This document shows positions 1 to 64,000 of a DNA stretch of 64,000 bases, piece by piece. Location: the NCBI RefSeq assembly GCF_054482595.1, contig NZ_CM137008.1; one strand, 5' to 3'. The position numbers and the translations under genes are program-made. How positions within the stretch are numbered: the stretch's first letter is position 1; every line of letters starts with the position of its first letter. The notes beneath the pieces are model-generated. The model was not told where the DNA came from. It did no database searches and was given only the letters and a program-made list of their open reading frames with translations.

Positions 1-876
1 AAACCGATTTCTTCGACTTACACCTTAAAAGCGATTGAAACCGGTGAAGTGGTCTACGCTGATGGCAACGAAGTACCTTATCGTTGCTCTTTGCATCCGC
101 AATGCAAACTGGGGTCGACGCTGGTAATTCCGTTGCGTGGCGAAAATCAGCGGGTGATGGGTACCATCAAATTGTATGAAGCCAAAAACCGTTTATTCAG
201 TTCAATCAACCGCACGCTGGGCGAGGGGATTGCGCAACTGCTTTCGGCGCAGATCCTCGCCGGGCAATATGAGCGGCAAAAAGCGATGCTCACCCAGTCA
301 GAGATCAAACTGCTTCACGCCCAGGTGAACCCCCATTTTTTGTTTAATGCGCTTAACACCATTAAAGCGGTGATCCGTCGCGACAGCGAACAGGCCAGCC
401 AGCTGGTGCAGTATCTTTCCACTTTTTTCCGCAAAAACTTAAAGCGGCCTTCGGAGTTTGTTACTCTCGCCGACGAAATTGAACATGTGAACGCTTATCT
501 GCAAATTGAAAAGGCGCGCTTCCAGTCGCGGTTGCAGGTCAACATTGCTATTCCGCAAGAATTATCCCAGCAGCAATTGCCCGCGTTTACCCTGCAACCG
601 ATAGTGGAAAACGCCATTAAACATGGGACATCACAACTGCTGGATACAGGGCGAGTGGCAATCAGCGCCAGACGTGAGGGGCAACATTTAATGCTGGAGA
701 TCGAAGACAATGCCGGTTTGTATCAACCGGTAACCAATGCCAGTGGGCTGGGGATGAATCTGGTGGATAAGCGTTTACGTGAACGGTTTGGCGATGACTA
801 TGGGATAAGCGTCGCCTGTGAGCCTGATAGTTACACCCGAATAACGTTACGACTACCATGGAGGGACGAGGCATGA
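1..876 (+). CDS. btsS: Sensor histidine kinase BtsS/YehU, C-terminal part (LytS family); 5' end lies upstream of the window
   Basis: Frame 1 is open from position 1 with no stop; translation contains the LytS-type H-box [12 protein letters not shown] and a HATPase-like C-terminus; stop overlaps the start of the downstream LytTR regulator (ATGA at 873-876). Confidence 0.85.
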
Positions 877-1592
877 TTAAAGTCTTAATTGTCGATGATG
901 AACCGTTAGCACGGGAGAACCTGCGCGTATTTTTGCAGGAGCAGAGCGATATTGAAATCGTTGGAGAGTGTTCAAACGCCGTGGAAGGGATCGGCGCGGT
1001 GCATAAACTGCGCCCGGATGTGCTGTTTCTCGATATCCAGATGCCGCGCATCAGTGGTCTGGAAATGGTGGGGATGCTTGACCCGGAACATCGCCCGTAT
1101 ATCGTTTTTCTCACCGCGTTTGACGAATACGCTATTAAAGCCTTTGAAGAACATGCCTTTGATTATCTGCTGAAGCCAATTGATGAAGCGCGACTGGAGA
1201 AAACGCTGGCGCGTTTGCGTCAGGAACGCAGCAAGCAGGATGTTTCGCTGTTACCGGAAAATCAACAGGCGCTGAAATTTATCCCTTGTACGGGGCATAG
1301 TCGGATTTATTTGCTGCAAATGAAAGATGTGGCATTTGTCAGCAGTCGGATGAGCGGTGTCTACGTTACCAGCCACGAAGGGAAAGAGGGCTTTACCGAA
1401 TTGACATTACGTACCCTGGAAAGTCGTACACCACTACTGCGCTGCCATCGTCAGTATCTGGTTAACCTCGCGCATTTACAGGAGATTCGTCTGGAAGATA
1501 ACGGCCAGGCCGAGTTGATTTTGCGTAATGGCTTAACCGTGCCGGTCAGCCGCCGTTATCTGAAAAGCTTAAAAGAGGCGATTGGCCTGTAA
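873..1592 (+). CDS. btsR: LytTR-family response regulator BtsR/YehT (239 aa)
   Basis: Receiver domain start [16 protein letters not shown] and C-terminal LytTR-type DNA-binding region; ORF-track start 858 trimmed to the ATG at 873, which overlaps the upstream stop. Confidence 0.85.
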
Positions 1593-1638
1593 AAGACTGC
1601 TAAAATGGCTTTTTGCCTCATCAACACCTGAAGGCCTC

Positions 1639-2109
1639 ATGCTAAGTAACGATATTCTGCGCAGCGTGCGCTACATTTTGAAAGCCAATAACAATGACCT
1701 GGTGCGTATTCTGGCGTTGGGTAATGTCGAAGCCACCACGGAACAGATCGCCGTCTGGCTACGTAAAGAAGACGAAGAGGGTTTTCAGCGTTGTCCGGAC
1801 ATTGTTTTGTCGTCATTCCTCAATGGCCTGATTTATGAAAAACGCGGCAAGGATGAGTCTGCTCCGGCACTGGAGCCGGAACGTCGCATTAATAACAACA
1901 TCGTGCTGAAAAAATTACGCATCGCGTTTTCGCTGAAAACCGATGACATTCTGGCGATCCTCACCGAACAGCAGTTCCGCGTTTCGATGCCGGAAATTAC
2001 GGCGATGATGCGTGCACCGGATCATAAAAATTTCCGCGAATGCGGCGATCAATTTTTACGTTATTTTCTGCGTGGACTGGCAGCGCGCCAGCATGTGAAG
2101 AAAAGCTAA
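1639..2109 (+). CDS. yehS: YehS, DUF1456-family protein (156 aa)
   Basis: ORF 1582-2109 trimmed to the internal ATG at 1639 (MLSNDILRSVRYIL); length matches recalled YehS. Confidence 0.75.
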   Translation: MLSNDILRSVRYILKANNNDLVRILALGNVEATTEQIAVWLRKEDEEGFQRCPDIVLSSFLNGLIYEKRGKDESAPALEPERRINNNIVLKKLRIAFSLKTDDILAILTEQQFRVSMPEITAMMRAPDHKNFRECGDQFLRYFLRGLAARQHVKKS

Positions 2110-2118
2110 GACGGGTAT

Positions 2119-2143
2119 GGCGGCCATGCGAAACATGGCCGCC
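2119..2143. terminator. Hairpin between convergent yehS and yehR, probable bidirectional terminator
   Basis: Perfect inverted repeat ggcggccatg / catggccgcc with a 5-nt loop, flanked by A/T-rich sequence. Confidence 0.55.
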
Positions 2144-2149
2144 GACAGA

Positions 2150-2611
2150 TTATTTCACTTCTTTAAAACCAGCGGCTTTCATCACCAGTTCCATTTGCGC
2201 CATAGTGATACCTTTTTTGGCATCTTCAGCAGAAACGTTGATTCCTGAAATACCCTGCAGGGCTTTAAAATCTACTTTTTCCATATCGATAGTCACGTTT
2301 TCCTGCGCGTAGGTATCGGTATAGGTTAATTTTTCTTCAACACCCGCGATGTTTTTGTATTTGGCGCTTAACGGCTCAAGTGTCTTGGCAGCATCTTCTT
2401 TGGTGGTTGCACCAATGGAGGCAAATTGAATTTTGGTTTCAGAAGATTGCTTAAGCACCTTGTCACCTTTGTAGACATAGGTAATGGCAATTTCAGTGCC
2501 GTTCAGATTGGCGCTGAATTTCTTCGATTCTTCTTTGTCACCGCAGCCAGCAAGAGAGAAAACCAGAACAGATGCAACAACAAGGGAAAACAGCTTATTG
2601 AAAGCCTTCAT
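2150..2611 (-). CDS. yehR: YehR, predicted lipoprotein (153 aa)
   Basis: Signal peptide with lipobox LAGC (MKAFNKLFSLVVASVLVFSLAGCGDKEE); ORF trimmed to the ATG at 2611. Confidence 0.8.
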   Translation of the reverse strand: MKAFNKLFSLVVASVLVFSLAGCGDKEESKKFSANLNGTEIAITYVYKGDKVLKQSSETKIQFASIGATTKEDAAKTLEPLSAKYKNIAGVEEKLTYTDTYAQENVTIDMEKVDFKALQGISGINVSAEDAKKGITMAQMELVMKAAGFKEVK

Positions 2612-2735
2612 GTAAAACTCCATTTTATTTAATCAAGGAACTGGTGACTCTCACCAGGGGCTATATAGGATATGCCTAATACCGTGGCGTGAGCAGTCCG
2701 GAACTGGAGTAGAACTCTTAGTAAAAAGCACTATT

Positions 2736-4736
2736 TCATCCTTGTTGCTGAAGCATAGGGAATAATTGTTCGCACAGCAAAACACCGTTATTCATTGTTT
2801 CTACCCGTGCCTCGCTTTCTGTATTACGAAATTGTCCCAACACATGTGCCAGCCGATAAAAACCCACCGCGGTGAGGTCATTCGCCAGCAACTCTGCCTG
2901 ACCAATAGCACTCTGTTCCTGATAGCGCCAGCCGTTATGGAGCAGTTGAATAAGTAATGCCTGGCAGCGCATCAGCAACTGATGAGCAGTAGACGGCACA
3001 GGCAGAACGCTGGCAGAAGGTAGCGGTGCCACAGGCGCAGTTTCTGCGTCCAGCGCCCAGGCACGAGTCTTTGTCATCATTACCTGTGGTTCCAGTGTCA
3101 ATTGCCCATCAACAAAACTGACAAAGCCAGAAACCAGACACACGGGGTCGTCTGTTTGTTGCAAAAGCGCCGCCATGCGTTCAACGGCATAAGGCGCGCT
3201 GGCTGAGGCTGGCAGTGATAACGTCAGCTGATTATCTTCACCTTCGCCGCTGATTACCTGCGCATCCAGCGTTTGGCGGCTGCTATCCCAACCTAGTGAA
3301 ATACACTCAGCGACCGGCAGAATAAATAAGTTATCGACCTGATTAAGAGGCCGTATGCAGGCGGGGGGACGCTGGCGTAAATATTCCCGCAAAGCCACAA
3401 TGCCCGGCTGGCGCAACGGCGCGCTCAACATTTGCCAGGCATCTGGCGACAGTGGAACAACACTACTCAAGCGGTTACGGGTCGCGAACAGCAGTTCGCC
3501 TTCGGCACTGCGACGCGCTGCTTGTGAAACAATTTGCCCACCTGCCAGTGCGCCAGCCTGAAAACTAAACAGCCGACGTTTTGCCGCGGGAGCGTTTTCT
3601 TGTTCGCTTCTCGGCCAACTACGCGAAAGATGCAAAATACTGCCGGTGTCGGGATCGGTAAACCAGATGCGTAAACCATAATGCTCAATATCCTGCCAGC
3701 AACGCATACCTAAAGACACCAGCCGCAGATGATCAAGCTTTGCTTCTCCGGCAATGCCAGAGCCAACGACCGTGCGCCACGGCACAGGAGGAACTTCACC
3801 AACACTGTCGCGCCGGGCCATCTCTTGTGCGCAATTTAATCGACTGTTTAATGCCGCAAGCTGACGTAAGCATTCTCCGGCATGATAGTGGCTGGCGCGG
3901 GCGTGGAAGGCATCAACGCTGGCGCGCAGTTGCCGTAGCGATTCACTCACCCAGCGCCAGTTGCAGGCCTCTGCCGCCTGCAATGCGCGGTTGAAAGCGG
4001 CCTCGTAGTGAATAAGCGGCTGGCTGATGCCGCTCAGCCATAATGCCTGGCTTAGTTGTTGAACATATTGACGACACGTTTTGCCTTCTTCGCTGGCAAA
4101 CGGATCGTCAGATGATGTGACGTGTTCGCTGCGCATCTGCCAGATTAAATGAGTAAATTCCGCTTGCTGAGTTTTTGCCTGGACAAAGGCCTGTACTGCC
4201 AGTACGACATGTTCGCAAAGTGTGCCTTCAATACAATCACAACGGGCGAAACGAATGCTGCTACGGGAATAAAAACGCACATCGCTCATCGGTAAGCGGG
4301 CAGAGGGAATTTCGCCCGGCGTACAGAACAACTCAATGGTGATGCCTTTAGCGACCAGCGCCTGTGCGCGTTTGCGGGTGGTATCGGGCAGGGTAGCCAG
4401 TTCTTCCAGCCAGATTGCCGGATCCCACTCTTCTTCTTTTTCCGTGGGCTGGACGGTGGCACAAAGTCGTTGATAACTTAACACCAGCATCACGCGATGA
4501 CGGCACATGCCGCTGGCCCCGCAGCTGCACTGAGCCTCTTTCAGTGCCTGGCTGTTCGCCAGCTGGGTACGGACACCGTCACTGAAGGTGGCGATTAAAG
4601 CGCCGTTCTCATGGCTGATCTCCGGGACGTTGCCATTTTCCAGTTCCTTAAGACTGCGCTTAACAAAACCGGCATTGCTTAACGCTGTCAGGGCCTGCGG
4701 TGTCAGTTCTAATAATTCCGGACGTAGTGAATTCAT
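2736..4736 (-). CDS. yehQ: YehQ, SWIM zinc-finger protein (666 aa)
   Basis: Two CxC...CxH motifs (CSCGASGMCRHRVMLVL and CDCIEGTLCEHVVLAV); start ATG at 4734-4736 overlaps the yehP stop (ATGA). Confidence 0.8.
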   Translation of the reverse strand: MNSLRPELLELTPQALTALSNAGFVKRSLKELENGNVPEISHENGALIATFSDGVRTQLANSQALKEAQCSCGASGMCRHRVMLVLSYQRLCATVQPTEKEEEWDPAIWLEELATLPDTTRKRAQALVAKGITIELFCTPGEIPSARLPMSDVRFYSRSSIRFARCDCIEGTLCEHVVLAVQAFVQAKTQQAEFTHLIWQMRSEHVTSSDDPFASEEGKTCRQYVQQLSQALWLSGISQPLIHYEAAFNRALQAAEACNWRWVSESLRQLRASVDAFHARASHYHAGECLRQLAALNSRLNCAQEMARRDSVGEVPPVPWRTVVGSGIAGEAKLDHLRLVSLGMRCWQDIEHYGLRIWFTDPDTGSILHLSRSWPRSEQENAPAAKRRLFSFQAGALAGGQIVSQAARRSAEGELLFATRNRLSSVVPLSPDAWQMLSAPLRQPGIVALREYLRQRPPACIRPLNQVDNLFILPVAECISLGWDSSRQTLDAQVISGEGEDNQLTLSLPASASAPYAVERMAALLQQTDDPVCLVSGFVSFVDGQLTLEPQVMMTKTRAWALDAETAPVAPLPSASVLPVPSTAHQLLMRCQALLIQLLHNGWRYQEQSAIGQAELLANDLTAVGFYRLAHVLGQFRNTESEARVETMNNGVLLCEQLFPMLQQQG

Positions 4737-5869
4737 GACTGAAGATTCTCCGCAAGCCATGATGCCAGCTCGCCCGGTGTCATGGCGGCTATTTGTGCGC
4801 CGACATTTACCAGCACCTGGGCCGTATCGTGGTCATAGCAAGGTGTTGCGGTGCTATCGAGCGCCGCCAGTCCCAGCACTTTGATGCCGCTCTGGACACA
4901 CTTTTTCACCTGATGCGTCAGTAATGATGATGAACCCCCTTCGTAAAAATCGCTCACGAGGATAATGACGCTTTTCGCTGGTTGTTCAATAAGTTGCCGA
5001 CCATATTCCACGGCACTGGCGATATTGGTTCCGCCGCCTAATTGCACTTTCATTAATAACTCTACCGGATCGGCAACGTCTGCCGTGAGATCAACCACGC
5101 TGGTGTCAAACGCCACCAGATGGGTACGAATGCCGGGTAACTGCCATAAACAGGCCGCCATCACCGCAGAGTGGATCACCGAATCGACCATCGAGCCGCT
5201 TTGATCAACCAGTAAGACCAGTTGCCATTGTTCGCTTTGGCGTTTAATGCGGCTGTTAAAGCGGGGGGATTCGATATACAACTTGCCGTGTTGCGGGTGC
5301 CAGTGTTGCAGGTTGGCGCGCAGAGTACTTTTGAAATCAAAGTTTCGCGCCAGTGGAATAAATGAGCGGCGACGGCGATCGCGGACACCAGAAAAAGCCT
5401 GACGAACTTCCTTTGCCAGTCGAGCCATAATTTCTTCAACAACCTGGCGCACTATCCGGCGGGCGGCAGCCAGTACTTCGGGATTCATCAGATGTTTGGT
5501 GTGCAAAACGGCGCGTAGCAGGCTTTCAGAAGGCTGCATACGTTCCAGCACGTCGAGATTCGTCACCACATCTTCAATGCCATAGCGCAGTACGGCATCG
5601 CTTTCCAGCCGCTCAATCACCTGTTGCGGAAACAGCGTGTGAATACTGTTGATCCACTCAGGGGGGGTGAGATTTGAGCCACCTAATCCACCGGAGCGTT
5701 CACCACGCTGGAGCCGTTCAGGATCGCGCCCATACAGCCACTCCAGCGCGTGGTCTATCTGCCGGGCGTTGTCATCCAGCCCACAAAGCGTCGTTTCTGC
5801 CGCTTCGCCAAGAATTAATCGCCAGCGTTGTAGCTCACGGGTGGTCAGAAGATCGTTCAGTTCAGACAT
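4733..5869 (-). CDS. yehP: YehP, von Willebrand factor A (vWA) domain protein (378 aa)
   Basis: MIDAS-type motif LLVDQSGSM followed by ...GGGTNIASAV... and ...ILVSDFYEGG; start ATG 5867-5869 lies inside the yehM 3' end (8-nt overlap). Confidence 0.8.
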   Translation of the reverse strand: MSELNDLLTTRELQRWRLILGEAAETTLCGLDDNARQIDHALEWLYGRDPERLQRGERSGGLGGSNLTPPEWINSIHTLFPQQVIERLESDAVLRYGIEDVVTNLDVLERMQPSESLLRAVLHTKHLMNPEVLAAARRIVRQVVEEIMARLAKEVRQAFSGVRDRRRRSFIPLARNFDFKSTLRANLQHWHPQHGKLYIESPRFNSRIKRQSEQWQLVLLVDQSGSMVDSVIHSAVMAACLWQLPGIRTHLVAFDTSVVDLTADVADPVELLMKVQLGGGTNIASAVEYGRQLIEQPAKSVIILVSDFYEGGSSSLLTHQVKKCVQSGIKVLGLAALDSTATPCYDHDTAQVLVNVGAQIAAMTPGELASWLAENLQS

Positions 5870-8141
5870 GGAAAACTCCCCAGTTTTGCAGCGATGCCAG
5901 TGCCTGCTGTTCGAGTTGTTGATGATGTGCAATGGCTTGTGGTGGACAATGCAACGGCATTTGCAGCGCCGAAACGGGAAGTTGCGCCAGTTGATAATGC
6001 TCAAGCACCTGATGCGCCAGCGTCCCGCGTTCTCGTGGTGGTAGCCAGGCCATCGCCGCGCGTAAATCGGGCAGGGCATTGATAAAATTGGCATCACTCA
6101 GTTGATTTAAATGACTGCTGAAACCGGCGATAAATGCCGGCTGACAGGCCAGTTGATGACGGGCTAATGCCAGCAAACCGTGCAGCGCTTCGCCGGATTG
6201 TGCCGGGGATAACTGCGCCAGCATCGTCAGCGCCGCTTCGGCACTGGCGTTGGGATGTTCCAGACGCATCAGTGCGCCAAGAGCCGCGCCGCGATCCAGC
6301 GCCGGGGCATGGATTGCCTGACTGCGTCGCTCCAGTAAGGCTACCGCCGCAGAAAGAGAAATGCCGGGGAGCTGCACACCGCTATGCAGATCGCGCAGGA
6401 TATGACACAACGCTTGCCAGCTATGCAGGTGAGCGTGAAACTCCTTTTCATCCGGTCTGCCGTTGGATTCACACAGCCACAGCGTGCGATCGATAGCCGC
6501 GCATAACGTCGTTTGTAATATCTGCGCGCCTTGCATACCGCTAATTTCATCCAGCCGCCATAAGGCATATAGCACTTCCAGCGCCTGGCCCATTTCGGCA
6601 AATTGATTTTCCTGGGCTATTAATAATGTGAGTTGTTCCAGTAATTGTTGACTGAAGGACGCCAGACCCGCTAACGCTGCCTGGCTAAGACATGTGGTGA
6701 TACTGCCGATTCCACCCGCGTCCAGCATATCGGCTTCTAATTTATGGCGTGCGGCTTCCTGGAGTGTGGCACCAAAGCAGGCGGCCTCAATCAATGCCGC
6801 ATGCTGGCTAAGCGGGCGGGTTAATTTCCAGCGTTCTTCACCGTTGCCTGCAAGTGTCAGTGTGCTTCCCTGCTGGCGTACAATCCCTGGGATCTCCAGT
6901 ATTGCCAGCCGATGTAACACCTGACTTTGCGCTAGTCCATTGGGGTTAAAGCGATTTAAGGTAAGCTCCGCCGGAAGAGAGATTGCGGTACGTTCCAGTT
7001 CGCAGGTGACATCTTTTGGCAGAGGCGGTTGTGGCGTAGAAGGGGCAAGTTTACCGAATCCGTCACCCGCTAATGTGTCTATCAACGTTAGCAGAATCGG
7101 ATCGGTGTCGGGATGAATAACTCCGCGATAGCTCCACGGCAACGGCGCGTTCAGGGCTTCTTTAATCAGCGAGCCTGCTATGGCATCCAGCCAGTCAGTG
7201 CGTAACGGTAGTTTATGTCCGCGCAACTGTGCCAGCGCCATCGCATGCAGATGAGCGGCAGCCATATCCGCGGTCGAAGCAGGCAAGTGGTGTTGGCGCA
7301 AACGGGTAAGAACCGTTTTTAGCAGTTGTTCTCCCGCCTGCTGTAAGCCCCACTGCCAGCACCAGCTTTGCCAGACCGGGGCAGGCATTCCTGAAAGGTA
7401 TCCTGCCAGCACATCAAGGCGCTTTTCACTGTAGGGTGTGAGATAACAACCTGTAACGGCATCTGCCAGCGAGGGCAATTCTGGCTTGTTAATGTCCTGC
7501 GGGCATTCGCGCCACATTTTTGCCAGTGCCGGAGCGTGCCAGCCACCGCAGACGACTAACACGTCGCCATTATTTTGCTGCACCGCCCATGCAATCCAGC
7601 GAGCCATAAAGGCTTCGCGCTGACGATTGAGTGCATCGCCGGGGAAATCGCCCCGCAGTTGGGCAAAATAGTGCGCCAGTGCAGAGGGTAATGCAGTTTG
7701 CTGGCTTTCATCTTCGAACAAGTGATCCCACAGGGTATCGCTGTTATCCATGCGGGTGGCACGCAGCAGCAAGGTCTGGCTTTCCTCTTGCGTATCAGGC
7801 GAATCGTCCTCTTCTTCACTCTGTGCCCAGCAAGGCAAATCGATGAAGTAAGTTTGTGCCTGAATACGACGAGCGGCTTGTAGCGCCTGCCACTCCGGCG
7901 AAAATTCAGCAAATGGCGTCCAGGCACCACGCCCGGGGGCTGCACCGTCCTGATACTGGCAATAACTGTAAATAGCTACCGGAAGCTGGTGGGCTAAAAA
8001 CAGTTCGTCTACCCGGTCATTAAAATCAGCCGGGCCTTCAATCAACACGTATCGTGGCCGCTGGCTTTCGATTAACGATTTCACCAGCCGGGCGCAGGCC
8101 GGACTATGATGCCGGATGCCGACAATTAACGGCTCGCTCAT
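5862..8141 (-). CDS. yehM: YehM, large uncharacterized protein (759 aa)
   Basis: Long ORF trimmed to MSEPLIVGIRHH (ATG at 8139-8141), 10 nt downstream of the yehL stop; no motif I can assign with confidence. Confidence 0.75.
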   Translation of the reverse strand: MSEPLIVGIRHHSPACARLVKSLIESQRPRYVLIEGPADFNDRVDELFLAHQLPVAIYSYCQYQDGAAPGRGAWTPFAEFSPEWQALQAARRIQAQTYFIDLPCWAQSEEEDDSPDTQEESQTLLLRATRMDNSDTLWDHLFEDESQQTALPSALAHYFAQLRGDFPGDALNRQREAFMARWIAWAVQQNNGDVLVVCGGWHAPALAKMWRECPQDINKPELPSLADAVTGCYLTPYSEKRLDVLAGYLSGMPAPVWQSWCWQWGLQQAGEQLLKTVLTRLRQHHLPASTADMAAAHLHAMALAQLRGHKLPLRTDWLDAIAGSLIKEALNAPLPWSYRGVIHPDTDPILLTLIDTLAGDGFGKLAPSTPQPPLPKDVTCELERTAISLPAELTLNRFNPNGLAQSQVLHRLAILEIPGIVRQQGSTLTLAGNGEERWKLTRPLSQHAALIEAACFGATLQEAARHKLEADMLDAGGIGSITTCLSQAALAGLASFSQQLLEQLTLLIAQENQFAEMGQALEVLYALWRLDEISGMQGAQILQTTLCAAIDRTLWLCESNGRPDEKEFHAHLHSWQALCHILRDLHSGVQLPGISLSAAVALLERRSQAIHAPALDRGAALGALMRLEHPNASAEAALTMLAQLSPAQSGEALHGLLALARHQLACQPAFIAGFSSHLNQLSDANFINALPDLRAAMAWLPPRERGTLAHQVLEHYQLAQLPVSALQMPLHCPPQAIAHHQQLEQQALASLQNWGVFHV

Positions 8142-8151
8142 GCATCTTTCC

Positions 8152-9240
8152 TCACGGCAGGCGGTGGCGGGCTTGATAATAAGCCTGCCAGTGAGCTTCT
8201 TTATGTGTGGCGACACGCTGTTCGAAGTAACGGCGCAGACGAGCGCGATCTTCTTCGTTATCTTTGACGATGGTTCCGGCAATGCAGTCCACCAGATCGG
8301 CTGGCTCACCTGCGCGATTCGCTAAAAACCAGGCGCGGACGCCCACGGCGTGGGCCACGTTCACGGCTTCAGCGGTGGACATAATCGCTGTTAGTGTATC
8401 CATTGACGTTTTCTTTTCGCCGTTGGCACGCAGATCGCGGAAGGTGCGGACCAGTAACTCCAGTACCGCGTCAGGCACTTTATGCGGAATACCGCTATGG
8501 GCCAGCAAACGCGCCGAAGCACTGGCGACAAGCTCCAGCTCCTGGGCGAAATCCATAATCGGAAAGACAGTTTCAAAATCGAAGCGACGCTTTAGCGCAG
8601 CACTCATTTCATTGACGCCGCGATCGCGGGTATTGGCAGTGGCAATAATATTAAAGCCTTCTCGCGCATAGAGCTGACTGGCTTCACCAGTGAGTTCCGG
8701 CACCGTCATCACCCTGTCAGAAAGCATACCTAACAGACAGTCTTGCACTTCCAGCGGTGTACGCGTTATCTCTTCAAAACGGACGATTTTGCCGTCGCGC
8801 ATTCCCTGGTAAAGCGGGGCAGGGACCAGCGCTTCCGTTGATGGACCATGATTGATAAGCAGGGCGTAGTTCCAGCCGTACTTGATTTGATCTTCGGTAG
8901 TAGATGCGCCGCCCTGGATGGTTAACCCGGCATCGCCGCTAATAGCGGTTACCAGTAATTCAGACAGGAGAGATTTTGCGGTGCCAGGTTCCCCCACCAA
9001 CATCAAACCGCGTCCGGTGGCAAGAGTGACTAACATACGTTCGACAGCGGAGGGACTAATCACCACTTTACGGCTAATATTTTGCGCGCTATCGCCAAGG
9101 ATAAAAGCACGGGCCGCAGGCAAACTTAACTGCCAACCGGGCGGGCAAGGTGCGTTATCATTTTGTTTTAATTTTGCCAGTTCATCGGCGTATAACACAG
9201 CAGCAGGCGGACGCTGCAGATGATTATTCTGCGGTGACAT
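8152..9240 (-). CDS. yehL: YehL, MoxR-family AAA+ ATPase (362 aa)
   Basis: Walker A GEPGTAKS and AAA+ core; ORF trimmed to MSPQNNHLQRPPA (ATG at 9238-9240). Confidence 0.85.
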   Translation of the reverse strand: MSPQNNHLQRPPAAVLYADELAKLKQNDNAPCPPGWQLSLPAARAFILGDSAQNISRKVVISPSAVERMLVTLATGRGLMLVGEPGTAKSLLSELLVTAISGDAGLTIQGGASTTEDQIKYGWNYALLINHGPSTEALVPAPLYQGMRDGKIVRFEEITRTPLEVQDCLLGMLSDRVMTVPELTGEASQLYAREGFNIIATANTRDRGVNEMSAALKRRFDFETVFPIMDFAQELELVASASARLLAHSGIPHKVPDAVLELLVRTFRDLRANGEKKTSMDTLTAIMSTAEAVNVAHAVGVRAWFLANRAGEPADLVDCIAGTIVKDNEEDRARLRRYFEQRVATHKEAHWQAYYQARHRLP

Positions 9241-9349
9241 ATATTCATCCCTGAAATGTATTAATGAAATAAACGATATTTTACGCGCAATAAATGTTTG
9301 GCTCATTAGTTGTTTGAGCGAAAAATATCTGGAAAGCAGATCACAGTAA

Positions 9350-9388
9350 ATAAAAAAACCTGCTGGTGAGGCAGGTTCTTTTATTTAC
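9350..9388. terminator. Bidirectional intrinsic-terminator-like hairpin, unit A; candidate 3' end of an antisense sRNA
   Basis: aaaaaaa-cctgc-tggtgag-gcagg-ttcttttattt: GC stem flanked by an A-run on one side and a T-run on the other. Confidence 0.5.
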
Positions 9389-9672
9389 TATTTTCAGGCC
9401 TAACACCACAGCCTGTGCAACATCGTGTTCCAACGAACGAATTATAACCACGGCTGGACCCCGTTGCAATTAAGATAATGAGATTTATAATCCAGACCGT
9501 TGGGACGTTGCGCCGGATCGAACCTATTTCAAGTCCTGGCTACCGGACGGGTGGTGCTTCAGGTGGTGCCCTGAGCCGGAGTGCAACATCGTGGTCCAAC
9601 ATACGTAAACCAGTATTGACAGGCAGTGTAAGGGTAAGGTGCTGGTGTTGCGCTCCTTAATAAGGAGAGCGG

Positions 9673-9762
9673 ATGGACTCGCTGACACAAAAGTTAACCG
9701 TGCTCATTGCTGTACTGGAGCTATTAGTAGCTCTGTTACGGTTGATTGATTTGTTGAAGTAA
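9673..9762 (+). CDS. zorP: Small hydrophobic 29-aa protein MDSLTQKLTVLIAVLELLVALLRLIDLLK; candidate type I toxin (ZorO/ZorP-like)
   Basis: ATG 9673 preceded by AGGAG (9662-9669) that lies in an inverted repeat (ctcctta/taaggag) able to sequester the RBS; single predicted TM helix; followed by a hairpin. Symbol recalled from the E. coli O157 zor-orz locus; which copy is O and which is P is uncertain. Confidence 0.55.
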   Translation: MDSLTQKLTVLIAVLELLVALLRLIDLLK

Positions 9763-9783
9763 CGGGCAAATTGAAACGCATCT

Positions 9784-9810
9784 AAGGGGGAAAACCGCTT
9801 CCCCCTTTAA
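9784..9810 (+). terminator. Hairpin downstream of small toxin ORF copy 1
   Basis: aaggggg / ccccctt stem with a 10-nt loop and a short T-run. Confidence 0.4.
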
Positions 9811-9959
9811 TAAAATGATTACTGTTTTTATTAATTCATCATATAACTCATTTTTATTTATAAATTCATCGATTTTATATTCAACGCACCATTTGACCGG
9901 GATGTGAATATTTATGGTGGGCTATTGGCAAAAAATATCTGGAAAGTAGATCGCAGAAA

Positions 9960-9998
9960 ATAAAAAAACCTGCTGGTGAGGCAGGTTCTTTTATTTAC
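9960..9998. terminator. Bidirectional intrinsic-terminator-like hairpin, unit B
   Basis: Same sequence as 9350-9388. Confidence 0.5.
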
Positions 9999-10280
9999 TA
10001 CAGTGACGCTAACTTGCTGATTGTGCAACATTTCGTACCAACGAATAAATTATAACCATATCCACACTCCATTGCAATTCAGTGAGTGAGATTTATAATC
10101 CTGCCCGTTGGGAGGTTGTGCCGGATCGGACCAATTTTAAGTCCTGGCTGCCGGACGGGTGGTGCCGCAGGCGGTGCCCTGATCCGGAGAGCAACGTTTC
10201 GTACCAACATACGTAAACCAGTATCGACAGGCAGTGTAAGGGTAAGGTGCTGGTGTTGCGCTCCTTAATAAGGAGAGCGG

Positions 10281-10370
10281 ATGGACACGCTGACACAAAA
10301 GTTAACCGTGCTCATTGCCGTACTGGAGTTATTAGTGGCTCTGTTACGGTTGATTGATTTGTTGAAGTAA
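10281..10370 (+). CDS. zorO: Small hydrophobic 29-aa protein MDTLTQKLTVLIAVLELLVALLRLIDLLK; candidate type I toxin (ZorO-like)
   Basis: Second copy, differs by one residue (S3T); same RBS-sequestering architecture. Confidence 0.55.
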   Translation: MDTLTQKLTVLIAVLELLVALLRLIDLLK

Positions 10371-10391
10371 CGGGCAAATTGAAACGCATCT

Positions 10392-10418
10392 AAGGGGGAA
10401 TACCGTTCCCCCCTTTAA
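10392..10418 (+). terminator. Hairpin downstream of small toxin ORF copy 2
   Basis: aaggggg / cccccctt stem. Confidence 0.4.
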
Positions 10419-10479
10419 GAAAGCTATACTCGTCATACTTCAAGTTGCATGTGCTGCGACTTTAATTATCTAGAGTATA

Positions 10480-10797
10480 TTATTCTATTTCTTGGTTGAA
10501 TATATTCTGTAGTTTACGATTAAAAATTGCTATTACAGTTTCAGGTGATTCACCTCGTAATTTCCGCTCATCAATACACTCATCTCTTATATAAATCAAC
10601 GCATCATTTATTAGCGGGTCAGCATCTTCTCGATCACGTTGATGAAATGTTGAACGTAGCCGGAATCGCTCCAGTCGATAGACGGAACCTGTAAATAATT
10701 CAGAGCATTTATGGATCTCAAGTCTGAAGGAAAACGGATCTTCAGGTACAGGGACCTCATAATCGTAAATAGCAACCAGCTCTTTTTGCACGATCAT
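10480..10797 (-). CDS. yehK: YehK, small uncharacterized protein (105 aa)
   Basis: Complete ORF, co-directional with the giant paralogues upstream. Confidence 0.7.
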   Translation of the reverse strand: MIVQKELVAIYDYEVPVPEDPFSFRLEIHKCSELFTGSVYRLERFRLRSTFHQRDREDADPLINDALIYIRDECIDERKLRGESPETVIAIFNRKLQNIFNQEIE

Positions 10798-10858
10798 CGC
10801 TTTCCCCGCTGGTAAGTCGTGTTGATAACGGGCAGTTGCATCAATGCCCGCTGTGTTT

Positions 10859-13800
10859 TTAATGGAAAATGACGTCAGGTGCGCTTAACGCCTCACTCAA
10901 ATTAAACACATCAAGTTCGGCAAAAGTGACGGATTTATTGTCACGGTACACTCGAAGAGAACGGAAGCTCATTAACGCTTTGCTATCAACATTGTAGTGG
11001 TTAAAACCGGGTGAAAACTTAAGGACCAGCCGGTACTCGCCCAGGTCATAGACAAATGCATCCTCATAGCCTGACTCCCAGCCTTTGTATCGCATTCCCA
11101 TAAGCTGCCCAACGGTAGCGGATTTACCTTCCCAGCGAGTCAGGCTGTTACTGGTTGACTCGTCAGGTGTGAGCAGCACCGTGCGCCGCGCCAACTGGCG
11201 AAAAGGCGGCATAATTTCGTAATCGGCAAAAAGCTGTGCAAATTCACTGCGCATTTCTACTGTCATTTCTAACGGGTGGGCAATGCCAATCAGAGCGTCC
11301 GCAGGCAGGTCAATTGGCTCATCTTGCGCATTGCAGAACTCCCCCTCTGCGGCCACACGAAAGGCGTTGAGTAAACAACGCGGTTCATTTGCCGGATAAG
11401 CCCCCCATATTAATCGCTGGGTAACCAGACGGGTAAAGGGATGATTAACAAACAGAGAATGAAAATCTGCCAGCGACCAGCGTCGGGTGGTACGTAGGGC
11501 CGTTTCAAGACGCGGGAGCAGGTTTTTGCTCACCTGAGTAGCATCTTTTTTTAGCCCTTTTAGTCGGGCCAGTGCCTCGGGCGCTTTCAGTTGATCGTCA
11601 TCGGCACGCAACCGGGGAACACTTTTCTGGCGAACGTTTTGTTGATCAAAGATAACCGGGTTGAGGTTTTCATCGAAGCGAACGGTAAACTGCCGGGGAC
11701 CAAAATCAAAAATCAACGCCTGCGGATCATCAAGACCTAGTGTTGGGACTAATCTGTCCGCTAACTCTTCCTGGCTTAGCCCGCGATTTTCTGCGACCAC
11801 CTGAAGAAATTCCGCTGCGTTTTCACGTAATGAAGAGGATTTCGCCCGTTGTGATACATGATGCAGCTGTATCAGCGCCATATCATTATTCATCAAGGTA
11901 AGTATATTCAGACCAATGACAGCACGGGCAGATTTGCCTTCTTGTGGCCAGGCGAGGATCTGTGTCGTCAGATCCCGAGCCGTGCTTTCGTCACCAAAGA
12001 GACTTAACGCCAGAAATGCCCAGTTGTCTTTTGCGGGGGCACCAGCTTGTTGCCACGCAGTGAAGAGATCCCAGGCAAAAGCGGCCAGCGTTTGTGGCTG
12101 GCAAAACGTTTTCAGTTGTTCCAGACCGCTATAAAAACGTCCGCCCTGGGTAAAGCGCAGCATTTCGCCGATAATTTCCAGAGCGTCATCGGTAACAGGC
12201 TGATTATTAGTGATAAGTCGCGGCCTGGACCACATTGCCGGATGCCAGAAATCAGGGGCTTTTGGAATGCGTGCCGGGTAAATGTCCATTGGACCCTGTT
12301 TCAGTAAATGCTCCAGGGCAGGCCATACATCTGTACGCTGCCAGCGGTTTGCCACGGTTTGCAGCAATTCACCATGTCCCTGTTCGTAAAGTAAACGCAG
12401 GGCAAGTAATGCAGCTTCGCTATTATCGCTGGATTTGGTGAAGACAAGAGGGATAAGTGCAGTAGCCGTATGTTCCGGCCAATGTAAAATCCACTGGCGA
12501 GCCAGATCACGCTGCACCGCGAAACGTCGCCAGACGCGGGCAACGGGCAGGGCCAGTTCTGTTGCGCCAAAATTTAAAATTAACGGAAATGTTTCTTTTG
12601 GACGATGTAAAAAAGCCAACATCAGACCTGGTAGCGCATCCAACCCGAGGATACTGAGAAAATAGTCCTCACCCGCGAACAGATGTTTTTTCTCATTGAT
12701 ACGCAGCCAGAAGGTCAAAGCCATCTCACGCGGCAACTGTGCCAATAAATACAGGTTCCAGACACTCTTTTCCGGACGATAACGTGAGTAGTTGTCATTT
12801 TCCCATATGTTAATTAACGCTTCTATGTGACCGCTGCGGAGCGCCTGTTCTGCTAATTGTGCTTCCGGGGAGTTCCAGCCATTCAGGATCTCTTCAACCC
12901 GCCCCTGGTAGTAATGCCACTGAACAATGAGTGAATTGCGTGCAGCATCCAGTTTTCCGGGGAGTATATAATTCAGAAACAGCCATACATCATCCCCAAA
13001 ACCCAGTTCCTGTAATACAACTCGCCCACTTTTTTGTTCCATGCGTTCCGCAAGAGATTCCGTGCTGAAATAACGGGCAGACTCAGTGGAGGCAAGCCAC
13101 TCTTGTTCGCCTGGTTGCCAGTAAACTTGCGGGGTTAATTCGAGCGGTGCCAAATCAAGACGTGGAGCTGTCATTTTTTTCTTACTACGCCACGGTGGTG
13201 AAACGAGGATTTCAGGCAGATTGCTGTTATCGGTGCCATCAATAACCGGTTTGGGCGGTGCCAATAAATAACTATTCAGTACTGCCCGGGCTTGAGTACT
13301 TAACCACTGCATCACCTCTTCTGCCAGTTGTGGCTGCGATGCCATCAGCGTTTGTAACAGCGTACGCCAGTATTCATCGCGTGCTTTTTGCTGGGCAGGC
13401 AGCTTTTTGTCTTCGATGATTGGATAACCAAGGCGGGCTGGTGGTTCTTTTAACGCCAGCAGTTCTGCCAGTGCCGCGAGCGTCGCGTGGGGGAAGTTTT
13501 TACTGTATTTAGCCACACGTTGCAGGCTGGGTTTGTTTTTATCAGCCACCAGTAGCAAGGTGTGGATGACCTGCGGATGGTTAATTTGTACCAACAGACT
13601 GCCGCAATCTTCTTTATGGGCATACATCGCGAGGCGCGGAATGGCTGCCAGTCCTTGTTCGCGCAAAAGGGCGGCGCAGGCCGCGTAGCCGAAGTGGTTT
13701 TTTTGTGACATGTAGCTGGCTTCGCGATCGCTAAATACGTCCAGGCCCCAGTATCGTTCGAGTTTTTTTACCGCCGTATTATCAGTAGCAACGACCTTTA

Positions 13801-14491
13801 ACCACTCCTTTGAATGGAGACTTGACCGGGAGCTTTCAAGACTGGCGAGTTCATTGGCTATTTCAGGCTTTTCCGGGAGGATCAGCGCAATAAAAGGACG
13901 GCGAATTTTGGGTATTCCTGGCAGTGCGGCAATGAGTTTATCGGCACAACGCTGCCAGCAACTTTCCTCTGCCAGCGACAGATGCTTACGCAAACGGAGA
14001 TCGAAATCGTTATAGGTCGCGGAGCCATAACCGTAGCCATAGTCCTCGTCCTGATACTGCAAAGTGACGACCAGTGAATCACTCTCATAACGCCGCGCAA
14101 TGCACTGACGCGCCATCACTACATCCGTCGCATATTCCAGCCCCTCTTGTTGGACGATTTCGTCGAGCAACTGTTGGCTGTCATTTTGCGCGATACAGGC
14201 TAGCGCCGCCATTGTCCGGGCCGGGATTGAGGGTTTGTGTTCGCCGATCAAGTTGATGGCCTGCGTGATGGCGGACTGCCACTCCAGTGAAAAATTTTCA
14301 TAACGCCAGACAATGTTTTTTTTCTTCTCAGCTTTTTGTAGCAATTCATCACCCAGTGTCTGAATGATGCTTTCAGTGATAACAGGCACTGGTTCGCCCG
14401 GCCAATTGCGATGGCTGAGTGGTGTTTTACCCTTTTTATATTTCAGTTCCAGTTGGGCGTTATCAGCCAGCCACGGTAATTCCTTGTCCAT
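10859..14491 (-). CDS. yehI: YehI, giant DUF4132-type protein (1210 aa); paralogue lacking the N-terminal WGR-like domain
   Basis: Aligns with the two upstream paralogues from the LPWLAD(N/D)AQ motif onward; conserved C-terminal block (RLxPxLGLDD...FGPRQFTV..FDE.L.P); RBS aaggaaagag upstream. Confidence 0.8.
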   Translation of the reverse strand: MDKELPWLADNAQLELKYKKGKTPLSHRNWPGEPVPVITESIIQTLGDELLQKAEKKKNIVWRYENFSLEWQSAITQAINLIGEHKPSIPARTMAALACIAQNDSQQLLDEIVQQEGLEYATDVVMARQCIARRYESDSLVVTLQYQDEDYGYGYGSATYNDFDLRLRKHLSLAEESCWQRCADKLIAALPGIPKIRRPFIALILPEKPEIANELASLESSRSSLHSKEWLKVVATDNTAVKKLERYWGLDVFSDREASYMSQKNHFGYAACAALLREQGLAAIPRLAMYAHKEDCGSLLVQINHPQVIHTLLLVADKNKPSLQRVAKYSKNFPHATLAALAELLALKEPPARLGYPIIEDKKLPAQQKARDEYWRTLLQTLMASQPQLAEEVMQWLSTQARAVLNSYLLAPPKPVIDGTDNSNLPEILVSPPWRSKKKMTAPRLDLAPLELTPQVYWQPGEQEWLASTESARYFSTESLAERMEQKSGRVVLQELGFGDDVWLFLNYILPGKLDAARNSLIVQWHYYQGRVEEILNGWNSPEAQLAEQALRSGHIEALINIWENDNYSRYRPEKSVWNLYLLAQLPREMALTFWLRINEKKHLFAGEDYFLSILGLDALPGLMLAFLHRPKETFPLILNFGATELALPVARVWRRFAVQRDLARQWILHWPEHTATALIPLVFTKSSDNSEAALLALRLLYEQGHGELLQTVANRWQRTDVWPALEHLLKQGPMDIYPARIPKAPDFWHPAMWSRPRLITNNQPVTDDALEIIGEMLRFTQGGRFYSGLEQLKTFCQPQTLAAFAWDLFTAWQQAGAPAKDNWAFLALSLFGDESTARDLTTQILAWPQEGKSARAVIGLNILTLMNNDMALIQLHHVSQRAKSSSLRENAAEFLQVVAENRGLSQEELADRLVPTLGLDDPQALIFDFGPRQFTVRFDENLNPVIFDQQNVRQKSVPRLRADDDQLKAPEALARLKGLKKDATQVSKNLLPRLETALRTTRRWSLADFHSLFVNHPFTRLVTQRLIWGAYPANEPRCLLNAFRVAAEGEFCNAQDEPIDLPADALIGIAHPLEMTVEMRSEFAQLFADYEIMPPFRQLARRTVLLTPDESTSNSLTRWEGKSATVGQLMGMRYKGWESGYEDAFVYDLGEYRLVLKFSPGFNHYNVDSKALMSFRSLRVYRDNKSVTFAELDVFNLSEALSAPDVIFH

Positions 14492-14500
14492 GCTCTTTCC

Positions 14501-17500
14501 TTATTCAAACAGGGCTTCAATATCGTTAATTAGCTCGCTGGCGGTGATGGCATCGAGTACGGAGAGCTGCGCTTCCTGTGTTGAATTACTCCCCCAGCCA
14601 TAGCTTTCCGCTTTGCCTTCCCATAGCCACTGCTTGCTTAAGAGTTGCTCGGCACTCAGTTCGGCTGGCGACATGCCTACCGCAAAGCCTTCATCGATTT
14701 CCATGATTAACGACCAGCGGCCCAGAGGTTTGATCATCCAGCCGATCCAGCCTCCATCCTGTGGTTCGCCCTTTATCCAGCCTTTATTCGCCAGCCCCAT
14801 TACCCGACCGCTCGGGCATTTTCTGCCTGCCCAGCGGGTCAGTTCGCTGGCATTGCGCTCGGTTTCTGTCAGGGCGTAACTGTTACGGTCGAGCTGGCGG
14901 AACGGCGGTAGCAGTTCGTAGTCGGCAAAAAGCTGCCCAAATGCGGCGGCATCCGTCGGTGATATTTCCAGAACGTGAGGAATACCAACAGAGATATCGC
15001 CTTCCGGCAGGGTGAAAAGATCATCGTCAGCGGTGCTGTAGCTGTTATCTTCCGCTACCCGGAAACAGGCCAGTAGCTGGTTTTCGGCGCTATAAACGCC
15101 CCAAATCAGACGGCGGGTTAAGTGGCGAACTAGCGGATGCTCAACCAGGAAGAGCTGAAAGTTATCCGGTGACCAGCGGCGACGCAGGCACATGGCGGAT
15201 TCCAGCCTTGCTACCTGCTGGGCGGCGACGGTACGCGCATCTTTTTTCAGCAGTTTGTAGCGGTTAACAGCATCGTTCGCCTGTGATTCATCATCGCTTT
15301 TGTTTGGTTTGGGCAGGTCTTTCAGACGGCTGCCAGAAACATCACGCACAAACGGTTTTAAGGTTTCATCAAAGCTGACGGTGAACTGGCGTGAGCCGAA
15401 ATCCAGCAGCAACGAACCGTTATCATCCAGACCGAGATCCGGTGCTAACCGATCTTCAAGCTCTGCCACCGTGAGTTCGCGGCTTTCGGCAATGTCGGCA
15501 ATTTTTTCTTTTGCCCGCTCCTGTAATGCTTTGAATTTCAGTTTCTGGGCAATACCGTTAAGCTGCATCAGGGCGATATCACTACCGATAGCGGCGAGAA
15601 TATCCAACCCAACGGTGGCGCGTTTATGCTGGGATTCACCAGGCCAGGCGCGTATTAATGGCGTCAGTTTGCGGGCGGTGTCATCGTTACCAAGAACGCC
15701 TAACGCAGTGAACGCCCAACTCTCTTTCGACGGTGCGCCCGCAGTCAGCCAGGCGGTAAACAGATCCCAGGCAAATTCAGCCAGTGAGTCGGCGGTACAG
15801 GCATCTTTCACCTGCAATAATCCCGGATACAGGGCCTCTTCCTGAGGGAAGCGGAGCATTTCACCGAGGTGCTGGAGTGCGCTATCTGGCAGTGATTGGG
15901 CGTTTGTATTTAATACCGGGCGCGTCCAGAGCGATGGCTGATAAAAGGCCGGAAGAGTGGGGATTTTTGTCGGGTGATTATCTAAGGGATCGAGCGCAAG
16001 CAGAGCGTTCACCGCGTCGGTTACTTCCGGCTGGTTATAACGCCGGGCGATTTCTTGCAGTAATGGCTGATGACCGTTTTCGGTAAGCATACGTAAGGCA
16101 GCGCGAGCGTTATCTTGTGCTTCACCGGCTTTGCCGAGCGCCGAAGGCAGCAGGCCGGTTATGGCGTGTTCCGGGTATTTTAGCAGCCAGCTACGGGCGT
16201 CTTGTCGTAGGGTTTTGAGTTTGTTGAAGGCGCGGGCAATGAATGGAGCCAATTCGACAGCCGCGAAATATTGTGCCACGGGAAGAGCTTCCTGCGGATA
16301 GCGAGATGCTGAGTGGATAAAACCTGTTAAACCAGCAAGTCGAAGATGCAACATTACTTGTTTTTCACCTGTATGTGGTTCTTTACTAAGGATATTCCAC
16401 ATCTCAATAGCTTTATTTATGGGTAAAACATGGAGTGAAGAAAGCTTCCATTCGCCCTGATAAGGGGCGTTATAGGACTTAAAAGCATCGATCAAAGTTA
16501 AATAATCTTCACGCTGCCAAGCATCCAACGCTATTTCTGGAATATCAATATAGCCTCTATGTTTGTTCCAATCCCAGCGGTCGAATCCCAGGGAATTCAG
16601 AAAACCTTTTTCTCCCTCTGCTTGCTGACGAGGTTGCCAATTATGCTGCACTTGTAGTCTTTTGCTTTTTGTTTCATTTATTGTACAGAAAGATTCCAGG
16701 GGTAATGGTGCTAAATCCAGCACTGGAGTCGGCGATTTTTTCTTTTTAGCCTGCCACGGCGGTGAGACTAATACGGCAGGCAGCATATCGGCGTTCGCAT
16801 AAACTGAAGGTTGTGTCAGTTGTTGCTGGCATGACTTAAGAACGGTAACTGTCGGGGCAGATAGCCAGGAGATCACCCGTTCTACTAATGTTGGTTGTGA
16901 GATAAGCATCGTCATTAGCATCATGCGCCAGCGCTTTTCATCTTTTTGTGCCAGAAGTTCTGCTAATGCCGCCAGCGCTGCATGTGGAAAGCGAACGAAA
17001 GCCTTTGTCATGCGATCGTGGCAACGCTTTCCCTGCTCACTTGCATGGATAAGTAGTGTAAGTGCTTGCGGGTGGTTGATATGCATCAACACTTCCCCAC
17101 ATGTGTCACCAGCAGCGTAAGGGGCAAAACGGGCCAACGCAGCGACACCTTGCTCCTTGAGTACTGTCGCACACCAGATTTTACCGCCGTAATAATCATC
17201 AAATACCTGCCCTGGCTGTCCTGGATAGTATTTCCCCAGTTCTGCCAATACCTGCTCGTCGGTGGTCGTCAGTTTTAGCCATTCCAGCGCATATACCCCT
17301 TTTTGTCCGCAAAGATGTCTGGCAATCTCATGAGCTACTTCTGGTTTTTCCGGCAACAATAGTGCGACCAGCGGCTGGTTCCAGGCGGGCATGTTTCCGA
17401 GAGCGGCAATCAGTTTGTCGGCGCAGCGCTGCCATACATCGTCATTTGCAAGTGAGAGATGCTTACGCAGGCGCATTTCAACCGAAGCGAAGCGTGACAG

Positions 17501-18259
17501 ATAGTCAGGCTGCTTGTTATCCGGGGTAAAAGTAATGAGGTGGGCATCATAATTCCAGTCAAATCGGATGAATTGCAATGCGATGACAACCTCAGTGGCA
17601 TATTCCAGACCACCTTCCTGGACAATTTGATCCATTAACTCTTCGTGATCGTTACGATTGAAGCCTTGCTCCAGCGCAACCAGTACCGCCAGAACCATCG
17701 GTAGTAGTGTGGTGCTAATCGGCGAGTCGATAAGGCCCACTGCTTGTGTAATCGCCTGCTGCCAGTCCAGTGAACAGGTGCTGTAATCGAAGGTGATCAC
17801 CTTTTTAAAACGCCGGTGAGTATTCGCGGAGACGGAGCGTAGCAGGGTTAATTCATTCTCCTTTGGCACAGGATCGCCAGGCCAGCGTCGATGACTTAGT
17901 GTGGTTGGCGCAACCTCTGTCGGTAAAATGATTTGGGCGTCGTCTGCCAGCCAGGGGAGGTGGTCTCCAGTCAATGCTGGTTTGTCTTGTGGCAAAGGGG
18001 CTATTTCAGGGCATTCGATAACCTGGGTGGGTACAGATGTCGGTGTCATCACGGATACTTCTTCTACGTAGCCCTTTTTTGTTTTCTCCGCAATCAGCTT
18101 CAGTTCCGCTTTTTCCGCCGCCGCAGCATCTGCAAAGCTTTTTACCTGACTTTGCCCGTTAGTGCCGACTTTACCCCAGGTTATATGCAGCTCGTTTCTC
18201 TGCTGCTCCACCGCCCAGAATTTATGTGATTTTTCGTCCTGATAAATATAGGTTTTCAT
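14501..18259 (-). CDS. Giant WGR-domain / DUF4132-type protein (1252 aa), MolR/YehH-like paralogue
   Basis: N-terminal MKTYIYQDEKSHKFWAVEQQRNELHITWGKVGTNGQ (WGR-like); N-terminal and C-terminal segments are near-identical at DNA level to the 1266-aa paralogue; RBS aagga upstream. Confidence 0.8.
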   Translation of the reverse strand: MKTYIYQDEKSHKFWAVEQQRNELHITWGKVGTNGQSQVKSFADAAAAEKAELKLIAEKTKKGYVEEVSVMTPTSVPTQVIECPEIAPLPQDKPALTGDHLPWLADDAQIILPTEVAPTTLSHRRWPGDPVPKENELTLLRSVSANTHRRFKKVITFDYSTCSLDWQQAITQAVGLIDSPISTTLLPMVLAVLVALEQGFNRNDHEELMDQIVQEGGLEYATEVVIALQFIRFDWNYDAHLITFTPDNKQPDYLSRFASVEMRLRKHLSLANDDVWQRCADKLIAALGNMPAWNQPLVALLLPEKPEVAHEIARHLCGQKGVYALEWLKLTTTDEQVLAELGKYYPGQPGQVFDDYYGGKIWCATVLKEQGVAALARFAPYAAGDTCGEVLMHINHPQALTLLIHASEQGKRCHDRMTKAFVRFPHAALAALAELLAQKDEKRWRMMLMTMLISQPTLVERVISWLSAPTVTVLKSCQQQLTQPSVYANADMLPAVLVSPPWQAKKKKSPTPVLDLAPLPLESFCTINETKSKRLQVQHNWQPRQQAEGEKGFLNSLGFDRWDWNKHRGYIDIPEIALDAWQREDYLTLIDAFKSYNAPYQGEWKLSSLHVLPINKAIEMWNILSKEPHTGEKQVMLHLRLAGLTGFIHSASRYPQEALPVAQYFAAVELAPFIARAFNKLKTLRQDARSWLLKYPEHAITGLLPSALGKAGEAQDNARAALRMLTENGHQPLLQEIARRYNQPEVTDAVNALLALDPLDNHPTKIPTLPAFYQPSLWTRPVLNTNAQSLPDSALQHLGEMLRFPQEEALYPGLLQVKDACTADSLAEFAWDLFTAWLTAGAPSKESWAFTALGVLGNDDTARKLTPLIRAWPGESQHKRATVGLDILAAIGSDIALMQLNGIAQKLKFKALQERAKEKIADIAESRELTVAELEDRLAPDLGLDDNGSLLLDFGSRQFTVSFDETLKPFVRDVSGSRLKDLPKPNKSDDESQANDAVNRYKLLKKDARTVAAQQVARLESAMCLRRRWSPDNFQLFLVEHPLVRHLTRRLIWGVYSAENQLLACFRVAEDNSYSTADDDLFTLPEGDISVGIPHVLEISPTDAAAFGQLFADYELLPPFRQLDRNSYALTETERNASELTRWAGRKCPSGRVMGLANKGWIKGEPQDGGWIGWMIKPLGRWSLIMEIDEGFAVGMSPAELSAEQLLSKQWLWEGKAESYGWGSNSTQEAQLSVLDAITASELINDIEALFE

Positions 18260-18271
18260 TGTTAAATCCTT

Positions 18272-21200
18272 TTAATCAAACAGTGATTCAATGTCGTTAA
18301 TCAGCTCGCTGGCGGTGATGTCGTCGAGCATGGAGAAAGTGGGTGAGGATTGTTTACCATAGCGATCATAAGGGGCGGTGATTTTTACGCTTTCGACAGG
18401 CAGCAGGTCGCTATACCCCGTTTCGCCATAAATTAATGAAAAAGGTTCTGTTTCAAGTTCGAGAGCACCATAAGGGGTAGATTTGCGCATCGCATAGACG
18501 CTGCCGCTTTCTTCCAGACGTTGCCAGCCTCTGCGTTCCAGCCCGACAATGCGTCCGGCCTGGCAGAGACGTCCGTTCCAGCGTGACAATTCATGGACAT
18601 TACGTTCGTTATCAGCAAGGTGGTAACTACCACGTTCGAGCTGTTGGAAAGGGGGAAGCAGTTCGTAATCAACGTAAATTTGCCTGAATGCAGCGGCGGA
18701 TTCAGGGGGGATTTCCAGCACATGCGGTATACCGATGTTTCCTGCTGGCAGCGTGAATAACTCATCCTGCGCATCGCTGTAAGTGCTGTCTTCTGCCACG
18801 CGAAAACAGGTGATAAGAGCGTTTTCATCGTTATAAACCCCCCATAACAGCCGTCGGGTTAAGTGACGTACCAGCGGATGCTCCACCAGAAACAGGCGGA
18901 ACTGCTCTGCCGTCCAGCGTCTGCGCTGGCACATAGCCTGTTCCAGACGGGTAATTTGCTGGCTGGCGATAGCACGAACATCTTTTTTCAACTGTTTGAA
19001 GAGATTAACTGCGTCAGTTGCCAGTGTTTTATCATCGCTCTGGTTTGGCTTAGGTAAATCTTTCAGGACTTTGCCGTTTGCATCGCACACTACAGGTTTT
19101 AAGGTTTCGTCAAAACCAACGGTGAATTTGCGGGGGCCGAAATCCAGTATCAGCGAGCCACTGCTATCAAGCCCTAAATCCGGTGCCAGGCGATCTTCCA
19201 GTTCGGCCATTGTCAGTCCGCGATTTTCGGCGACCATATTGATTCTGTCGCTGGCATTTTCCTGTAATGCAACGAATTTAATCTTTTGCGCAATGCCATT
19301 AAGCAACATAAGCGCAATGTCGCTACCGATACTGGCTAACACATCCAGCCCGTAAACCGCGCGTTTATGCTGGGATTCACCCGGCCAGGCGCGGATGAGC
19401 GGGGTTAGTTTACGCGCGGTGTCGTCATTGCCTAGAATCCCCAGCGAGGTAAATGCCCAGTTCTCTTTTGCGGGTGCGCCTGCTTCTGTCCATGCCGTGT
19501 AGAGATCCCAGCCAAAGTCAGCCAGTGATTCGCGGGTGAAGGTCTCTTTGATGATCGCCAGCCCAGCGTAGGAGGTAATGTCGCGTGGAAAGCTCAACAT
19601 TGTGCCGAGGTGGCGCATAGCGTCATCTGGCAGAGGCAGGTTGTTACTTTTAAGCCGAGGTCTGCGCCATAAGGTGAACTGATAAAAGCCGGGCAGTGGG
19701 GCGATTTTTGCAGGATATTCTTCCAGTGGGGCGCTATCAAATAATGTTGCCAGCGCAGATAAAACATCAGGTTGATTATATCCTTGGGCGATTTCCTCAA
19801 TCGTTTCTCGCTGGTTTAATTTCACTAGCAGGAGGAGTGCCTGGCGGGCATATTCCCGATTTTGGCACGGTTTGCCCAGCGCCAAAGGCAGTAGCCCGGC
19901 GGCGGCATGGCGCGGGTTATTTGCCAGCCAATTAACGGCATCCTTGTAAGCTATTTTTTTCTGTAACCGCTGCGCCATTGGTAAGGCTAGTTCACTGGCT
20001 CCAATAAAAAGGGTGAATATCCACAGGCGTTGATGATCTCGTTGCAAGCAGGTCATAAACGCAGGAATGGCCGTACTACCAAAAACCGCCAGAATCTCTT
20101 TCTCACCTGAATATCGCTCCTCAATGATTATTTGGTTGAGAAATGAAATCGCCTGTTGTCCCGGTAAGTAACAAAGCGCAGATAGATTCCAGCTTTTGTT
20201 GGCATTGTTGTGATATTTCGCAAACTCAGCTTTTAGTGCTGGAAAATCAAAGCGCAACAAGGCATCAACAGCGCTTTGCGGTATATATTTTTTTTCATGT
20301 AAGTCATTTTCGCAATGCAGCCATTCATTAAAACCTAATTGCCAAAGGATTTGTTGTTCTGGTGTAAAAGGAATGAAAGATGTCTCCCAGCTTTCTTTTT
20401 CAATTAGTGGCAGAACGGTAAATAAGGTTTGCTGTGATGCCTGATATTGCGCAATTTCACTGAATCTGGATATGTCAGTATGACTGATTAACTCTGTAAT
20501 TCCTGGTGTGATATCCGTGACGGCAGGAATGGGAAGTACCGGTAAATCAAATACGGGTATGACATTCTTTTTCTTATTTATTACCCACGGTGGAGCGACA
20601 AGCAGCTCCGGCAACATATCCACAGTGGCATATTCACATTCTTCAGCTACTGGCAGCGGACGACATTCAGATAAGATGCCTGCCGCCTTAGCATTAACCC
20701 AGGGAATGACCTCGCATACTAACTCTGGCGTGGCGGTAATCAGTTTGACAAGCGCTTTACGCCACTCATTATTTTCATGTATTGCCAGCAAAGTAGCATA
20801 AGCGGCAATAGCCGCAGCGGGATGTTTTTGGCAGGCTTTGCTTAAGTATTCCAGGTGCTTTTTCTTGCCATTTACACCGAGGATCAGAATTTGAATCGCA
20901 TCCGGGTGATTCGTTTTCCATAGCCATTTGACAAGATCTTCAGCATTGGCGTGTATGTGAGTGAAAAGGTCCGTGTATTTTACGGGATAGTCGACAGGTA
21001 GCTTGAGAAGAATCCGGCTTACACCACGCATTCCATTATTTGCCAGCAACGTAGCCAGATATTTGCGGAAATCATTATATAGCGGTGGGAAACCATATTT
21101 TTCCTGGATGGCCAGGGCAACATCATCGCTTACCATCATACTTAACCAGGTCATCGCCGGAACGTTTTGGTCTGCATAACGTAGCGCCATAGCATTGGCA

Positions 21201-22072
21201 ATATCCGGGCATTCGGGGAGCAGTAACGCCGCAAAAGGTTGCCGTGCTGGGGATAGCGTCGGAATGGCGGCGAGTACTTTATCTACACAGCGTTGCCACT
21301 CATCTTCTGAAGCGAGTGAAAGATGATGACATAGACGTTGATGCCAACTCGGCAGCGATTCTGCTTTGTGATTAGGTGGAATGATGGTGGTTACTGCGCC
21401 TTTTACTGGTTTATATCTAAGTTGAAGAGCGAGAAGGGCAATTTCAACGGCACTTTCCAGACCACAGCGAATGACTAAGTCATCGACCAGTTCATCTGCA
21501 GAGTAAGAGTTCCAGAAACTCCAGAGCAATGCTGCATCAGATTGTGCACTCCCTGTCTGTTGATTACCCTGAACTCGCATTTGTAACTCAGCAAAAGCCT
21601 GCTGCCAGTTTTCTGGATAAGAACGGTAATTGTTGGCGGGATCATATGCCCTGGTGTTATTCGCGATGAGCTGCCATATTTGACCATCTTTGTGCAGATA
21701 ATTGATCTCTCTGGGGCGAGAGCGATGAGGAAAAGCAAATCGATTAATATCGTCAGTTAGCCGAATGACCGCATCATCAGCCAGCCAGGGGCGTTGGTTT
21801 TTACTCTCAGGGGAAGTTTCAACTTCAGGAGTGGCTTTGGTAATGGGGGGGATATGCACGTTTGCTGAAGCATTTTCCACATAGCCTTTTTTCGTTTTCT
21901 CTGCGATCAGCTTAAGCTCCGCTTTTGCCGCTGCCGCAGCATCCGCAAAACTTTTTATCTGGCTTTGCCCGTTAGTGCCGACTTTGCCCCAGTTGATATG
22001 CAGCTCGTTTCCCTGCTGCTCAACCGCCCAGAATTTATGTGATTTTTCGTCCTGATAGATAAAGTGTCTCAT
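18272..22072 (-). CDS. molR: Giant WGR-domain / DUF4132-type protein (1266 aa), MolR-like (misnamed molybdate metabolism regulator)
   Basis: N-terminal MRHFIYQDEKSHKFWAVEQQGNELHINWGKVGTNGQ; position next to metG matches recalled K-12 molR, where it is a pseudogene. Confidence 0.75.
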   Translation of the reverse strand: MRHFIYQDEKSHKFWAVEQQGNELHINWGKVGTNGQSQIKSFADAAAAAKAELKLIAEKTKKGYVENASANVHIPPITKATPEVETSPESKNQRPWLADDAVIRLTDDINRFAFPHRSRPREINYLHKDGQIWQLIANNTRAYDPANNYRSYPENWQQAFAELQMRVQGNQQTGSAQSDAALLWSFWNSYSADELVDDLVIRCGLESAVEIALLALQLRYKPVKGAVTTIIPPNHKAESLPSWHQRLCHHLSLASEDEWQRCVDKVLAAIPTLSPARQPFAALLLPECPDIANAMALRYADQNVPAMTWLSMMVSDDVALAIQEKYGFPPLYNDFRKYLATLLANNGMRGVSRILLKLPVDYPVKYTDLFTHIHANAEDLVKWLWKTNHPDAIQILILGVNGKKKHLEYLSKACQKHPAAAIAAYATLLAIHENNEWRKALVKLITATPELVCEVIPWVNAKAAGILSECRPLPVAEECEYATVDMLPELLVAPPWVINKKKNVIPVFDLPVLPIPAVTDITPGITELISHTDISRFSEIAQYQASQQTLFTVLPLIEKESWETSFIPFTPEQQILWQLGFNEWLHCENDLHEKKYIPQSAVDALLRFDFPALKAEFAKYHNNANKSWNLSALCYLPGQQAISFLNQIIIEERYSGEKEILAVFGSTAIPAFMTCLQRDHQRLWIFTLFIGASELALPMAQRLQKKIAYKDAVNWLANNPRHAAAGLLPLALGKPCQNREYARQALLLLVKLNQRETIEEIAQGYNQPDVLSALATLFDSAPLEEYPAKIAPLPGFYQFTLWRRPRLKSNNLPLPDDAMRHLGTMLSFPRDITSYAGLAIIKETFTRESLADFGWDLYTAWTEAGAPAKENWAFTSLGILGNDDTARKLTPLIRAWPGESQHKRAVYGLDVLASIGSDIALMLLNGIAQKIKFVALQENASDRINMVAENRGLTMAELEDRLAPDLGLDSSGSLILDFGPRKFTVGFDETLKPVVCDANGKVLKDLPKPNQSDDKTLATDAVNLFKQLKKDVRAIASQQITRLEQAMCQRRRWTAEQFRLFLVEHPLVRHLTRRLLWGVYNDENALITCFRVAEDSTYSDAQDELFTLPAGNIGIPHVLEIPPESAAAFRQIYVDYELLPPFQQLERGSYHLADNERNVHELSRWNGRLCQAGRIVGLERRGWQRLEESGSVYAMRKSTPYGALELETEPFSLIYGETGYSDLLPVESVKITAPYDRYGKQSSPTFSMLDDITASELINDIESLFD

Positions 22073-22173
22073 TCTGCATCCCTGTAATTTTATCCAGTTG
22101 AATGCAGATGCTACCAGTATTTATGCGGGTTAGAGAGAGACAAAATCGTAAGAAAACAACTTTAGGAATTTAT

Positions 22174-22202
22174 AAAGAAAAGGCGCTGTCGATGCAGCGC
22201 CT
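22174..22202 (-). terminator. Intrinsic terminator downstream of metG
   Basis: Minus-strand hairpin aggcgctg-catcga-cagcgcct followed by a U-run (plus-strand aaaaa 22176-22180). Confidence 0.6.
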
Positions 22203-22212
22203 TGAAGGGGGA

Positions 22213-24246
22213 TTATTTCACCTGATGACCCGGTTTAGCACCGGCATCCGGGCTTAGCAGGAAAATATCTTTCCCGCCAGGACCGGCAGCCATCACCATG
22301 CCTTCAGAGATACCGAAGCGCATTTTACGTGGTGCCAAGTTAGCCACCATAATGGTGTGACGACCAATCAGTGCCTGCGGATCCGGGTAAGCAGAACGAA
22401 TGCCGGAGAAGACATTGCGTTTTTCACCGCCGAGATCCAGCGTCAGGCGCAGCAGTTTGTCAGAACCTTCAACAAACTCTGCGTTTTCAATCAGCGCCAC
22501 GCGCAGGTCAACTTTAGCGAAGTCGTCAAAGGTGATGGTTTCCTGAATCGGATCATCTGCCAGTGGGCCAGTAACTGGCGCGGCAGCTGCTTTCACTTCT
22601 TCTTTAGACGCTTCCACCAGTGCTTCAACCTGCTTCATATCGATGCGGTTATACAGCGCTTTGAACGGATTCACTTTGTGGCCCAGCAGCGGTTGCTGGA
22701 TACCATCCCAGGTCAGTTCCGTATTTAGGAATGCTTCTGCGCGCTCGGTCAGTTTCGGCAGTACCGGCTTCAGGTAAGTCATCAGCACGCGGAACAGGTT
22801 TATGCCCATCGAGCAAATTGCCTGCAGGTCAGCATCGCGGCCTTCCTGTTTCGCCACCACCCACGGAGCCTGTTCATCGACATAGCGGTTAGCCAGATCA
22901 GCCAGCGCCATAATTTCGCGCACTGCTTTACCAAATTCGCGGCTTTCCCACGCTTCACCAATCACTTCAGCGGCATCAGTGAAGGTTTTGTACAACTGCG
23001 GGTCAGCCAGTTCGCTTGCCAGCACGCCGTCAAAACGCTTATTAATAAAGCCTGCGTTGCGGGAGGCCAGGTTAACCACTTTGTTCACGATATCGGCATT
23101 CACACGCTGAACGAAATCTTCCAGGTTGAGATCGATATCATCAATGCGCGAAGAGAGTTTCGCAGTGTAGTAGTAACGCAGGCTGTCGGCGTCAAAATGA
23201 TTCAGCCAGGTGCTGGCTTTAATAAAGGTGCCGCGAGACTTGGACATCTTCGCACCGTTCACTGTCACATAGCCGTGAACAAACAAGTTGGTCGGCTTGC
23301 GGAAGTTGCTGCCTTCCAGCATTGCAGGCCAGAACAGGCTGTGGAAGTAAACAATATCTTTACCGATGAAGTGGTACAGCTCGGCGGTGGAGTCTTTCTT
23401 CCAGTATTCATCGAAGCTTACGCTGTCGCCGCGCTTATCGCACAGATTCTTGAAAGAACCCATGTAGCCAATCGGTGCGTCCAGCCAGACGTAGAAATAT
23501 TTGCCCGGCGCGTTCGGAATTTCAAAACCGAAGTACGGTGCGTCGCGGGAGATATCCCACTGTTGCAGGCCAGATTCAAACCACTCCTGCATTTTGTTTG
23601 CCACCTGCTCCTGCAACGCACCGCTGCGGGTCCATGCCTGCAACATTTCGCTGAAAGAGGGCAGATCAAAGAAGAAGTGTTCAGAATCACGCATTACCGG
23701 GGTAGCGCCAGAAACCACCGATTTCGGCTCGATCAGTTCAGTCGGGCTGTAGGTCGCGCCGCAGACTTCGCAGTTATCGCCGTATTGATCCGGGGATTTA
23801 CATTTCGGGCAGGTGCCTTTCACAAAACGGTCCGGCAGGAACATGCCTTTTTCCGGATCGTACAGCTGAGAGATGGTGCGGTTTTTAATAAAACCGTTTT
23901 CTTTCAAGCGAGTATAGATAAGCTCAGACAACTGGCGGTTCTCTTCGCTGTGCGTCGAGTGATAGTTGTCATAGCTGATGTTAAAGCCTGCGAAATCAGT
24001 CTGATGCTCCTGACTCATTTCGCCAATCATCTGCTCCGGGGTGATACCAAGCTGCTGAGCTTTCAGCATGATCGGTGTACCGTGGGCATCGTCGGCGCAG
24101 ATGAAGTTGACCTCGTGGCCGCGCATTCGCTGGTAACGGACCCAGACATCAGCCTGGATGTGCTCCAGCATATGGCCGAGGTGGATTGAGCCGTTAGCGT
24201 ACGGCAGTGCGCACGTCACCAGAATTTTCTTCGCGACTTGAGTCAT
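22213..24246 (-). CDS. metG: Methionine--tRNA ligase (677 aa)
   Basis: [29 protein letters not shown] (HIGH-type motif), KMSKS present; ORF trimmed to the ATG at 24244-24246. Confidence 0.95.
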
Positions 24247-24377
24247 AGTAGGCATTACTTCTTAATAGTGAAAAGGGGTTAGATAGTACCAAATGGGAAA
24301 ATGTTAAGTAAGTACTTCTCTATATTCTTCAGGTAAACTATCAGCTGATGGTTTATCTATACAAAAAAGGAGTCGGG

Positions 24378-25487
24378 ATGAACGAACAATCCCAGGCCAA
24401 ATCACCAGAAGCCTTGCGCGCAATGGTCGCCGGGACACTGGCCAATTTTCAGCACCCAACCCTGAAGCATAACCTCACTACGCTGAAAGCGTTGCACCAT
24501 GTCGCCTGGATGGACGACACGTTGCATGTGGAACTGGTTATGCCATTCGTCTGGCATAGCGCGTTTGAAGAGTTAAAAGAGCAATGTAGCGCCGAACTGC
24601 TGCGTATCACCGGGGCGAAAGCTATCGACTGGAAACTGTCGCACAATATCGCCACCTTAAAACGCGTGAAGAATCAGCCGGGTATTAATGGCGTGAAGAA
24701 CATCATTGCGGTCAGTTCCGGTAAAGGCGGCGTGGGTAAATCCTCCACGGCGGTAAACCTGGCGCTGGCACTGGCGGCGGAAGGGGCGAAAGTCGGCATT
24801 CTGGACGCCGATATCTACGGCCCATCAATTCCCACCATGCTGGGCGCAGAAAATCAGCGTCCAACTTCGCCGGACGGTACCCATATGGCACCGATTATGT
24901 CTCATGGCCTGGCAACCAATTCAATTGGTTATCTGGTCACTGACGACAATGCGATGGTGTGGCGTGGACCGATGGCGAGCAAGGCGTTAATGCAGATGTT
25001 GCAGGAAACCTTGTGGCCGGATCTCGACTATCTGGTGCTTGATATGCCGCCAGGCACCGGTGACATTCAATTGACGCTGGCGCAAAACATTCCAGTAACT
25101 GGTGCAGTCGTGGTCACCACCCCGCAGGACATCGCGTTGATCGATGCGAAAAAAGGCATTGTGATGTTCGAGAAAGTCGAGGTTCCGGTGCTCGGTATTG
25201 TCGAGAACATGAGTGTGCATATTTGCAGTAACTGTGGTCACCATGAACCGATTTTCGGTACCGGTGGTGCAGAGAAACTGGCTGAAAAATACCATACACA
25301 GCTGCTGGGGCAGATGCCGTTACACATCTCCTTACGTGAGGATCTCGATAAAGGCACGCCAACGGTTATCAGCCGTCCGGAGAGCGAATTTACCGCTATC
25401 TACCGCCAGCTGGCTGACCGCGTTGCAGCTCAGCTCTACTGGCAGGGTGAAGTCATTCCAGGCGAGATTTCCTTCCGCGCGGTCTAA
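24378..25487 (+). CDS. apbC: Fe-S cluster carrier ATPase ApbC/Mrp (369 aa)
   Basis: P-loop GKGGVGKSST, CxxC motif (CSNCGHHEPIFG); RBS aaggag before the ATG at 24378. Confidence 0.9.
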   Translation: MNEQSQAKSPEALRAMVAGTLANFQHPTLKHNLTTLKALHHVAWMDDTLHVELVMPFVWHSAFEELKEQCSAELLRITGAKAIDWKLSHNIATLKRVKNQPGINGVKNIIAVSSGKGGVGKSSTAVNLALALAAEGAKVGILDADIYGPSIPTMLGAENQRPTSPDGTHMAPIMSHGLATNSIGYLVTDDNAMVWRGPMASKALMQMLQETLWPDLDYLVLDMPPGTGDIQLTLAQNIPVTGAVVVTTPQDIALIDAKKGIVMFEKVEVPVLGIVENMSVHICSNCGHHEPIFGTGGAEKLAEKYHTQLLGQMPLHISLREDLDKGTPTVISRPESEFTAIYRQLADRVAAQLYWQGEVIPGEISFRAV

Positions 25488-25515
25488 CGCCTATTAACCA
25501 TTCTGGTTATTCTTC

Positions 25516-25558
25516 ATACACCGCAGAGATGTTATATTGATGCGGTGTATTTGTTTTT
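25516..25558 (+). terminator. Intrinsic terminator after apbC
   Basis: tacaccgca...tgcggtgta stem followed by tttgttttt. Confidence 0.6.
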
Positions 25559-25748
25559 GCCGCATTAATGAACACTTATTTAATACTGCGAATATTCTGC
25601 GGACCTTCGTCCGAAACTCTACAAAGTCGATTGATCGTACAGGCAATGCTTCATTATCATCCTTCGTGCTGTGTAGTGGATGTACAGCTATAGTTTGTTA
25701 TGCACTCATTCTATCCAGGCATAACCTTTACTACAGGGATAACGTTCA

Positions 25749-26030
25749 ATGAATAAGTATTGGCTGTCAGGAATTATTTTTCTTGCCTATGGATTGGCTT
25801 CTCCCGCGTTCTCTTCAGAGACTGCCACATTAACGATTAATGGCAGGATCAGTCCCCCAACATGCAGTATGGCTATGGTTAATAGTCAACCTCAACAGCA
25901 TTGTGGTCAGTTAACGTATAATGTCGATACCCGTCATCAGGTTTCTTCGCCCGTCAAAGGTGTAACGACAGAAGTGGTTGTTGCAGGTAGTGATAGCAAA
26001 CGTCGAATCGTGTTAAATCGCTACGATTAA
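25749..26030 (+). CDS. yehE: YehE, small secreted protein (93 aa)
   Basis: N-terminal signal peptide (MNKYWLSGIIFLAYGLASPAFS). Confidence 0.75.
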   Translation: MNKYWLSGIIFLAYGLASPAFSSETATLTINGRISPPTCSMAMVNSQPQQHCGQLTYNVDTRHQVSSPVKGVTTEVVVAGSDSKRRIVLNRYD

Positions 26031-26060
26031 TTTGGCAACCTGATTTTAATTGCATTTAGA

Positions 26061-26100
26061 AAGCCGAAATCATTTATATAAATGATTTCGGCTTTTTTAT
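26061..26100 (+). terminator. Intrinsic terminator after yehE
   Basis: 15-bp perfect stem aagccgaaatcattt / aaatgatttcggctt followed by tttttt. Confidence 0.65.
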
Positions 26101-26322
26101 TGATATCAACAATACCATTTACATAAATCTACATTAATTAATAGATGCGATAAATATTTAATGCTCTTAAGCATTTGTTGTAATTATATTGCAATGGTTA
26201 ATTTGTTTTAAATCAATAAAACAATATGTTTACATTGCGGTAACTTTTTTGATGTGAGAAATTTGTTTCCAAGAGATACAGACTCTTAACAACCAAAAAT
26301 AAATTTTATTAAGGAACATATT
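26101..26322 (+). promoter_or_regulatory. AT-rich upstream region of the yehDCBA fimbrial operon (probable silenced promoter)
   Basis: Strongly AT-rich over more than 200 bp compared with the flanking coding sequence; exact promoter elements not assigned. Confidence 0.4.
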
Positions 26323-26865
26323 ATGAAACATTCAATCATTGCTGCCGCTGTCTTTTCTTCTTTTTTTATGAGCGCTGGAGTATTTGCTGCAGACGTTGAT
26401 ACCGGAACATTAACCATTAAAGGAAATATTGCAGAATCTCCGTGTAAATTCGAAGCGGGTGGTGATTCAGTAAGTATTAATATGCCAACTGTACCAACCA
26501 CTGTCTTTGAAGGTAAAGCTAAATATTCTACCTATGATGATGCAGTCGGTGTAACCAGCAGCATGTTAAAAATTAGCTGCCCGAAAGAAGTTGCTGGTGT
26601 AAAACTCTCGTTGATTACCAACGATAAAATAACTGGTAACGATAAGGCGATAGCCAGTAGCAACGATACTGTGGGTTACTATCTCTATTTAGGTGATAAC
26701 AGCGATGTCCTGGATGTTTCTGCACCTTTTAATATTGAGAGTTATAAAACAGCGGAAGGTCAATATGCTATTCCGTTTAAAGCAAAATACCTGAAACTGA
26801 CAGATAACTCAGTGCAATCAGGTGATGTATTATCTTCTCTGGTTATGCGTGTGGCGCAGGATTAA
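26323..26865 (+). CDS. yehD: Fimbrial major subunit YehD (180 aa)
   Basis: Signal peptide; fimbrial subunit-like size and composition (two Cys forming a probable disulfide, Tyr-rich C-terminus); RBS aagga. Confidence 0.85.
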   Translation: MKHSIIAAAVFSSFFMSAGVFAADVDTGTLTIKGNIAESPCKFEAGGDSVSINMPTVPTTVFEGKAKYSTYDDAVGVTSSMLKISCPKEVAGVKLSLITNDKITGNDKAIASSNDTVGYYLYLGDNSDVLDVSAPFNIESYKTAEGQYAIPFKAKYLKLTDNSVQSGDVLSSLVMRVAQD

Positions 26866-26898
26866 TAAATAAAATTGCAAGTTTCTCCAGGTAATAAA

Positions 26899-26927
26899 CA
26901 TGGCCGCTATCCCCATGGCGGCTTTTT
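26899..26927 (+). terminator. Weak hairpin plus T-run between yehD and yehC (candidate attenuator)
   Basis: gccgc / gcggc stem with a 10-nt loop followed by ttttt. Confidence 0.35.
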
Positions 26928-26945
26928 AATTTAAGAGGCATTAAA

Positions 26946-27620
26946 ATGAAAGGATTATCATCTTTACTCATTTTTTCTATGGTCCTTCCTGCACATGCCG
27001 GAATTGTTATCTACGGGACGCGCATTATTTACCCGGCAGAAAATAAAGAAGTGATGGTGCAGTTGATGAACCAGGGAAACCGTTCTTCGCTGCTGCAGGC
27101 GTGGATTGATGATGGCGATACGTCATTACCACCAGAAAAAATTCAGGTTCCTTTCATGTTAACGCCACCAGTGGCAAAAATAGGGGCAAATTCCGGGCAG
27201 CAAGTAAAAATCAAAATTATGCCGAATAAACTGCCCACTAATAAAGAAAGCATTTTTTATCTGAATGTTCTGGATATTCCACCAAATAGTCCAGAACAAG
27301 AAGGTAAGAATGCACTGAAGTTTGCGATGCAAAACAGAATCAAATTGTTTTACCGGCCGGCGGGTATTGCTCCGGTAAATAAAGCGACCTTTAAAAAGTT
27401 ACTGGTAAATCGCAGTGGCAATGGATTGGTGATAAAAAATGACTCAGCTAATTGGGTGACGATTTCGGATGTCAAAGCTAATAATGTCAAAGTCAATTAT
27501 GAAACTATTATGATTGCCCCCTTAGAAAGTCAGAGTGTTAATGTCAAAAGTAATAATGCAAATAACTGGCATCTGACCATTATCGATGACCATGGCAACT
27601 ATATTAGTGACAAAATTTAA
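26946..27620 (+). CDS. yehC: Periplasmic fimbrial chaperone YehC (PapD-like)
   Basis: Signal peptide MKGLSSLLIFSMVLPAHA; position between subunit and usher; RBS aagagg. Confidence 0.8.
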   Translation: MKGLSSLLIFSMVLPAHAGIVIYGTRIIYPAENKEVMVQLMNQGNRSSLLQAWIDDGDTSLPPEKIQVPFMLTPPVAKIGANSGQQVKIKIMPNKLPTNKESIFYLNVLDIPPNSPEQEGKNALKFAMQNRIKLFYRPAGIAPVNKATFKKLLVNRSGNGLVIKNDSANWVTISDVKANNVKVNYETIMIAPLESQSVNVKSNNANNWHLTIIDDHGNYISDKI

Positions 27621-27635
27621 TTGCAGGAACTGCCT

Positions 27636-30116
27636 ATGTTGAGAATGACCCCACTTGCATCAGCAATCGTAGCGTTATTGCTCGGCATTGAAGCTTATGC
27701 AGCTGAAGAAACCTTTGATACCCATTTTATGATAGGTGGAATGAAAGACCAGCAGGTTGCAAATATTCGTCTTGATGATAATCAACCCTTGCCGGGGCAG
27801 TATGACATCGATATTTATGTCAATAAGCAATGGCACGGGAAATATGAGATCATTGTTAAAGACAACCCGCAAGAAACATGTTTATCAAGGGAAATTATCA
27901 AGCGGTTAGGCATTAATAGCGATAACTTCGCCAGCGGTAAGCAATGTTTAACATTTGAGCAACTTGTTCAGGGTGGGAGCTATACCTGGGATATCGGGGT
28001 TTTTCGTCTCGATTTCAGTGTCCCGCAGGCCTGGGTGGAAGAACTGGAAAGTGGCTATGTTCCACCGGAAAACTGGGAGCGGGGTATTAATGCGTTTTAT
28101 ACCTCTTATTATGTGAGTCAGTATTACAGTGACTATAAAGCGTCGGGTAATAGTAAGAGTACATATGTACGTTTTAACAGCGGGTTAAATTTACTGGGGT
28201 GGCAACTGCATTCTGATGCCAGTTTCAGTAAAACAAATAACAATCCAGGGGCGTGGAAAAGCAATACCCTGTATCTGGAACGTGGATTTGCCCAACTTCT
28301 CGGCACGCTTCGCGTGGGTGATATGTACACATCAAGCGATATTTTTGATTCTGTTCGCTTCAGAGGTGTGCGGTTGTTTCGTGATATGCAGATGTTGCCT
28401 AACTCGAAACAAAATTTTACGCCACGGGTGCAGGGGATTGCTCAGAGTAACGCGCTGGTAACTATTGAACAGAACGGTTTTGTGGTTTATCAGAAAGAGG
28501 TTCCCCCTGGCCCGTTTGCAATTACAGATTTGCAGTTGGCCGGTGGTGGAGCAGATCTTGATGTCAGCGTGAAAGAGGCGGACGGTTCGGTAACCACCTA
28601 TCTGGTGCCTTATGCAGCCGTGCCAAATATGCTGCAACCCGGCGTGTCGAAATATGATTTTGCGGCGGGTCGTAGCCATATTGAAGGGGCGAGCAAACAA
28701 AGTGATTTTGTCCAGGCGGGTTATCAGTATGGTTTTAATAACTTATTGACGCTGTATGGTGGCTCGATGGTCGCGAATAATTATTACGCGTTCACTTTGG
28801 GGACTGGCTGGAATACACGCATTGGTGCCATTTCCGTCGATGCCACGAAGTCGCATAGTAAACAAGACAACGGCGATGTGTTTGACGGGCAAAGTTATCA
28901 AATTGCCTACAACAAATTTGTGAGCCAAACGTCGACGCGTTTTGGTCTGGCGGCCTGGCGTTATTCGTCGCGTGACTACCGGACATTTAACGATCACGTT
29001 TGGGCAAACAATAAAGATAATTATCGCCGTGATGAAAACGATGTCTATGACATTGCCGATTATTACCAGAATGATTTTGGTCGCAAAAATAGCTTTTCCG
29101 CCAATATGAGCCAGTCATTGCCAGAAGGTTGGGGTTCTGTGTCATTAAGTACGTTATGGCGAGATTACTGGGGGCGTAGCGGCAGTAGTAAGGATTATCA
29201 GTTGAGTTATTCCAACAACCTGCGACGGATAAGCTATACCCTCGCGGCAAGCCAGGCTTATGACGAGAATCATCATGAAGAGAAACGTTTTAATATTTTT
29301 ATATCGATTCCCTTTGATTGGGGTGATGACGTTTCGACGCCTCGTCGGCAAATATATATGTCTAACTCAACGACGTTTGATGATCAGGGGGTTGCCTCAA
29401 ATAATACGGGATTATCAGGAACAGTAGGGAGTCGGGATCAGTTCAATTATGGTGTCAACCTGAGTCATCAACATCAGGGAAATGAAACGACAGCTGGAGC
29501 GAATTTAACCTGGAACGCGCCGGTGGCAACAGTGAATGGCAGTTATAGTCAGTCGAGTACTTATCGACAGGCTGGAGCCAGTGTTTCAGGGGGCATTGTC
29601 GCCTGGTCGGGTGGCGTTAATCTGGCGAACCGTCTTTCCGAAACGTTTGCTGTGATGAATGCGCCAGGAATTAAAGATGCTTATGTCAATGGGCAAAAAT
29701 ATCGCACAACAAACCGTAATGGAGTGGTGGTATACGACGGAATGACACCTTATCGGGAAAATCACCTGATGCTGGATGTGTCGCAAAGCGATAGCGAAGC
29801 AGAATTACGTGGCAACCGGAAAATTGCCGCCTCTTATCGCGGCGCGGTTGTACTGGTTAATTTTGATACCGATCAGCGCAAGCCCTGGTTTATAAAAGCG
29901 TTAAGAGCGGATGGGCAACCATTAACGTTTGGTTATGAAGTCAATGATATCCATGGTCATAATATTGGCGTTGTCGGCCAGGGAAGTCAGTTATTTATTC
30001 GCACCAATGAAGTACCGCCATCGGTTAATGTAGCAATTGATAAGCAACAAGGACTTTCATGCACAATCACCTTCGGTAAAGAGATTGATGAAAGTAGGAA
30101 TTATATTTGCCAGTAA
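27636..30116 (+). CDS. yehB: Outer-membrane fimbrial usher YehB (826 aa)
   Basis: Large beta-barrel usher-like protein; ORF-track TTG start 27621 trimmed to the ATG at 27636. Confidence 0.85.
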   Translation: MLRMTPLASAIVALLLGIEAYAAEETFDTHFMIGGMKDQQVANIRLDDNQPLPGQYDIDIYVNKQWHGKYEIIVKDNPQETCLSREIIKRLGINSDNFASGKQCLTFEQLVQGGSYTWDIGVFRLDFSVPQAWVEELESGYVPPENWERGINAFYTSYYVSQYYSDYKASGNSKSTYVRFNSGLNLLGWQLHSDASFSKTNNNPGAWKSNTLYLERGFAQLLGTLRVGDMYTSSDIFDSVRFRGVRLFRDMQMLPNSKQNFTPRVQGIAQSNALVTIEQNGFVVYQKEVPPGPFAITDLQLAGGGADLDVSVKEADGSVTTYLVPYAAVPNMLQPGVSKYDFAAGRSHIEGASKQSDFVQAGYQYGFNNLLTLYGGSMVANNYYAFTLGTGWNTRIGAISVDATKSHSKQDNGDVFDGQSYQIAYNKFVSQTSTRFGLAAWRYSSRDYRTFNDHVWANNKDNYRRDENDVYDIADYYQNDFGRKNSFSANMSQSLPEGWGSVSLSTLWRDYWGRSGSSKDYQLSYSNNLRRISYTLAASQAYDENHHEEKRFNIFISIPFDWGDDVSTPRRQIYMSNSTTFDDQGVASNNTGLSGTVGSRDQFNYGVNLSHQHQGNETTAGANLTWNAPVATVNGSYSQSSTYRQAGASVSGGIVAWSGGVNLANRLSETFAVMNAPGIKDAYVNGQKYRTTNRNGVVVYDGMTPYRENHLMLDVSQSDSEAELRGNRKIAASYRGAVVLVNFDTDQRKPWFIKALRADGQPLTFGYEVNDIHGHNIGVVGQGSQLFIRTNEVPPSVNVAIDKQQGLSCTITFGKEIDESRNYICQ

Positions 30117-30129
30117 TAGTCAGGTGGTT

Positions 30130-31164
30130 ATGAATATTCGTATAATGTTATTTATAGTAATGATGATGGTTATGCCTGTGAGTTATGCTGCATGTTATGG
30201 CGAGTTGTCAGCACAGCATAATTTGGTTGTTCAGGGGGATTTTGCGCTAACTCAAAATCAAACAGCAACTCATACATATACTTTTAATGATACTTCTTGC
30301 GTCAGTACTAATACAGTAGCGCAGATAGACCCCTCGGATATTGTGATTGGACTCTATAATGACACCATCAAACTTAAGTTGCATTTTGAATGGGAGAAAA
30401 AAGGTAGCATCACGCTTTCAAATAACCAAACTAGTTTTACGAGTGGATATAATGTCACTGTGACATCGGCAGCGAGCGATGCCATAGTGAATTTGTCTGG
30501 TGGGGGAAGTGGATCTCTCATGATTAACAGTGTCGCGACATTAAGCAGTGCTTCATCATCTACTCGTTTGGCTGCTTTTTTACAATTTGCAGGTTGTTTT
30601 CTAGGCGGCACCTCATGGGATATCTGTGTGCAAAACTATAAAAATGCATTATCAAAAAATGCAGGTGTCTATTCCTTTAATCTGGCATTGTCATATAACC
30701 CGATAACAACGACCTGCAAACCTGATGATTTATTAATTACTTTAGAGAGTATTCCAATTTTACAATTACCAACCACAGGTAACAAAGCAACAATAAATAG
30801 CAAAAAAGGGGATATTATTCTGCGCTGTAAAAATTTATTAGGTCAGCAGAATCAAACATCACGGAAAATGCAGGTGTATTTATCAAGTTCTGACTTGTTA
30901 ACCAACAGCAACACAATACTGAAAGGTGCGGAAGATAATGGCGTAGGATTTATTCTTGAAAGTAATGGTTCGCCAGTCACACTTTTAAATATCACTAACA
31001 GCAGTAAAGGATACACAAATTTAAAAGAAATTGCGGCAAAGTCAAAACTTACAGATACAACGGTTTCAATTCCGATAACAGCCAGTTACTACGTCTACGA
31101 TACAAACAAAGTTAAATCTGGCGCACTGGAGGCAACCGCACTAATCAACGTGAAATACGACTAA
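30130..31164 (+). CDS. yehA: Fimbrial subunit / putative tip adhesin YehA (344 aa)
   Basis: Signal peptide MNIRIMLFIVMMMVMPVSYA; C-terminal fimbrial subunit-like region; ORF trimmed to the ATG at 30130 after the yehB stop. Confidence 0.8.
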   Translation: MNIRIMLFIVMMMVMPVSYAACYGELSAQHNLVVQGDFALTQNQTATHTYTFNDTSCVSTNTVAQIDPSDIVIGLYNDTIKLKLHFEWEKKGSITLSNNQTSFTSGYNVTVTSAASDAIVNLSGGGSGSLMINSVATLSSASSSTRLAAFLQFAGCFLGGTSWDICVQNYKNALSKNAGVYSFNLALSYNPITTTCKPDDLLITLESIPILQLPTTGNKATINSKKGDIILRCKNLLGQQNQTSRKMQVYLSSSDLLTNSNTILKGAEDNGVGFILESNGSPVTLLNITNSSKGYTNLKEIAAKSKLTDTTVSIPITASYYVYDTNKVKSGALEATALINVKYD

Positions 31165-31218
31165 TAACAAGCAAGACGAGCAAGTGGCTAATAATAAAAA
31201 ATAACAAGGTGTCTGCAT

Positions 31219-31247
31219 TGCCCCCTCATGATGAGGGGGCTTTTTTT
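31219..31247 (+). terminator. Intrinsic terminator after yehA
   Basis: gccccctcat / atgagggggc stem followed by ttttttt; the T-run overlaps the rcnB stop codon on the opposite strand. Confidence 0.7.
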
Positions 31248-31584
31248 AGCGATGATAAAAAATCTCACCGTCGTAGGCTTTAATGATTTTACCGTCGGTG
31301 TCGCTGATCAACACGTACGCGCCACCCATATAGGTCCAGTGGGTTCCGGCGTCAGGTGCGGGCAGGTTACGTAACTGCCACTGCTTAATGTTGTACTCAT
31401 CGGTTCGGTACATCTCTGGGACGGTATCACCTGGTTTGAAATGCTTAAAGTCAGCAATGAAACTACTTAACTCATACTTAGAAATTCCCGAGGTATTGGT
31501 CGAACCCGCGGTGGCTGGTGCGGCCCAGGCGGCACTGGTAACCAGCAAAAGCGCACCCAGCAACATCTTATTTTTAATGGTCAT
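31246..31584 (-). CDS. rcnB: RcnB (YohN), periplasmic protein modulating Ni/Co efflux (112 aa)
   Basis: ORF trimmed to MTIKNKMLLGALLLVTSAAWA (signal peptide); lies downstream of rcnA. Confidence 0.8.
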   Translation of the reverse strand: MTIKNKMLLGALLLVTSAAWAAPATAGSTNTSGISKYELSSFIADFKHFKPGDTVPEMYRTDEYNIKQWQLRNLPAPDAGTHWTYMGGAYVLISDTDGKIIKAYDGEIFYHR

Positions 31585-31802
31585 AAACTCTCCACTTTGG
31601 GGATCTGTAATATCAGTCGCATATCTTTCCTGCCATACAATATAACTGACAAGCGATATTTTGTTAGTGATCCCATGATTTCGTAAAAAGTGTAAATGAA
31701 AGGATGCCCTAAAAGCATCCTTAGCGAGCAGAGAGTCAGCGGAAATAGCTGATTTAAGAATCATCCTGGGCTGAAGATAACATGCAAGCCTAAAGGATTG
31801 AG

Positions 31803-32627
31803 TTATCGCATTATGCCCATGAATCCATGTACGCCCATATACACACCAACTAAGCCAATCAACAGACTGGAAAAATAGGGGGCGCGTTTAGCGAGAGTGT
31901 TAAATCCGCTCCAGCGTTTTGCGACCTGCTGAACGCTGATTGCTGCGCCAACGCCTACGGTGACAAGCGTTAACGCCAGGCCAATGCTGAAACTGACGAC
32001 CAGTGTTGCGCCCAGTGTCTGGGCTTTCAACTGAATGCATATCAACAGCACGGTAATTGCTGCAGGGCAGGGGATAAGGCCACCGGTTAAGCCAAATAAC
32101 AAAATTTGCCAGTTGGTGACCTCTCTACCATCAAAGCGTCGTTTAATGTCATTGGCATGGGCTCGTGCATGGGCATCCTGATACTCGCCATGTTCGTGAT
32201 GGTGATGATGTCCTTGGTCGTGGTGATCTTCGTGATCGTGGTGATGATGCTCATGATCATGCTCGTGCATATTCTCCAGCCAGTTGCGTTCGCCGCGCCA
32301 GGTACGCCAGAACATCCAGAACGCGGTGCTAATAATGATCACTGCGGAAATCAGCTGGAGCCACGGTTCTGCTGATTGAGCAGTAAAGCGCTTACTGATC
32401 ACCATCCCGCCAAAGGCAATCAACCAGACCACCGCGGTATGCGAAATGGTTGCTGCCAGTCCGAGCATCACCGCCTGTTTAATGGTGCCTTTGATGGCGA
32501 TGATAAACGCCGCCATCATCGTTTTTGAGTGCCCTGGTTCCAGGCCATGAAGCGCACCAAGTAAGATGGCGCTGGGGATGAAGAACCAGGCGTTTCCTTG
32601 CTGAAGAAGAGTTGTAAATTCGGTCAT
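31803..32627 (-). CDS. rcnA: Nickel/cobalt efflux transporter RcnA (274 aa)
   Basis: Six-TM-like protein with a His-rich loop HEHDHEHHHHDHEDHHDQGHHHHHEHGE. Confidence 0.9.
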   Translation of the reverse strand: MTEFTTLLQQGNAWFFIPSAILLGALHGLEPGHSKTMMAAFIIAIKGTIKQAVMLGLAATISHTAVVWLIAFGGMVISKRFTAQSAEPWLQLISAVIIISTAFWMFWRTWRGERNWLENMHEHDHEHHHHDHEDHHDQGHHHHHEHGEYQDAHARAHANDIKRRFDGREVTNWQILLFGLTGGLIPCPAAITVLLICIQLKAQTLGATLVVSFSIGLALTLVTVGVGAAISVQQVAKRWSGFNTLAKRAPYFSSLLIGLVGVYMGVHGFMGIMR

Positions 32628-32664
32628 GATAATAATTCTTAGTATTAATTCGGCAATCCGATTC

Positions 32665-32701
32665 TACTCCCCCCCCCAGTACCTGATACTACCCCCCAGT
32701 A
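32665..32701. promoter_or_regulatory. RcnR operator: two TACT-(C/G tract)-AGTA sites in the divergent rcnA-rcnR intergenic region
   Basis: tactcccccccccagta (32665-32681) and tactaccccccagta (32687-32701); matches the recalled RcnR operator architecture. Confidence 0.7.
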
Positions 32702-32749
32702 GATTAATAGTGCTATGATTTTTCATGTTCTTGTTAACCAGGTGTTGCC

Positions 32750-33022
32750 ATGTCTCATACAATCCGTGATAAACAGAAACTGAAAGCGCGTGCCAGTAAG
32801 ATTCAGGGCCAGGTCGTGGCGCTCAAGAAAATGCTCGACGAGCCGCACGAATGCGCTGCAGTTTTACAACAGATTGCTGCTATCCGTGGCGCGGTAAACG
32901 GTCTGATGCGGGAAGTGATTAAAGGTCATCTAACGGAACATATCGTTCACCAGGGGGATGAGCTAAAACGTGAAGAAGATCTGGATGTCGTTCTGAAGGT
33001 GCTGGATTCATATATCAAATAA
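32750..33022 (+). CDS. rcnR: Ni/Co-responsive repressor RcnR (90 aa, CsoR/RcnR family)
   Basis: 90-aa protein divergent from rcnA. Confidence 0.9.
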
Positions 33023-33104
33023 TTTATTAACGCGATTGTAAAACTGCCGTTTTTCCTCGTTTACAACGGGTGCGCTGGACATTACCATCCTCCTCTGCGA
33101 TTTA

Positions 33105-33240
33105 TCATCGCAACCAAACGACTCGGGGTGCCCTTCTTTGTGAAGGCTGAGAAATACCCGTATCACCTGATCTGGATAATGCCAGCGTAGGGAAGTCACG
33201 GACCACCAGGTCATTGCTTCTTCACGTTATGGCAGGAGCA
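33105..33240 (+). ncRNA. TPP riboswitch (THI element) in the thiM leader
   Basis: Contains ctcggggtgcccttctttgtgaaggctgagaaatacccgtatcacctgatctggataatgccagcgtagggaa, matching the recalled thiM THI-box aptamer; the platform reaches the SD ggcaggagc. Confidence 0.85.
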
Positions 33241-33244
33241 AACT

Positions 33245-34033
33245 ATGCAAGTCGACCTGCTGAGTTCCGCGCAATCTGCGCACACGTTACACCTTTTTCA
33301 CCAACATTCCCCTCTTGTGCATTGCATGACCAATGATGTGGTGCAAACCTTTACTGCCAATACCTTGCTGGCGCTCGGTGCATCGCCAGCGATGGTTATC
33401 GAAACCGAAGAGGCCAGTCAGTTTGCGGCTATCGCCAGTGCCTTGTTGATTAACGTTGGCACGCTGACGCAGCCACGCGCACAGGCGATGCGTGCCGCCG
33501 TTGAGCAAGCAAAAAGCTCTCAAACACCCTGGACGCTTGATCCAGTAGCGGTTGGTGCGCTCGATTATCGTCGCCATTTTTGTCATGAACTTTTATCTTT
33601 TAAACCGGCAGCGATACGTGGTAATGCTTCGGAAATCATGGCATTAGCTGGCGTTGCTACTGGCGGACGGGGAGTGGATACCACTGACGCGGCAGCTAAT
33701 GCGATACCCGCTGCACAAACACTGGCACGGGAAACTGGCGCAATCGTCGTGGTCACTGGCGAGATGGATTATGTTACCGATGGACATCGTAGCATTGGTA
33801 TTCACGGTGGCGATCCGTTAATGACCAAAGTGGTAGGAACTGGCTGTGCATTATCGGCGGTTGTCGCTGCCTGCTGTGCGTTACCAGGCGATACGCTGGA
33901 AAATGTCGCATCTGCCTGTCACTGGATGAAACAAGCCGGAGAGCGCGCAGTCGCCAGAAGCGAGGGGCCAGGCAGTTTTGTTCCACATTTCATTGATGCG
34001 CTCTGTCAATTGACGCAGGAGGCGCAGGCATGA
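33245..34033 (+). CDS. thiM: Hydroxyethylthiazole kinase ThiM (262 aa)
   Basis: Preceded by the TPP riboswitch; stop overlaps the thiD start. Confidence 0.9.
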
Positions 34034-34830
34034 AACGAATTAACGCTCTGACGATTGCCGGTACTGATCCGAGTGGTGGTGCGGGGATTCAGGCCGATCT
34101 TAAAACCTTCTCGGCACTTGGCGCTTATGGTTGCTCAGTTATTACTGCACTGGTGGCGCAAAATACCCGTGGCGTACAGTCGGTGTATCGCATTGAGCCT
34201 GATTTTGTCGCCGCCCAGCTCGATTCGGTGTTCAGCGATGTGCGAATCGATACCACTAAAATCGGTATGTTGGCGGAAACCGATATTGTTGAAGCGGTGG
34301 CAGAACGGTTGCAACGTTATCAGATCCAAAACGTGGTACTCGACACCGTTATGCTGGCAAAAAGCGGCGACCCGCTGCTTTCACCTTCGGCAGTTGCCAC
34401 GCTACGCAGTCGATTATTGCCACAGGTTTCATTAATAACGCCAAACTTGCCCGAAGCAGCCGCCTTGCTCGACGCGCCACACGCGCGCACCGAACAGGAA
34501 ATGCTGGAACAAGGGCGATCGCTGTTGGCGATGGGCTGTGGCGCAGTGCTAATGAAAGGTGGTCATCTGGATGATGAACAAAGCCCGGACTGGCTGTTTA
34601 CTCGTGAGGGAGAACAACGATTTACTGCACCGCGCATTATGACCAAAAACACCCACGGCACTGGTTGTACACTCTCTGCGGCGTTGGCTGCACTACGCCC
34701 GCGCCATACAAACTGGGCTGACACCGTACAGGAGGCAAAAAGCTGGCTTTCATCGGCGTTAGCCCAGGCCGACACGCTGGAAGTTGGTCACGGTATTGGT
34801 CCGGTTCACCACTTCCACGCCTGGTGGTGA
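34030..34830 (+). CDS. thiD: Hydroxymethylpyrimidine / phosphomethylpyrimidine kinase ThiD (266 aa)
   Basis: N-terminal [27 protein letters not shown] (ribokinase-like fold); translationally coupled to thiM. Confidence 0.9.
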
Positions 34831-34894
34831 GCACCGTACTATAGCTGCTTTGGTTATTGTCAGCCTTTGGCACTGACATTCAGGGATGAAACCA

Positions 34895-35713
34895 ATGCAG
34901 CTAAGAATTACCAGTCGAAAAAAACTCACCGCTCTATTATGCGCTCTTGGGCTAATTTCCATCGTTGCAATTTATCCGCGTCAGACGGTGAATTTTTTCT
35001 ATTCGACAGCAGTTCAGATTACAGACTACATCCACTTCTACGGTTATCGCCCGGTTAAATCTTTCGCTATTCGTATTCCTGCCAGTTACACCATTCACGG
35101 AATAGATGTTTCGCGCTGGCAGGAGCGGATCGTCTGGCAGCGGGTGGCAAAAATGCGCGATAACGGTATCCGCTTACAATTTGCCTTTATCAAGGCGACG
35201 GAAGGCGAAAAGCTGGTGGACCCCTATTTTTCGCGTAACTGGCAACTAAGCCGCGAAAATGGCCTGCTGCGCGGGGCGTATCATTATTTCTCCCCGTCGG
35301 TAGCAGCGCCTGTTCAGGCGCGATTATTTCTGCAAACGGTGGATTTCTCACAAGGCGATTTCCCTGCCGTGCTGGACGTAGAAGAACGGGGAAAATTATC
35401 GGCAAAAGAATTACGCAAGCGGGTAAGTCAGTGGCTAAAAATGGTCGAAAAAAGTACGGGAAAAAAGCCGATTATTTACTCAGGAGCCGTTTTTTATCAC
35501 ACCAATCTGGCGGGCTATTTCAATGAATATCCGTGGTGGGTGGCTCACTACTATCAACGTCGTCCGGACAATGACGGCATGGCCTGGCGTTTCTGGCAGC
35601 ATTCCGACCGTGGACAGGTAGATGGCATCAATGGTCCGGTGGATTTTAATGTATTTAATGGCACGGTGGAGGAGTTGCAGGCATTCGTTGATGGGATTAA
35701 AGAAACGCCTTAA
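34895..35713 (+). CDS. yegX: YegX, glycoside hydrolase family 25 (lysozyme/muramidase-like), signal-anchored (272 aa)
   Basis: N-terminal hydrophobic anchor; GH25-like catalytic region; ATG 34895 preferred over 34886 because of the better-spaced aggga RBS. Confidence 0.75.
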   Translation: MQLRITSRKKLTALLCALGLISIVAIYPRQTVNFFYSTAVQITDYIHFYGYRPVKSFAIRIPASYTIHGIDVSRWQERIVWQRVAKMRDNGIRLQFAFIKATEGEKLVDPYFSRNWQLSRENGLLRGAYHYFSPSVAAPVQARLFLQTVDFSQGDFPAVLDVEERGKLSAKELRKRVSQWLKMVEKSTGKKPIIYSGAVFYHTNLAGYFNEYPWWVAHYYQRRPDNDGMAWRFWQHSDRGQVDGINGPVDFNVFNGTVEELQAFVDGIKETP

Positions 35714-35764
35714 ATAAGAAGCAGTGATATACTCCCACCAGACTCCCTGGCAGGAAAAAGACAA

Positions 35765-36511
35765 ATGGAACAAGCGCATACCCAGCTGATTGCCCAACTG
35801 AACGAGCGTATTTTAGCGGCGGATAACACGCCGCTTTATATTAAGTTTGCCGAAACGGTAAAAAATGCCGTGCGCAGCGGGGTGCTGGAGCATGGCAATA
35901 TTTTGCCCGGTGAGCGTGATTTAAGTCAGTTAACCGGCGTTTCGCGCATTACGGTGCGCAAGGCGATGCAGGCGCTGGAAGAAGAGGGCGTGGTGACGCG
36001 TTCGCGTGGTTACGGCACGCAGATCAACAACATCTTCGAATACTCGTTGAAAGAAGCGCGAGGTTTTTCTCAGCAGGTGGTATTGCGCGGGAAAAAGCCC
36101 GATACGCTATGGGTTAACAAGCGTGTCGTGAAATGTCCCGAAGAAGTCGCGCAGCAGCTGGCGGTCGAAGCGGGAAGTGATGTCTTTTTGCTTAAGCGTA
36201 TTCGCTATGTCGATGAAGAAGCGGTATCGATTGAGGAATCGTGGGTTCCGGCGCATTTAATTCATGATGTTGATGCCATCGGAATTTCTCTTTATGACTA
36301 TTTCCGCAGCCAGCACATTTACCCACAACGTACACGTTCCCGCGTTAGCGCCCGGATGCCAGATGCCGAGTTTCAGTCACATATTCAGTTAGATAGCAAA
36401 ATACCGGTGCTGGTGATCAAGCAAGTGGCGCTTGACCAACAGCAACGGCCTATTGAGTACAGCATTAGCCACTGTCGCAGCGATCTATACGTTTTTGTGT
36501 GCGAGGAGTAG
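35765..36511 (+). CDS. yegW: GntR-family transcriptional regulator YegW (248 aa)
   Basis: N-terminal winged-HTH typical of GntR/HutC regulators plus a UTRA-like C-terminus. Confidence 0.85.
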   Translation: MEQAHTQLIAQLNERILAADNTPLYIKFAETVKNAVRSGVLEHGNILPGERDLSQLTGVSRITVRKAMQALEEEGVVTRSRGYGTQINNIFEYSLKEARGFSQQVVLRGKKPDTLWVNKRVVKCPEEVAQQLAVEAGSDVFLLKRIRYVDEEAVSIEESWVPAHLIHDVDAIGISLYDYFRSQHIYPQRTRSRVSARMPDAEFQSHIQLDSKIPVLVIKQVALDQQQRPIEYSISHCRSDLYVFVCEE

Positions 36512-37450
36512 TTCCTCGCGCGTTGGCGCACAATCACCGCCCCGATGCCCGACAACCCACGACGCCACTGCATTGCCCAGTAATACGGCATCCGCCAGTG
36601 GCAGACCAGAGGCCAGCCCGGCAAGTACGCCACCGGCATGACTGTCGCCCGCCCCAATGGTGTCGACAACTTGCGTTGGAAATGCCGGAATGCAGCCAGA
36701 AGCGTCGTTGCTGAAATACCATGCGCCTTCTTTATCGAGACGAACGATCAACGGCGCGGCAAATTTCTCCTGCCATTGTTTGCCAAGTGTTGTTATCTCT
36801 GCGGGTAAAGCAAAACGTTCGGCGGCAATCTCAGCCTCTTGACGATTGAGCGACACTAAAGGGCGACAGGCCATGATCCGCGCCAGTAATGCATCCGGGA
36901 TATCGCCAATACGTGGGCCAAAATCGATAAACGGCGTCACGTCTTGCAGCTCTTCCAGCCATTCCACTAACAATTCGCCGCAGGGCGAGGCCAGTTGATA
37001 ACCGGAAAAATAGAGCAGGCTGCCAGGCGCAACGGTTAATCGCGCCAGCCACTGGCGATTCCACTGATTTTCCACACCGCTGAATGACATAAAAGTACGT
37101 TCGCCATCCGGCTCAACCAGCGCCAGACACCAGCCGTTATCGCCTTCGGCGTTATCGATCAGGCTGATTAACCCCTCTTTCGCCATCCGGTTGCGAATAA
37201 TCTCCGCCCACACGCCCTGACCGAGCGGCAAGGCATTACCCGCTTCGATGCCGAGGCGCTTTAACGCCACGGCAATATTCAGTGCGCAGCCGCCAACGTT
37301 AACGCTCTGCTGTTTCAGTTCGATATCGCACCCACGCCAGGGGAGGGCATAAGCGTCGGCGATCACGTCAATGACCGCCGCGCCGACGACCATCACCGGC
37401 TGACGCGAGGTTAATTCAGGCAGCAGCGTGTGTAATCGAGCGCCGCTCAT
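36485..37450 (-). CDS. yegV: PfkB-family carbohydrate/nucleoside kinase YegV (321 aa)
   Basis: Ribokinase-like motifs (GAGDSHAGG); 3' end overlaps the convergent yegW 3' end by 27 nt. Confidence 0.85.
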   Translation of the reverse strand: MSGARLHTLLPELTSRQPVMVVGAAVIDVIADAYALPWRGCDIELKQQSVNVGGCALNIAVALKRLGIEAGNALPLGQGVWAEIIRNRMAKEGLISLIDNAEGDNGWCLALVEPDGERTFMSFSGVENQWNRQWLARLTVAPGSLLYFSGYQLASPCGELLVEWLEELQDVTPFIDFGPRIGDIPDALLARIMACRPLVSLNRQEAEIAAERFALPAEITTLGKQWQEKFAAPLIVRLDKEGAWYFSNDASGCIPAFPTQVVDTIGAGDSHAGGVLAGLASGLPLADAVLLGNAVASWVVGHRGGDCAPTREELLLAHKNV

Positions 37451-38451
37451 ACCGCCTCCCGTTGTTGACGATATTTCGCCAGCGCTGTGGCATAGCGGTT
37501 GAAATCAAGCTGATTTACCGCATCCAGCTCCGCCTTTAATGCAGGATCGATAGCGTTAACGCCATGCAACGCGCCGCAAATCGCCGTCGCCATAGCGCCG
37601 ATGGTGTCTGTGTCGCCGCCAAGGTTAGCGCACAGGACGGCGCAGCGATTCGGGTCGGTTTGTGCCAGTTCAACCAGCGCAATGGCGCACGGAACGGACT
37701 CAATAGTGCTGGTACCTGCGCCAACGACCTGGTAAAGCTGTTCGCTGGCGGATTCAGTGCCGTCGGCATTGCGCACAATTTTCAGCGCAATCTCCAGACG
37801 TGCTGCCAGTGAGGCGCTGAAGGTAGTGATGCGTTTTTGCTGTGCATGTCGCGCAATTGAAGGCAGTGAATCAACAATTACTGACCAGCTTTCTCCGTCA
37901 ATGGCACGAGAAATCGCCCATGCGATGACTACCGCGCCTGCAACCGCCAGATCGGATTTATGGGTCGGGCTGGACGCCAGCGCCACATCATCAATAAAGG
38001 AATCAACATCGTGCGCCGGAAGCAAACAACCTAATGGCGAGACGCGCATCGCTGCGCCGTTTGTCACGCCATTGTTTTCCAGTTCAGCAACGGGTTTACC
38101 GTCGCGAATGGCGTTAAGCGCAATCTTCGAGGTCGGACCTAGTACGTTTTTATTAAAGGCGTCGAAACGCAGCGCCCAGTCGAGAATATTACGCCCAATC
38201 AGATCCGGATCGATCTTGCCTTCACGTTCCAGTAACGCATCCGCCAGACACAGCGCCATCGAGGTATCGTCGGTGAATTCGGCGCGGTTAAAATAACAGG
38301 CCGCGTTATTCTCCTTTGGTCCAGGCAGAAAACGGTCAATCCAGCCAAAGTGTGCTTTAACGCGGCTGCGTGGCCAAAGCTCGGAGGGCATCCCCATCGC
38401 ATCCCCTAACGCCTGCCCATAAAGAGCACCGAGAATACGTTCTGTTTTCAT
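37447..38451 (-). CDS. yegU: ADP-ribosylglycohydrolase-family protein YegU (334 aa)
   Basis: Family assignment by recalled sequence similarity; translationally coupled to yegT and yegV. Confidence 0.8.
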   Translation of the reverse strand: MKTERILGALYGQALGDAMGMPSELWPRSRVKAHFGWIDRFLPGPKENNAACYFNRAEFTDDTSMALCLADALLEREGKIDPDLIGRNILDWALRFDAFNKNVLGPTSKIALNAIRDGKPVAELENNGVTNGAAMRVSPLGCLLPAHDVDSFIDDVALASSPTHKSDLAVAGAVVIAWAISRAIDGESWSVIVDSLPSIARHAQQKRITTFSASLAARLEIALKIVRNADGTESASEQLYQVVGAGTSTIESVPCAIALVELAQTDPNRCAVLCANLGGDTDTIGAMATAICGALHGVNAIDPALKAELDAVNQLDFNRYATALAKYRQQREAV

Positions 38452-39725
38452 TTAACTTCCCCTTGTGTCAACGCAATATCGCGATCATCGACCTTGATAG
38501 CCGTAATTTCGTTGTCGGATTCGCGGAAAAAAATCATGAAAAGCACGGCGATAATGGCAATCATCACCGCGCCAAAAGTCCACATCCCGGACCAGTTGAA
38601 AGTCAGTCCGTTTACCGGTTCCTGATAAGCGAACATCTTTTCCATCATCACACCGCCAAGACGATAGCCGAGCAAACTGCCGAAGCCCTGGCAGCAGAGC
38701 GTGATCAGACCCTGCGCGGCGGTACGCATATGCACGGGGGCTTTTTTATCGACATAGATGTAAGCGGTAACGTAGTAAAAATCGTAACTTACGCCGTGCA
38801 GCAAAATGCCGAGGAACAGTAACGCGTAGGTGAAATATTCATCCGCACTACCGTAAATAAAGAAGCCATAGCGGATCGCAGCGGTGACCAGACCAAGCAA
38901 TAATACCTTTTTGATACCAAAGCGTTTAGTGAAAAACGGCAATGCCAGCATAAAGAAGATTTCAGAGAACTGGCCGAGCGTCATCCAGCCAGTGGCGTTT
39001 TTCATGCCGACTTCGGTCAGATACCCGTTGGCAAAGATGTAATAGAACGCCAGTGGCATCGCAAACAGGAATGAACAGAAGAAAAAGACGAGGAAGTTTT
39101 TATCGCGCAGCAGGATCAGCGCATCCAGGCCGAGCATGACTTTAATGTCCATTTTGCCGGTGCTTTTTGGCGGCGTGTCGGGCAGGAAAAACGCAAACAC
39201 ACCGAGCAGAGCAGAACTTCCGGCGGTAATCAGCAGCGGGATGTTAGTCGGTGAGATATCGGCATACCCCAGCATTTGCGGCAAGAAACCACATGCCAGA
39301 CCGGAGGCAATCCAGCCGATAGTGCCCATCACACGAATGCGCGGGAAATCACGCTCCACATCCGGCACGTTGGCAAAAGCGATGCTGTTAGTCAGCGCAA
39401 TGGTCGGCATATAGGTTAGCGAGTAGGCCAGCAGTAACGGGAAGAACCCGGCAAAAGTGGTCTGTTGCGCAGCGAAATACATCAGCACCGCACCAGCGAA
39501 CATCAATACCGCCAGCACTTTCTGCGCCGAGAAAAAGCGGTCAGTGATGGAGCCAACCAGAATTGGCGACAGGATCGCCGCAATGGCTGTGCAGGCATAC
39601 GACCAGCCAATTTCTCCGGCACTAAAACCGCTTTTACTTAACCACAGCCACAATGGCACAAACCACGCGCCCCAGATAAACCATTCAACAAACATCATGA
39701 ACGACAGCTTTGCTGTTGTTTTCAT
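38448..39725 (-). CDS. yegT: MFS nucleoside:H+ symporter-family transporter YegT (425 aa)
   Basis: 12-TM MFS-like hydrophobicity pattern; first gene of yegTUV. Confidence 0.85.
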   Translation of the reverse strand: MKTTAKLSFMMFVEWFIWGAWFVPLWLWLSKSGFSAGEIGWSYACTAIAAILSPILVGSITDRFFSAQKVLAVLMFAGAVLMYFAAQQTTFAGFFPLLLAYSLTYMPTIALTNSIAFANVPDVERDFPRIRVMGTIGWIASGLACGFLPQMLGYADISPTNIPLLITAGSSALLGVFAFFLPDTPPKSTGKMDIKVMLGLDALILLRDKNFLVFFFCSFLFAMPLAFYYIFANGYLTEVGMKNATGWMTLGQFSEIFFMLALPFFTKRFGIKKVLLLGLVTAAIRYGFFIYGSADEYFTYALLFLGILLHGVSYDFYYVTAYIYVDKKAPVHMRTAAQGLITLCCQGFGSLLGYRLGGVMMEKMFAYQEPVNGLTFNWSGMWTFGAVMIAIIAVLFMIFFRESDNEITAIKVDDRDIALTQGEVK

Positions 39726-39981
39726 CTTTTAATTCCTTCATGACAGGTAATGTAAGGTACGCGATGACAATACCATTTAATAATACCTTTTAAATACCTT
39801 TGCGGTGAAAACTTGACCGCGGTAACATTTTTTCTGATGAATCGAGCCAACAGAAAACGCTGAAAAAACATCCAAAAGATGGAAAAACTCGCCCGTAACG
39901 ACCAGGATTATGATTGCCCGCAAAAGGCGGGCCAGGAAAATCCATAGCCGATATCCAATCGGAATTTACGGGAGCATAGTA

Positions 39982-41034
39982 ATGACAGATATTGCGCAGT
40001 TGCTTGGCAAAGACGCCGACAACCTTTTACAGCACCGTTGTATGACTATTCCTTCTGACCAGCTTTATCTCCCCGGACATGACTACGTAGACCGCGTGAT
40101 GATTGACAATAATCGCCCGCCTGCGGTGTTACGTAATATGCAGACGTTGTACAACACCGGGCGTCTGGCTGGCACAGGATATCTTTCTATTCTGCCGGTT
40201 GACCAGGGCGTTGAGCACTCTGCCGGAGCTTCATTTGCTGCTAACCCGCTCTACTTTGACCCGAAAAACATTGTTGAACTGGCGATCGAAGCGGGCTGTA
40301 ACTGTGTGGCGTCAACTTACGGCGTGCTGGCGTCGGTATCGCGGCGTTATGCGCATCGCATTCCATTCCTCGTCAAACTTAATCACAACGAGACGCTAAG
40401 TTACCCGAATACCTACGATCAAACGCTGTATGCCAGCGTGGAGCAGGCGTTCAACATGGGCGCGGTTGCGGTTGGTGCGACTATCTATTTTGGCTCGGAA
40501 GAGTCACGTCGCCAGATTGAAGAAATTTCTGCGGCTTTTGAACGTGCGCACGAGCTGGGCATGGTGACAGTGCTGTGGGCCTATTTGCGTAACTCCGCCT
40601 TTAAGAAAGATGGCGTTGATTACCATGTTTCCGCCGACCTGACTGGTCAGGCGAACCATCTGGCGGCGACCATTGGCGCGGACATCGTCAAACAGAAAAT
40701 GGCGGAAAATAACGGCGGTTATAAAGCGATTAATTACGGTTATACCGACGATCGCGTGTACAGCAAGTTAACCAGCGAAAACCCGATTGATCTGGTGCGT
40801 TATCAGTTAGCTAACTGCTATATGGGCCGGGCTGGGTTGATAAACTCCGGCGGTGCTGCGGGCGGTGAAACTGACCTCAGTGATGCAGTGCGTACTGCGG
40901 TTATCAACAAACGCGCTGGCGGAATGGGGCTGATTCTTGGACGTAAAGCGTTCAAGAAATCGATGGCTGACGGCGTGAAACTGATTAACGCCGTGCAGGA
41001 TGTTTATCTCGATAGCAAAATTACTATCGCCTGA
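39982..41034 (+). CDS. fbaB: Fructose-bisphosphate aldolase class I FbaB (350 aa)
   Basis: ORF trimmed to [16 protein letters not shown] (ATG at 39982). Confidence 0.9.
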
Positions 41035-41039
41035 TACGA

Positions 41040-41185
41040 ACGGCACTACCCCGTAGGACGGATAAGGCGTTTACACTGCATCCGGCAACCTATGCCTGAT
41101 GCGACGCGGAAGCGTCTTATCATGCCTACATAGCACTGCCACGTATGTTTACACCGCATCCGGCATAAAAACACGCACACTTCGT
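41040..41185. repeat. REP/BIME cluster (several repetitive extragenic palindromes)
   Basis: tgcctgatgcgacgcggaagcgtcttatcatgcctaca plus gcatccggca-type units at 41080-41100 and 41150-41170. Confidence 0.7.
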
Positions 41186-41187
41186 TA

Positions 41188-41215
41188 CGGCTTCCCCCGG
41201 GAGGCCGTTTTTATG
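41188..41215 (+). terminator. Intrinsic terminator downstream of fbaB and the REP cluster
   Basis: cggcttcc-cccg-ggaggccg hairpin followed by ttttt. Confidence 0.5.
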
Positions 41216-41275
41216 CCTGTCATTCTGGATTAATTTTCATATTGTCGTTTTTGTGATCGTTATCTCGACATTTAA

Positions 41276-43475
<2,200 letters not shown>

Positions 43476-43484
43476 GGACGGTAT

Positions 43485-43937
43485 ATGACTAACCTGTTTG
43501 TTCGTAGCGGAATTTCTTTTGTCGATCGTAGCGAAGTTTTAACCCATATCGGTAATGAGATGCTCGCCAAAGGTGTGGTTCATGATACCTGGCCACAGGC
43601 ATTAATTGCCAGAGAAGCAGAATTCCCTACCGGGATAATGCTTGAGCAGCACGCCATTGCAATACCGCATTGTGAGGCGATTCATGCTAAGTCGTCAGCC
43701 ATTTATCTGTTAAGGCCAACAAATAAAGTTCATTTTCAGCAAGCGGATGATGATAATGACGTGGCGGTATCGTTGGTTATTGCGTTGATTGTGGAAAATC
43801 CGCAGCAGCAATTGAAACTTTTACGCTGTTTATTTGGCAAGTTACAACAGCCCGATATCGTTGAGACACTAATCACTCTTCCTGAAACTCAGTTAAAGGA
43901 ATACTTCACAAAGTATGTTTTAGATTCAGACGAATAA
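43485..43937 (+). CDS. gatA: PTS galactitol-specific EIIA (150 aa)
   Basis: Operon position and length; PTS EIIA-like. Confidence 0.9.
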   Translation: MTNLFVRSGISFVDRSEVLTHIGNEMLAKGVVHDTWPQALIAREAEFPTGIMLEQHAIAIPHCEAIHAKSSAIYLLRPTNKVHFQQADDDNDVAVSLVIALIVENPQQQLKLLRCLFGKLQQPDIVETLITLPETQLKEYFTKYVLDSDE

Positions 43938-43967
43938 ATCCCTCTGTAACAATAAAAAGGACTATTT

Positions 43968-44252
43968 ATGAAACGCAAGATTATTGTCGCTTGCGGAGGC
44001 GCGGTTGCGACCTCTACGATGGCGGCGGAAGAAATTAAAGAGTTGTGTCAGAGTCATAATATTCCTGTTGAATTAATCCAGTGTCGGGTTAATGAAATAG
44101 AAACCTATATGGATGGCGTGCATTTGATATGCACCACTGCCAAAGTGGAGCGTAGTTTTGGCGATATTCCATTAGTTCACGGCATGCCTTTTGTTTCTGG
44201 TGTCGGTATCGAAGCATTACAAAATAAAATTCTGACTATCTTACAGGGGTGA
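43968..44252 (+). CDS. gatB: PTS galactitol-specific EIIB (94 aa)
   Basis: Small EIIB with Cys near the N-terminus ([11 protein letters not shown]). Confidence 0.9.
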
Positions 44253-44255
44253 CCT

Positions 44256-45611
44256 ATGTTTTCAGAAGTCATGCGTTATATTCTCGATCTCGGCCCTACG
44301 GTGATGTTGCCGATTGTCATCATTATTTTTTCTAAAATATTAGGCATGAAGGCAGGCGATTGCTTTAAAGCGGGTCTGCATATCGGGATTGGCTTTGTTG
44401 GCATTGGCCTTGTGATTGGCTTAATGCTGGATTCCATTGGCCCGGCGGCGAAAGCGATGGCGGAAAATTTCGACCTGAATCTGCATGTGGTCGATGTCGG
44501 CTGGCCGGGCTCTTCACCAATGACCTGGGCGTCGCAAATTGCGCTGGTGGCGATTCCGATTGCGATTCTGGTTAACGTGGCGATGTTACTGACCCGTATG
44601 ACGCGGGTGGTAAATGTTGATATCTGGAATATCTGGCATATGACCTTCACCGGCGCGTTGCTGCATCTGGCAACCGGTTCATGGATGATAGGGATGGCGG
44701 GTGTGGTAATTCACGCGGCGTTTGTTTATAAGCTCGGCGACTGGTTTGCCCGCGATACCCGAAATTTCTTTGAGCTGGAAGGCATTGCAATCCCGCACGG
44801 TACGTCGGCGTATATGGGGCCAATTGCGGTGCTGGTCGATGCTATCATCGAGAAAATCCCAGGCGTTAACCGAATTAAATTTAGCGCCGACGATATTCAG
44901 CGCAAATTTGGTCCGTTTGGCGAGCCTGTCACCGTGGGTTTTGTGATGGGGCTGATTATCGGCATCCTCGCGGGTTACGATGTCAAAGGTGTATTGCAGC
45001 TGGCGGTAAAAACGGCGGCAGTGATGCTGCTGATGCCACGGGTGATTAAACCCATCATGGATGGTTTAACGCCCATCGCTAAGCAGGCTCGTAGTCGTTT
45101 ACAGGCGAAGTTCGGCGGTCAGGAGTTCCTGATTGGCCTTGATCCGGCGTTGCTGCTGGGACATACGGCGGTGGTATCGGCAAGCCTGATTTTTATCCCA
45201 CTCACCATTTTAATTGCTGTTTGTGTGCCGGGTAATCAGGTGCTGCCGTTTGGCGATCTTGCCACCATCGGCTTCTTCGTGGCGATGGCGGTCGCCGTGC
45301 ATCGTGGAAATCTGTTCCGCACCTTAATCTCGGGTGTCATCATTATGAGCATCACCCTGTGGATCGCGACGCAAACTATTGGTTTGCACACCCAACTGGC
45401 GGCTAATGCTGGGGCGTTAAAAGCCGGGGGTATGGTGGCTTCAATGGATCAGGGCGGTTCTCCCATTACCTGGTTACTGATTCAGGTTTTCTCCCCGCAA
45501 AATATTCCCGGTTTCATTATTATCGGTGCAATTTATCTGACCGGTATTTTCATGACCTGGCGTAGAGCGCGTGGCTTTATTAAACAAGAGAAAGTCGTTC
45601 TCGCAGAATAA
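44256..45611 (+). CDS. gatC: PTS galactitol-specific EIIC permease (451 aa)
   Basis: Polytopic membrane protein in the gat operon. Confidence 0.9.
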   Translation: MFSEVMRYILDLGPTVMLPIVIIIFSKILGMKAGDCFKAGLHIGIGFVGIGLVIGLMLDSIGPAAKAMAENFDLNLHVVDVGWPGSSPMTWASQIALVAIPIAILVNVAMLLTRMTRVVNVDIWNIWHMTFTGALLHLATGSWMIGMAGVVIHAAFVYKLGDWFARDTRNFFELEGIAIPHGTSAYMGPIAVLVDAIIEKIPGVNRIKFSADDIQRKFGPFGEPVTVGFVMGLIIGILAGYDVKGVLQLAVKTAAVMLLMPRVIKPIMDGLTPIAKQARSRLQAKFGGQEFLIGLDPALLLGHTAVVSASLIFIPLTILIAVCVPGNQVLPFGDLATIGFFVAMAVAVHRGNLFRTLISGVIIMSITLWIATQTIGLHTQLAANAGALKAGGMVASMDQGGSPITWLLIQVFSPQNIPGFIIIGAIYLTGIFMTWRRARGFIKQEKVVLAE

Positions 45612-45659
45612 TTTTTACCTGAGGGGGAGTTTATCCCCCCTTAACAATCAGGAGTTTTT

Positions 45660-46700
45660 ATGAAATCAGTGGTGAATGATACTGATGGTATCGTGCGCGT
45701 TGCAGAAAGCGTCATTCCTGAAATTAAACATCAGGATGAGGTACGGGTAAAAATTGCCAGCTCGGGCTTATGTGGTTCCGATTTACCCAGGATATTTAAA
45801 AATGGTGCACATTATTATCCAATAACGTTAGGCCATGAATTTAGCGGCTATATTGATGCGGTGGGATCCGGTGTTGATGATTTACACCCTGGCGATGCGG
45901 TTGCCTGTGTGCCGTTATTACCCTGTTTTACTTGTCCAGAGTGTTTGAAAGGGTTTTATTCCCAGTGCGCAAAATATGATTTTATTGGCTCGCGGCGTGA
46001 TGGTGGATTTGCTGAATATATTGTCGTTAAGCGAAAAAATGTCTTTGCTCTACCCACGGATATGCCTATTGAGGATGGGGCTTTTATTGAGCCGATTACC
46101 GTTGGACTGCATGCTTTTCATTTAGCGCAAGGTTGTGAGAATAAAAACGTTATTATTATTGGTGCCGGAACCATTGGCCTGCTGGCTATTCAGTGCGCTG
46201 TCGCGCTGGGAGCAAAGAGTGTGACGGCTATCGACATTAGCTCAGAAAAACTGGCACTGGCAAAATCTTTCGGTGCGATGCAAACATTTAACAGTAGCGA
46301 AATGAGCGCGCCGCAAATGCAGAGCGTTTTACGCGAACTGCGCTTTAATCAGCTTATCCTCGAGACGGCTGGCGTACCGCAAACTGTCGAACTGGCGGTA
46401 GAGATTGCCGGTCCTCATGCCCAACTGGCGCTGGTGGGCACGTTGCATCAGGATCTGCATTTAACATCGGCAACGTTTGGCAAAATATTGCGTAAAGAGC
46501 TGACGGTTATCGGCAGTTGGATGAACTACTCCAGCCCTTGGCCGGGGCAGGAGTGGGAAACGGCGAGCCGGTTGCTGACAGAACGTAAGTTAAGCCTGGA
46601 GCCATTAATCGCTCACCGTGGAAGCTTTGAAAGCTTCGCCCAGGCGGTGCGTGACATCGCTCGTAATGCCATGCCGGGCAAAGTGTTGCTCATTCCCTGA
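45660..46700 (+). CDS. gatD: Galactitol-1-phosphate 5-dehydrogenase GatD (346 aa, Zn-dependent MDR family)
   Basis: Zn-ADH-like motifs (GHEFSG; Cys cluster CFTCPEC); Rossmann GAGTIG. Confidence 0.9.
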   Translation: MKSVVNDTDGIVRVAESVIPEIKHQDEVRVKIASSGLCGSDLPRIFKNGAHYYPITLGHEFSGYIDAVGSGVDDLHPGDAVACVPLLPCFTCPECLKGFYSQCAKYDFIGSRRDGGFAEYIVVKRKNVFALPTDMPIEDGAFIEPITVGLHAFHLAQGCENKNVIIIGAGTIGLLAIQCAVALGAKSVTAIDISSEKLALAKSFGAMQTFNSSEMSAPQMQSVLRELRFNQLILETAGVPQTVELAVEIAGPHAQLALVGTLHQDLHLTSATFGKILRKELTVIGSWMNYSSPWPGQEWETASRLLTERKLSLEPLIAHRGSFESFAQAVRDIARNAMPGKVLLIP

Positions 46701-46705
46701 AACCG

Positions 46706-46735
46706 CGGGCCAGCGTGATGCTGGCCCGGTATTGT
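46706..46735 (+). terminator. Hairpin after gatD
   Basis: cgggccagc-gtgat-gctggcccg stem with a weak T-run. Confidence 0.45.
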
Positions 46736-46799
46736 GCAAAACAGATCATTCACCAATGGTCCCCCTTCGTTTACACTAGCTACAATTGAATATGGGTAA

Positions 46800-47579
46800 A
46801 TGACGATGAATTCATTCGAGCGAAGGAATAAGATCATCCAATTAGTGAATGAACAGGGAACCGTGCTTGTTCAGGATCTGGCGGGAGTATTTGCTGCCTC
46901 GGAAGCGACAATCCGTGCCGATTTGCGCTTTCTCGAACAAAAAGGCGTGGTTACGCGCTTTCATGGCGGTGCGGCGAAAATAATGTCCGGTAATAGTGAA
47001 ACCGAGACCCAGGAAGTCGGGTTTAAAGAGCGATTTCAGCTCGCCAGCGCGCCAAAAAACAGAATAGCGCAGGCGGCAGTCAAAATGATCCATGAAGGGA
47101 TGACCGTTATTCTCGACAGCGGAAGTACCACAATGCTTATCGCCGAAGGATTAATGACCGCTAAAAATATCACGGTGATTACCAACAGTCTCCCGGCAGC
47201 GTTTGCCCTTTCCGAAAATAAAGACATTACTCTGGTCGTCTGTGGTGGCACGGTCCGCCATAAAACGCGCTCGATGCATGGTTCCATTGCCGAGCGTTCA
47301 TTGCAGGATATTAATGCCGATTTAATGTTTGTCGGTGCTGATGGTATTGATGCGGTTAATGGTATTACGACCTTTAATGAGGGTTATTCCGTTAGCGGTG
47401 CGATGGTCACAGCCGCTAATAAAGTGATTGCCGTTCTCGATTCATCGAAATTTAACCGTCGCGGTTTTAATCAGGTACTGCCAATCGAAAAAATTGACAT
47501 TATTATTACCGATGATGCTGTATCAGAGGTGGATAAACTGGCATTGCAGAAGACACGGGTGAAATTAATTACGGTGTAG
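46800..47579 (+). CDS. gatR: DeoR-family repressor GatR, uninterrupted (259 aa; alternative start at 46806)
   Basis: N-terminal HTH (RRNKIIQLVNEQGTVLVQDLAGVFAASEATIRADLRFLEQKG) and a DeoR-type C-terminal domain; a single continuous ORF. Confidence 0.85.
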   Translation: MTMNSFERRNKIIQLVNEQGTVLVQDLAGVFAASEATIRADLRFLEQKGVVTRFHGGAAKIMSGNSETETQEVGFKERFQLASAPKNRIAQAAVKMIHEGMTVILDSGSTTMLIAEGLMTAKNITVITNSLPAAFALSENKDITLVVCGGTVRHKTRSMHGSIAERSLQDINADLMFVGADGIDAVNGITTFNEGYSVSGAMVTAANKVIAVLDSSKFNRRGFNQVLPIEKIDIIITDDAVSEVDKLALQKTRVKLITV

Positions 47580-47590
47580 TATTGTTCTGT

Positions 47591-47627
47591 ATGCCGGATA
47601 AGGTATTTACACCGCATCCGGCATTAC
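47591..47627. repeat. REP-like palindrome between convergent gatR and yegS
   Basis: tgccggat-aaggtatttacaccgca-tccggca inverted repeat. Confidence 0.5.
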
Positions 47628-47660
47628 GGATTCTCCCTGGTTCAAGAGAGAATAGTTTGA

Positions 47661-48560
47661 TTAACGCAATAATGGACAATCTGGTGGTAATCGACAACGC
47701 AACGCCGCCGGAAGTATTTCAATATGAAAGTTTTGTCCGCTCAACGGTTCGCCATCAAGATTAAAAGTGATTTCGTGTGGGGCTTGTATATCAAACCACG
47801 ACGAAGCGCCTTCGATAATATTCGGGTTATCTTCGTCAGATTTTAAGGTTGATACGAGAGCCGGAAGAATTTCATCGCCGGTAAAAATGCGCAGTTGCAG
47901 CAAGCCATCGTTAATTAACGCGTTCGGACACAATTGCTGACCGCCACCGGCCTGACGCCCGTTACCAATACCAATGACCAGGGCGTCACCTTGCCAGTGA
48001 AAGTTTTCACCGCGGATTTCACAACGGTCCGGTTGCAGAGTATCCATGCGCATTAAGCCATGAATGATGTAAGAGACGCCACCCAGCGCGGCTTTTAATT
48101 TTTCCGGCGTTTCTGTGGTAATACGCGTCCCAAATCCGCCTGTCGCCATATTAATAAAACAGGTTTGTTTGTTGACCTGCGCCATATCTATCGCAATGGC
48201 GTTACCGGCAATTGCCAGTTTCAGCGCCTTATCCAGTGCCTCAGGAATCCCTACACTGGTGGCAAAATCATTGGCGGTTCCTAATGGCAAAATTCCCAGC
48301 GCGGGTATGTCATCCCCCTCACACTGAATCAACGCCGTAGAAACTTCATTAATGGTGCCATCGCCACCACCGGCAATCACCGTTGCGACGCCCAACTTCC
48401 GGGCCTCCTCTACATATCGTGCGGCATCGCCTTTCTCCCAGGTGACCCGCACATGGATCGTCATTCCTTCCTCACGCAACAGCATAATTGCTTCGCGCAA
48501 GGGTAGATTGTCAGTACTTTTGCCATTAAGAATCAGTAAGCTGGCGGGAAATTCTGCCAT
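47661..48560 (-). CDS. yegS: Lipid kinase YegS (DAGK_cat family, 299 aa)
   Basis: Diacylglycerol-kinase catalytic-domain glycine-rich motifs (GGDGT). Confidence 0.9.
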
Positions 48561-48974
48561 GATCGTATGTGCCTTTATGATTGGTCTGTAGATAGTGTAG
48601 AGCAGAAAACAAAAGGTGGAGTCAGAACAGGATGAAAGTCGGAGGATAAAAAGTCAGTTCAAGTATGGAGGATTCAGTGGTTACCACCAGGAGCTTGCAA
48701 TGGGGACAGCGAATACTAACGGCTGCCACCGATAAATTTCAAAAAAGAGCATATGCCTAATATTCAACCAAACAGTGGCATCTTAAATATACTATTCCAA
48801 ATATATTAAAGCCCCCATGGAGTTACCCTGAAGGGCCTCAATGTCCGTAATTCCTACTTATGTAGGAAATGTTGTACAGAACATTTATTATAATCCTATT
48901 CAATTATAATAATCATGCCATTATTATATTTAAACACTAGAGAGTGTCGTTGGTATTTAATGGGGGAAGGTGAG

Positions 48975-49292
48975 ATGAAAAAGATAGCTGCTATATCATT
49001 AATTAGTATTTTTATTATGTCTGGTTGTGCTGTGCATAATGATGAGACAAGTATCGGTAAATTTGGTCTTGCATATAAAAGTAATATTCAGCGTAAACTC
49101 GATAACCAATACTACACCGAAGCCGAAGCTTCTTTAGCCAGGGGCAGAATATCTGGTGCAGAAAATATAGTAAAAAATGATGCAGCCCATTTCTGTGTTA
49201 CTCAGGGCAAAAAAATGCAGATAGTTGACCTGAAGACAGAAGGTGCAGGATTACATGGCGTCGCTCGTCTGACATTCAAATGTGGAGAGTGA
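48975..49292 (+). CDS. yegR: YegR, small predicted lipoprotein (105 aa)
   Basis: ORF trimmed to MKKIAAISLISIFIMSGCAV (lipobox); RBS ggaagg; lies in an AT-rich context. Confidence 0.7.
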   Translation: MKKIAAISLISIFIMSGCAVHNDETSIGKFGLAYKSNIQRKLDNQYYTEAEASLARGRISGAENIVKNDAAHFCVTQGKKMQIVDLKTEGAGLHGVARLTFKCGE

Positions 49293-49450
49293 GAATATTT
49301 TTTGGTAAGCGTCAAACATGCGCGTTCTGGTTGTGCTTAGCCGGAACCTGTGCGAGCACGATGCCGTTACGTGAAAGGCATCGTGCTATGAAGGGAGATT
49401 CTATCGATGTGGTCAATGGAAGACGGTGACCAGGGATAGGGCTTATGCAT

Positions 49451-49537
49451 AAAAAATAAGCCCGTGTAAGGGAGATTACACAGGCTAAGGAGGTGGTTCC
49501 TGGTACAGCTAGCATTTTATGGGTTATGTTTTTCAGC
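49451..49537 (-). ncRNA. cyaR: CyaR (RyeE) small regulatory RNA
   Basis: Minus strand reads GCTGAAAAACATAACCCATAAAATGCTAGCTGTACCAGGAACCACCTCCTTAGCCTGTGTAATCTCCCTTACACGGGCTTATTTTTT, matching recalled CyaR including its terminator. Confidence 0.85.
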
Positions 49538-49621
49538 GAAACGGATGATAACCTTAATAAATGCAGCTGTATGTGATCGGTTTCTAAGAATTTTCCATCC
49601 GGGAAAAATAATCGAAATTAA

Positions 49622-50983
49622 TCACTTACCGTGGGGATTACGCGTGGTTTCCCCGGAGAAATTACGCATCAGCAGCGCGTAATTGAGCTCAAGATCCTGC
49701 GGGACCGGGAGCCACACAGTATAACCATCGCCTGGTGCTATCGGCATAGCTTCGCCTTTGGCGTTTTCCATGTGCTCAAGGGTAAAATTAATGTTGCCTT
49801 GCGGCGTCATCAGCTCAAGGCTGTCGCCAACGGAGAATTTATTTTTCACCGCTACCGCCGCGAGGTCCCCCTTGCGCTCACCGGTAAACTCACCAACAAA
49901 CTGCTGGCGGTCAGAAACTGAATAACCGTATTCGTAGTTCTGATAATCGTCGTGAGTATGACGACGCAGGAAACCTTCGGTATAGCCACGATGCGCCAGA
50001 CCTTCCAGAGTTTCCAGCAGGCTGGTATCGAACGGTTTTCCCGCAGCGGCGTCATCGATAGCTTTGCGGTAAACCTGTGCGGTGCGTGCACAATAGTAGA
50101 AAGATTTGGTACGACCTTCGATTTTCAGCGAATGCACGCCCATTTTGGTCAGGCGTTCTACATGGGCGATGGCGCGCAGATCTTTCGAGTTCATGATGTA
50201 AGTGCCGTGCTCATCTTCAAACGCGGTCATATACTCGCCCGGACGCTGGGCCTCTTCGATCATAAACACTTTGTCGGTTGGTGCGCCGATACCCAGCGTC
50301 GGCTCAACATTTTGCACCGGAATCGGCTCGTACTTGTGTACGATGTTGCCAACGTCATCTTCTTTCCCTTCCTGGACGTTGTACTCCCAGCGGCAGGCGT
50401 TGGTGCAGGTACCCTGGTTCGGATCGCGCTTGTTGATATAGCCAGAGAGCAGGCAGCGACCGGAGTAGGCCATGCACAGCGCACCGTGAACGAAGATCTC
50501 GATCTCCATATCCGGCACCTGATTGCGGATCTCTTCAATCTCTTCCAGCGACAGCTCGCGAGAGAGGATCACGCGGGTCAGGCCCATTTGCTGCCAGAAT
50601 TTCACCGTCGCCCAGTTTACGGCGTTAGCCTGCACCGAGAGGTGGATCGGCATTTCAGGGAAGTGCTCACGCACCAGCATAATCAGCCCTGGATCGGACA
50701 TAATCAGCGCATCCGGCCCCATTTCCACCACCGGTTTCAGGTCACGGATAAAGGTTTTCAGCTTGGCGTTGTGCGGTGCAATGTTGACCACGACATAAAA
50801 CTTTTTCCCCAGCGCGTGGGCTTCATTGATGCCGAGCTGAAGATTTTCGTGGTTGAATTCGTTGTTGCGCACACGCAGGGAGTAACGCGGCTGGCCCGCA
50901 TAAACAGCATCTGCGCCATAAGCGAAAGCGTAACGCATATTTTTCAGCGTTCCCGCCGGGGAAAGGAGTTCCGGTTTAAACAT
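49622..50983 (-). CDS. yegQ: Peptidase U32-family protein YegQ (453 aa)
   Basis: Full-length ORF with U32-family Cys-rich region. Confidence 0.9.
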   Translation of the reverse strand: MFKPELLSPAGTLKNMRYAFAYGADAVYAGQPRYSLRVRNNEFNHENLQLGINEAHALGKKFYVVVNIAPHNAKLKTFIRDLKPVVEMGPDALIMSDPGLIMLVREHFPEMPIHLSVQANAVNWATVKFWQQMGLTRVILSRELSLEEIEEIRNQVPDMEIEIFVHGALCMAYSGRCLLSGYINKRDPNQGTCTNACRWEYNVQEGKEDDVGNIVHKYEPIPVQNVEPTLGIGAPTDKVFMIEEAQRPGEYMTAFEDEHGTYIMNSKDLRAIAHVERLTKMGVHSLKIEGRTKSFYYCARTAQVYRKAIDDAAAGKPFDTSLLETLEGLAHRGYTEGFLRRHTHDDYQNYEYGYSVSDRQQFVGEFTGERKGDLAAVAVKNKFSVGDSLELMTPQGNINFTLEHMENAKGEAMPIAPGDGYTVWLPVPQDLELNYALLMRNFSGETTRNPHGK

Positions 50984-51129
50984 AATTCTCTCGTTCTGAT
51001 GACAGGTCAGATCCGCTTCACCTGATGAAGCGGTTAGGGGAGTGCCCCCACTTTAAGGGCGGGCATTGTAGCGCTGTGGGGGGATCTGGTAAAGCGCCGG
51101 ACGCCAACAACCCACGCCCGGCATCGTAA

Positions 51130-51462
51130 TTACGTATTGTCTTTCACCGTCTGGCTTGTGCCATTGGCTTTAACGGAGGCAATTCCGGTTTCACGAGATT
51201 GCGCGGTGGCGTACATCTGGCTGGAGCCGATAATTTGATGATTAGCGGCTTTCAGATTGAAATAGAATTTGCCGTTACTTGCCGTTTTTTTCTCATAGCG
51301 TTCTTCTTGCGGGCTGTTGCTACGCACCGACGCGATGCCCTTTTCCGCAGAGGCTTTTGAGGTATACAGCTCGCTGGTGAGGATAGTCTCACCATTGCCC
51401 GCTTTTAGCACAAACCGGAACTGATTATCACTGCTCTTACTGAGTTCAAACCAACCAGCCAT
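51130..51462 (-). CDS. yegP: YegP, tandem DUF1508 protein (110 aa)
   Basis: Two internal repeats (FRFVLKAGNGETILTSELYTSKASAEKGIASVRSN and FYFNLKAANHQIIGSSQMYATAQSRETGIASVKAN); ORF trimmed to the ATG at 51462 with an aaggag RBS. Confidence 0.8.
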   Translation of the reverse strand: MAGWFELSKSSDNQFRFVLKAGNGETILTSELYTSKASAEKGIASVRSNSPQEERYEKKTASNGKFYFNLKAANHQIIGSSQMYATAQSRETGIASVKANGTSQTVKDNT

Positions 51463-51652
51463 AATGACTCCTTGATTGAAATTGTGTATCGAAAACAGCA
51501 TCTAAAGGTGCTGTTTACCGATTAAAGTATGAGCGATTTTCTGATGCCTGCCAGGGCGGAGAGATAATGTCAGTTTGCTGACCATGCGTGGGATAATGTT
51601 GCCGGATCGGGTCTGAACGCCATCTCCGGCTAACAAAATAATGTCGCTAAAA

Positions 51653-52375
51653 CTAAACGATGCGGCAGGCGTCGGCTTCCCAGCGGTAACCGACGCCATA
51701 AACGGCGCGGATAAATGACTGTTCGGCGTCGAGAGATTCCAGCTTGCGGCGCAGGTTTTTAATGTGGCTGTCGATGGTGCGGTCGGTTACTACGCGGTAG
51801 TCGTCATAAAGATGATTGAGCAATTGCTCGCGGGAGAACACTTTTCCTGGTTCGTGAGAGAGCGTTTTCAGCAGACGAAATTCCGCAGGCGTCAGGTCAA
51901 GCATTTTACCGCGCCATGAAGCCTGAAAACGACCTTCGTCGATAATCAACGGACTTTCAGCATCCTGTTGCTGCAATTCGCGCTGCGGTTTGCAACGGCG
52001 CAAAATGGTTTTGACGCGCGCTACCACTTCCCGTGGGCTGTACGGCTTGCAGATGTAGTCATCTGCGCCAATCTCCAGCCCCAGCAGGCGGTCGATCTCT
52101 TCGATTTTTGCTGTCACCATCACGATAGGAATGTCAGAAAAACGACGAATTTCCCGGCACAGCGTCAAGCCATCGGTGCCAGGGAGCATCAGATCCAACA
52201 GGATCAGATCCGGTGGTGTCTGGCGCACATACGGCAGTACCTGATCGCCGTGGCTGATAAGCGTCGGCGCATAGCTCGCAGCACGCAGATAATCAATGAG
52301 CAACTGCCCCAGCTTCGGTTCATCTTCCACGATCAAAATACGCGGTGTGTTTTCGTCGATTGGTAACTCGGTCAT
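51653..52375 (-). CDS. baeR: OmpR-family response regulator BaeR (240 aa)
   Basis: Receiver domain ([14 protein letters not shown]...[14 protein letters not shown]) plus winged-helix output; start overlaps the baeS stop. Confidence 0.95.
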
Positions 52376-53775
52376 ACTTCTCTCTGTAAATCCCGTTCCA
52401 GCGGTAACTCTACTGTAATGCTTACCCCGCCAAAAGGCGAATGGGCAGCAATAATGCGGCCATTATGTGCTTCAACAATGTTCAGGCAAATCGCCAGCCC
52501 CAGCCCGGAACCGCCGCTGGCGCGGTTGCGGGAACCTTCGGTGCGATAAAAACGTTCAAACAATTTTTGTAGCTGATCGTCACTGACACCTGGCGCACTG
52601 TCGGCAAAGGTCAGGCGCACCGTTTTGTCGCGCTGCCCGGCAGAGATTTGCAGGCTGCCGCCGCTGTCAGTGTAGCGCAGGCTGTTTTCCAGTAAGTTAT
52701 TGAATAACTGCATTAAACGGTCGCGATCGCCAAATACGGTAATACTGTCTGGCAGGGAAAATTGCAGTTTCAGGCCACGACTGGCGAATCGTTCGCGAAA
52801 TGCGCCGCCCGCCACTTCCAGCAGTGGGATCAAATCTACCGGTGCTTTTTGATAGGCGAGAGCGCCTTCATCAGACATCGACAACTGATGGAGATCGTCA
52901 ACCAGTTTGGTCAGTGTACCGACCTCCGCCTGTAAAGACGCCACCGTCTCCGGCGTGAATTTACGCACGCCATCCTGAATGGCTTCCAGTTCACCGCGCA
53001 GCACCGCTAATGGCGTACGCAGTTCGTGAGAAATATCGGCCATAAAATCGCGCCGCATTTGCTGGTTTTTCTCCAGTGTGCTGGCAAGCTGGTTGAAGTC
53101 TTGCGCCAGTTTGCCCAGTTCATCTTCACTGGTGGGCGTTACGCGGGTAGTGAAATCGCCCGCCGCCAGTTTGTGCGTGCCATCGACAAGTCGTTTTACC
53201 GGTGCCAGTAAACCGCGCGCCAGCAGAAAAGTGGCAAGTGCCGCGAGTAACGTTGCCAGGGCGACAATCAACCAGCTGGTTTGCCGCTGTTGTTTATCGA
53301 AATTGATATCAGTATTGCGCGTTAACCGCTCAACGGGGGAGGCGATCACCGCGCCAACTTCCGCACCGTTGACCAGAATGGGTCGCCGTGTACCGTCAGG
53401 TGGAATCGGCGCTCGCGGACCAACCAGCACTTTGTTGTTTTGATCAACCACCCAGAACTGGGTACGCCAGCCGTGCGGTGGCATACCCGGGCCGGGTTTA
53501 TCTTCCGAATTATCGTGTTCAAATGAACGCAGGATCTGAAAGACAAAGCGATCATTGTTGCGCAGGAAGCGCCAGTTGCCATGCTGCGCATACTGCTCGC
53601 CAAGCGCATCACTTAACAGTTGTAATCGCTGTTCATTACCATGCTTGATGTAATCAATAAAGCCACGCTCAAAACTGATACGCACCGCCCAGTGCATACT
53701 GATCAGCAAGACAATGCAGGTGGCGAAAATCGCCAGAAACAGTTTGCCGGTAATACCAGGTCGCCAGAACTTCAT
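52372..53775 (-). CDS. baeS: Envelope-stress sensor histidine kinase BaeS (467 aa)
   Basis: HAMP, H-box ([14 protein letters not shown]) and HATPase motifs; overlaps the mdtD stop. Confidence 0.95.
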
Positions 53776-55187
53776 TGCGCGCTCCTTTTTCGCCGCGAAA
53801 TAGCTACATTTTGATGCGTATCGTTCGGCACTCTGGCAAAGATGAACGCCGGAAGGGCGATGATAAACGCCATGCTAAGCCAGGTGTACATAAAGACGGT
53901 TTGTGTGGTGCCGCTGTCGACGCTGACATGCTGCGAACCAAAAAGTCCCAGCAACAGCCCGGCGATGGTGACGCCGATACTCATCGACAATTGCATAATC
54001 ATCGACAGCAGGCTGTTTCCGCTGCTCGCCAGATTGTCCGGGAGATCTTTCAGCGTCAGGGTGTTCATGGAGGAGAAACGCGTCGAGTTGACCATCCCTT
54101 GTAAAAACAGGACGAACGGCAAAACGTAGTACCAGCCCAGCAGAGCGGTAGTCATAAACAACAGGGTGACCAGCGACAGACCCAGCGTGGTCGCTACCAG
54201 TACCCGACGATAACCAAAGCGATTCACCACCTGTACAACAATTCGCTTCATTCCCATGCTGCCAAGCACCATCGGGATCATCATCAGTCCGGCATGAAAC
54301 GGCGAGAAACCGAGGCCAATTTGCAGGAAAACCGGTGTCATAAAGGGCAACATGCCACTGCCAATACGTCCGGCAAAGCTCCCCGCCAGGCCCAGCGAAA
54401 AGGTACGAGTGCGGAACAGTTTCAGACTGAAAAGAGCGCGGTTGTTATTTCTGGCGTGCAGCAGATAAAGCACCAGTGCCACCACACCAACTGCGACCAG
54501 GCCAGCAATCGCCAGCGGCGATAAACCTGTACCTTTACTGCCGTCCAGCGCCAGGGTTAATACCGCCATGCCAACCGCCAGCAATAAAAAGCCGGAAAGA
54601 TCAAAGCGCCGCGTCTGCATGGTGTAGTTCGGCATTAACAGCAATGTGGCGATCGCACCGATAATCCCCACCGGAATGTTGATCAAAAAGATCCAGTGCC
54701 ACGACGCGTACTCCACCAGCAGACCGCCGAGCGCCGGACCGAGCAGCGGACCGACCTGACCGGGTAACGTGACAAAGGTCATCGCCGCCATATATTGCTC
54801 GCGCGGTACGATTTTCATCACCGTCAATCTGCCGACCGGCACCATCATCGCGCCGCCAACGCCCTGTAACGCGCGTGCCAGCAACAGTTCGTTCAGCGTG
54901 CCGGAAAGCGCGCAAAACAGTGAACCGAGAGTAAACAGCACGATGGCGGTAAAGAAAATATTGCGCACGCCGACTTTGTCCGCCAGCCAGCCGCTGGCGG
55001 GCAGCATCACCGCCACGGTCAGCACATAAGAGACAATGACCATGTGCATATGCAACGGACTTTCCCCGAGGCTTTGCGCCATTGAGGGAAGGGCGGTGTT
55101 TACGATGGTGGTGTCCAGCGACTGCATAAAGAAGCCGAAAGCCACAATCCACAATTGCCAACGGGTGCTGTCGGGAAGATCTGTCAT
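53772..55187 (-). CDS. mdtD: MFS transporter MdtD (471 aa)
   Basis: 14-TM MFS-like protein lying between mdtC and baeS. Confidence 0.9.
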
Positions 55188-58100
55188 TTACTCGGTTACC
55201 GTTTGTTTAGGTTTACGCGAAAAACGCAGCCGCAGACGGTCGAAAAAGAGATACACCACCGGCGTGGTATACAGCGTAAGGAGCTGGCTCATTACCAGTC
55301 CGCCGACAATGGTGATCCCCAGGGGTTGCCGCAGCTCCGAGCCGTCGCCGCCCGACAATACCAGCGGCAGCGCACCAAACAGCGCCGCCAGGGTAGTCAT
55401 CATAATCGGGCGAAAACGCAGCAGACAGGCCTGGAAAATAGCTTCCTGCGGCGTCAGGTTACCGTGCCGTTGGGCTTCAAGCGCAAAATCGACCATCATA
55501 ATGGCGTTTTTCTTCACGATGCCGATTAATAGCATGATCCCTATCAGGGCGATTAGGCTGAACGGGGCATTGAACAGCTCCAGCGCCAACAGCGCTCCAA
55601 CGCCCGCCGAGGGCAGGGTGGAGAGAATCGTCAGCGGATGTACGTAACTCTCGTAAAGGATACCCAGCACGATATACACCGTGGCGATGGCGGCGATAAT
55701 CAGGATCACCTGCGAGTTCATCGTCTCCTGGAACACCTGCGCCGTGCCGGCAAAACTGCCGCGCACCGTCGAAGGCACACCAAGCTGGGTCATTGCGCGA
55801 TCGATCGCCGCACTGGCGTCCGAGAGCGATTTTCCGGTCGGCAGGTTAAACGAAATGGTCGAGGCCGCCGATAATCCCTGATGATTCACCGATAGTGGGG
55901 CATTCGCCGGTTGCCATTTAGCGAAATACGACAGCGGGATCGCTTTGCCTTCGTTATTGATAACGAACATTTTTTCCAGCGCACTGATGTCCTGGGTATA
56001 GCGCGGATCCACTTCCATCACCACTTTATACTGGTTCATCGGCTGGTAAATGGTCGAGATTTGCCGCTGACCGAAGGCGTTATTTAACAGACTGTTGGCG
56101 GCTTGTACGTCGATTCCCAGCCGTGCCATGGTGTCGCGGTCGTAAACCAGATTCATCTCCGCGCCGTTATCCTGCTGATCGGAGTTCACGTCCGCCAGTT
56201 CCGGCAACGTCGCCAGTTTTTTGCGGATTTTCGGCTCCCATTCTCGCAGTGCCGCCAGGTCGTCGGATAACAACGTGTACTGGTAGCTGGCGTTCGACTG
56301 ACGCCCACCAACGCGAATATCCTGTACCGCCATCAGGAACAGATTCGCCCCCGGTTCTTTCGCCAGTTTTACGCGCAGACGGTCGATAATTTGCTGCGCC
56401 GTTTCGCTGCGTTCGTCGCGTGGCTTGAGGGTGATAAACATCATCCCGCTGTTCACTCGCGAACCGCCTGTAAAGCCGGTGACATTATCCACTGCCGGAT
56501 CGTCACGGATAATTTTCATGAAATCCTGCAACTTACCGCGCATCGCCTGAAACGAAATACTCTGATCCGCCTGAATCCCGCCCATCAACACGCCAGTGTC
56601 CTGCTCCGGGAAGAAGGTTTTCGGGATCGAGATATACAGCCAGATATTCAGCGCAATGGTGCCAAGCAGCACCACGCCCACCAGACGGGTATGATTGAGC
56701 ACCCATTTCAGTGACTTGCCGTAGCCTTGTTGCAGGGCTACCAACATGCGACCAAAACCACGCAGTCGCTTTTGCTCGCGCGGCTTGCTGGCTTTCAGCA
56801 TCCAGCCACACATCATTGGCGTTAATGTCAGAGAAACCAGCAACGATATACCAATGGCGACAGAAAGCGTCACGGCAAATTCGCGTAACAGTCGGCCCGG
56901 CAATCCGCCCATCAACAGCAGCGGCAGGAACACCGCCACCAGTGACAGACTCATCGACAGCACCGTAAAACCGACTTCGCGAGTACCTTGCAGTGCGGCT
57001 TGCAACGGTTTCATTCCCGCTTCCAGATGACGTGCAATGTTTTCCAGCACCACGATGGCGTCATCCACCACGAAACCAGTAGCGATGGTGAGCGCCATTA
57101 ACGAAAGGTTATTGAGACTGAATCCGCACAGGTACATCGCCGCAAACGTACCAATCAGCGAAACCGGCACCGAAACGGCGGGAATAATAGTGGCGCGACC
57201 CGAGCGCAGGAATAAAAACACCACCAGAATCACCAGCGCCACCGAGATAATCAGCGTTTGCTCGACTTCTTCCAGCGAGGCGCGAATGGTGGGGGAGCGA
57301 TCCTGGGCAATTTGCAGATCAATCGCCGCCGGAATGGTTTCCTGCAACTCCGGTAATTTTGCCCGGATGCTGTCAACCGTCTGGATAATATTGGCTTCCG
57401 GCAGTTTGCGGATCATCAGTAAAATAGCCGGTTTGGCGTTGGTCATCCCGGCGTTGCGCACATCCTGCACTGAGTCGGTCACCGTCGCCACATCGCCCAG
57501 ACGAACCGCGCCGCCGTTGTTGTAGTGAATAATCAACGGCTGATATTCAGCGGCGGTTTTTAGCTCATCATTGGTCTGGATCTGCCAGCGGTGAGTGCCA
57601 TCTTCCAGCGCGCCCTGCGGTTTACGCACGTTGGCATTGCTGACGGCGGTGCGTACGTCGTCCAGCGACACGCCCTGATTAAACAGCGCCTGCGGATTCA
57701 GCCCGACGCGTACGGCGGGCAGTGAGCTGCCGCCGACATCGACATCACCAACACCGTCGATTTGCGAAATCGTCGGAGCCAGCTGCGTCGAGGCGAAATC
57801 GTACAGTTCACCCTGCGAATAAGTATCGGACGTCAGCGTGAGGATCATAATTGGCGCATCCGACGGGTTCGCTTTGCGATAGGTCGGGCGGCTGGGCATC
57901 CCACTGGGCAGCAAACTTTGTGCAGCGTTGATCGCCGCCTGCACATCACGCGCTGCGCCGTTGATATCCCGGTCAAAATCAAACTGCAAAATAATACGCG
58001 TGCTGCCGAGCGAACTGCTGGAGGTCATTTCACTGACTCCGGCAATGCGCCCAAGTGAGCGCTCCAGCGGCGTGGCAACGGAAGACGCCATTGTTTCTGG

Positions 58101-58265
58101 TGACGCACCGGGCAGCGAGGCGCTGACCATAATCACCGGAAAATCGACCTGCGGCAGCGGGGCGACCGGCAGCATACGGAAGCCCAGTATGCCGCACAGG
58201 GTAATGGCAACCGACAGTAAAATCGTCGCCACCGGACGGTAAATGAAGAGGGCAAAAAACTTCAC
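55188..58265 (-). CDS. mdtC: RND multidrug efflux permease MdtC (1025 aa)
   Basis: AcrB-family length and motifs; directly abuts the mdtB stop. Confidence 0.95.
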
Positions 58266-61200
58266 TTACGCCTCCTCTTCATGACGGGCAAAGCGGCTTT
58301 TGGTCCACAATGCCAGGCGGTCGAACAGCAGATAAATCACCGGCGTGGTGAACAGCGTCAGCACCTGGCTGACAATCAGGCCGCCGACCATGCCGATACC
58401 TAACGGACGACGCAGTTCCGCGCCGACCCCGGTACTCAACATCAGCGGCAGCGCGCCAAGCAGAGCCGCCAGGGTGGTCATCAGGATCGGACGAAAACGC
58501 AACAGACAAGCCTGGTAGATTGCCTCGCGCGGCGACATGCCTTGCTCGCGCTCGGCAGCCAGCGCGAAGTCGATCATCATGATGGCGTTCTTCTTCACGA
58601 TACCGATCAGCAAAATAATGCCGATAATCGCAATCACATCCAGTTCGCTACCAGCAATCAGCAACGCCAGCAGTGCGCCAACCCCTGCGGTGGGTAGCGT
58701 CGAGAGAATGGTGATCGGGTGAATAAAGCTCTCGTACAGAATGCCGAGCACGATATACATCGCCACCACCGCCGCGACAATCAGCCAGACAGTGCTGCCC
58801 AGCGCCGACTGGAAGGCGAGGGTGCTGCCCTGGAACTGCGTGGTGATATCCACCGGCAGATTCAGCGTCTTTTCGGTGTCCATAATCGCCTGCACCGCAT
58901 CGCCCAGCGAATAGTTATCCGGCACGTTAAAGGAGATGGTCGTTACCGGGAACTGATCCAGATGGTTGATGGAGAGCGGCGCAAAACGCTGCTCAATTTT
59001 GGCAATTGAGCTTAGCGGCACCACGCCGCCGTCGCTGCTGGTCAGGCGAATGGTATCCAGCGCCGCGAGGCCTGGGGTATTTTCGGTGTTGTGCTCCAGC
59101 ACCACGCGATACTGGTTGGCCTGAGTATAAATAGTGGAAATCAGCCGCTGACCAAACGCGTTGTACAGGGCGTTATCGACATCCGCCATGCTGATCCCCA
59201 GACGGCTGGCGCTGTCGCGATCAACATTGACATACGCCACCAGCCCTTTGTCCTGCCAGTCGCTGGAGACATCAGAAAGCTGTGGCAGTTGCTGGAGTTT
59301 TTCCATCAACTGTGGCACCCAGGTACTGAGCGCATCCAGTGACGTGGCCTGCAAGGTAAACTGGTACTGGGTGCGGCTGACCTGAGTATCAATAGTCAGA
59401 TCCTGCGTTGGTTGCAGGAAGAGATCGACGCCCGGCACTTTATCTACCGCCGTTTGCAGACGGGCGATGACTTTTTGCACCCGATCATCACGTTCATCCA
59501 ACGGTTTGAGGTTGATTTGTAAACGTGCACTGTTCAGCGACGGGTTAGTGCCATCAACGCCAACAAATGAGGTCAGGCTTTGCACTGCCGGATCCTGCAA
59601 AATCACGTCCGCGACCTGGCGTTGTCGCTGGGCCATATTGGCAAAGGAGCTGGATTGCGGTGCCTGCAAAGTGCCCTGAATAATGCCATTGTCCTGTACC
59701 GGGAAGAAACCTTTCGGAATGAACACCCACAGCAGCACGCTAAGCAGCAGCGTGCTGAGTGCCACGCTTAAGGTCAGCCACGGATGATTCAGCACTTTCG
59801 CCAGTCCACGACCATAGGCGGCGATTATCCTGTCGAACATTTTTTCCGAGGCACGGGAGAAGCGGTTCTGTTTACGCAACGACTCCTGGCTGAGCATCCG
59901 CGCGCACATCATCGGTGTCAGGGTCAGCGACACCACCGCTGAGATCAAAATCGCTACCGCCAGGGTAATAGCAAATTCGCGGAACAGTCGCCCGACGATA
60001 TCGCCCATAAACAGCAGTGGGATCAACACCGCAATCAGTGAGAAGGTCAGCGAGATAATGGTAAAGCCGATTTCACCTGCGCCCTTGAGCGCCGCCGCCA
60101 ACGGTTTTTCGCCTTTTTCGATATAGCGGGAAATGTTTTCGATCACCACGATGGCGTCATCGACCACGAATCCGGTGGCGATAGTTAACGCCATCAGTGT
60201 CAGGTTATTGATTGAAAAATCGAGAAACACCATAACCGCGAAAGTGCCGATTAACGACAGCGGTACAGCAACACCGGGAATGATGGTCGCCGGAATGTTG
60301 CGCAAAAACAGGTAGATAATCATGACTACCAGCGCGATAGCCATCATCAATTCAAACTGAGTATCATCGACGGATGCGCGGATATTGGTGGTGCGATCGG
60401 AAAGCACTGTCACCTTCACCGATTTCGGCAGACTCTCAGTGAGCTGTGGCAGCATCTGCCGAATGCTGTCGGCGGTGGAGATAATGTTAGCACCGGGCTG
60501 GCGCTGAACATTCATCACAATGGCCTGTTCTTTGTTCGCCCACGCGCCGAGCCAGCTGTTTTCTGCACCTTGCTCTACAGTTGCGACATCGCCCAGACGA
60601 ATTGGCGCGCCGTTCTGGTAGGCGATGATTAGCTGGCGATACTCTTCGGCGGATTGCATCTGGTCGTTCGCGGAAAGCGTGACCGCACGGGAAGGGCCGT
60701 CGAGGCTACCTTTTGCCGAGTTAACGTTAGCGCCGGTAATGGCGGTGCGCACGGTTTCGCTGGTCAGGCCGAGGGCGGCAATCGCCTGAGCGTTAAGTTT
60801 GACGCGAACAGCCGGACGCTGACCGCCGGAAAGCGTCACCAGGCCGACGCCGGAAATCTGCGAGATTTTCTGCGCGACGCGGGTTTCCACCATATCTTCC
60901 ACTTGCGTCATCGGCATGGCGGTTGAGGTGACGGCGAGCGTCATGATCGGCGGATCTGCCGGGTTCACTTTGCTGTAAACCGGCGGGTTAGGCAGATCGC
61001 TCGGTAGCAGGTTAGTGGCGGCGTTAATCGCGGCCTGCACTTCCTGCTCGGCGACATCGAGCGGTAATGTTAGCTGGAACTGCAAAGTGATAACTGACGC
61101 ACCGCCGGAACTTTGCGACGACATCTGTTTCAGGCCAGACATCTGCCCGAACTGGCGTTCTAGCGGCGCGGTAACGGCAGAGGTCATGACATCCGGGCTG

Positions 61201-61388
61201 GCACCTGGGTAGAGCGTGACCACCTGAATGGTCGGATAGTCCACTTCCGGCAGCGCCGAAACGGGCAGGGCGCGATAACCGATAATCCCGGCGAGTAAGA
61301 TCGCCACCATCAGCAGCGTGGTGGCCACAGGACGCATAATAAACAGGCGCGACGGGCCGCCTGTGCTGCTCGGGGGTAACACCTGCAT
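58266..61388 (-). CDS. mdtB: RND multidrug efflux permease MdtB (1040 aa)
   Basis: AcrB-family paralogue of MdtC; start overlaps the mdtA stop by 1 nt. Confidence 0.95.
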
Positions 61389-62635
61389 CAGGAGCGTGCT
61401 CCTTTTTTCGCGTATTCGCGGCTGGTGGCTTTCTCTTCCGGAGTAGTGGCGCTCTGGGCTTCCACCACTTCCACTTTCGCCCCTTCGGTCAGGCGATCAA
61501 TGCCGTCTGTCACCACGCGATCGCCCGCAGAAATACCTGCACGGATCACCACTTTCTGACTGTCCTGAATGCCCGGCGTCACCAGATGTTTGCTGACCTT
61601 GTTTTCGCTATTCAGCACCCAGACAAAATGGCCTTCATTGCCCATTTGCAGGGCGGCTGTTGGGATCACTACGGCGTTTTGTTCGGTGTCGACTAACATG
61701 CGCGCGTTAACAAACTGATTGGGAAACAGCGCATCATCATGATTATTAAAGCGTGCTTTCACTTTAATCGTACCGGTAGTGGCATCGATTTGGTTATCTA
61801 GACTTAACAGCGTGCCTTCACTTAATTTCTTCGAGTTGGTGCGATCCCAGGCTTCTACCACCAGCGGTTTTCCGGCTTTCTGCGCCTGCACTACGGTAGC
61901 GATATCGCTTTCCGGCAGGGTAAAGACTAAATCGATAGGATGCGTCTGGGTGATCACCACGATCCCGGTGGTATCACCACTGGAGATTTGGTTACCAACA
62001 TCAACCTGCTTGAGACCAACGCGACCATCGACTGGTGCGGTAATCCGGCTCCAGTCGAGTTGCAGCTGCGCGCTGGCAACGCTTGCTTCATCAGCCTTAA
62101 TGGTGCCTTCGGTTTCACTGACCAGCGCCTGTTGGGCATCCAGCTCCTGGCGGGAAACGAGATTGGTTTTTGCCAGTTGTTGATAACGCGCCAGGTCACG
62201 GCGGGCGTTGGCAAGCGTGGCTTTATCTTTTGCCAGTTGGCCCTGGGCTTGTGCTAATGCAACTTTGAACTGGCTGGGGTCAATTTCTGCCAGTAAATCG
62301 CCTGCTTTGACCTGCTGGCCTTCCTGGAAATGTAACGCTATCAGTTGGCCGTCCACGCGGCTGCGCACCGTAACGGTATTAGCGGCGGTAATGGTGCCAA
62401 GCCCGGTGAGGTAACGCGGAACTGCCTGTTCTACGGCGGTCGCCGCCTGAACCGGGGCTAATGGGCCGGAACGCATACCACGTCGACCACCCGCTGGCGA
62501 TTGCTGCGCTTGTTTCGTCGCCCCTGGGGCTGCACTCCGGGAGTCATTGCGGCCTTGCCAGAACCAGAATGCGGCGATGGCGGCGATAACCACCACGATT
62601 ACGATTACCCAACGGGATTTATAACTACCTTTCAT
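61388..62635 (-). CDS. mdtA: RND membrane-fusion (periplasmic adaptor) protein MdtA (415 aa)
   Basis: ORF trimmed to [19 protein letters not shown] (ATG at 62633-62635); HlyD-like adaptor. Confidence 0.9.
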
Positions 62636-62683
62636 CGTTAAGAGTTTCTCTTCCTGAAACGTTTCGCGGAATGATACTAGTGT

Positions 62684-62714
62684 AGCCAGCCAATAAGGGA
62701 GAAAAATGGAGGAA
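62684..62714 (-). promoter_or_regulatory. Candidate BaeR box upstream of mdtA
   Basis: Minus strand reads ttcctccatttttctcccttattggctggc, close to the recalled BaeR consensus TTTTTCTCCATDATTGGC. Confidence 0.55.
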
Positions 62715-62854
62715 TTATGAAACACTGTCTGGAATCGTCTGAATGACGGGCACATTTGCGAGCACGCATCCAGTAATAACACATGAAACTATTTTATCTA
62801 CGCGTTAGCGATAGACTGCTTGCATGGCGAAAGGAGGTAAGCCGACGATTTCAG

Positions 62855-63000
62855 CGGGACGCTGAAACGGGAAAGCCCCTCCCGAGGAAGGGGCCATAAA
62901 TAAGGAAAGGGTCATGATGAAGTGGATCATCATCGTGGTGCTCTTAGTCATAAGCTTCCCGGCTTACTAAGACTACCAGGGCGGGGGAAACCCCGCTCTA
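62855..63000 (-). ncRNA. Candidate Sib antisense antitoxin sRNA, copy 1 (boundaries approximate)
   Basis: Inferred from the ibs/sib architecture, in which the antisense sRNA fully overlaps the ibs ORF; hairpin elements at both ends of the unit. Confidence 0.4.
62914..62970 (+). CDS. Ibs-family hydrophobic toxin peptide (18 aa, MMKWIIIVVLLVISFPAY)
   Basis: ATGATG start, wholly hydrophobic peptide ending in AY, RBS aggaaaggg; location between mdtA and yegL matches the recalled K-12 ibsA/ibsB-sibA/sibB locus. Confidence 0.65.
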   Translation: MMKWIIIVVLLVISFPAY

Positions 63001-63179
63001 CCCTCACTCCTGAAAGTATGCCTTCACGATAAGATTGTCAATCCGCAGGCTTTGCAGTCTGCGATCCTGCCAGCAAATATTCTTTGCGAGTCGTTACGCA
63101 ATAATCACAGAGGAAACTATTTTGTTCACGCGTTAGCGATAGACTGTATTCAGGGCGAAAGGAGGTAAGCCGACGATTT

Positions 63180-63330
63180 CAGCGGGATGCTGAAACGGGA
63201 AAGCCCCTCCCGGAGAAGAGGGCTTTTAATAAGGAAAGGGTTATGATGAAGCACGTCATCATACTGGTGATACTCTTAGTGATTAGCTTCCAGGCTTACT
63301 AAGAACACCAGGGGGAGGGGGAAACCTCTC
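63180..63330 (-). ncRNA. Candidate Sib antisense antitoxin sRNA, copy 2 (boundaries approximate)
   Basis: As copy 1; minus-strand hairpin gccctcttctccgggaggggc followed by a T-rich run just beyond the ibs start. Confidence 0.4.
63243..63302 (+). CDS. ibsA: Ibs-family hydrophobic toxin peptide (19 aa, MMKHVIILVILLVISFQAY)
   Basis: Near-identical to recalled IbsA (MMKHVIILVILLVISFPAY); A versus B assignment uncertain. Confidence 0.65.
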   Translation: MMKHVIILVILLVISFQAY

Positions 63331-63522
63331 CCTAACCCTCACTCCTGAAATTATGTCACTCCGCCCTTAGTGTCAATCGACGGCTCTCCGTTCTTGCGAG
63401 GCGAATAGCAAAATTTTCTGCGCCGCCGGGCCTAATTCTGAAAGTTTCTTCGTTTGCTCTTATTTCATTATTGCAGTCGGTATGATACCGGACCTCGATA
63501 ATTCTCTAAGAAAGGATTTCTT

Positions 63523-64000
63523 ATGAGCGAACAAATCACGTTTGCCACCAGCGATTTTGCCAGTAACCCGGAACCACGTTGCCCCTGCATTTTGCTGCTG
63601 GATGTTTCTGGTTCTATGAACGGTAGACCTATTAATGAACTTAACGCCGGATTGGTTACCTTTCGTGATGAACTGCTTGCTGATCCGCTGGCTTTAAAAA
63701 GAGTGGAACTCGGCATTGTGACGTTCGGCCCGGTGCATGTGGAACAACCCTTTACCAGCGCCGCTAATTTTTTTCCGCCCATCCTGTTTGCCCAGGGCGA
63801 TACACCAATGGGTGCGGCCATTACCAAAGCCCTGGATATGGTAGAGGAGCGGAAACGTGAGTATCGTGCAAATGGTATTTCGTATTATCGCCCGTGGATT
63901 TTCCTGATTACCGATGGTGCACCAACCGATGAGTGGCAGGCTGCAGCCAACAAAGTGTTTCGGGGGGAAGAAGATAAAAGGTTTGCTTTCTTTTCCATCG
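63523..64000 (+). CDS. yegL: vWA-domain protein YegL, N-terminal 159 codons; continues beyond the window
   Basis: Frame open from the ATG at 63523 to the window end; MIDAS-type motif LLLDVSGSM and ITDGAPTD; absent from the ORF track because no stop falls inside the window. Confidence 0.8.

What the first reader, a model, noticed from the sequence alone, without database searches (positions are those of the whole stretch)
2736..9240. Translationally coupled yehLMPQ operon: MoxR AAA+ ATPase, large unknown protein, vWA protein, SWIM zinc-finger protein
Four co-directional genes with overlapping or near-abutting boundaries: yehL stop to yehM start 10 nt, yehM/yehP 8-nt overlap, yehP/yehQ ATGA overlap. 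This implies obligatory co-expression. YehL carries Walker A GEPGTAKS, YehP a MIDAS motif (DQSGSM), and YehQ two CxC...CxH SWIM-like zinc fingers. MoxR-vWA pairs elsewhere (RavA-ViaA, CbbQ-CbbO, NorQ-NorD) act as ATP-driven remodelling or metal-insertion modules, and MoxR-vWA modules recur in NTP-dependent conflict systems. The 759-aa YehM and the SWIM partner have no assigned role, so the module is a good candidate for an uncharacterized stress, conflict or defence machine.
Basis: partly seen in the sequence, partly recalled or inferred. Interest (0 to 1): 0.8.

Follow-up and report, generated by a model that had tools for sequence, protein, structure and literature searches.

The report
DNA-damage-linked MoxR–vWA machine (yehLMPQ)
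The four E. coli genes yehLMPQ are the core of an uncharacterised five-part ATP-driven protein machine, conserved across several bacterial phyla, that contains a likely hydrolase and likely DNA-binding modules and sits behind DNA-damage-responsive control sequences in three distantly related groups of bacteria.

Summary
On the minus strand, yehL (9240-8152), yehM (8141-5862), yehP (5869-4733) and yehQ (4736-2736) have a 10-nt gap, an 8-nt overlap and an ATGA overlap. YehL is an AAA_5/MoxR ATPase, YehP a CoxE-type vWA protein with a complete MIDAS motif, and YehQ has an invariant SWIM finger.

New results:
1. The unit is incomplete. In 69 of 80 loci a DUF4132 gene, usually with an N-terminal WGR domain and often in 2-4 tandem copies, directly adjoins the four genes. 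This window has three copies (molR-like, a second paralogue, yehI).
2. YehM (DUF5682) models as a TIKI/TraB/ChaN-like domain with invariant His and Glu residues, followed by a HEAT-like solenoid.
3. YehQ carries a tandem OB-fold region resembling RPA70, HIN and POT1.
4. Three unrelated DNA-damage control signals sit upstream of the system: a LexA box at molR here, an RDRM-like site in Deinococcus, and a PafBC-type promoter motif in Actinobacteria.

No defence-system model matches, and no metalloenzyme gene is a conserved neighbour.

Best reading: a DNA-damage-induced, DNA-targeted remodelling and hydrolysis machine. Function is inferred, not shown. E. coli K-12 carries a degraded copy.

The parts
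8152..9240 (-). yehL: MoxR-class AAA+ ATPase (AAA_5), 362 aa
   Evidence: Pfam AAA_5 1.8e-33. Walker A 83-90, F155-E156-E157 in the Walker B position, and R218/R219 are >=95% conserved in 80 homologues. The best solved relatives by sequence are midasin AAA modules, 8.5e-10. dN/dS against K-12 is 0.056.
5862..8141 (-). yehM: DUF5682, 759 aa. N-terminal TIKI/TraB/ChaN-like alpha/beta domain (about 1-245), helical and small alpha/beta middle, C-terminal HEAT-like solenoid (about 445-755)
4733..5869 (-). yehP: CoxE-type vWA protein with a complete MIDAS motif, 378 aa
   Evidence: Pfam VWA_CoxE 1.5e-71. D222, S224 and S226 are 100% conserved; T281 and D307 are >=97%. dN/dS is 0.065.
2736..4736 (-). 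yehQ: SWIM zinc-finger protein, 666 aa. One invariant and one lineage-specific SWIM motif, helical bundles, and a tandem OB-fold-like beta region (about 330-560)
10859..14491 (-). yehI: DUF4132 protein, 1210 aa, without a WGR domain. Conserved fifth component (paralogue 3)
   Evidence: Pfam DUF4132 2.3e-46. YehI-like ORFs directly adjoin the four genes in 69/80 loci. dN/dS is 0.20.
14501..18259 (-). WGR-DUF4132 paralogue 2, 1252 aa
   Evidence: ORF. 47% identical to paralogue 1. WGR found in 2 of the 3 sequences scanned.
18272..22072 (-). molR-like WGR-DUF4132 paralogue 1, 1266 aa, intact here and degraded in K-12
   Evidence: Translation. Pfam WGR 3.2e-19 at residues 6-69. The WGR region matches PDB 2ra8 at 1.1e-17. 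In K-12 the region is yehF plus the yehH pseudogene.
22082..22097 (-). LexA (SOS) box-like site aaCTGGATAAAATTACAGgg, 10 nt upstream of the molR-like ATG
   Evidence: one mismatch to CTGT-N8-ACAG. molR is listed among E. coli LexA-regulated genes with a known SOS box (PMC6590174).

Best explanation
yehLMPQ encodes the motor, adaptor, enzyme-scaffold and DNA-binder of a conserved five-component machine. Its fifth part is one or more WGR-DUF4132 proteins (here the molR-like gene, a second paralogue, and yehI).

Proposed mechanism:
1. YehL forms a MoxR-type AAA+ ring.
2. YehP couples the ring, through its MIDAS site, to an acidic residue of a client protein, as midasin and the CbbQ/O, NorQ/D and CoxD/E pairs do.
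3. YehM binds YehP through its HEAT-like solenoid and contributes a TIKI/TraB-type His/Glu hydrolase site.
4. YehQ (SWIM plus tandem OB folds) and the WGR domains of the DUF4132 proteins direct the complex to DNA: single-stranded DNA, breaks, or a protein stuck on DNA.
5. The machine is made after DNA damage and extracts and/or cleaves a DNA-associated protein target.

Shown here:
- The operon and its coupled junctions.
- The domain identities.
- Cross-phylum synteny of the components.
- Natural YehM-YehP fusions.
- Purifying selection on the genes.
- DNA-damage control sequences upstream of the system in three phyla.

Inferred, not shown:
- Complex formation.
- DNA binding.
- Hydrolase activity.
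- The identity of the substrate.
For: Synteny:
- L-M-P-Q are in the same order and on the same strand in 73/80 loci. DUF4132 adjoins them in 69/80, with 2-4 tandem copies in 29. WGR is found in the DUF4132 ORFs of 49 loci.
- The same five genes occur in very divergent metagenomic relatives, with 1-11-nt overlaps, and on a Bacillus plasmid.
- DUF5682-VWA fusion proteins exist.

Catalytic motifs are conserved.

Folds:
- YehM N-domain matches the TIKI superfamily. PMC6254334 names the same structures as TIKI members with a 2His/2Glu active site.
- The YehQ beta region matches RPA70, HIN, POT1 and LEF-3.
- WGR is the DNA-break-binding domain of PARPs (established knowledge).

DNA-damage control:
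- E. coli: molR is LexA-regulated, and the box is present here.
- Deinococcus deserti: a radiation-induced five-gene operon starts with a SWIM protein and has a MoxR ATPase as its third gene (PMC4007540).
- Deinococcus taeanensis: a locus with that same order (SWIM-DUF5691-AAA-DUF5682-VWA). Its AAA, DUF5682 and VWA proteins match my HMMs at 4e-109, 1e-104 and 2e-88.
- That locus has an exact RDRM-like 17-mer at the operon promoter, with 0.01 expected by chance.
- D. radiodurans: the DUF4132 and WGR proteins are induced by mitomycin C in an IrrE/DdrO-dependent way.
- Actinobacteria: 10 of 24 matches to the PafBC-type motif TGTCRGTG-N8-TANNNT lie just upstream of the first cluster gene, in 7 genera. 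These windows are 1.9% of the sequence; binomial P about 1e-11.

Selection: dN/dS is 0.06-0.20.

No metalloenzyme or other extra gene family is conserved next to the cluster.
Against: - No experiment ties any Yeh protein to DNA or to damage tolerance.
- In E. coli the LexA box controls molR. yehLMPQ is separated from molR by yehK and two zor/orz modules with terminators, and it is H-NS-silenced. SOS induction of yehLMPQ itself is therefore not shown.
- No LexA box was found upstream of the cluster in 48 other loci, including other Gamma- and Betaproteobacteria.
- The RDRM and PafBC consensus strings I searched with come from memory.
- The OB-fold matches are marginal (Foldseek E about 1e-3 at best).
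- The TIKI assignment rests on fold and motif order only. A profile search of PDB sequences and hhalign against a YbaP/TraB alignment found nothing.
- The D. deserti operon was matched through a congener's locus, not directly.
- Some TIKI-fold proteins (ChaN, PMT) are not hydrolases.
Confidence: 0.45

Rival explanations
1. An anti-phage or anti-invader conflict system. The WGR and OB/SWIM modules sense foreign DNA or phage-induced DNA damage. The MoxR-vWA pair acts as a threshold switch. The YehM hydrolase is the effector, as in the vWA-MoxR ternary systems.
For: - MoxR-vWA pairs are used as switches in conflict systems (PMC7159879).
- The phyletic distribution is patchy and includes megaplasmids.
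- The DUF4132 partner is expanded into tandem paralogues with the highest dN/dS, 0.20.
- The operon is H-NS-silenced and has a higher G+C than its flanks.
- Parts are pseudogenised in K-12 and XH990.
- Type I toxin-antitoxin modules are inserted in the locus.
Against: - No PADLOC match for any of six proteins.
- The architecture is uniform across phyla, with no swapping of effector domains.
- The locus is core and in a fixed position in 5361/5426 E. coli genomes.
- No conserved association with mobile-element or defence genes in 80 loci.
- The eLife survey of vWA-MoxR conflict systems does not include SWIM, WGR, DUF4132 or YehL.
- The PHROG hits are exact copies of E. coli genes and most likely come from over-extended prophage calls.
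Confidence: 0.2
2. A general stress chaperone or complex-maturation module like RavA-ViaA. It would act on a protein complex unrelated to DNA. The damage-regulon signals would reflect general stress induction.
For: - MoxR proteins characterised so far mature or activate specific protein complexes (PMC3893208).
- The HEAT-like solenoid and the large helical DUF4132 proteins could be protein-protein scaffolds.
- A yehP knockout was reported to alter swarming (cited in PMC2790909).
Against: - It does not explain the WGR domain, the OB-like region, or three independent DNA-damage-specific control motifs.
- No candidate client gene is conserved nearby.
Confidence: 0.15
3. A metal-centre or cofactor insertion system of the CoxD/CoxE, NorQ/NorD or chelatase type. 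This would fit the old name of molR, 'molybdate metabolism regulator'.
For: - YehP is in the CoxE vWA family.
- YehL has weak NCBIfam similarity to GvpN/MadB, and YehP to a cobaltochelatase subunit.
- The combination of a roughly 1200-aa partner, an AAA ATPase and a vWA protein resembles CobN/S/T in outline (established knowledge).
- One TIKI-fold relative, ChaN, binds haem.
Against: - No oxidoreductase, chelatase or cofactor-biosynthesis gene is conserved beside the cluster in 80 loci.
- The NCBIfam scores are far below the curated cut-offs.
- Molybdenum genes did not respond together with the Deinococcus DUF4132 and WGR genes.
- The SWIM, OB and WGR modules have no role in such systems.
Confidence: 0.1
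4. In E. coli the locus is a silenced, decaying horizontally acquired remnant with no present function.
For: - yehL and yehM are H-NS-silenced.
- K-12 has a degraded molR and a YehQ lacking its last 52 residues.
- XH990 has frameshifted DUF4132 genes.
- Truncated YehM variants are common in the protein database.
- In ST131 the region receives transposon insertions.
Against: - dN/dS of 0.06-0.14 for yehL, yehM, yehP and yehQ between two divergent strains indicates purifying selection.
- 5202 of 5426 genomes keep at least 80% of the region.
- All catalytic motifs are intact here.
Confidence: 0.05

Closest known systems
CoxD-CoxE, CbbQ-CbbO and NorQ-NorD (MoxR AAA_5 ATPase plus vWA/MIDAS adaptor pairs)
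   Same: An AAA_5 ATPase gene sits next to a vWA gene with a complete MIDAS motif. YehP belongs to the CoxE vWA family. The likely shared principle is that an AAA+ ring pulls on a client held through the MIDAS site.
   Different: Those pairs sit inside the operon of the enzyme they mature. Here there is no enzyme client. Instead there are three further conserved partners: a TIKI-HEAT protein, a SWIM-OB protein and a WGR-DUF4132 protein.
Midasin (Rea1/Mdn1)
   Same: Midasin AAA modules are the best solved sequence relatives of YehL. Midasin combines AAA_5 modules with a MIDAS domain and removes proteins from a nucleic-acid-protein particle.
   Different: Midasin is a single 5000-aa eukaryotic polypeptide with six fused AAA modules that acts on pre-60S ribosomes. 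The Yeh system is split over separate proteins and has a hydrolase-like domain.
vWA-MoxR-VMAP and iSTAND ternary conflict systems (Kaur et al. 2020)
   Same: A MoxR-vWA pair of CoxD/E ancestry is joined to extra conserved components. The vWA protein has a helical N-terminal region.
   Different: There is no VMAP or iSTAND protein, no variable effector domains and no PADLOC hit. The bpMoxR Pfam model matches only at E=0.0079.
RavA-ViaA of E. coli
   Same: It is the other MoxR-vWA pair of E. coli, also stress-regulated and with a debated function.
   Different: It belongs to a different MoxR subfamily, has two genes only, and has no SWIM, WGR or TIKI partners.
TIKI/TraB/PrgY/erythromycin-esterase/ChaN superfamily (Tiki, RRSP, EreB, HopBA1)
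   Different: No sequence-profile link was detected. YehM fuses the domain to a 500-residue helical scaffold and works with an AAA+ motor. Hydrolase activity is untested.
p97/Cdc48 with SPRTN/Wss1 in DNA-protein crosslink repair (functional analogy only)
   Same: An AAA+ unfoldase cooperates with a DNA-targeted protease, induced or recruited after DNA damage.
   Different: There is no homology of the components, and the analogy is wholly inferential.

Membership tests
MoxR family of AAA+ ATPases (YehL subfamily) | AAA+ module of the AAA_5/AAA_3 type with Walker A, Walker B, sensor and arginine-finger residues | tested here: met
   AAA_5 1.8e-33. G83-S90, E156/E157, N203 and R218/R219 are >=95% conserved in 80 homologues. 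The literature names YehL as a MoxR subfamily.
MoxR family of AAA+ ATPases (YehL subfamily) | Genomic pairing with a vWA-domain protein | tested here: met
   yehP lies two genes downstream in this window and in 76 of 80 loci.
MoxR family of AAA+ ATPases (YehL subfamily) | Hexameric ring with ATPase activity stimulated by the vWA partner | not testable with these tools
   Needs biochemistry or a multimer structure prediction.
vWA/MIDAS proteins, CoxE type | vWA fold with the D-x-S-x-S ... T ... D metal-ion-dependent adhesion site | tested here: met
   VWA_CoxE 1.5e-71. D222, S224 and S226 are 100% conserved; T281 and D307 are >=97%.
CoxD/CoxE-type metal-cluster maturation systems | Located within or beside the operon of the metalloenzyme they mature | tested here: not met
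   No enzyme family is shared by the flanks of 80 loci. The E. coli neighbours are metG, yehR, yehS and btsSR.
SWIM zinc-finger proteins | C-x-C-x(n)-C-x-H zinc-binding signature | tested here: met
   C70, C72, C78 and H80 are invariant in 43/43. The Pfam SWIM match is marginal at 1.1e-3. The second motif is kept in 24/43 only.
TIKI/TraB/Ere/ChaN superfamily (YehM N-domain) | Parallel beta-sheet core flanked by helices, as in TraB, ChaN, Bcr135, HopBA1 and RRSP | tested here: met
TIKI/TraB/Ere/ChaN superfamily (YehM N-domain) | Catalytic 2His/2Glu (His-Glu pair) at the strand ends | tested here: inconclusive
   H11/H12, E35, E176 and H202 are invariant and fall just after strands or in the helix where family members carry them.
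TIKI/TraB/Ere/ChaN superfamily (YehM N-domain) | Detectable sequence-profile similarity to a family member | tested here: not met
   An HMM of the N-domain against PDB sequences found no family member. hhalign against an E. coli YbaP/TraB alignment gave probability 0.45%. Both profiles are shallow.
vWA-MoxR ternary conflict systems / known anti-phage defence systems | A VMAP or iSTAND third component, variable effector domains, or a match to a defence-system model | tested here: not met
   PADLOC gave no hit for six proteins. bpMoxR matches at only 0.0079. The architecture is uniform in 80 loci. The system is not described in PMC7159879.
SOS (LexA) regulon of E. coli | LexA box at the promoter and LexA-dependent induction | tested here: inconclusive
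   A box is present 10 nt upstream of the molR-like gene, and molR is listed as LexA-regulated. For yehLMPQ itself no box was found, and two terminators intervene.
OB-fold DNA-binding proteins (YehQ residues about 330-560) | Two five-stranded beta-barrels with beta1-3/alpha/beta4-5 topology that bind DNA | tested here: inconclusive

The most novel reading that the evidence does not exclude
The WGR-DUF4132 / YehL / YehM / YehP / YehQ system is a previously unrecognised bacterial DNA-repair machine. An AAA+-driven, DNA-targeted hydrolase would remove proteins trapped or crosslinked on damaged DNA, a prokaryotic counterpart in logic to p97-SPRTN. It would have been recruited independently into the LexA, PafBC and DdrO damage regulons.
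Probability: 0.15. Interest if true: 0.9.

Novelty: new variant of a known kind. Interest (0 to 1): 0.68.

Why it matters
MoxR-vWA pairs are widespread, but few have a known client. This one is in nearly every E. coli and in at least six phyla, yet has no assigned function.

The analysis turns four 'y-genes' into a defined five-part system with testable parts:
- a motor (YehL);
- a MIDAS adaptor (YehP);
- a candidate hydrolase on a scaffold (YehM);
- two kinds of candidate DNA readers (YehQ and the WGR-DUF4132 proteins).

It also links the system to DNA damage through three unrelated regulators. That would give a function to molR, an orphan member of the SOS regulon, and to radiation-induced orphan operons of Deinococcus.

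A practical point follows. E. coli K-12 carries a degraded version (molR broken, YehQ truncated), so knockout collections built on K-12 are a poor place to look for a phenotype.

Tried and rejected
- PADLOC models for all six proteins: no hit.
- NCBIfam: only sub-threshold GvpN, MadB and cobaltochelatase similarities.
- PHROGs: full-length, near-identical families for every yeh gene. I judged these to be E. coli chromosome captured in prophage calls, not evidence of phage origin.
- PDB sequence searches for YehM, YehP and YehQ: nothing.
- N-domain HMM against PDB and hhalign against a YbaP/TraB alignment: no link.
- Search for further conserved neighbours by all-against-all BLAST of flanking ORFs from 80 loci: only shadow ORFs and lineage-specific genes.
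- LexA boxes (CTGT-N8-ACAG, up to 1 mismatch) and actinobacterial LexA boxes upstream of the first cluster gene in 48 loci: none convincing. LexA control looks specific to Escherichia.
- Plasmid carriage: 44 of 72,556 records, mostly megaplasmids or mislabelled chromosomes, so the system is not a typical mobile cargo.
- Literature searches for yehL, yehM, yehP, yehQ, DUF5682 and DUF4132 gave no functional study. Many 'yehL' hits are the author name Yehl.
- The vWA-MoxR conflict-system paper does not cover this system.
- The D. deserti genome could not be fetched, so its operon was matched only through D. taeanensis.

Full report
**1. The observation**

The window is E. coli chromosome. The 6.5-kb region is 100% identical to strain XH990 and occurs in 5361 of 5426 complete E. 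coli genomes, once per genome. The genes lie on the minus strand:
- yehL 9240-8152
- yehM 8141-5862
- yehP 5869-4733
- yehQ 4736-2736

The quoted motifs are present. Pfam gives AAA_5 (1.8e-33), DUF5682 (1.4e-98), VWA_CoxE (1.5e-71) and a marginal SWIM match (1.1e-3).

In 80 homologues the Walker A motif, the FEE Walker B position and the arginine pair R218/R219 of YehL are conserved, as are all five MIDAS residues of YehP. The first SWIM finger of YehQ is invariant in 43/43 sequences. The second has all four ligands in only 24/43.

**2. The unit is larger than four genes**

I built an alignment of diverse YehM relatives. A full-library phmmer search had found 2262 cluster representatives. With that alignment I fetched 80 loci from Gamma- and Betaproteobacteria, Myxococcota/Deltaproteobacteria and Actinobacteria.
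- 73 loci have L-M-P-Q in the same order and strand. Most exceptions are at contig ends.
- 69 loci also have a YehI-like DUF4132 gene directly adjoining. It is usually upstream of yehL, and downstream of yehQ in Burkholderia.
- 29 loci have two to four tandem DUF4132 copies.
- An N-terminal WGR domain is found in these ORFs in 49 loci.

Very divergent relatives (31-32% identity to YehM), with gene calls and Pfam labels made by others, show the same arrangement. The order is WGR+DUF4132, AAA_5, DUF5682, VWA_CoxE, then a gene of about 690 aa, with overlaps of 1-11 nt. A Bacillus mycoides plasmid has the same order. DUF5682-VWA fusion proteins occur, one of them in an NCBI genome. No other gene family is shared by the flanks.

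In this window the fifth component is present three times:
- a molR-like gene, 22072-18272 (1266 aa, with WGR);
- a second paralogue, 18259-14501 (1252 aa, with WGR);
- yehI, 14491-10859 (1210 aa, no WGR).

In E. coli, yehK and two zor/orz type I toxin-antitoxin modules have been inserted between yehI and yehL.

**3. What the two 'unknown' proteins look like**

- two Bcr-type erythromycin-esterase-like proteins;
- EreC;
- PMT.

These are the proteins a structural paper lists as the TIKI superfamily, whose active members use a 2His/2Glu site (PMC6254334). The remaining hits are HEAT/ARM solenoids. In YehM, G8-x-R10-H11-H12 follows strand 1. E35 ends strand 2. R175-E176 lie in a helix. G199-G200-x-H202 follows a later strand. 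All are invariant across phyla.

Sequence-profile tests did not link YehM to the family. The assignment therefore rests on fold and motif order.

**4. Regulation points to DNA damage**

E. coli:
- A LexA-type box (aaCTGGATAAAATTACAGgg) lies 10 nt upstream of the molR-like start.
- molR is listed among LexA-regulated genes with a known SOS box (PMC6590174).

Deinococcus:
- In D. deserti, a radiation-induced five-gene operon begins with a SWIM protein and has a MoxR ATPase as its third gene (PMC4007540).
- A D. taeanensis plasmid has that order: SWIM, DUF5691, AAA, a small ORF, DUF5682, VWA. Its AAA, DUF5682 and VWA proteins match my profiles at 4e-109, 1e-104 and 2e-88.
- An exact match to the radiation/desiccation response motif pattern sits at that operon's promoter. 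The expected number by chance is 0.01.
- In D. radiodurans, a DUF4132 protein and a WGR protein are induced by mitomycin C under IrrE/DdrO control.

Actinobacteria:
- 10 of the 24 matches to the PafBC-type promoter motif TGTCRGTG-N8-TANNNT in all 80 loci fall just upstream of the first cluster gene.
- They are on the coding strand and come from seven genera.
- Those windows make up 1.9% of the sequence (binomial P about 1e-11).

Caveats:
- The RDRM and PafBC patterns are from my memory of the literature. PafBC as the main actinobacterial damage regulator is confirmed only by titles and abstracts.
- No LexA box was found in other proteobacterial loci.
- In E. coli, yehLMPQ is cut off from the molR promoter by two terminators and is H-NS-silenced.

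**5. Other evidence**
- dN/dS between this strain and K-12 is 0.056 (yehL), 0.14 (yehM), 0.065 (yehP), 0.14 (yehQ) and 0.20 (yehI), against 0.02 for metG. This is purifying selection, but looser than for a housekeeping gene.
- K-12 has molR reduced to yehF plus the pseudogene yehH, and its YehQ lacks the last 52 residues.
- PADLOC gives no hit.
- Plasmid carriage is rare.

**6. Interpretation**

The MoxR-vWA core most likely works as such pairs do elsewhere: an AAA+ ring applies force to a client held through the MIDAS site.

What is particular here is the company it keeps. There is a TIKI-like hydrolase on a HEAT scaffold that is sometimes fused to the vWA protein. There are also two kinds of likely nucleic-acid readers (WGR, and SWIM plus OB folds). 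Together with damage-regulon control in three phyla, this favours a DNA-damage-induced machine that extracts or cleaves a protein on DNA (confidence 0.45).

The rivals are:
- a defence system (0.2);
- a non-DNA stress chaperone (0.15);
- a cofactor-insertion system (0.1);
- a decaying remnant in E. coli (0.05).

**7. Novelty**

The genes and their Pfam labels are known, and YehL is a named MoxR subfamily. In the literature I could search, these points were not found:
- the five-component definition;
- the fold assignments for YehM and YehQ;
- the convergence of three damage regulons on one system.

It is best filed as a new variant of the MoxR-vWA kind.

Noticed in passing
window 9318-10370 (orz sRNAs 9352-9427 and 9962-10035 on the minus strand; toxin ORFs 9673-9762 and 10281-10370 on the plus strand): There is a tandem duplication of about 610 nt. 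Each copy holds a zor/orz type I toxin-antitoxin module: an OrzO-P Rfam match (99.9 and 88.8 bits) and a 29-aa toxin ORF (MDSLTQKLTVLIAVLELLVALLRLIDLLK and MDTLTQ...). The modules sit between yehK and yehL, and their terminators separate yehLMPQ from the upstream DUF4132 genes. This is known from O157:H7 and is absent in K-12 (PMC2887945).
   Followed up: yes
window 4996-5011 (minus strand, within yehP): [quoted passage not shown] The change weakens the proposed Shine-Dalgarno-like stimulator. The 303-aa frameshift product would lack MIDAS residue D307.
   Followed up: partly
L082 (E. coli K-12 MG1655 2192000-2216000) compared with window 2736-22072: K-12 carries a degraded locus. molR is reduced to yehF (WGR only) plus the yehH pseudogene. 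YehQ stops at residue 614 of 666. The zor/orz modules are missing. K-12 knockouts may therefore be uninformative about this system.
   Followed up: yes
window 10480-10797 (minus strand): yehK (105 aa) lies between yehI and the toxin-antitoxin modules. It has no Pfam, NCBIfam or PADLOC match and was not seen as a conserved member in other genera. It may be an Escherichia-specific insertion.
   Followed up: partly
L083 14598-21543 (NCBI GCA_022841245.1): One genome carries two systems in tandem. The first has a fused DUF5682-VWA protein (1180 aa). In the second, a 501-aa protein and a HEAT_2 protein replace the DUF4132 gene ahead of AAA_5-DUF5682-VWA. In Deinococcus the fifth slot is a DUF5691 protein instead (L087 6156-7610). 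The fifth component therefore seems to be the exchangeable one.
   Followed up: partly
window 2500-9300 compared with the flanks: G+C is 0.53-0.57 across yehLMPQ, against 0.43-0.49 in the intergenic and toxin-antitoxin region and about 0.50 in the flanks. This fits old horizontal acquisition and the reported H-NS binding upstream of yehL (PMC3686432).
   Followed up: partly
protein database hits P0017, P0035, P0038, P0051: Several abundant clusters of truncated E. coli YehM (424-600 aa, hundreds to over a thousand member sequences) exist beside the full-length clusters. Some may be contig-end fragments and others real truncations in particular lineages.
   Followed up: no
PHROG families 30700, 33984, 31592, 29006, 20839, 36295: PHROGs holds families that are near-identical, full-length copies of E. 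coli YehM, YehP, YehQ, YehI and YehK. These are probably host genes swept into prophage predictions. A PHROG hit for these genes should not be read as phage origin.
   Followed up: partly
window 10859-22072 (metG/DUF4132/yeh region): In ST131 sublineage L1a, a blaCTX-M-15 transposon (TnMB1860) is inserted in this DUF4132 region (PMC9334617). In strain XH990, which is otherwise identical over yehLMPQ, the upstream DUF4132 genes are annotated as frameshifted or partial. They are intact ORFs in this window.
   Followed up: partly

Follow-up and report, generated by a model that had tools for sequence, protein, structure and literature searches.

The giant WGR/DUF4132 proteins and the products of yehL, yehM, yehP and yehQ make up one conserved, uncharacterised five-part cassette, strongly supported by its recurrence across several phyla. 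In Escherichia coli these genes belong to a block of about 19 kb, at positions 2736-22072 of the window analysed here, a 64,000-nucleotide stretch of the E. coli chromosome (GCF_054482595.1, NZ_CM137008.1). The block holds eight 'y-genes' of the best-studied bacterium that have no assigned function. Of the seven subfamilies of MoxR, one takes its name from yehL. No functional study came to light in literature searches on DUF4132, DUF5682, yehL-Q and the combination of MoxR, SWIM and WGR. Both molR and yehQ are pseudogenes in K-12, so that this strain may have given no phenotype. Once the DUF4132 giants are recognised as conserved partners of YehLMPQ, a group of orphan annotations becomes a single system of five components that can be tested, and for which candidates can be named for client, motor, adaptor and hydrolase; SOS induction offers a way in, as do strains that have every gene intact.

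We surveyed 80 genomes with a YehM homologue, from Proteobacteria, Myxococcota, Actinomycetota and Acidobacteriota, and inspected the neighbourhood within 10 kb. One to five DUF4132 genes are found there in 74 of the 80 genomes. In 64 a DUF4132 gene abuts yehL-yehM-yehP-yehQ, lying on the same strand and ending less than 400 bp upstream of yehL, with one to five copies in tandem and gaps that are usually only tens of base pairs. Homologues of YehP and YehQ are present in 78 and 76 loci, respectively. Among Proteobacteria, the cassette occurs in Enterobacterales, Burkholderiales, Neisseriales and Xanthomonadales. Gene order may be permuted with the linkage kept: in Burkholderia the DUF4132 gene comes downstream of yehQ, in Labilithrix it is divergent, and on a Sinorhizobium plasmid it separates yehM from yehP. 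Survival of the linkage through such permutations points to function rather than shared descent. The original prediction, that yehLMPQ is functionally coupled to the giant proteins, is strongly supported by this linkage in at least four phyla, and the phylogenetic profiling of yehLMPQ against molR/yehI proposed with it gives a positive answer. Neither a sixth conserved gene family nor a conserved metabolic or redox enzyme was found next to the cassette in the 80 neighbourhoods. When nine DUF4132 proteins were sampled in the reverse direction, four adjoined AAA_5, DUF5682 and VWA_CoxE genes, one was part of an array with at least six paralogues, and the other four were solo.

Layout of the locus and its Escherichia-specific insertion

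RefSeq annotation and the ORF list agree with the prediction that all eight named genes lie on the minus strand (Table 1). All eight ORFs are intact in the window, and the block is 100% identical in E. coli W619 and several other strains; the locus is flanked by the core genes metG and yehR/btsSR. The short spacers that had been described are indeed seen within yehQPML (-4, -8 and +10 bp) and within yehK-yehI-middle paralogue-molR (61, 9 and 12 bp), but not between yehL and yehK, where a gap of 1239 bp accommodates both toxin units.

Table 1. Features of the block, in window coordinates
Feature	Position	Strand	Description
yehQ	2736-4736	-	666 aa, SWIM zinc finger; last gene of cassette; ORF and annotation
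yehP	4733-5869	-	378 aa, CoxE-type vWA, intact MIDAS motif
yehM	5862-8141	-	759 aa, DUF5682; TIKI/TraB/ChaN-like N-terminal domain, helical C-terminal domain
yehL	8152-9240	-	362 aa, MoxR-class AAA+ ATPase
OrzO/P-type antitoxin sRNA, copy 1	9352-9427	-	Rfam RF02083, 99.9 bits
zorO/zorP-type type I toxin ORF, copy 1	9674-9763	+	29 aa, sequence read directly
OrzO/P-type antitoxin sRNA, copy 2	9962-10035	-	Rfam RF02083, 88.8 bits
zorO/zorP-type type I toxin ORF, copy 2	10281-10370	+	29 aa, sequence read directly
yehK	10480-10797	-	105 aa; annotation
yehI	10859-14491	-	1210 aa, helical solenoid and DUF4132, no WGR; paralogue nearest yehL
Middle paralogue	14501-18259	-	1252 aa, WGR, solenoid and DUF4132; intact ORF
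molR-like paralogue	18272-22072	-	1266 aa, WGR, solenoid and DUF4132; first gene of array
Candidate LexA (SOS) box, CTG-N10-CAG	22083-22098		10 bp upstream of molR-like start codon

The toxin units had been placed on the plus strand, which is true of both toxin ORFs, while their cognate antitoxin sRNAs are on the minus strand. The ORFs encode peptides of the form MD(S/T)LTQKLTVLIAVLELLVALLRLIDLLK, and each is accompanied by an upstream sRNA on the opposite strand that scores above the RF02083 (OrzO-P) gathering score of 60, which makes this a type I zor-orz toxin-antitoxin locus. Copy 1 of the sRNA has a terminator hairpin at 9357-9377 and a divergent promoter. It corresponds to zorO-orzO/zorP-orzP (z3289/z3290) of E. 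coli O157:H7, which Fozo et al. 2010 (PMC2887945) located between yehI and yehL: both have the same position in the genome, both are duplicated in tandem, and both encode 29-aa toxins and OrzO-P sRNAs. There is no novelty in the locus itself; what is new is its insertion into an otherwise contiguous conserved cassette. Toxins and yehK are confined to Escherichia loci (yehK in two of the 80), the toxins are absent from K-12, and yehK has no match in Pfam, NCBIfam or PADLOC. Because zor-orz and yehK are lineage-restricted and interrupt an operon that is contiguous elsewhere, we rejected them as components of the system, and membership of the type I toxin locus in the architecture is not supported. 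They are a later, Escherichia-specific insertion that split the ancestral operon and lies outside the conserved cassette.

Domains of the cassette proteins

YehL, the founding member of the MoxR YehL subfamily (PMC3893208), is a MoxR-type ATPase (Pfam AAA_5, 1.8e-33) whose Walker A sequence is GEPGTAKS (residues 83-90) and whose Walker B position reads FEE; a weak bpMoxR match (7.9e-3) is also seen, and among NCBIfam families it comes closest to GvpN and MadB-type assembly ATPases. The adjacent YehP belongs to the VWA_CoxE family (1.5e-71) and retains an intact MIDAS, DQSGS, at residues 222-226, so that the two have the make-up of a MoxR AAA+/vWA pair. As in NorQ-NorD, CbbQ-CbbO, CoxD-CoxE and RavA-ViaA, an AAA_5 MoxR-class ATPase adjoins a MIDAS-intact vWA protein, and the presumptive client is encoded in the same operon. 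The characterised non-conflict pairs are all maturation factors encoded beside their client (PMC3893208, PMC9976466), and in NorQD the MIDAS is required for binding of the client, not of the ATPase (PMC9976466). Conserved gene adjacency suggests that a DUF4132 protein may be the client of ATP-dependent remodelling. The cassette differs from these chaperone pairs in three respects: it adds two conserved parts, a SWIM protein and a DUF5682 protein that has a TIKI/TraB-like domain; its clients are giant solenoids, in one to six diverging paralogues, rather than a metabolic enzyme; and the array in E. coli is probably under SOS control, molR being listed as such in the literature. The SWIM match of YehQ is weak (Pfam, residues 56-88, E=1.1e-3), but 25 homologues share C70, C72, C78 and H80 without exception; a sequence-profile search of PDB with YehQ gave no match.

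YehM is assigned to Pfam DUF5682. Its N-terminal domain is similar to TIKI/TraB/ChaN-type hydrolases in fold and in the pattern of motifs, though not in sequence profile. It shares the α/β fold of the TIKI/TraB/ChaN/EreA superfamily and has two GxxH motifs with a conserved Glu between them (G8xxH11, E35 and G199xxH202). G8, H11 and E35 are invariant in alignments of 35 full-length and 23 N-domain sequences; in the full-length set G199, G200 and H202 do not vary either, and in the N-domain set their conservation is at least 90%. The counterparts in YbaP, as judged by inspection rather than with an alignment tool, are G38xxH41, E67 and G249xxH252. Profile methods, however, do not recover the relationship: YehM has no TraB, ChaN or esterase match in Pfam; the N-domain profile has no match in PDB at E<=10; and hhalign against YbaP/TraB gives a probability of 0.8%, with a shallow YbaP alignment of sequences at least 65% identical to YbaP. 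A Foldseek search of PDB with YehM is dominated by helical-repeat noise, with no match at E<=0.001. The wider superfamily includes PrgY, GumN and erythromycin esterases, the haem-binding ChaN, and the effector toxins HopBA1, RRSP and PMT, from which YehM is further set apart by a helical C-terminal extension of about 500 residues and by being always found within a MoxR/vWA cassette.

Each giant protein is a helical solenoid in which the C-terminal module is conserved and the N-terminal half is variable: conservation amounts to 0.5-0.74 over the last 600 aa and to 0.13-0.47 over the first 600 aa. WGR and DUF4132 are both present in two paralogues, and YehI has DUF4132 only. The WGR domain is N-terminal (Pfam 1.5e-18; PDB 2ra8, 1.2e-21; PARP3 WGR, 3.5e-3). 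It comes here with the solenoid and DUF4132 in place of a PARP catalytic domain, and is missing from YehI and many other homologues, including many in actinobacteria; a Pfam search of the WGR-less homologues found no alternative N-terminal domain. The description of the giants as 'nucleic-acid-binding-type' proteins holds only for the WGR domain, which YehI lacks. In the DUF4132 module H256, H311, D329 and E331 are invariant (alignment A10), a residue set that could bind metal. Sequence-profile searches of PDB with the DUF4132 proteins matched only WGR; no solved structure is recognisably related to the C-terminal domain, which might thus be the active part in its own right.

The middle paralogue is hypervariable between strains in its N-terminal half, the region around 16350-18050 being unalignable or only about 75% identical in other strains, and at least 80% of this allele is present in only 689 of 5426 genomes. 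The gap in its annotation coincides with the hypervariable region and the ORF is intact, hence we rejected the RefSeq pseudogene call. Between strains, the molR-like gene is 88-91% identical at the nucleotide level, versus 95-97% for yehLMPQ. The dN/dS ratios are 0.17-0.29 for the giants, whose dS is elevated, 0.06-0.10 for yehL/yehP and at most 0.02 for metG; all block genes are below 0.3, indicating purifying selection.

A proposed motor-client mechanism

We favour, with a probability of about 0.55, the view that the block is an ancestral five-component cassette, split in Escherichia, in which one motor serves giant clients. Linkage, domain content, intact motifs, the pattern of variability and the presence of an SOS box are observed; the binding partners, any YehM catalysis, the ligand and the biological output are inferred. 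The ancestral order would be one or more giant (WGR)-solenoid-DUF4132 proteins followed by YehL, YehM, YehP and YehQ. By analogy with NorQ-NorD and CbbQ-CbbO, a YehL hexamer with YehP as MIDAS adaptor would bind and remodel the giants through their conserved C-terminal module of about 600 residues. The variable N-terminal halves, together with WGR where present, may recognise a ligand, for which damaged or foreign nucleic acid is the most plausible candidate; YehM would contribute a TIKI/TraB-like hydrolase activity, YehQ would act as a zinc-finger adaptor, and several paralogous 'sensor/client' proteins would share the motor. The absence of WGR from YehI and many actinobacterial homologues weakens nucleic-acid sensing as a general model. 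If damaged or foreign DNA is what is sensed, the cassette would be a new architecture among bacterial stress and immune pathways, and a bacterial role for WGR outside PARPs.

In E. coli the array appears to be headed by the SOS box of molR, and on this basis the clients would be DNA-damage-induced, while the yehLMPQ half would now be a separate transcription unit behind the orz terminators. The candidate box, CTGTAATTTTATCCAG on the plus strand, is identical in four other E. coli lineages (five in all), and a list of LexA-regulated genes that have known SOS boxes includes molR (PMC6590174). LexA-type boxes of gamma-proteobacterial or actinobacterial consensus were not found at array heads outside E. 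coli among the 80 loci, in many of which the first array gene runs beyond the end of the fetched sequence. In Deinococcus, WGR and DUF4132 genes are derepressed upon DdrO depletion (PMC8533742). The lack of a box outside E. coli, the solo DUF4132 genes, frequent partial pseudogenisation in E. coli, where the cassette may therefore be dispensable, and the DUF4132 C-terminal domain without a solved relative were all counted against the five-component reading.

More tentatively, the cassette could represent an unrecognised class of MoxR-vWA-gated surveillance system. Diversifying solenoid receptors, part of them bearing a PARP-like WGR domain as DNA-end sensor, would depend on YehL/YehP for loading or unlocking, and would act through the TIKI-like protease YehM and the SWIM adaptor in response to damaged or invading DNA. 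It would be wired to SOS in E. coli, with a sister flavour in which DUF5717/DUF5716 replace DUF4132/SWIM.

Variation, mobility and alternative explanations

The architecture had also been likened to a defence or conflict island, for which the evidence points both ways. Dedicated anti-phage or anti-plasmid immunity, with solenoid/WGR paralogues as invader sensors, MoxR-vWA as threshold switch and YehM as a proteolytic effector of growth arrest or abortive infection, seems to us doubtful. The cassette is patchy across phyla and has no conserved neighbours, which suggests horizontal transfer, and it has copies on mobilizable and conjugative plasmids (the Iodobacter copy adjoins a type I restriction-modification system, IS elements and an integrase, and that of Sinorhizobium has SMI1/KNR4 and DUF1963-type genes around it). 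Tandem arrays reach at least six copies with mosaic, fast-evolving N-terminal halves, pseudogenes arise recurrently and independently, toxin-antitoxin modules entered the cassette twice independently, H-NS binds at yehL/yehM (PMC3686432), and the effector toxins among YehM fold relatives point the same way, as does the use of MoxR-vWA pairs as switches in conflict systems (PMC7159879). The ternary systems of Kaur, Burroughs, Iyer & Aravind 2020 (vWA-MoxR-VMAP, iSTAND) likewise combine a CoxD/CoxE-type pair with large variable components, and are patchily distributed with enrichment in Actinomycetota and Myxococcota; the cassette, however, has no VMAP, iSTAND/STAND NTPase, beta-propeller or listed effector domain, and the survey of these systems in eLife does not mention SWIM, WGR or Yeh (PMC7159879). 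Against immunity, a PADLOC-DB v2 scan of the eight proteins matched no family at E<=0.01 (an NCBIfam scan was uninformative), no canonical effector domain such as a nuclease, TIR or pore-former was detected in them, the cassette is essentially absent from phage records, and selection on all genes is purifying. In E. coli, moreover, yehLMPQ is near-universal (5202 of 5426 complete genomes, 96%) and fixed between core genes at 95-99% identity; the paralogue content is variable. A role in conflict or DNA stress would be in keeping with the plasmid copies, the mosaic alleles and the recurring pseudogenes.

A housekeeping role like that of CoxD-CoxE, NorQ-NorD or MoxR proper, in which the YehL/YehP pair would serve the DUF4132 proteins or another enzyme, either in their assembly or by insertion of a metal or cofactor, is unlikely. 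It draws on the kinship of YehP with CoxE and of YehL with assembly ATPases, on the habit of non-conflict pairs of maturing a neighbouring-gene client, on the invariant DUF4132 residues and on haem binding by ChaN. The historical name of molR, 'molybdate metabolism regulator', would also hint at a link to metal. Yet no metabolic or redox enzyme is a conserved neighbour of the cassette; multiple rapidly diverging clients, strain mosaicism and frequent pseudogenes are atypical of cofactor insertion; SOS control and the WGR domain point to DNA instead of metabolism; and Deinococcus molybdate genes do not co-vary with WGR/DUF4132 genes (PMC8533742).

Very improbable, in our opinion, is that the adjacency is functionally meaningless in E. 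coli, a decaying relic of two independent transcription units that share ancestry and orientation. The 1.2 kb and two minus-strand sRNA terminators between yehK and yehL would suit such a relic. So would the different inactivating mutations of K-12, O157:H7, MS8345 and A20, in yehQ, yehM, yehK or a paralogue, and the ST131 sublineage that tolerates a resistance transposon in the DUF4132 region (PMC9334617). The five-component reading is nevertheless preferred to decay by linkage conserved over phyla and permuted gene orders, by the intact ORFs of the window, by dN/dS well below 1 in every gene, and by clusters of full-length YehM (14,594 and 4,681 members) that far exceed the truncated ones (a few hundred to about 1,100).

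Layout and domain content of the block

The block occupies 19.3 kb of the E. coli chromosome, matches strain W619 and several others at 100% identity, and has a gene content on which the mechanical ORF list and the RefSeq annotation concur. Transcription proceeds from the molR-like paralogue through the middle paralogue, yehI and yehK to a gap, and thence through yehL, yehM, yehP and yehQ. All eight genes had been predicted to lie on the minus strand with short spacers; the orientation is as predicted, and the spacers are indeed of -8 to +61 bp throughout, except for the 1239-bp gap between yehK and yehL. RefSeq/PGAP calls the middle paralogue (16766-20524 in L001, the fetched locus of this block) as two pseudogene fragments; we rejected this call, as the ORF is intact and encodes 1252 aa. 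The split is probably an artefact of allele novelty, because the part left unannotated (window ~16600-17865) falls on the N-terminal half, which is hypervariable.

Features of the block (window coordinates, unless a fetched locus, L, is named)
Feature	Position	Strand	Remarks
yehQ	2736-4736	minus	ORF list and RefSeq
yehP	4733-5869	minus	ORF list and RefSeq
yehM	5862-8141	minus	ORF list and RefSeq
yehL	8152-9240	minus	ORF list and RefSeq
OrzO-P sRNA, copy 1	9352-9427	minus	99.9 bits (gathering score 60)
zor toxin ORF, copy 1	9674-9763	plus	29 aa, hydrophobic
OrzO-P sRNA, copy 2	9962-10035	minus	88.8 bits (gathering score 60)
zor toxin ORF, copy 2	10281-10370	plus	29 aa, hydrophobic
yehK	10480-10797	minus	ORF list and RefSeq; 105 aa; between array and toxin repeats
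yehI	10859-14491	minus	ORF list and RefSeq
middle (second giant) paralogue	14501-18259	minus	ORF list
molR-like (third giant) paralogue	18272-22072	minus	ORF list and RefSeq
CTG-N10-CAG box CTGTAATTTTATCCAG	22083-22098		AT-rich spacer; 10 bp upstream of molR-like start codon
metG	22213 onward		next gene past molR-like paralogue
inactivated cassette genes, four E. coli lineages	L082 2170-4170; L083 4364-6643; L084 4831-7103; L085 1695-7103		independent mutations

YehL is a MoxR-class ATPase (AAA_5, 1.8e-33; Walker A GEPGTAKS) and gives its name to one of seven MoxR subfamilies (PMC3893208). YehP has a CoxE-type vWA domain (1.5e-71) whose MIDAS motif, DQSGS, is intact, and YehM matches DUF5682 (1.4e-98). 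The Pfam SWIM match of YehQ is weak, and its CxCx5CxH residues are invariant across 25 homologues. The molR-like and middle paralogues consist of a WGR domain, about 850 residues without annotation and DUF4132; YehI has no WGR. PADLOC gave zero matches for all eight proteins, the NCBIfam scan of the eight yielded nothing specific, and YehK matches no family in Pfam, NCBIfam or PADLOC. The yehP gene is also named 36 times, in connection with +1 ribosomal frameshift hotspots, in the FSscan paper (PMC2790909).

Among 40 homologues of the giant proteins, conservation is low (0.13-0.47, with indels) in the N-terminal ~600 residues and reaches 0.5-0.74 in the C-terminal ~600, where some His, Asp, Tyr and Glu residues are invariant and a helix at the C-terminus is conserved; an invariant Glu lies in the C-terminal '...TASEL...' helix. 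Structural relatives of YehM are, with the figures given for each, ChaN (9.7), HopBA1 (8.6), two EreA-like 'succinoglycan biosynthesis' proteins (8.1 and 7.5), EreC (7.1), Pasteurella toxin (6.7) and RRSP (6.6). The invariant or nearly invariant G8-x-x-H11, E35 and G199-x-x-H202 of YehM match a GxxH / Glu / GxxH pattern, spaced similarly to that of E. coli YbaP (TraB/GumN; G38xxH41, E67, G249xxH252). Sequence-level comparison with TIKI/TraB-type proteins was negative in Pfam and PDB profile searches, with an hhalign probability of 0.8%, and Foldseek with the whole YehM model was uninformative; we therefore regard YehM as a putative 'TIKI/TraB-like hydrolase', a designation that is supported on structural grounds and does not imply family membership.

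Linkage of yehLMPQ with DUF4132 genes

A YehM alignment was run against GTDB r220, represented by one genome per species; the 80 best loci were retained with flanks of 10 kb, and all their ORFs were annotated with HMMs iterated from the proteins of the window. Homologues of YehL and YehM were found in all 80 of these loci, of YehP in 78 and of YehQ in 76. DUF4132-type ORFs are present in 74, and in 64 such an ORF lies on the yehL strand, upstream of yehL and with its end less than 400 bp away, so that the predicted coupling of yehLMPQ with the giant WGR proteins passes the phylogenetic-profile test proposed for it. Within the fetched DNA there is one DUF4132 copy in 39 loci, two in 12, three in 21, and four or five in 2. 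In three of the six loci without DUF4132 (L036, L040, L045) the sequence stops at or within 0.7 kb of yehL, leaving the upstream region out of view, and in the remaining three (L029, L037, L051) the DNA seen upstream spans about 8 kb or more and contains no DUF4132 ORF.

The 80 loci come from Enterobacterales, Burkholderiales, Neisseriales, Xanthomonadales, Myxococcota, Actinomycetota and one Thermoanaerobaculia MAG. Linkage is kept where the order is rearranged: DUF4132 lies downstream of yehQ in two Burkholderia loci, is divergent in Labilithrix, and separates yehM from yehP on a conjugative plasmid of Sinorhizobium. No sixth conserved gene family was found in the flanks of the cassette loci. 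The DUF4132 C-terminal module is a family of 8,740 representatives at 50% identity, and in a reverse sample of nine DUF4132 proteins picked irrespective of context, four adjoin AAA_5/DUF5682/VWA_CoxE genes, one lies in an array of at least six paralogues, and four are solo. Thus, a yehLMPQ-type operon is essentially always accompanied by DUF4132 partners, and DUF4132 genes also occur elsewhere. At least six tandem DUF4132 paralogues of ~1100 aa each were seen in one fetched locus, L098 (GCA_044456955.1, 3379-23192), with the end of the array, and any MoxR operon, located past the limit of the DNA fetched.

YehM homologues were found on 29 non-E. coli plasmid records (Rhizobium, Streptomyces, Agrobacterium, Methylosinus and others). 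A 76.7-kb mobilizable plasmid of Iodobacter carries the complete cassette, including two DUF4132 genes, with IS elements to one side and a type I R-M system to the other and an integrase close by, and on Sinorhizobium plasmid pBSY16_2 (L092 23-2744) the cassette neighbours include SMI1/KNR4, DUF1963 and DUF6389 genes, families typical of polymorphic-toxin immunity clusters. In phage records the cassette is essentially absent; the one match is a human-gut contig with a variant core (MT835988.1, 'UNVERIFIED Bacteriophage sp.'; L093 253-12724), in which AAA_5, DUF5682 and VWA_CoxE are followed by an MgsA-type AAA, a 1207-aa DUF5717 protein and DUF5716_C. DUF4132 and SWIM are missing from this contig, and the DUF5717/DUF5716 proteins stand in their place, which suggests a modular MoxR/DUF5682/vWA triad able to combine with various giant partners.

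Regulatory clues and the proposed role

The CTG-N10-CAG box is the published molR SOS box, and its sequence does not differ between this strain, K-12, O157:H7, MS8345 and A20; a published list of genes under LexA control with a known SOS box includes molR (PMC6590174). As molR is a pseudogene in K-12, SOS studies in that strain would induce a dead gene. No LexA-type box was found at the array heads of other genera, so the SOS link is not generalisable beyond E. coli. In Deinococcus radiodurans, depletion of DdrO, the radiation-response repressor, strongly derepresses one WGR gene and one DUF4132 gene (PMC8533742). The yehL/yehM region is bound by H-NS, and both genes are up in the hns/stpA mutant (PMC3686432).

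The best-supported reading is that of a five-component YehL-type MoxR/vWA machine, in which the giant solenoid-DUF4132 proteins are conserved partners and probably clients. MoxR/vWA pairs that have been characterised use the MIDAS of the vWA protein to bind the client at an acidic patch, and the AAA+ ring remodels this client (PMC9976466). By analogy, YehL and YehP would engage the conserved C-terminal module of every paralogue, ligand specificity would come from the variable N-terminal solenoids, plus WGR where present, YehM might contribute a hydrolytic step, and YehQ may act as a zinc-finger adaptor. As to the cue, damaged or foreign DNA is suggested by the WGR domain, the SOS box and the Deinococcus data, and the output may be immunity, DNA-damage tolerance or another function.

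A dedicated defence role for the cassette seems to us unlikely. A role in cofactor insertion or assembly is less probable still. That there is 'no functional link' between the two gene sets is very improbable.

The annotation of all genes, domains and the toxin locus, as well as the YehL subfamily name, was already known. In the literature that could be searched there is neither a functional study of DUF4132 or DUF5682 nor an account of the five-part cassette; hence the cross-phylum linkage, the putatively TIKI/TraB-like character of YehM and the history of how zor-orz and yehK were inserted are, as far as searched, new.

Toxin-antitoxin insertions and variation within E. coli

The yehK-yehL gap contains two repeat copies. 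Each encodes a small hydrophobic ORF and an sRNA of the OrzO-P family, and has promoter-like hexamers that diverge and overlap, as well as a hairpin terminator. Together they form the type I toxin-antitoxin locus z3289/z3290 (zor-orz), originally reported from precisely this position by Fozo et al. 2010, who also reported that K-12 lacks zor-orz and has an intergenic region of 0.3 kb there (PMC2887945). The two toxin units were thought to be the only plus-strand elements of the block, which is true of the toxin ORFs and not of the antitoxin RNAs, encoded on the minus strand. At least one zor-orz unit (coverage >=80%) is found in 3393 E. coli genomes, and yehK is confined, among the best 80 YehM loci, to the two from Escherichia. 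Both are Escherichia-specific insertions into an ancestral operon, and the view of an embedded toxin-antitoxin locus as part of the architecture is not supported. Since both orz terminators are oriented like the operon, the E. coli cassette probably now forms two transcription units. A second, independent insertion of this kind within a homologous cassette is seen on a soil metagenome contig (L087 20367-21051), where a RelE/HTH type II toxin-antitoxin pair separates the vWA gene from the SWIM gene.

At coverage >=80%, yehLMPQ is present in 5202 of 5426 complete genomes, with 95-99% identity; the complete 19-kb arrangement is found in 493 only. The middle-paralogue allele of the window occurs in 689 genomes, most genomes matching just its 3' half. 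Compared pairwise, K-12, O157:H7, MS8345 and A20 have two or three paralogues and zero, one or two zor-orz units, and the N-terminal half of the middle paralogue is either unalignable with these four lineages or ~75% identical. The dN/dS ratio is <=0.02 for metG, 0.06-0.10 for yehL/yehP, 0.10-0.16 for yehM/yehQ and 0.17-0.29 for the paralogues, so that no cassette gene comes near 1; inflated dS in the paralogues (up to 0.66) argues for old, recombining alleles. Inactivating mutations affect molR and yehQ in K-12, yehM and two paralogues in O157:H7, yehM and yehK in MS8345, and yehQ, yehM and yehK in A20, the yehK lesion being a frameshift in both MS8345 and A20. Among YehM sequence clusters the intact form is still dominant. 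In an ST131 sublineage, a blaCTX-M-15 transposon lies within this region (PMC9334617).

Follow-up and report, generated by a model that had tools for sequence, protein, structure and literature searches.

What is encoded between yehL and yehK, where two related half-kilobase units follow one another and each carries a very small open reading frame behind a long leader? The window analyzed here is a stretch of 64,000 nucleotides (NCBI RefSeq assembly GCF_054482595.1, contig NZ_CM137008.1), and a preliminary description made from its letters had proposed a zor-orz-like type I toxin–antitoxin locus. Positions 9318-10418 are almost certainly the chromosomal Escherichia coli zor-orz locus, which comprises two tandem type I toxin–antitoxin pairs. 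At the level of sequence, the identification rests on four independent lines: the small RNA genes, the peptides, the genomic context and the assignment of unit 1 as the P pair. The locus is an ordinary, already characterized one and its recognition a correct rediscovery. The zor-orz locus of O157:H7 is said to have been described by Fozo et al. in 2010. The prediction of zor-orz dates from 2010; validation came in 2014-2017, and a survey of more than 2,000 E. coli genomes followed in 2024.

The two units each span ~0.49 kb, lie 608-610 bp apart and are 87% identical. Direct repeats of 300 nt (9414-9713 versus 10022-10321, 87% identity) and 73 nt (9318-9390 versus 9928-10000, 95% identity) are spaced from start to start by 608 bp and 610 bp, respectively, in agreement with the 608-bp period initially noted for two units of ~0.5 kb. 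Global alignment of 9318-9810 with 9928-10418 yields 428 identical columns out of 493, with two gap columns. From left to right, the locus consists of orzP (minus strand) and zorP (plus strand), a spacer, orzO (minus) and zorO (plus) and a repeat element, flanked by yehL (8152-9240, minus) on the left and yehK (10480-10797, minus) on the right, the zorP-orzP pair adjoining yehL and the zorO-orzO pair adjoining yehK. We assign unit 1 as the P pair because its orz is identical to the orphan orz retained by a K-12-type strain, which has been published as OrzPmg and reported to be 100% identical to OrzP of strain EDL933 (PMC11264685). The A+T-rich spacer (9808-9927) is specific to tandem two-copy loci, as nothing equivalent is found 3' of unit 2, nor in the single-copy strain compared. 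Each unit closes with a G+C-rich hairpin on the plus strand that is the probable terminator of the toxin transcript. The zorP hairpin (9784-9807, 9-bp stem, -14.6 kcal/mol, z = -3.2) was left uncalled by a consensus terminator scan because of its weak T-run and is conserved in unit 2, where the zorO hairpin occupies 10392-10415 (8-bp stem, -13.0 kcal/mol, z = -2.3).

The repeat element between zorO and yehK is a 65-nt imperfect palindrome (10418-10482) with ends TATACTC...GAGTATA and a predicted fold of -16.5 kcal/mol. It is a dispersed repeat, found in 5425 of 5426 E. coli genomes at a median of seven places per genome and a maximum of 12, and presumably resembles a short ERIC/IRU element. 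A weak Rfam match to isrH at 10425-10479 was discarded as a terminator or repeat look-alike.

Two hydrophobic open reading frames of 29 codons had been noticed in the preliminary description, and the program-made list of reading frames places them on the plus strand at 9673-9762 (MDSLTQKLTVLIAVLELLVALLRLIDLLK) and 10281-10370 (MDTLTQKLTVLIAVLELLVALLRLIDLLK). The encoded peptides match exactly the UniProt entries ZORP_ECO57 and ZORO_ECO57, respectively, and an exact-sequence look-up names the peptide starting with MDS 'Small toxic protein ZorP' and the one starting with MDT 'Small toxic protein ZorO'. Their mean hydropathy (GRAVY) is 1.39 for the 9673-9762 product and 1.40 for the 10281-10370 product. 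The two reading frames differ at four codons, three of which are synonymous changes, leaving T3S as the single difference between the peptides, as had been observed. This corresponds to the description of ZorP as ZorO T3S (PMC11264685), and the ZorO peptide sequence printed in section 4.3 of PMC6669753 is the same as the 10281-10370 product. Toxicity of ZorO is reported to require residues 20-24, ALLRL (PMC6669753).

RefSeq/PGAP leaves the zor reading frames and the orz RNAs unannotated in the closest genomes, strain XH990 and O157:H7 strain Z1830, and some other genomes have a 'hypothetical protein' called beneath the locus match. A scan of NCBIfam with both Zor peptides returned no family at E <= 1; this reflects the absence of a Zor model rather than a lack of homology. 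The missing PGAP and NCBIfam annotation lends no support to the zor-orz reading, yet it is no evidence against it.

Both units give full-length, minus-strand matches to the Rfam family OrzO-P (RF02083, gathering score 60), at 9352-9427 for orzP (99.9 bits) and at 9962-10035 for orzO (88.8 bits). Together with the exact peptide matches, they bear out the proposed identification as zorO/zorP-orzO/orzP. The antitoxin genes extend over 9350-9434 (orzP) and 9960-10042 (orzO), with RNA 5' ends at ~9434 and ~10042 and 3' ends at ~9350 and ~9960. The orzP 5' end was set at 9434 because a minus-strand -10 element lies at 9446-9441 and pairing begins at this position. Each Orz gene is located upstream of its zor, runs divergently from it and ends at an intrinsic terminator. 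The terminator-like hairpins reported upstream of the toxin genes are real: the Rho-independent terminator hairpin of orzP (9345-9389, U-run on the minus strand) has arms of 19 nt that are 95% complementary, the same sequence forms the orzO hairpin at 9955-9999, and both score as terminator-like. The predicted Orz folds contain 16-bp terminator stems, with z = -3.5 for both orzP and orzO. The small RNAs themselves had been placed at 9390-9470 and 9998-10080, which covers their 5' part and the promoters; the true genes, however, sit ~40 nt further left and include the hairpin. Sub-threshold Rfam matches at the Orz terminators (Thr/Trp leaders, STnc370, MIR9563) were rejected as terminator or repeat look-alikes.

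Promoter scanning detected a divergent promoter block in each unit (9441-9491 and 10049-10099), in which one palindromic -35 hexamer, TTGCAA (9464-9469 and 10072-10077), serves both strands. In unit 1, the TATAAT -10 hexamers lie at 9446-9441 for orzP and at 9486-9491 for zorP, with 10 of 12 matches on both strands; in unit 2, the -10 hexamers lie at 10054-10049 for orzO and 10094-10099 for zorO. The spacer from TTGCAA to TATAAT is 16 nt in the zor direction and 17 nt in the orz direction in both units, and the same hexamers are tabulated for zor and orz in PMC11264685 (Table 3). Taking the published zorO 5' UTR length of 174 nt (PMC5397157), zor transcription would start at 9499 and 10107, 7 nt past the -10 hexamers, with RNAs beginning GUUGGG; for the Orz RNAs, the equivalent geometry predicts a start with GUUGG. 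The zorO 5' UTR accordingly covers 10107-10280, the 174 nt ahead of the ATG, and that of zorP covers 9499-9672 if the two leaders are equally long. The long leader, the promoters and the 18-nt pairing site all reproduce the published values (PMC3919570, PMC5397157).

The leaders contain the regulatory features described for zorO. The EAP ('exposed after processing') region of zorO corresponds to 10179-10208 (+73..+102), and a standby-like motif, given as conserved in PMC11264685, reads GGAGTG in the zorP leader (9578-9583) and GGAGAG in the zorO leader (10186-10191). A consensus Shine–Dalgarno sequence, AAGGAG, is positioned 5 nt ahead of each ATG (9662-9667 for zorP, within a hairpin at 9653-9667; 10270-10275 for zorO, within a 6-bp hairpin). 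It forms part of the inverted repeat CTCCTTA/TAAGGAG seen in the initial inspection, which we locate at 9655-9669 and 10263-10277, and folding predictions pair AAGGAG (+164..+169) with +155..+160. The predicted fold of the full-length zorO RNA pairs nucleotides 1-22 with +74..+102, in agreement with published structure probing (PMC5397157). Unlike in zorO, the 5' end of the zorP leader is predicted not to pair with the EAP region in the minimum-energy fold. Upon deletion of the first 28 nt, the computed unpaired probability of the EAP region rises from 0.32 to 0.42 for zorO and does not change for zorP. These thermodynamic estimates only weakly recover the EAP opening that has been published, and we give them no weight.

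Complementarity between each antitoxin and its toxin leader is short and specific. Nucleotides 1-18 of OrzO (10042 to 10025) are complementary to zorO 10191-10208 (+85..+102) over 18 nt with one G-U pair, and OrzP pairs with zorP 9581-9600 (+83..+102) through 13 nt and 6 nt separated by one A-G mismatch. [quoted passage not shown] Both cognate pairs satisfy the published pairing rule of at least 15 continuous nucleotides, or at least 17 nt with one mismatch (PMC3919570), OrzP-zorP doing so through the discontinuous stretch of at least 17 nt. The predicted cognate duplexes (-31.3 kcal/mol, and -38.9 kcal/mol for OrzP-zorP) are considerably stronger than the predicted non-cognate ones (-24.4 kcal/mol, and -20.2 kcal/mol for OrzP with zorO), and these modeled energies fit the published lack of cross-talk.

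In O157:H7 strain Z1830, which served as the O157:H7 reference for alignment in place of EDL933, yehL and yehK flank the same locus, with 99.1% identity. From the start of yehL to the end of yehK, the two sequences show 10 small differences. None falls in the zorO-orzO unit (9930-10407), and seven are substitutions in the zorP-orzP unit (9333, 9494, 9498, 9552, 9559, 9575 and 9617) that spare the pairing sites, the promoter hexamers, the Shine–Dalgarno sequence and the reading frames. The two pairs described for O157:H7 EDL933 (Wen et al. 2014, PMC3919570; Wen et al. 2017, PMC5397157) have the same peptides, RF02083 RNAs, promoters and 174-nt leader, and the same OrzO target (+85..+102), Shine–Dalgarno hairpin, tandem order and yehL/yehK flanks.

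The locus had been taken to be absent from K-12, which is accurate for the toxin genes, but an intact orzP and ~28 nt of the zorP leader persist there. In the K-12-type strain ME8067, the segment 1442-1747 corresponds to window positions 9240-9530 and comprises orzP, the promoter block and this leader remnant. From ~+28 of the zorP leader onwards, the sequence is deleted as far as a point within the repeat element beside yehK, zorO included, and no toxin is present. The orz-only locus of K-12 thus occupies the same chromosomal site and its orzP and promoter block are identical to those of unit 1; relative to the window, it has lost the toxins and the greater part of the repeat element that follows them.

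A search of 5426 complete E. coli genomes recovered the locus DNA, whole or in part, in 5232 of them, and its presence here is not a matter of chance. A coverage of at least 80% does not tell one-copy from two-copy genomes, since a lone unit is matched by both units of the query. We used the inter-unit spacer (9800-9935) as the marker for tandem loci, which identified 1802 of the 5426 complete genomes. Most of the remaining genomes have single-unit loci (e.g., UPEC_U013) or orz-only loci. A published survey of 2,212 assemblies, with 42% two-copy, 25% one-copy and ~30% orz-only loci (PMC11264685), agrees with this distribution.

Strain XH990 is the closest genome found, and its zor-orz locus is 100% identical. 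Over the whole window, the alignment with XH990 forms two blocks of 99.7% and then 97.7% identity, the drop occurring past window ~51075-51095. At this point, XH990 contains ~750 bp of extra DNA (~19074-19833) encoding a RelE/ParE toxin and a frameshifted ParD antitoxin; we set this ParDE module aside, as a stretch of XH990 with no counterpart in the window. The XH990 annotation past ~18.7 kb can be transferred to the window only approximately. Beyond yehK, the minus strand carries yehI (10859-14491, 1210 residues, DUF4132) and two further DUF4132 genes (14501-18259, 1252 residues; 18272-22072, 1266 residues), both intact; the three genes are tandem paralogues. A 187-nt stretch close to the 5' end is common to the second and third (18062-18248 and 21875-22061, 89% identity). 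The second gene is annotated in XH990 as two partial pseudogenes despite an open reading frame, and the third is frameshifted there although the copy in the window is intact. Two known RNA elements are also found in their expected places, the CyaR small RNA (49454-49539, minus strand, 100.7 bits) and the TPP riboswitch upstream of thiMD (33114-33210, plus strand, 71.2 bits).

Read together with the published experiments, these features suggest the following scheme for the control of toxin synthesis. A strong sigma-70 promoter would drive a zor mRNA with a 174-nt leader, while a second promoter using the same palindromic -35 would drive an Orz small RNA of ~83 nt in the opposite direction. The full-length leader would be poorly translated because its first ~22-28 nt pair with the EAP region (+73..+102) and because the Shine–Dalgarno sequence is locked in a short hairpin. 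Loss of the first 28 nt would free the EAP region, which probably acts as a ribosome standby site, and would raise translation. [quoted passage not shown] If made, the 29-residue Zor helix would insert in the inner membrane, leading to depolarization and to growth stop. From the window itself come the identity of the sequence elements and the way they are arranged, the complementarities and the fold predictions, and every sequence element that the published scheme needs is present and intact in both units. Toxicity, repression by OrzO, dependence on RNase III, leader processing and the EAP region have been published for the same sequences (PMC3919570, PMC5397157, PMC6669753, PMC9860968), growth arrest and RNA repression having been demonstrated experimentally for the identical zorO-orzO sequence (PMC3919570, PMC5397157). 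In the literature, zorP-orzP is far less studied than zorO-orzO. As a phenotype, multicopy zor-orz has been reported to improve growth in aminoglycosides.

A known parallel is the E. coli type I system tisB-istR1, which, like zor-orz, has divergent genes, a 29-residue membrane-depolarizing toxin, a long leader that is inactive until 5' processing, cleavage by RNase III and a small RNA that blocks a standby site upstream of a structured ribosome-binding site (PMC5397157). The two systems are unrelated in sequence. SOS/LexA control applies to tisB, whose full-length mRNA is completely untranslatable, whereas the full-length zorO mRNA is weakly translated.

Could the antitoxins instead belong to a classical cis-antisense system such as hok/sok or ibs/sib, with full-length pairing between opposite strands? 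The term 'antisense sRNA' in the preliminary description points in this direction, and a genuine cis-antisense example, ibs/sib, is present elsewhere in the window. However, the Orz genes (9434 to 9350 and 10042 to 9960) end upstream of the zor starts (9499 and 10107); since the Orz and zor coordinates do not overlap, this arrangement is refuted and we consider it very improbable. Moreover, Orz-zor complementarity is limited to 18-20 nt within the leader, and zor/orz are described as divergent, like tisB-istR1 and shoB-ohsC (PMC3919570). The antitoxin RNAs are made from the minus strand, are divergent from the toxin transcripts and act more like trans RNAs with a short match than like true antisense RNAs. 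The zor and orz genes could also be viewed as relics whose toxin reading frames and leaders have decayed or fallen silent, leaving at most functional small RNAs, and it is true that ~30% of E. coli genomes are reported to be orz-only (PMC11264685), that a remnant of this kind is seen in the K-12-type strain and that PGAP calls no genes at the locus in the closest genomes. There is very little chance that this describes the present locus. Promoters, leaders, Shine–Dalgarno sequences, 29-codon reading frames and terminators are all intact in both units, zorO-orzO is base for base the experimentally toxic O157:H7 allele, the differences between the reading frames are mostly synonymous and both pairs follow the pairing rules of PMC3919570, all of which argues against decay.

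Many small reading frames occur by chance on either strand of the interval, and the half-kilobase units might thus be non-coding RNA or repeat elements with incidental coding capacity. We regard this explanation as extremely unlikely given that the peptides exactly match characterized toxins, that a consensus Shine–Dalgarno sequence stands 5 nt before each ATG, that codon changes are mostly synonymous and that published toxicity depends on defined residues of the peptide, ALLRL at positions 20-24 (PMC6669753). Nothing at the sequence level contradicts the zor-orz reading.

The ibs/sib example, next to mdtA, is a known locus and the second tandemly duplicated type I locus of the window. Two Sib RNAs (Rfam RF00113, 140 and 150 bits) lie on the minus strand at 62899-63041 and 63228-63376, and each overlaps an Ibs toxin reading frame on the opposite, plus strand (62914-62970, MMKWIIIVVLLVISFPAY; 63243-63302, MMKHVIILVILLVISFQAY), of 18 and 19 residues, respectively. 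Here the arrangement is truly cis-antisense, in contrast to that of zor-orz.

The symmetry of the zor-orz units raises a further, more tentative idea. Within each unit, the zor mRNA and the Orz RNA are mirror-symmetric about the single palindromic TTGCAA (9434-9499 and 10042-10107), and the leader sequence CCAAC (+98..+102) is a possible pairing partner for the 5' end of either RNA. With their common GUUGG starts, the mirror layout and the common CCAAC target, Orz thus resembles a copy, acting in trans, of the inhibitory 5' end of the leader. That Orz is a trans-acting mimic of the zor mRNA 5' end, perhaps derived from its inverted duplication, is doubtful on the present evidence and would be of modest interest if true. 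As a lesser possibility, suggested by the modeled structures, the zorP leader of the window, with its six substitutions relative to O157:H7, may fold and be regulated differently from that of zorO. The published zor-orz work, as far as it is covered here, contains no discussion of Orz mimicry or of a divergent zorP leader.

In summary, recognition of the locus from sequence alone was accurate, and the biological gain is small, the locus having been predicted, validated and surveyed already. The practical point concerns annotation: a 1.2-kb 'intergenic' stretch that is empty in the RefSeq/PGAP records of the closest genomes holds two toxin–antitoxin pairs, and owing to this PGAP gap and to the want of an NCBIfam Zor model, the locus will keep being rediscovered by readers of the sequence.

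Follow-up and report, generated by a model that had tools for sequence, protein, structure and literature searches.

The systems closest to zor-orz in organization are tisB/istR-1 and shoB/ohsC of E. coli. As in zor-orz, their sRNA gene is divergent from the toxin gene and does not overlap it, and 18 to 21 nt of complementarity connect the 5' end of the sRNA with a long toxin 5' UTR. The likeness extends to an inactive primary transcript that is activated by 5' processing and to an sRNA that blocks an upstream standby site, (PMC7708055). A divergent sRNA that pairs through ca. 18 to 21 nt of its 5' end is also what is found in zor-orz, and this classification is stated in PMC3919570. However, there is no sequence relationship between the toxins or between the RNAs, zor is not known to be under SOS control, and zor-orz, unlike these two systems, consists of tandem paralogous units with distinct pairing specificities. 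In this last respect it is similar to ibs/sib, also a multicopy type I family, whose sRNA paralogs tell paralogous toxin mRNAs apart by means of short, variable recognition regions. Nevertheless, Sib is a true cis-antisense RNA that covers the whole ibs ORF and has two recognition sites, whereas Orz acts in trans and has a single one (V1). In the case of dinQ/agrB, both the toxin and the sRNA are different, but a segment of ca. 113 nt upstream of the plasmid dinQ ORFs is 71 to 74% identical to the zor 5' UTR (PMC11264685), and the dinQ mRNA is, like zorO, activated by 5' processing (PMC5066626).

The zor-orz locus was first described in O157:H7 EDL933 (Fozo 2010, PMC2887945; Wen 2014, PMC3919570). 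Both of its toxins are toxic, including Z3290 (ZorP), both sRNAs have been seen on northern blots, and transcription starts have been mapped (PMC2887945). OrzO rescues cells from zorO and OrzP does not (Wen 2014, PMC3919570). The two sRNAs carry different versions of V1 (sRNA nucleotides +9 to +11), i.e., GAA in OrzO and ACG in OrzP; V1 swaps transfer specificity, compensatory mutations in zorO restore repression, and no more of OrzO is required for it than the first 18 nt; repression does not need Hfq, and RNase III contributes to it (PMC3919570). The published zorO UTR is 174 nt long and is poorly translated at full length; the loss of 28 nt opens positions +73 to +102 and raises translation, while the ribosome binding site (RBS) stays in a hairpin, placed within a stem by published probing (PMC5397157). 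Work published in 2010, 2014, 2017, and 2024 (including Wen 2017 and mSystems 2024) has already covered the locus and its sRNAs, the site of pairing, V1 as the specificity determinant, and the self-inhibition of the leader. In the searchable literature, we found neither a rescue experiment of OrzP on zorP nor a cross test of OrzO on zorP. The copy considered here, zorP, is the less-studied sibling.

The zor-orz locus between yehL and yehK

The window analyzed here is a stretch of 64,000 nucleotides (RefSeq assembly GCF_054482595.1, contig NZ_CM137008.1), in which positions 9320 to 10440 are a duplicated zor-orz type I toxin-antitoxin locus of E. coli. The segment at 9478 to 9660, singled out in a preliminary description of this DNA, is very probably the promoter-proximal part plus the 5' UTR of zorP, one of two tandem units located between yehL and yehK. 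It contains the -10 box of zorP together with the greater part of the zorP 5' UTR (174 nt; 9499 to 9672, plus strand, the published length counted back from the ATG at 9673). The alignment of the copies places the two units at 9320 to 9830 and 9928 to 10440, with an offset of 608 nt. An Rfam scan of the whole window at the gathering threshold gave two minus-strand matches to RF02083 (OrzO-P), at 9352 to 9427 (99.9 bits) and 9962 to 10035 (88.8 bits), above the gathering score of 60 for this family. The Rfam score, the toxin peptides, the yehL-yehK/yehI position, the divergent sigma-70 promoters, the pairing site, and V1 were all found to be those of a zor-orz locus, and nothing speaks against this assignment.

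A megablast search with 9320 to 10440 produced a match in 5,232 of 5,426 complete E. coli genomes, 3,389 of them with at least 80% query coverage. The locus is 100% identical in E. coli strain 2824 and 99% identical in an O157:H7 genome; in both, its neighbors are yehL and yehK, and the flanking ORFs of the window agree with this. It is the same locus as zorO-orzO/zorP-orzP (z3289/z3290) of O157:H7 EDL933, with identical sRNA seeds, targets, V1, and toxin peptides, and differs from the O157:H7 version by a few substitutions outside the pairing sites. Compared to O157:H7 TB21-1, the zorP leader and the sequence immediately before it differ at seven positions, again outside the pairing sites, and the zorO 5' UTR (10107 to 10280) is identical to that of O157:H7.

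RefSeq/PGAP annotation is blank across the 1.2-kb yehL-yehK intergenic region (9240 to 10480 in the window, and likewise in O157:H7 and strain 2824), and searches of Pfam and NCBIfam with both toxins gave no match, i.e., the toxin family has no model in them. An experimentally characterized locus is thus invisible in standard annotation and will go on being rediscovered by scans. In some of the genomes sampled (L008 to L011), the end of a zor unit has been annotated as part of a longer yehK or of a hypothetical ORF. With a permissive E-value, an Rfam scan of 9200 to 10500 detected no family for the leader, the two OrzO-P matches were the only credible ones, and the remaining matches, below their gathering scores, look like chance. 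We also scanned one genome per species with the 22-mer of the RBS hairpin and obtained three matches, all within Escherichia (E. whittamii and two other Escherichia species), although an exact 22-mer misses diverged relatives and such a scan sets no family limits.

Divergent sRNA genes and toxin leaders

Each copy has its own sRNA gene, as the preliminary description had supposed, and both genes belong to family RF02083. The gene orzP (ca. 83 nt, 9352 to 9434, minus strand) is preceded by a minus-strand promoter and ends in a Rho-independent terminator. Its pairing seed is made of the 5' 20 nt, GUUGGAACACGAUGUUGCAC (minus strand), with ACG at V1 (+9 to +11). The second gene, orzO (9962 to 10042, minus strand), has the 5' end GUUGGUACGAAAUGUUGC and GAA at V1; read from its promoter-derived start, this downstream sRNA begins with GUUGGUACGAAAUGUUGCAC. 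With ACG as its V1, copy 1 is orzP/zorP, and copy 2, with GAA, is orzO/zorO. The antitoxin had been expected to be antisense to the leader, and this part did not hold: the partner is a divergently transcribed gene located upstream, which pairs via a short repeated sequence. The 5' end of the sRNA lies 65 nt upstream of the toxin +1, on the opposite strand, and does not overlap the leader.

The promoters of orzP (minus strand) and zorP (plus strand) are back to back at 9441 to 9491, with 10 of 12 matches per strand in a promoter scan. Their -10 TATAAT boxes end at 9441 and 9491, respectively, the zorP box occupying 9486 to 9491. The orzP start was placed near 9434 from the minus-strand -35 (9469 to 9464) and the -10 ending at 9441. 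Only four sigma-70-like sites were present in 9200 to 10500, and they correspond to two zor and two orz promoters arranged as two back-to-back pairs. The hexamers (-35 TTGCAA and -10 TATAAT) are >99% conserved (PMC11264685). A single palindromic TTGCAA (9464 to 9469 and 10072 to 10077) is the joint -35 of both divergent promoters, with spacers of 16 nt for zor (plus) and 17 nt for orz (minus), and the transcription of toxin and antitoxin may compete for, or share, one RNA polymerase contact. It should be noted that the sRNA and UTR ends given here were derived from promoter geometry together with published primer extension.

The +1 positions so placed are 9499 for zorP and 10107 for zorO, each 8 nt past the -10 box. 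The leader had been taken to start at 9478, and this has to be corrected, with the -10 box at 9486 to 9491 and positions 9478 to 9498 being promoter. The description of two conserved leader copies separated by 608 nt was right, the true leaders being 89.7% identical. By alignment with copy 1, the zorO 5' UTR (174 nt, plus strand) has the coordinates already given. The first 28 nt of the zorP mRNA (9499 to 9526) are the homologs of those removed from zorO by processing (delta28; PMC5397157). The putative EAP region (+73 to +102), proposed as a ribosome standby site exposed after processing, would be at 9571 to 9600 when the zorO coordinates (PMC5397157) are transferred by analogy. Further downstream, minimum free energy (MFE) folds contain a hairpin, identical in both copies, in which CUCCUU is paired with the Shine-Dalgarno AAGGAG and the RBS is sequestered (9653 to 9667). 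The ORF list gives a 29-aa toxin in each copy. That of zorP (9673 to 9762), MDSLTQKLTVLIAVLELLVALLRLIDLLK, equals ZorO with T3S, and ZorP has been defined as the T3S variant of ZorO (PMC11264685). That of zorO (10281 to 10370), MDTLTQKLTVLIAVLELLVALLRLIDLLK, is identical to the published ZorO peptide (PMC6669753). After the zorP ORF, a terminator-like hairpin can be read from the sequence at 9784 to 9808 (GGGGG...CCCCC followed by TTT). An mRNA ending there would be ca. 310 nt long, which fits the zorO transcripts of ca. 280 and ca. 310 nt reported in PMC3919570.

Each zor-orz unit comprises a gene for a 29-aa membrane toxin with a 174-nt leader and, ca. 65 nt upstream of the toxin start, the divergent Orz sRNA of ca. 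83 nt. In the mechanism that we propose for zorP on the model of zorO, the 5' end of the full-length leader would close the EAP (+73 to +102) and the RBS would be held in its hairpin, giving poor translation. Removal of the first 28 nt would open the EAP, probably a ribosome standby site, and make translation active. [quoted passage not shown] For zorP, the first two of these steps are carried over from zorO; the delta28 processing, the EAP standby site, the RNase III dependence, and the translational block are all presumed from the 89.7% identity between the two leaders.

Folding gave a mixed picture. The predicted helix between nt 1 to 24 and +74 to +102, which would close the sRNA site and the standby site, has -22.1 kcal/mol in zorP and -28.5 kcal/mol in zorO. 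The unconstrained MFE fold of the zorP leader lacks the pairing between the 5' end and the EAP, and imposing this pairing on the fold costs 2.1 kcal/mol. With delta28, the target accessibility computed for zorP does not rise (0.48 to 0.40), and that for zorO does (0.35 to 0.57). Single-sequence folds of the zorP leader reproduce only partly what has been described for zorO, and the mechanism above is not based on them.

Pairing specificity and divergence of the copies

A pairing window of 18 to 30 nt had been anticipated within the leader, and one is indeed present in each copy. The OrzP site in the zorP leader covers 20 nt (9581 to 9600, plus strand), of which 19 form Watson-Crick pairs and the remaining one, 9594, is in an A.G mismatch (sRNA +7). 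In the zorO leader, the OrzO site covers 18 nt (10191 to 10208, plus strand), and its helix with OrzO +1 to +18 includes a single G.U (10196). [quoted passage not shown] The source of the complementarity is a short direct repeat on the plus strand (9415 to 9434 versus 9581 to 9600). When 1,000 shuffled OrzP seeds were paired with the zorP UTR, the mean energy was -15.4 kcal/mol (standard deviation, 2.5) and the best value -25.3 kcal/mol, against -32.7 kcal/mol for the real seed. The complementarity between leader and sRNA is far beyond chance.

The duplex prediction that had been put forward as a check was carried out, and it separates cognate from crossed pairs. On the zorP leader, the energies were -32.7 kcal/mol for OrzP and -23.1 kcal/mol for OrzO; on the zorO leader, they were -18.9 kcal/mol for OrzP and -31.3 kcal/mol for OrzO. 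When the cost of unfolding was included (cofolding of whole sRNA and leader), cognate pairs ranged from -17.0 to -25.0 kcal/mol and crossed pairs from -6.9 to -13.4 kcal/mol, and in every cofold the intermolecular helix ran from sRNA nt 1 to mRNA +102. The number of pairable positions of OrzP on zorO was 15, the same count as in Wen 2014 (PMC3919570). According to these models, good pairing is restricted to an sRNA and the leader of its own copy, and the failure of OrzO on zorP is a prediction (-23.1 versus -32.7 kcal/mol). The copy-specific repression suggested in the preliminary description agrees with the published failure of OrzP on zorO and with the transfer of specificity by the 3-nt V1 swap (PMC3919570), and the window carries these same versions of V1.

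Toxin mRNA and sRNA share their first nucleotides, both starting with GUUGG (9499 to 9503 in the mRNA and 9430 to 9434, minus strand, in the sRNA of copy 1; 10107 to 10111 and 10038 to 10042, minus strand, in copy 2). Either GUUGG is able to pair with the CCAAC at leader positions +98 to +102. The mRNA 5' end thus seems to imitate the antitoxin seed in cis, until delta28 processing removes it.

The leaders of zorP and zorO differ at 18 of 174 nt. Seven of these differences fall within the 14 nt from 9582 to 9595, at the pairing site, a concentration reached by 556 of 100,000 permutations, and there is a single difference between the copies in the whole of 9596 to 9672. The claim that substitutions are clustered stands for this stretch, which holds the specificity determinant, and not for the example that had been given, 9483 to 9520, which contains four differences in 38 nt, i.e., the average density, and straddles promoter and transcript start (two of the four are upstream of +1, in the promoter). 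We also considered whether the differences in 9483 to 9520 might compensate those of the target site through the helix between the 5' end and the EAP, and rejected it: they do not look compensatory because the predicted pairing of the zorP 5' end is stronger with the EAP of zorO (-30.6 kcal/mol) than with that of zorP (-22.1 kcal/mol). Between sRNA and leader, compensating changes on both sides were found at four base pairs, those formed by sRNA +6, +9, +10, and +11 with their partners.

We extended the comparison to 26 units from 15 genomes, taken from the window, 12 E. coli genomes, E. whittamii, and two other Escherichia species. In this sample, sRNA and target change together and form four classes: P, O, Q (sRNA GUUGAGAUGCCAUGUUGCAC, target UGCAACAUGGCGACUCAAC), and a Q variant in L014. 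Over the 26 units, cognate energies were -31 to -33 kcal/mol, and crossed energies between classes with different targets were -16 to -27 kcal/mol. Among the 20 distinct units, the variability of the leader, taken in 10-nt bins, is highest at 9586 to 9595, inside the target site, and the sRNA seed at 9426 to 9435 varies in parallel with it. In all 10 of the two-copy loci sampled, the copies are of unlike class: P plus O in the window, L001, L002, L003, and L006; P plus Q in L007 to L010; and O plus Q in L011. A survey of 2,439 loci had already found the pairing region to be "quite variable" and pairing with the cognate zor to be possible for 99.8% of Orz, and its authors proposed that this variation "may prevent crosstalk" (PMC11264685).

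That copy specificity is the reason for keeping both copies, as the preliminary description also proposed, is speculation. The specificity might instead be a by-product, in which the pairs drifted after duplication under selection for cognate pairing only and orthogonality is not why both persist. Several points favor this explanation: single-copy and orz-only strains are common (ca. 30% of genomes are orz-only; PMC11264685), pairs resembling P, O, or Q occur at the single-copy loci in our sample, crossed duplexes retain a fair stability (-19 to -27 kcal/mol), and a fitness test of crosstalk is absent from the zor-orz literature consulted. However, the differences are far denser at the target site than elsewhere in the leader (permutation frequency, 0.0056), every sampled two-copy locus combines different pairing classes, and V1, the part most critical for repression, is among the changed positions. 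We regard the by-product explanation as rather unlikely, though it deserves to be kept in mind.

One more regularity of the seed helix is a position without Watson-Crick pairing in every sampled class (9594/9428 and 10196 in the window, unit 2 of L007, and L014). The imperfect position is A.G at +7 in P, A.A at +7 in Q, G.A at +7 in the L014 variant, and G.U at +13 in O. All sampled P-type E. coli units that have a target site share the same P mismatch with O157:H7 and E. whittamii. We found no remark on this imperfection in the zor-orz literature consulted for this locus. It is a doubtful proposal, and we would not expect it to be borne out, that the imperfection is a selected feature (e.g., tuning RNase III cleavage or duplex turnover) instead of tolerated drift. 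If the imperfection were functionally required, it would amount to a small new design rule for such antitoxin RNAs.

Among the sampled genomes, the laboratory strain E. coli OV2 (L015, K-12-like) has only orzP, the zor promoter, and the start of the zor 5' UTR (ca. 927 to 1019), and a pattern search of this locus found neither the target site nor the toxin ORF. It fits the published "orz-only" OrzPmg orphan antitoxin, a state present in about 30% of genomes (PMC11264685).

Other readings of the leader and other RNA features

The leader could also be controlled by a cis-encoded antisense RNA, transcribed from the minus strand across it and pairing over the full overlap, as in hok/sok, ldr/rdl, and ibs/sib. 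Many type I systems are built in this way, and two such Sib RNAs are found in the same window. However, the four sigma-70-like sites of 9200 to 10500 leave no minus-strand promoter-like site inside either leader, the minus strand of the leader has no Rfam match, and the sRNA genes are situated entirely upstream of the toxin starts, so that no antitoxin gene overlaps the toxin mRNA on the opposite strand. Moreover, the probes used by Fozo 2010 for the coding sequence and both UTRs of each gene revealed no antisense RNA (PMC2887945), and repression is already accounted for by an experimentally verified trans-pairing sRNA (PMC3919570). Such an RNA is extremely improbable at this locus, and repression by the divergent, trans-pairing Orz sRNAs is the reading that we retain. 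We give practically no credit to a leader peptide or small protein encoded by the 60-codon ORFs (9478 to 9660 and 10086 to 10268), open frames of equal length in both copies that the preliminary description rightly judged to be probably noncoding, as they differ at 19 codons (15 nonsynonymous and 4 synonymous changes; 6/8/7 by codon position, with no third-position bias, against 1 nonsynonymous and 3 synonymous changes between the toxin ORFs of copies 1 and 2), start 21 nt upstream of +1 inside the promoter, at an ATG in one case and at a GTG in the second, and gave no match in Pfam or NCBIfam.

The two Sib RNAs (RF00113) are at 62899 to 63041 and 63228 to 63376, minus strand, with 140 and 150 bits, and the ibs/sib locus at 62899 to 63376 is the second duplicated type I toxin-antitoxin locus of the window, of the cis-antisense kind. 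Two further RNA matches are ordinary E. coli features, the CyaR sRNA (RF00112; 49454 to 49539, minus strand; 100.7 bits) and a TPP riboswitch (RF00059; 33114 to 33210, plus strand; 71.2 bits). In strain 2824, the TPP riboswitch is annotated immediately upstream of thiM/thiD.

Follow-up and report, generated by a model that had tools for sequence, protein, structure and literature searches.

The locus between metG and yehK

The DNA analysed here (the window) is a stretch of 64,000 nucleotides of an E. coli contig, NZ_CM137008.1, and all coordinates are positions within it. Its metG–yehK interval holds three intact open reading frames on the minus strand, each with an ATG start, which we call genes A, B and C and which are among the largest uncharacterised genes of E. 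coli. The original prediction gave them 1266, 1252 and 1210 aa and spacers of 9-12 nt, and these values are exact. The features of the interval, and of the yehLMPQ set, are as follows.

22180-22203 (-): metG intrinsic terminator, between metG and the probable DUF4132 operon; a G+C-rich hairpin of nine pairs, with a T run after it
22080-22099 (-): LexA (SOS) box-like site AACTGGATAAAATTACAGGG, of the form CTG-N10-CAG, 7 nt upstream of the gene A ATG
18272-22072 (-): gene A, accessory WGR and DUF4132 protein, 1266 aa (from the ORF, Pfam, the genome survey and AF2 models)
21875-22073 (-): 5' homogenised tract of A, WGR-coding, with its partner in B at 18062-18260 (repeat finder, dS)
21866-22057 (-): WGR of gene A
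19913-20632 (-): allele-hypervariable middle of gene A, aa 481-720
18524-19075 (-): DUF4132 of gene A
18272-18336 (-): 3' homogenised tract of A, coding for the C-terminal acidic helix, with its partner in B at 14501-14565 (repeat finder, dS)
18260-18271 (-): A-B spacer, 12 nt, AAGGATTTAACA, with a Shine-Dalgarno-like AAGGA
14501-18259 (-): gene B, WGR and DUF4132, 1252 aa, positional orthologue of K-12 molR
18059-18241 (-): WGR of gene B
14777-15334 (-): DUF4132 of gene B
14492-14500 (-): B-C spacer, 9 nt, GGAAAGAGC
10859-14491 (-): gene C, which is yehI, DUF4132 only, without WGR, 1210 aa
11078-11632 (-): DUF4132 of gene C
10480-10797 (-): yehK, a small gene of 105 aa downstream of yehI, frameshifted in several strains
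2736-9240 (-): the yehLMPQ set (RefSeq annotation of an identical strain)
8152-9240 (-): yehL, MoxR-type AAA+ ATPase
5862-8141 (-): yehM, DUF5682
4733-5869 (-): yehP, VWA
2736-4736 (-): yehQ, SWIM

Domain architecture

The WGR domain (PF05406) is found by Pfam at aa 6-69 of A (E 1.4e-18) and at aa 7-67 of B (E 1e-17) and has no match in C, as had been predicted from the start of the first two paralogues. DUF4132 (PF13569) is present in all three proteins, with E-values of 1.9e-50 in A, 4.2e-51 in B and 2.3e-46 in C, and each match covers positions 1-179 or 3-179 of the 179 in the model. These two are the only domains that Pfam finds in A, B and C, with no effector, toxin or secretion/trafficking domain among the matches, and RefSeq calls such proteins 'WGR and DUF4132 domain-containing protein'. 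In NCBIfam the sole match is an uninformative one, at the level of the WGR, to part of a Leptospira 'fibronectin-binding' model (61 bits against a cut-off of 1000), and PADLOC-DB 2.0 gave no matches for the eight proteins submitted (A, B, C and YehK, YehL, YehM, YehP and YehQ).

The fold of the WGR matches those of PARP3 and PARP1 and that of 2ra8, its motif being WGK instead of WGR, and the domain is likely to bind nucleic-acid ends or nicks. The three paralogues appear to share a modular plan, in which a PARP-like WGR start (in A and B) is followed by a long middle and a conserved C-terminal module. The middle (aa ~100-720) is predicted to be alpha-solenoid and mixed in structure, with strong differences among paralogues and among strains, and the C-terminal module of ~550 aa would consist of HEAT-like repeats, the DUF4132 alpha/beta domains and an acidic terminal helix. 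Neither modelled half of the gene A protein (AF2) gives an enzyme-like fold match, the fold searches returning helical repeats and WGR only; PDB sequence searches returned no solved structure of DUF4132, YehM or YehQ.

Conserved ends and a divergent middle in A and B

Protein identity between A and B is 86% over aa 1-50, 18-45% over aa ~100-800 and 64-82% over aa ~850-1145, falls to 20% at aa ~1195-1240 and reaches 67% in the last 27 aa. With segments ranging from 18% to 86%, the pair is a mosaic and not a case of uniform divergence. The predicted divergence of some 600 central residues is real, but the divergent stretch is longer (~750 residues) and a second divergent patch precedes the C-terminal helix. 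Coding ends of about 90% DNA identity had also been proposed, which suits the 5' sample (18190-18259 against 22003-22072, 63/70 identical, 90%) better than the 3' sample (14501-14560 against 18272-18331, 51/60 identical, 85%). A repeat finder independently returned 199 nt at 88% for the 5' pair (18062-18260 and 21875-22073) and 65 nt at 86% for the 3' pair (14501-14565 and 18272-18336), so that the 3' likeness in DNA spans only ~65 nt.

Low synonymous divergence between A and B is limited to these tracts, that is, to the first ~200 nt and the last 65 nt of the genes, where it lies below the gene-wide pS of 0.72 (P = 1.5e-5 and 9e-4, respectively). Over WGR codons 1-63, dS is 0.52 for A-B and 1.4-2.2 for the orthologue pairs A-Kox1 and B-Kox2, and over the last 21 codons it is 0.41, against 1.1-1.5 for the Klebsiella orthologue pairs. 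The WGR segments of A and B share 89% of their residues and 88% of their nucleotides, compared with 79% and 74-79% for A-Kox1 and B-Kox2, and in all other internal segments the reverse holds, the orthologues being closer than the A-B paralogues. The low dS of the ends, together with this excess of paralogous over orthologous likeness, supports gene conversion at the A and B ends in E. coli; in K. oxytoca it shows only weakly (dS 1.17 and 0.90). Across strains, the 5' sequence groups of A and B do not track gene position. Such short conversion tracts would keep the two genes alike at their WGR-coding 5' ends and over the final ~65 nt, and they may supply homology for changes in copy number.

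The conserved C-terminal third has a different origin. There dN is 0.12-0.28 and dS is saturated, the likeness being at the protein level only, so that this part has been kept by purifying selection and not by conversion. The mosaic of A and B thus has two causes, gene conversion at short end tracts and purifying selection on the C-terminal third, and the original explanation of the conserved ends by conversion stands for the former and fails for the latter.

Alleles and distribution

The core of gene A occurs in 1643 of 5426 complete E. coli genomes (~30%) and that of yehI (gene C) in 5267 of them, yehI and yehLMPQ being near-universal in the species. K-12 has molR (yehG/yehH) and yehI at the same metG–yehK locus, C corresponding to yehI and B to molR. 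K-12 molR is, as originally stated, a pseudogene, frameshifted and with an internal stop. The two genes of K-12 are not, as was supposed, a triad in decay; in its 3' half molR is orthologous to B (92.6% identity), and A is an extra gene. The strain studied here differs from K-12 in this additional first gene, in the allele type of the B N-terminus and in having all three frames intact. The N-terminal 600 aa of gene B are of a 'B type' found in 689 genomes, whereas the 'M type' of K-12 is found in 3681; gene B is intact, and its orthologue in strain wlxctx60, which carries an annotation as intact, matches it at 94% identity from end to end. K. oxytoca carries a matching WGR/WGR/no-WGR trio, whose members pair off one-to-one with A, B and C as orthologues in all segments but the WGR, and, on this orthology, the triad is older than the Escherichia–Klebsiella split. 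Because of the same trio we rejected the view that the triad arose by recent duplication from an ancestral two-gene state such as that of K-12.

Alleles are block mosaics with dN/dS of 0.16-0.34, near 0.2. In 60-codon Nei-Gojobori windows dN/dS shows no sustained excess over 1, a single value of 1.20 resting on a dS of 0.03, and divergent allele blocks have dS above 1. The divergent central blocks are old and have been moved by recombination. The diversified core of the original prediction is borne out between paralogues as well as between alleles, but it did not arise by rapid positive selection; homologous recombination would shuffle old, deeply diverged blocks among strains. Allele entropy was computed from the best 120 matches to full-length A, which are Escherichia alleles only and do not measure the diversity of the family. 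In the DUF4132 genes, dN is 10-30 times as high as in metG and yehL. At least one DUF4132 gene is disrupted in 4 of 10 E. coli loci inspected, the disrupted copies being K-12 molR, LSC52 yehI, 2009C-3378 A and B, and the truncated yehI of E09, and in ST131 L1a a transposon insertion has been described in a gene of the locus (PMC9334617). Such frequent inactivation indicates that the genes are dispensable. They were not found on phages, and the module is in only 30 of 72,556 plasmid records.

Promoter and probable operon

The box AACTGGATAAAATTACAGGG is a unique exact match in the window. It is kept in 9/9 E. coli loci, with CTGGATAAAAACACAG as the K. oxytoca version, and the 110 nt upstream of gene A, the box included, differ from K-12 by a single base. 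The promoter region thus has a candidate LexA site of the kind that marks the E. coli SOS regulon; molR is among the SOS genes with a known SOS box (PMC6590174), and its promoter and transcription start have been mapped and found to be activated by BglJ-RcsB (PMC3950696). A scan upstream of homologues outside Enterobacteriaceae gave no convincing LexA box, the box being seen only in Escherichia and Klebsiella. A, B and C probably form one operon, transcribed from the molR promoter downstream of metG: the spacers measure 12 and 9 nt, no terminator-like hairpin stands between the three on the minus strand, and the metG terminator precedes them. In E. coli the yehLMPQ genes do not belong to the same transcription unit, since K-12 yehLM has an upstream region of its own, bound by H-NS (PMC3686432), and yehK is separated from yehL by a type I toxin-antitoxin locus.

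A gene set conserved across phyla

In a survey of 54 loci of at least 15 kb each, from Enterobacterales, Burkholderiales, Xanthomonadales, Myxococcota, Actinomycetota and Alphaproteobacteria, homologues of yehLMPQ (MoxR/DUF5682/VWA/SWIM) adjoin the DUF4132 genes in 40. Copy number of DUF4132 genes per locus runs from 1 to 6 or more, with arrays of 2 to 6 paralogues at 15 of the loci, and solitary members of the family exist as well (L011, L012). By gene neighbourhood, the locus is a YehL-type cluster, with adjacent AAA_5 MoxR, DUF5682, VWA and SWIM genes. The five-component set is conserved in a range that extends from Enterobacteria to Actinomycetes, and DUF4132 is the only component to expand into arrays. 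The profile of conserved WGR, variable middle and conserved C-terminus recurs in independent arrays. Among the matches listed family-wide (6070 clusters, E <= 0.001), most align from about aa 590-710 of A through the C-terminus; the family comprises >6000 clusters at 50% identity and has strongly conserved motifs.

Proposed role and its alternatives

We propose, with a probability of about 0.55, that A, B and C, ancient tandem paralogues in a probable operon, encode adaptors or sensors that form the variable subunits of an uncharacterised MoxR–VWA machine. In MoxR-VWA pairs, the MIDAS site of the VWA protein binds an acidic residue of the target, which the ATPase then remodels (PMC9976466; PMC7159879). 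By analogy, the conserved C-terminal module would dock each paralogue onto YehL (MoxR AAA+), YehP (VWA), YehM (DUF5682) and YehQ (SWIM), and ligand specificity, set by the variable middle, would differ from one paralogue or allele to the next. The DUF4132 proteins would serve the machine as interchangeable adaptors, sensors or clients, to be remodelled by the ATPase, possibly in answer to DNA damage or foreign nucleic acid. Counting against this reading are the solitary members of the family, the lack of any effector or enzymatic domain match in the DUF4132 proteins, the separate transcription of yehLMPQ in E. coli, the restriction of the SOS box to Escherichia and Klebsiella, the weak conversion signal of K. 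oxytoca and the dispensability indicated by frequent inactivation. Searches of the literature on DUF4132, DUF5682, the yeh genes, WGR with SWIM and MoxR, and dinO/sosF found no functional study.

A bolder and rather doubtful extension holds that WGR-DUF4132 arrays and YehLMPQ make up an undescribed, widespread, chromosomal surveillance system with the MoxR-vWA couple at its centre, each paralogue or allele being a distinct sensor. The sensor would combine a WGR reader of nucleic-acid ends with a variable solenoid; its loading, remodelling or activation upon DNA damage or invading DNA would fall to the AAA+/VWA/SWIM/DUF5682 machine; and recombination and gene conversion would maintain a germline-encoded repertoire of receptors. 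The earlier label of 'sensor-type conflict protein' may be apt, although PADLOC gave no matches and neither phages nor typical plasmids carry the genes.

The mosaic itself could be ascribed to unequal purifying selection alone, with the WGR and the C-terminus constrained, the linker drifting, no conversion and nothing special about the core. This would suit the saturated dS and low dN of the long C-terminal third, the like profile in unrelated arrays and family-wide, and the allele dN/dS of 0.16-0.34 with no signal of positive selection; we consider it unlikely, as dS is itself low in the end tracts (0.52 and 0.41 against >1 elsewhere; P = 1.5e-5 and 9e-4), paralogue ends are closer to each other in E. 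coli than to their Klebsiella orthologues, and the 5' sequence types are not tied to gene position. That the paralogues are functionless relics in decay, of which the triad is a less decayed state, is very unlikely. Pseudogenes are indeed common, as seen in the disrupted copies and the ST131 L1a insertion (PMC9334617) listed above, and dN is higher than in metG and yehL by a factor of 10-30, but this strain and many others have three intact frames of >1200 codons, with dN/dS at about 0.2. The orthologous trio has, moreover, outlasted the Klebsiella split, and strongly conserved motifs persist through >6000 clusters.

The gene set might also encode a MoxR-VWA chaperone with a housekeeping task, the insertion of a cofactor or metal, comparable with NorQD, CoxDE, CbbQO, BchI/D/H and CobS/T/N, with DUF4132 as client or scaffold. 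Characterised pairs do serve the maturation of specific complexes (PMC9976466, PMC3893208), the genes are chromosomal, absent from phages and rare in plasmid records (30/72,556), and yehI and yehLMPQ are near-universal in E. coli. Such a role would also fit the old name 'molybdate metabolism regulator', for which we found no support, nor any published paper linking the protein itself to molybdate. In the neighbourhoods read, no candidate target enzyme lies beside the locus (elsewhere only Yeh, WGR and DUF4132 homologues were sought); WGR and SWIM suggest nucleic acids or protein recognition and not metals; extreme allelic divergence, 1 to 6+ copies and frequent pseudogenes would be unusual for a cofactor pathway; and the gene has an SOS box, all of which makes this role improbable. 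A likeness to polymorphic toxins or effectors with swappable cores could be seen in the size of the proteins, their tandem arrangement as paralogues, and the variable interior between conserved ends. This likeness breaks down, and the idea is barely credible: the variable region is central and not C-terminal, Pfam finds no secretion, trafficking or toxin domain, no enzyme-like fold was matched, and spacers of 9-12 nt leave no room for an immunity gene after each copy.

For the preferred reading, that of variable subunits of a MoxR–VWA machine, the conserved gene set, the expansion of DUF4132 only and the diversified middle provide a testable hypothesis for a family of >6000 clusters. Lineages vary in how many copies and which allele types they have at the locus, and the same findings explain this polymorphism, as well as the mis-calling of intact mosaic alleles as pseudogenes by annotation pipelines. 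Should the proteins sense nucleic-acid damage or invaders, they would represent a new architecture for bacterial MoxR-vWA biology.

Comparison with known systems

Compared with the WGR proteins PARP1/2/3, A and B have no PARP catalytic domain and carry WGK as their motif, and their nucleic-acid binding is putative. The Yeh set shares with the MoxR/VWA pairs RavA-ViaA, NorQ-NorD and CoxD-CoxE a MoxR ATPase (yehL, YehL being a named MoxR subfamily) and a VWA protein (yehP), but it adds DUF5682, SWIM and one to many WGR-DUF4132 proteins, and has no known client enzyme. The MoxR-vWA ternary conflict systems (Kaur, Burroughs, Iyer and Aravind 2020, PMC7159879) similarly join a MoxR-vWA couple to large components, one of them highly variable. 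They are defined by a VMAP, iSTAND, FtsH or beta-propeller third component with attached effector domains, and SWIM, WGR and YehL do not occur in the text that describes them (PMC7159879). In A, B and C, in contrast, Pfam and fold searches gave no such effector domain (peptidase, nuclease, TIR etc.), and the Yeh locus owes its variation to arrays of paralogues and recombination among alleles, where DGRs and the swapping of effectors play no part. The threshold-setting or remodelling logic proposed for the ternary systems (PMC7159879) could apply to the Yeh set.

The three DUF4132 genes and their neighbourhood

The window belongs to an E. coli chromosome, strain 2824 being 100% identical to it over 13 kb. 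Three tandem DUF4132 genes, designated A, B and C (the last being yehI), sit between metG and yehK-yehLMPQ, and they were found as minus-strand ORFs exactly at the coordinates of the original prediction:

18272-22072, minus strand: gene A, intact ORF, 1266 aa
14501-18259, minus strand: gene B, intact ORF, 1252 aa
10859-14491, minus strand: gene C (yehI), intact ORF, 1210 aa

The A-B and B-C spacers measure 12 and 9 nt, respectively, and both carry a Shine-Dalgarno-like purine run. Pfam places DUF4132 near the C-terminus of all three proteins and a WGR domain at the N-terminus of A and B, with none in C, in agreement with the earlier assignment of WGR to two of the three genes. AlphaFold2 gives a confident model of A aa 640-1266 (pLDDT 90, pTM 0.78), in which about 320 residues of helical repeats are followed by beta-rich and alpha/beta domains over DUF4132 and, last, by a terminal helix. 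In the model of aa 1-700 (pLDDT 81), the WGR domain, a beta-sheet with a helix, spans aa 1-66, a disordered linker occupies aa 71-90, and helical repeats fill aa ~130-470. The region at aa 490-700 is mixed and less confidently modelled; it corresponds to the hypervariable block of this protein. A 181-aa TTG-initiated ORF lies antisense within gene B (window 15300-15845, plus strand); nothing supports it and it is probably spurious. Elsewhere in the window, G+C falls sharply to 0.35-0.36 at 25500-27000, downstream of apbC and near the yehE/yehD fimbrial genes.

Regulation

A is preceded by a strong terminator of metG, and on the coding strand nothing like a terminator hairpin was found between A, B and C. 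A LexA-box-like site, AACTGGATAAAATTACAGGG (CTG-N10-CAG), lies 7 nt ahead of the start codon of A. This site is conserved throughout the nine E. coli loci; K. oxytoca has it with two spacer changes, and in more distant taxa it is not recognisable. One review counts molR as an SOS gene whose SOS box is known (PMC6590174). The K-12 molR promoter was located by 5'-RACE; BglJ-RcsB activates it and H-NS does not repress it (PMC3950696). Compared with K-12, a single base is changed in the 110 nt that precede A. H-NS binds a separate upstream region that belongs to yehL and yehM (PMC3686432).

Between yehK and yehL (window 9341-10370) lies a tandem zorO/orzO type I toxin-antitoxin locus, whose copies are contained in a direct repeat of about 608 nt. 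It matches the yehI-yehL locus described previously, which K-12 lacks (PMC2887945):

9352-9427 and 9962-10035, minus strand: OrzO antitoxin RNAs (Rfam, 99.9 and 88.8 bits)
9673-9762 and 10281-10370, plus strand: ZorO ORFs, 29 aa each

An ancient trio with converted ends

Overall protein identity is 47% for A-B, 34% for A-C and 40% for B-C, and the A-B value hides a strongly mosaic distribution: 86% at aa 1-50, 18-45% at aa ~100-800, 64-82% at aa ~850-1145, 20% at aa ~1195-1240 and 67% over the last 27 aa. The near-identical A/B segments proposed from the sequence were recovered, the two examples being identical at 63/70 and 51/60 positions, and an independent repeat search delimited matches of 199 nt (88% identical) between the 5' ends and of 65 nt (86%) between the 3' ends.

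Nei-Gojobori windows of synonymous and nonsynonymous divergence separate these conserved stretches. A-B dS is saturated (>1) almost throughout, including the conserved C-terminal third, in which dN is only 0.12-0.28, so that purifying selection holds this part. Low dS is confined to two places, the first ~63 codons (0.52) and the last ~21 codons (0.41), values that are improbable against the gene-wide pS of 0.72 (P = 1.5e-5 and 9e-4 for the 5' and 3' tracts, respectively).

K. oxytoca harbors the same trio (WGR, WGR, no WGR) directly upstream of its yehL and yehM homologues. Whether the N-terminal, middle, C-terminal or tail segment is compared, each of its genes (Kox1, Kox2 and Kox3, by position) is clearly nearest to its positional counterpart. 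The C-terminal module is 67% identical in A-Kox1, 80% in B-Kox2 and 67% in C-Kox3, and the tail 49%, 71% and 39%, against 14-28% for non-positional Escherichia-Klebsiella pairs. This segment-wise orthology indicates that the triplication is older than the Escherichia-Klebsiella split. The pattern is reversed in the WGR segment alone, where E. coli A and B share 89% of amino acids and 88% of nucleotides, compared to 79% and 74-79% for orthologue pairs, and where the low A-B dS contrasts with 1.4-2.2 between orthologues. Such a reversal is the classical signature of gene conversion, and the 3' tract shows it too in E. coli, orthologues there reaching dS 1.1-1.5. Between the K. oxytoca paralogues the conversion signal is weak (dS 1.17 and 0.90).

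The first 190 nt form three sequence groups across the nine E. coli loci, which the rest of the gene does not follow. In the two-gene strains K-12 and CFT073 the lone WGR gene opens with codons of the position-1 type (ATGAGACAC...) and continues as the position-2 gene, and strain E09 carries a K-12/CFT073-type core behind a position-2 type start. Recombination inside the WGR-coding repeat, with gain or loss of one gene copy, fits this pattern.

Copy number, alleles and inactivation in E. coli

Of 5426 complete genomes, 5267 carry the yehI core (89-100% nt identity). The position-2 gene (B/molR) has a 3' half that is orthologous in all strains inspected (92-97%), and its first ~1900 nt exist as at least two deeply different allelic types, 'M' (K-12/CFT073) in 3681 genomes and 'B' (that of the window) in 689. 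Gene A is accessory: 1643 genomes (30%) contain its core, with identities of 84-100%. In 9-11 of the 5426 genomes, position 1 is taken by a third, very different gene (1246 aa; locus L007 11103-14843). Over its N-terminal and middle portions this gene is only 26-30% identical at amino-acid level to A, B and C; it has the WGR start in common with A, as well as 97% of the last 66 nt. About 905 genomes match 80% or more of the 13-kb arrangement seen in the window.

Gene A of the window and that of strain CCUG 73778, which also has an intact triad, differ with dS 1.3-1.9 at aa 481-720, up to 0.69 at aa 301-360 and 0.06-0.55 in most other windows, and yehI of the window is saturated against wlxctx60 at aa 421-660; the alleles are block mosaics. 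Amino-acid entropy among 115 A alleles is maximal at aa 481-730. Allele dN/dS is 0.16-0.34 overall, and the comparisons revealed neither sustained values above 1 nor evidence of fast positive selection. The diversity therefore goes back to ancient alleles that recombination has moved about, with constraint being moderate. The flanking metG and yehL have comparable dS (0.02-0.21) with dN 10-30-fold lower; metG itself (window 22213-24255) shows fairly high dS among sampled strains (0.09-0.21) and very low dN.

Inactivation is common among the sampled E. coli loci. K-12 is no decayed triad, since it has only yehI and molR, the orthologue of B, which is a frameshifted pseudogene. In LSC52 it is yehI that is frameshifted. 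Whole-system decay occurs in some lineages: strain 2009C-3378 (L009) has stops or frameshifts in A and B and a stop in yehM, and in E09 (L010 5618-7792) a deletion joins a truncated yehI to yehM, yehK and yehL being gone. In the ST131 sublineage L1a, a blaCTX-M-15 transposon lies within the region (PMC9334617). The neighbouring yehK (105 aa, window 10480-10797) is intact here and annotated as frameshifted in CFT073, CCUG 73778, RIVM_C029670 and FXCREC073 (L003, L004, L005, L008); it has no PADLOC match. RefSeq/PGAP splits gene B of the identical strain into two 'partial'/'incomplete' pseudogene pieces (L001 16502-18601 and 19880-20260). B is an intact ORF, 94% identical end to end to a wlxctx60 gene annotated as intact, and the pseudogene call is probably an annotation artefact of a mosaic allele that matches two reference proteins.

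A five-component gene set across phyla

The DUF4132 family comprises 6070 clusters at 50% identity (E <= 0.001). Among the matches listed, most align from about aa 590-710 of A to the C-terminus, so that a variable N-terminal half is a family-wide property. Scanning one genome per species gave 66 loci, which come from Enterobacterales, Burkholderiales, Xanthomonadales, Myxococcota, Actinomycetota and Alphaproteobacteria; their ORFs were annotated with the E. coli YehL (MoxR AAA+ ATPase), YehM (DUF5682), YehP (VWA) and YehQ (SWIM) proteins. Loci of 15 kb or more number 54, and 40 of them contain two or more of the four homologues. In nearly all of these 40 the four genes keep the same order and adjoin the DUF4132 gene(s); the exceptions are nearly all Massilia array fragments or extra copies. 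Precomputed Pfam labels provide a further example, with WGR-DUF4132, DUF4132, AAA_5, DUF5682 and VWA in a row. Two Mycobacterium talmoniae contigs of 3.5 and 7 kb (L022, L062) encode DUF4132/YehL homologues 48-56% identical to the E. coli protein, nearer to it than other actinobacterial matches, and may represent assembly contamination.

Tandem arrays of 2 to 6 DUF4132 genes are found in 15 of the 54 loci. Those of Massilia (L033-L042, L052, L063) hold at least 5-6 genes per 22-kb locus and run past the locus ends; genes with WGR and DUF4132 and genes with DUF4132 alone precede a single MoxR/DUF5682/VWA/SWIM set. Overlapping loci suggest still longer arrays, and solitary copies lie elsewhere in the genome. 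Four independent arrays share the E. coli profile, with 64-84% identity in WGR and 58-93% in the C-terminal module. The N-terminal and middle region between them is mostly 31-57% identical, one Rhodanobacteraceae window reaching 81%. The conserved set has five components, of which DUF4132 alone is multiplied, and within this protein only the N-terminal and middle parts are diversified, behind a PARP-like WGR domain and ahead of a conserved C-terminal module. The module was absent from 50,697 phage records and, among 72,556 plasmid records, was seen in only 30, most of them chromids or as large as a chromosome.

Proposed role and relation to known systems

From this combination of a five-gene set, one multiplied and partly diversified component, a conserved C-terminal module and WGR, we infer that the DUF4132 proteins would be interchangeable adaptor, sensor or client subunits of a YehLMPQ MoxR-VWA machine. 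Both the SOS box and the WGR domain point to a possible connection with DNA damage or with nucleic acid of foreign origin. A reading as a conflict system is tempered by the lack of PADLOC defence-model matches for A, B, C or YehK/L/M/P/Q, by the lack of effector domains found in A, B and C, by the chromosomal, non-mobile site and by dN/dS well below 1. Two other explanations, a housekeeping cofactor-chaperone role and simple decay, are considered less likely than the subunit role.

The genes and domains are already annotated in public databases, and no functional study of them was found in the literature searched, which names YehL alongside MoxR; we take YehL to be a recognised MoxR subfamily. 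To our knowledge, no earlier publication describes the orthologous triad and its ancient origin, the short tracts of conversion, the block mosaics formed by the alleles, the synteny of the five genes that is conserved between phyla, or the repeated occurrence of paralogue arrays. The three-gene 'DUF4132 region' itself was previously noted in ST131 (PMC9334617).

In MoxR-VWA pairs such as NorQ-NorD, the MIDAS site of the VWA protein binds an acidic residue and the AAA+ ring carries out remodelling (PMC9976466, PMC7159879). By analogy with these and other pairs, the VWA MIDAS site would bind an acidic residue of the target, which the AAA+ ring would remodel, and a speculative candidate for such a handle is the conserved acidic C-terminal helix (LDDITASELINDIESLFD). 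The locus is rated as belonging among the MoxR-VWA multi-component systems.
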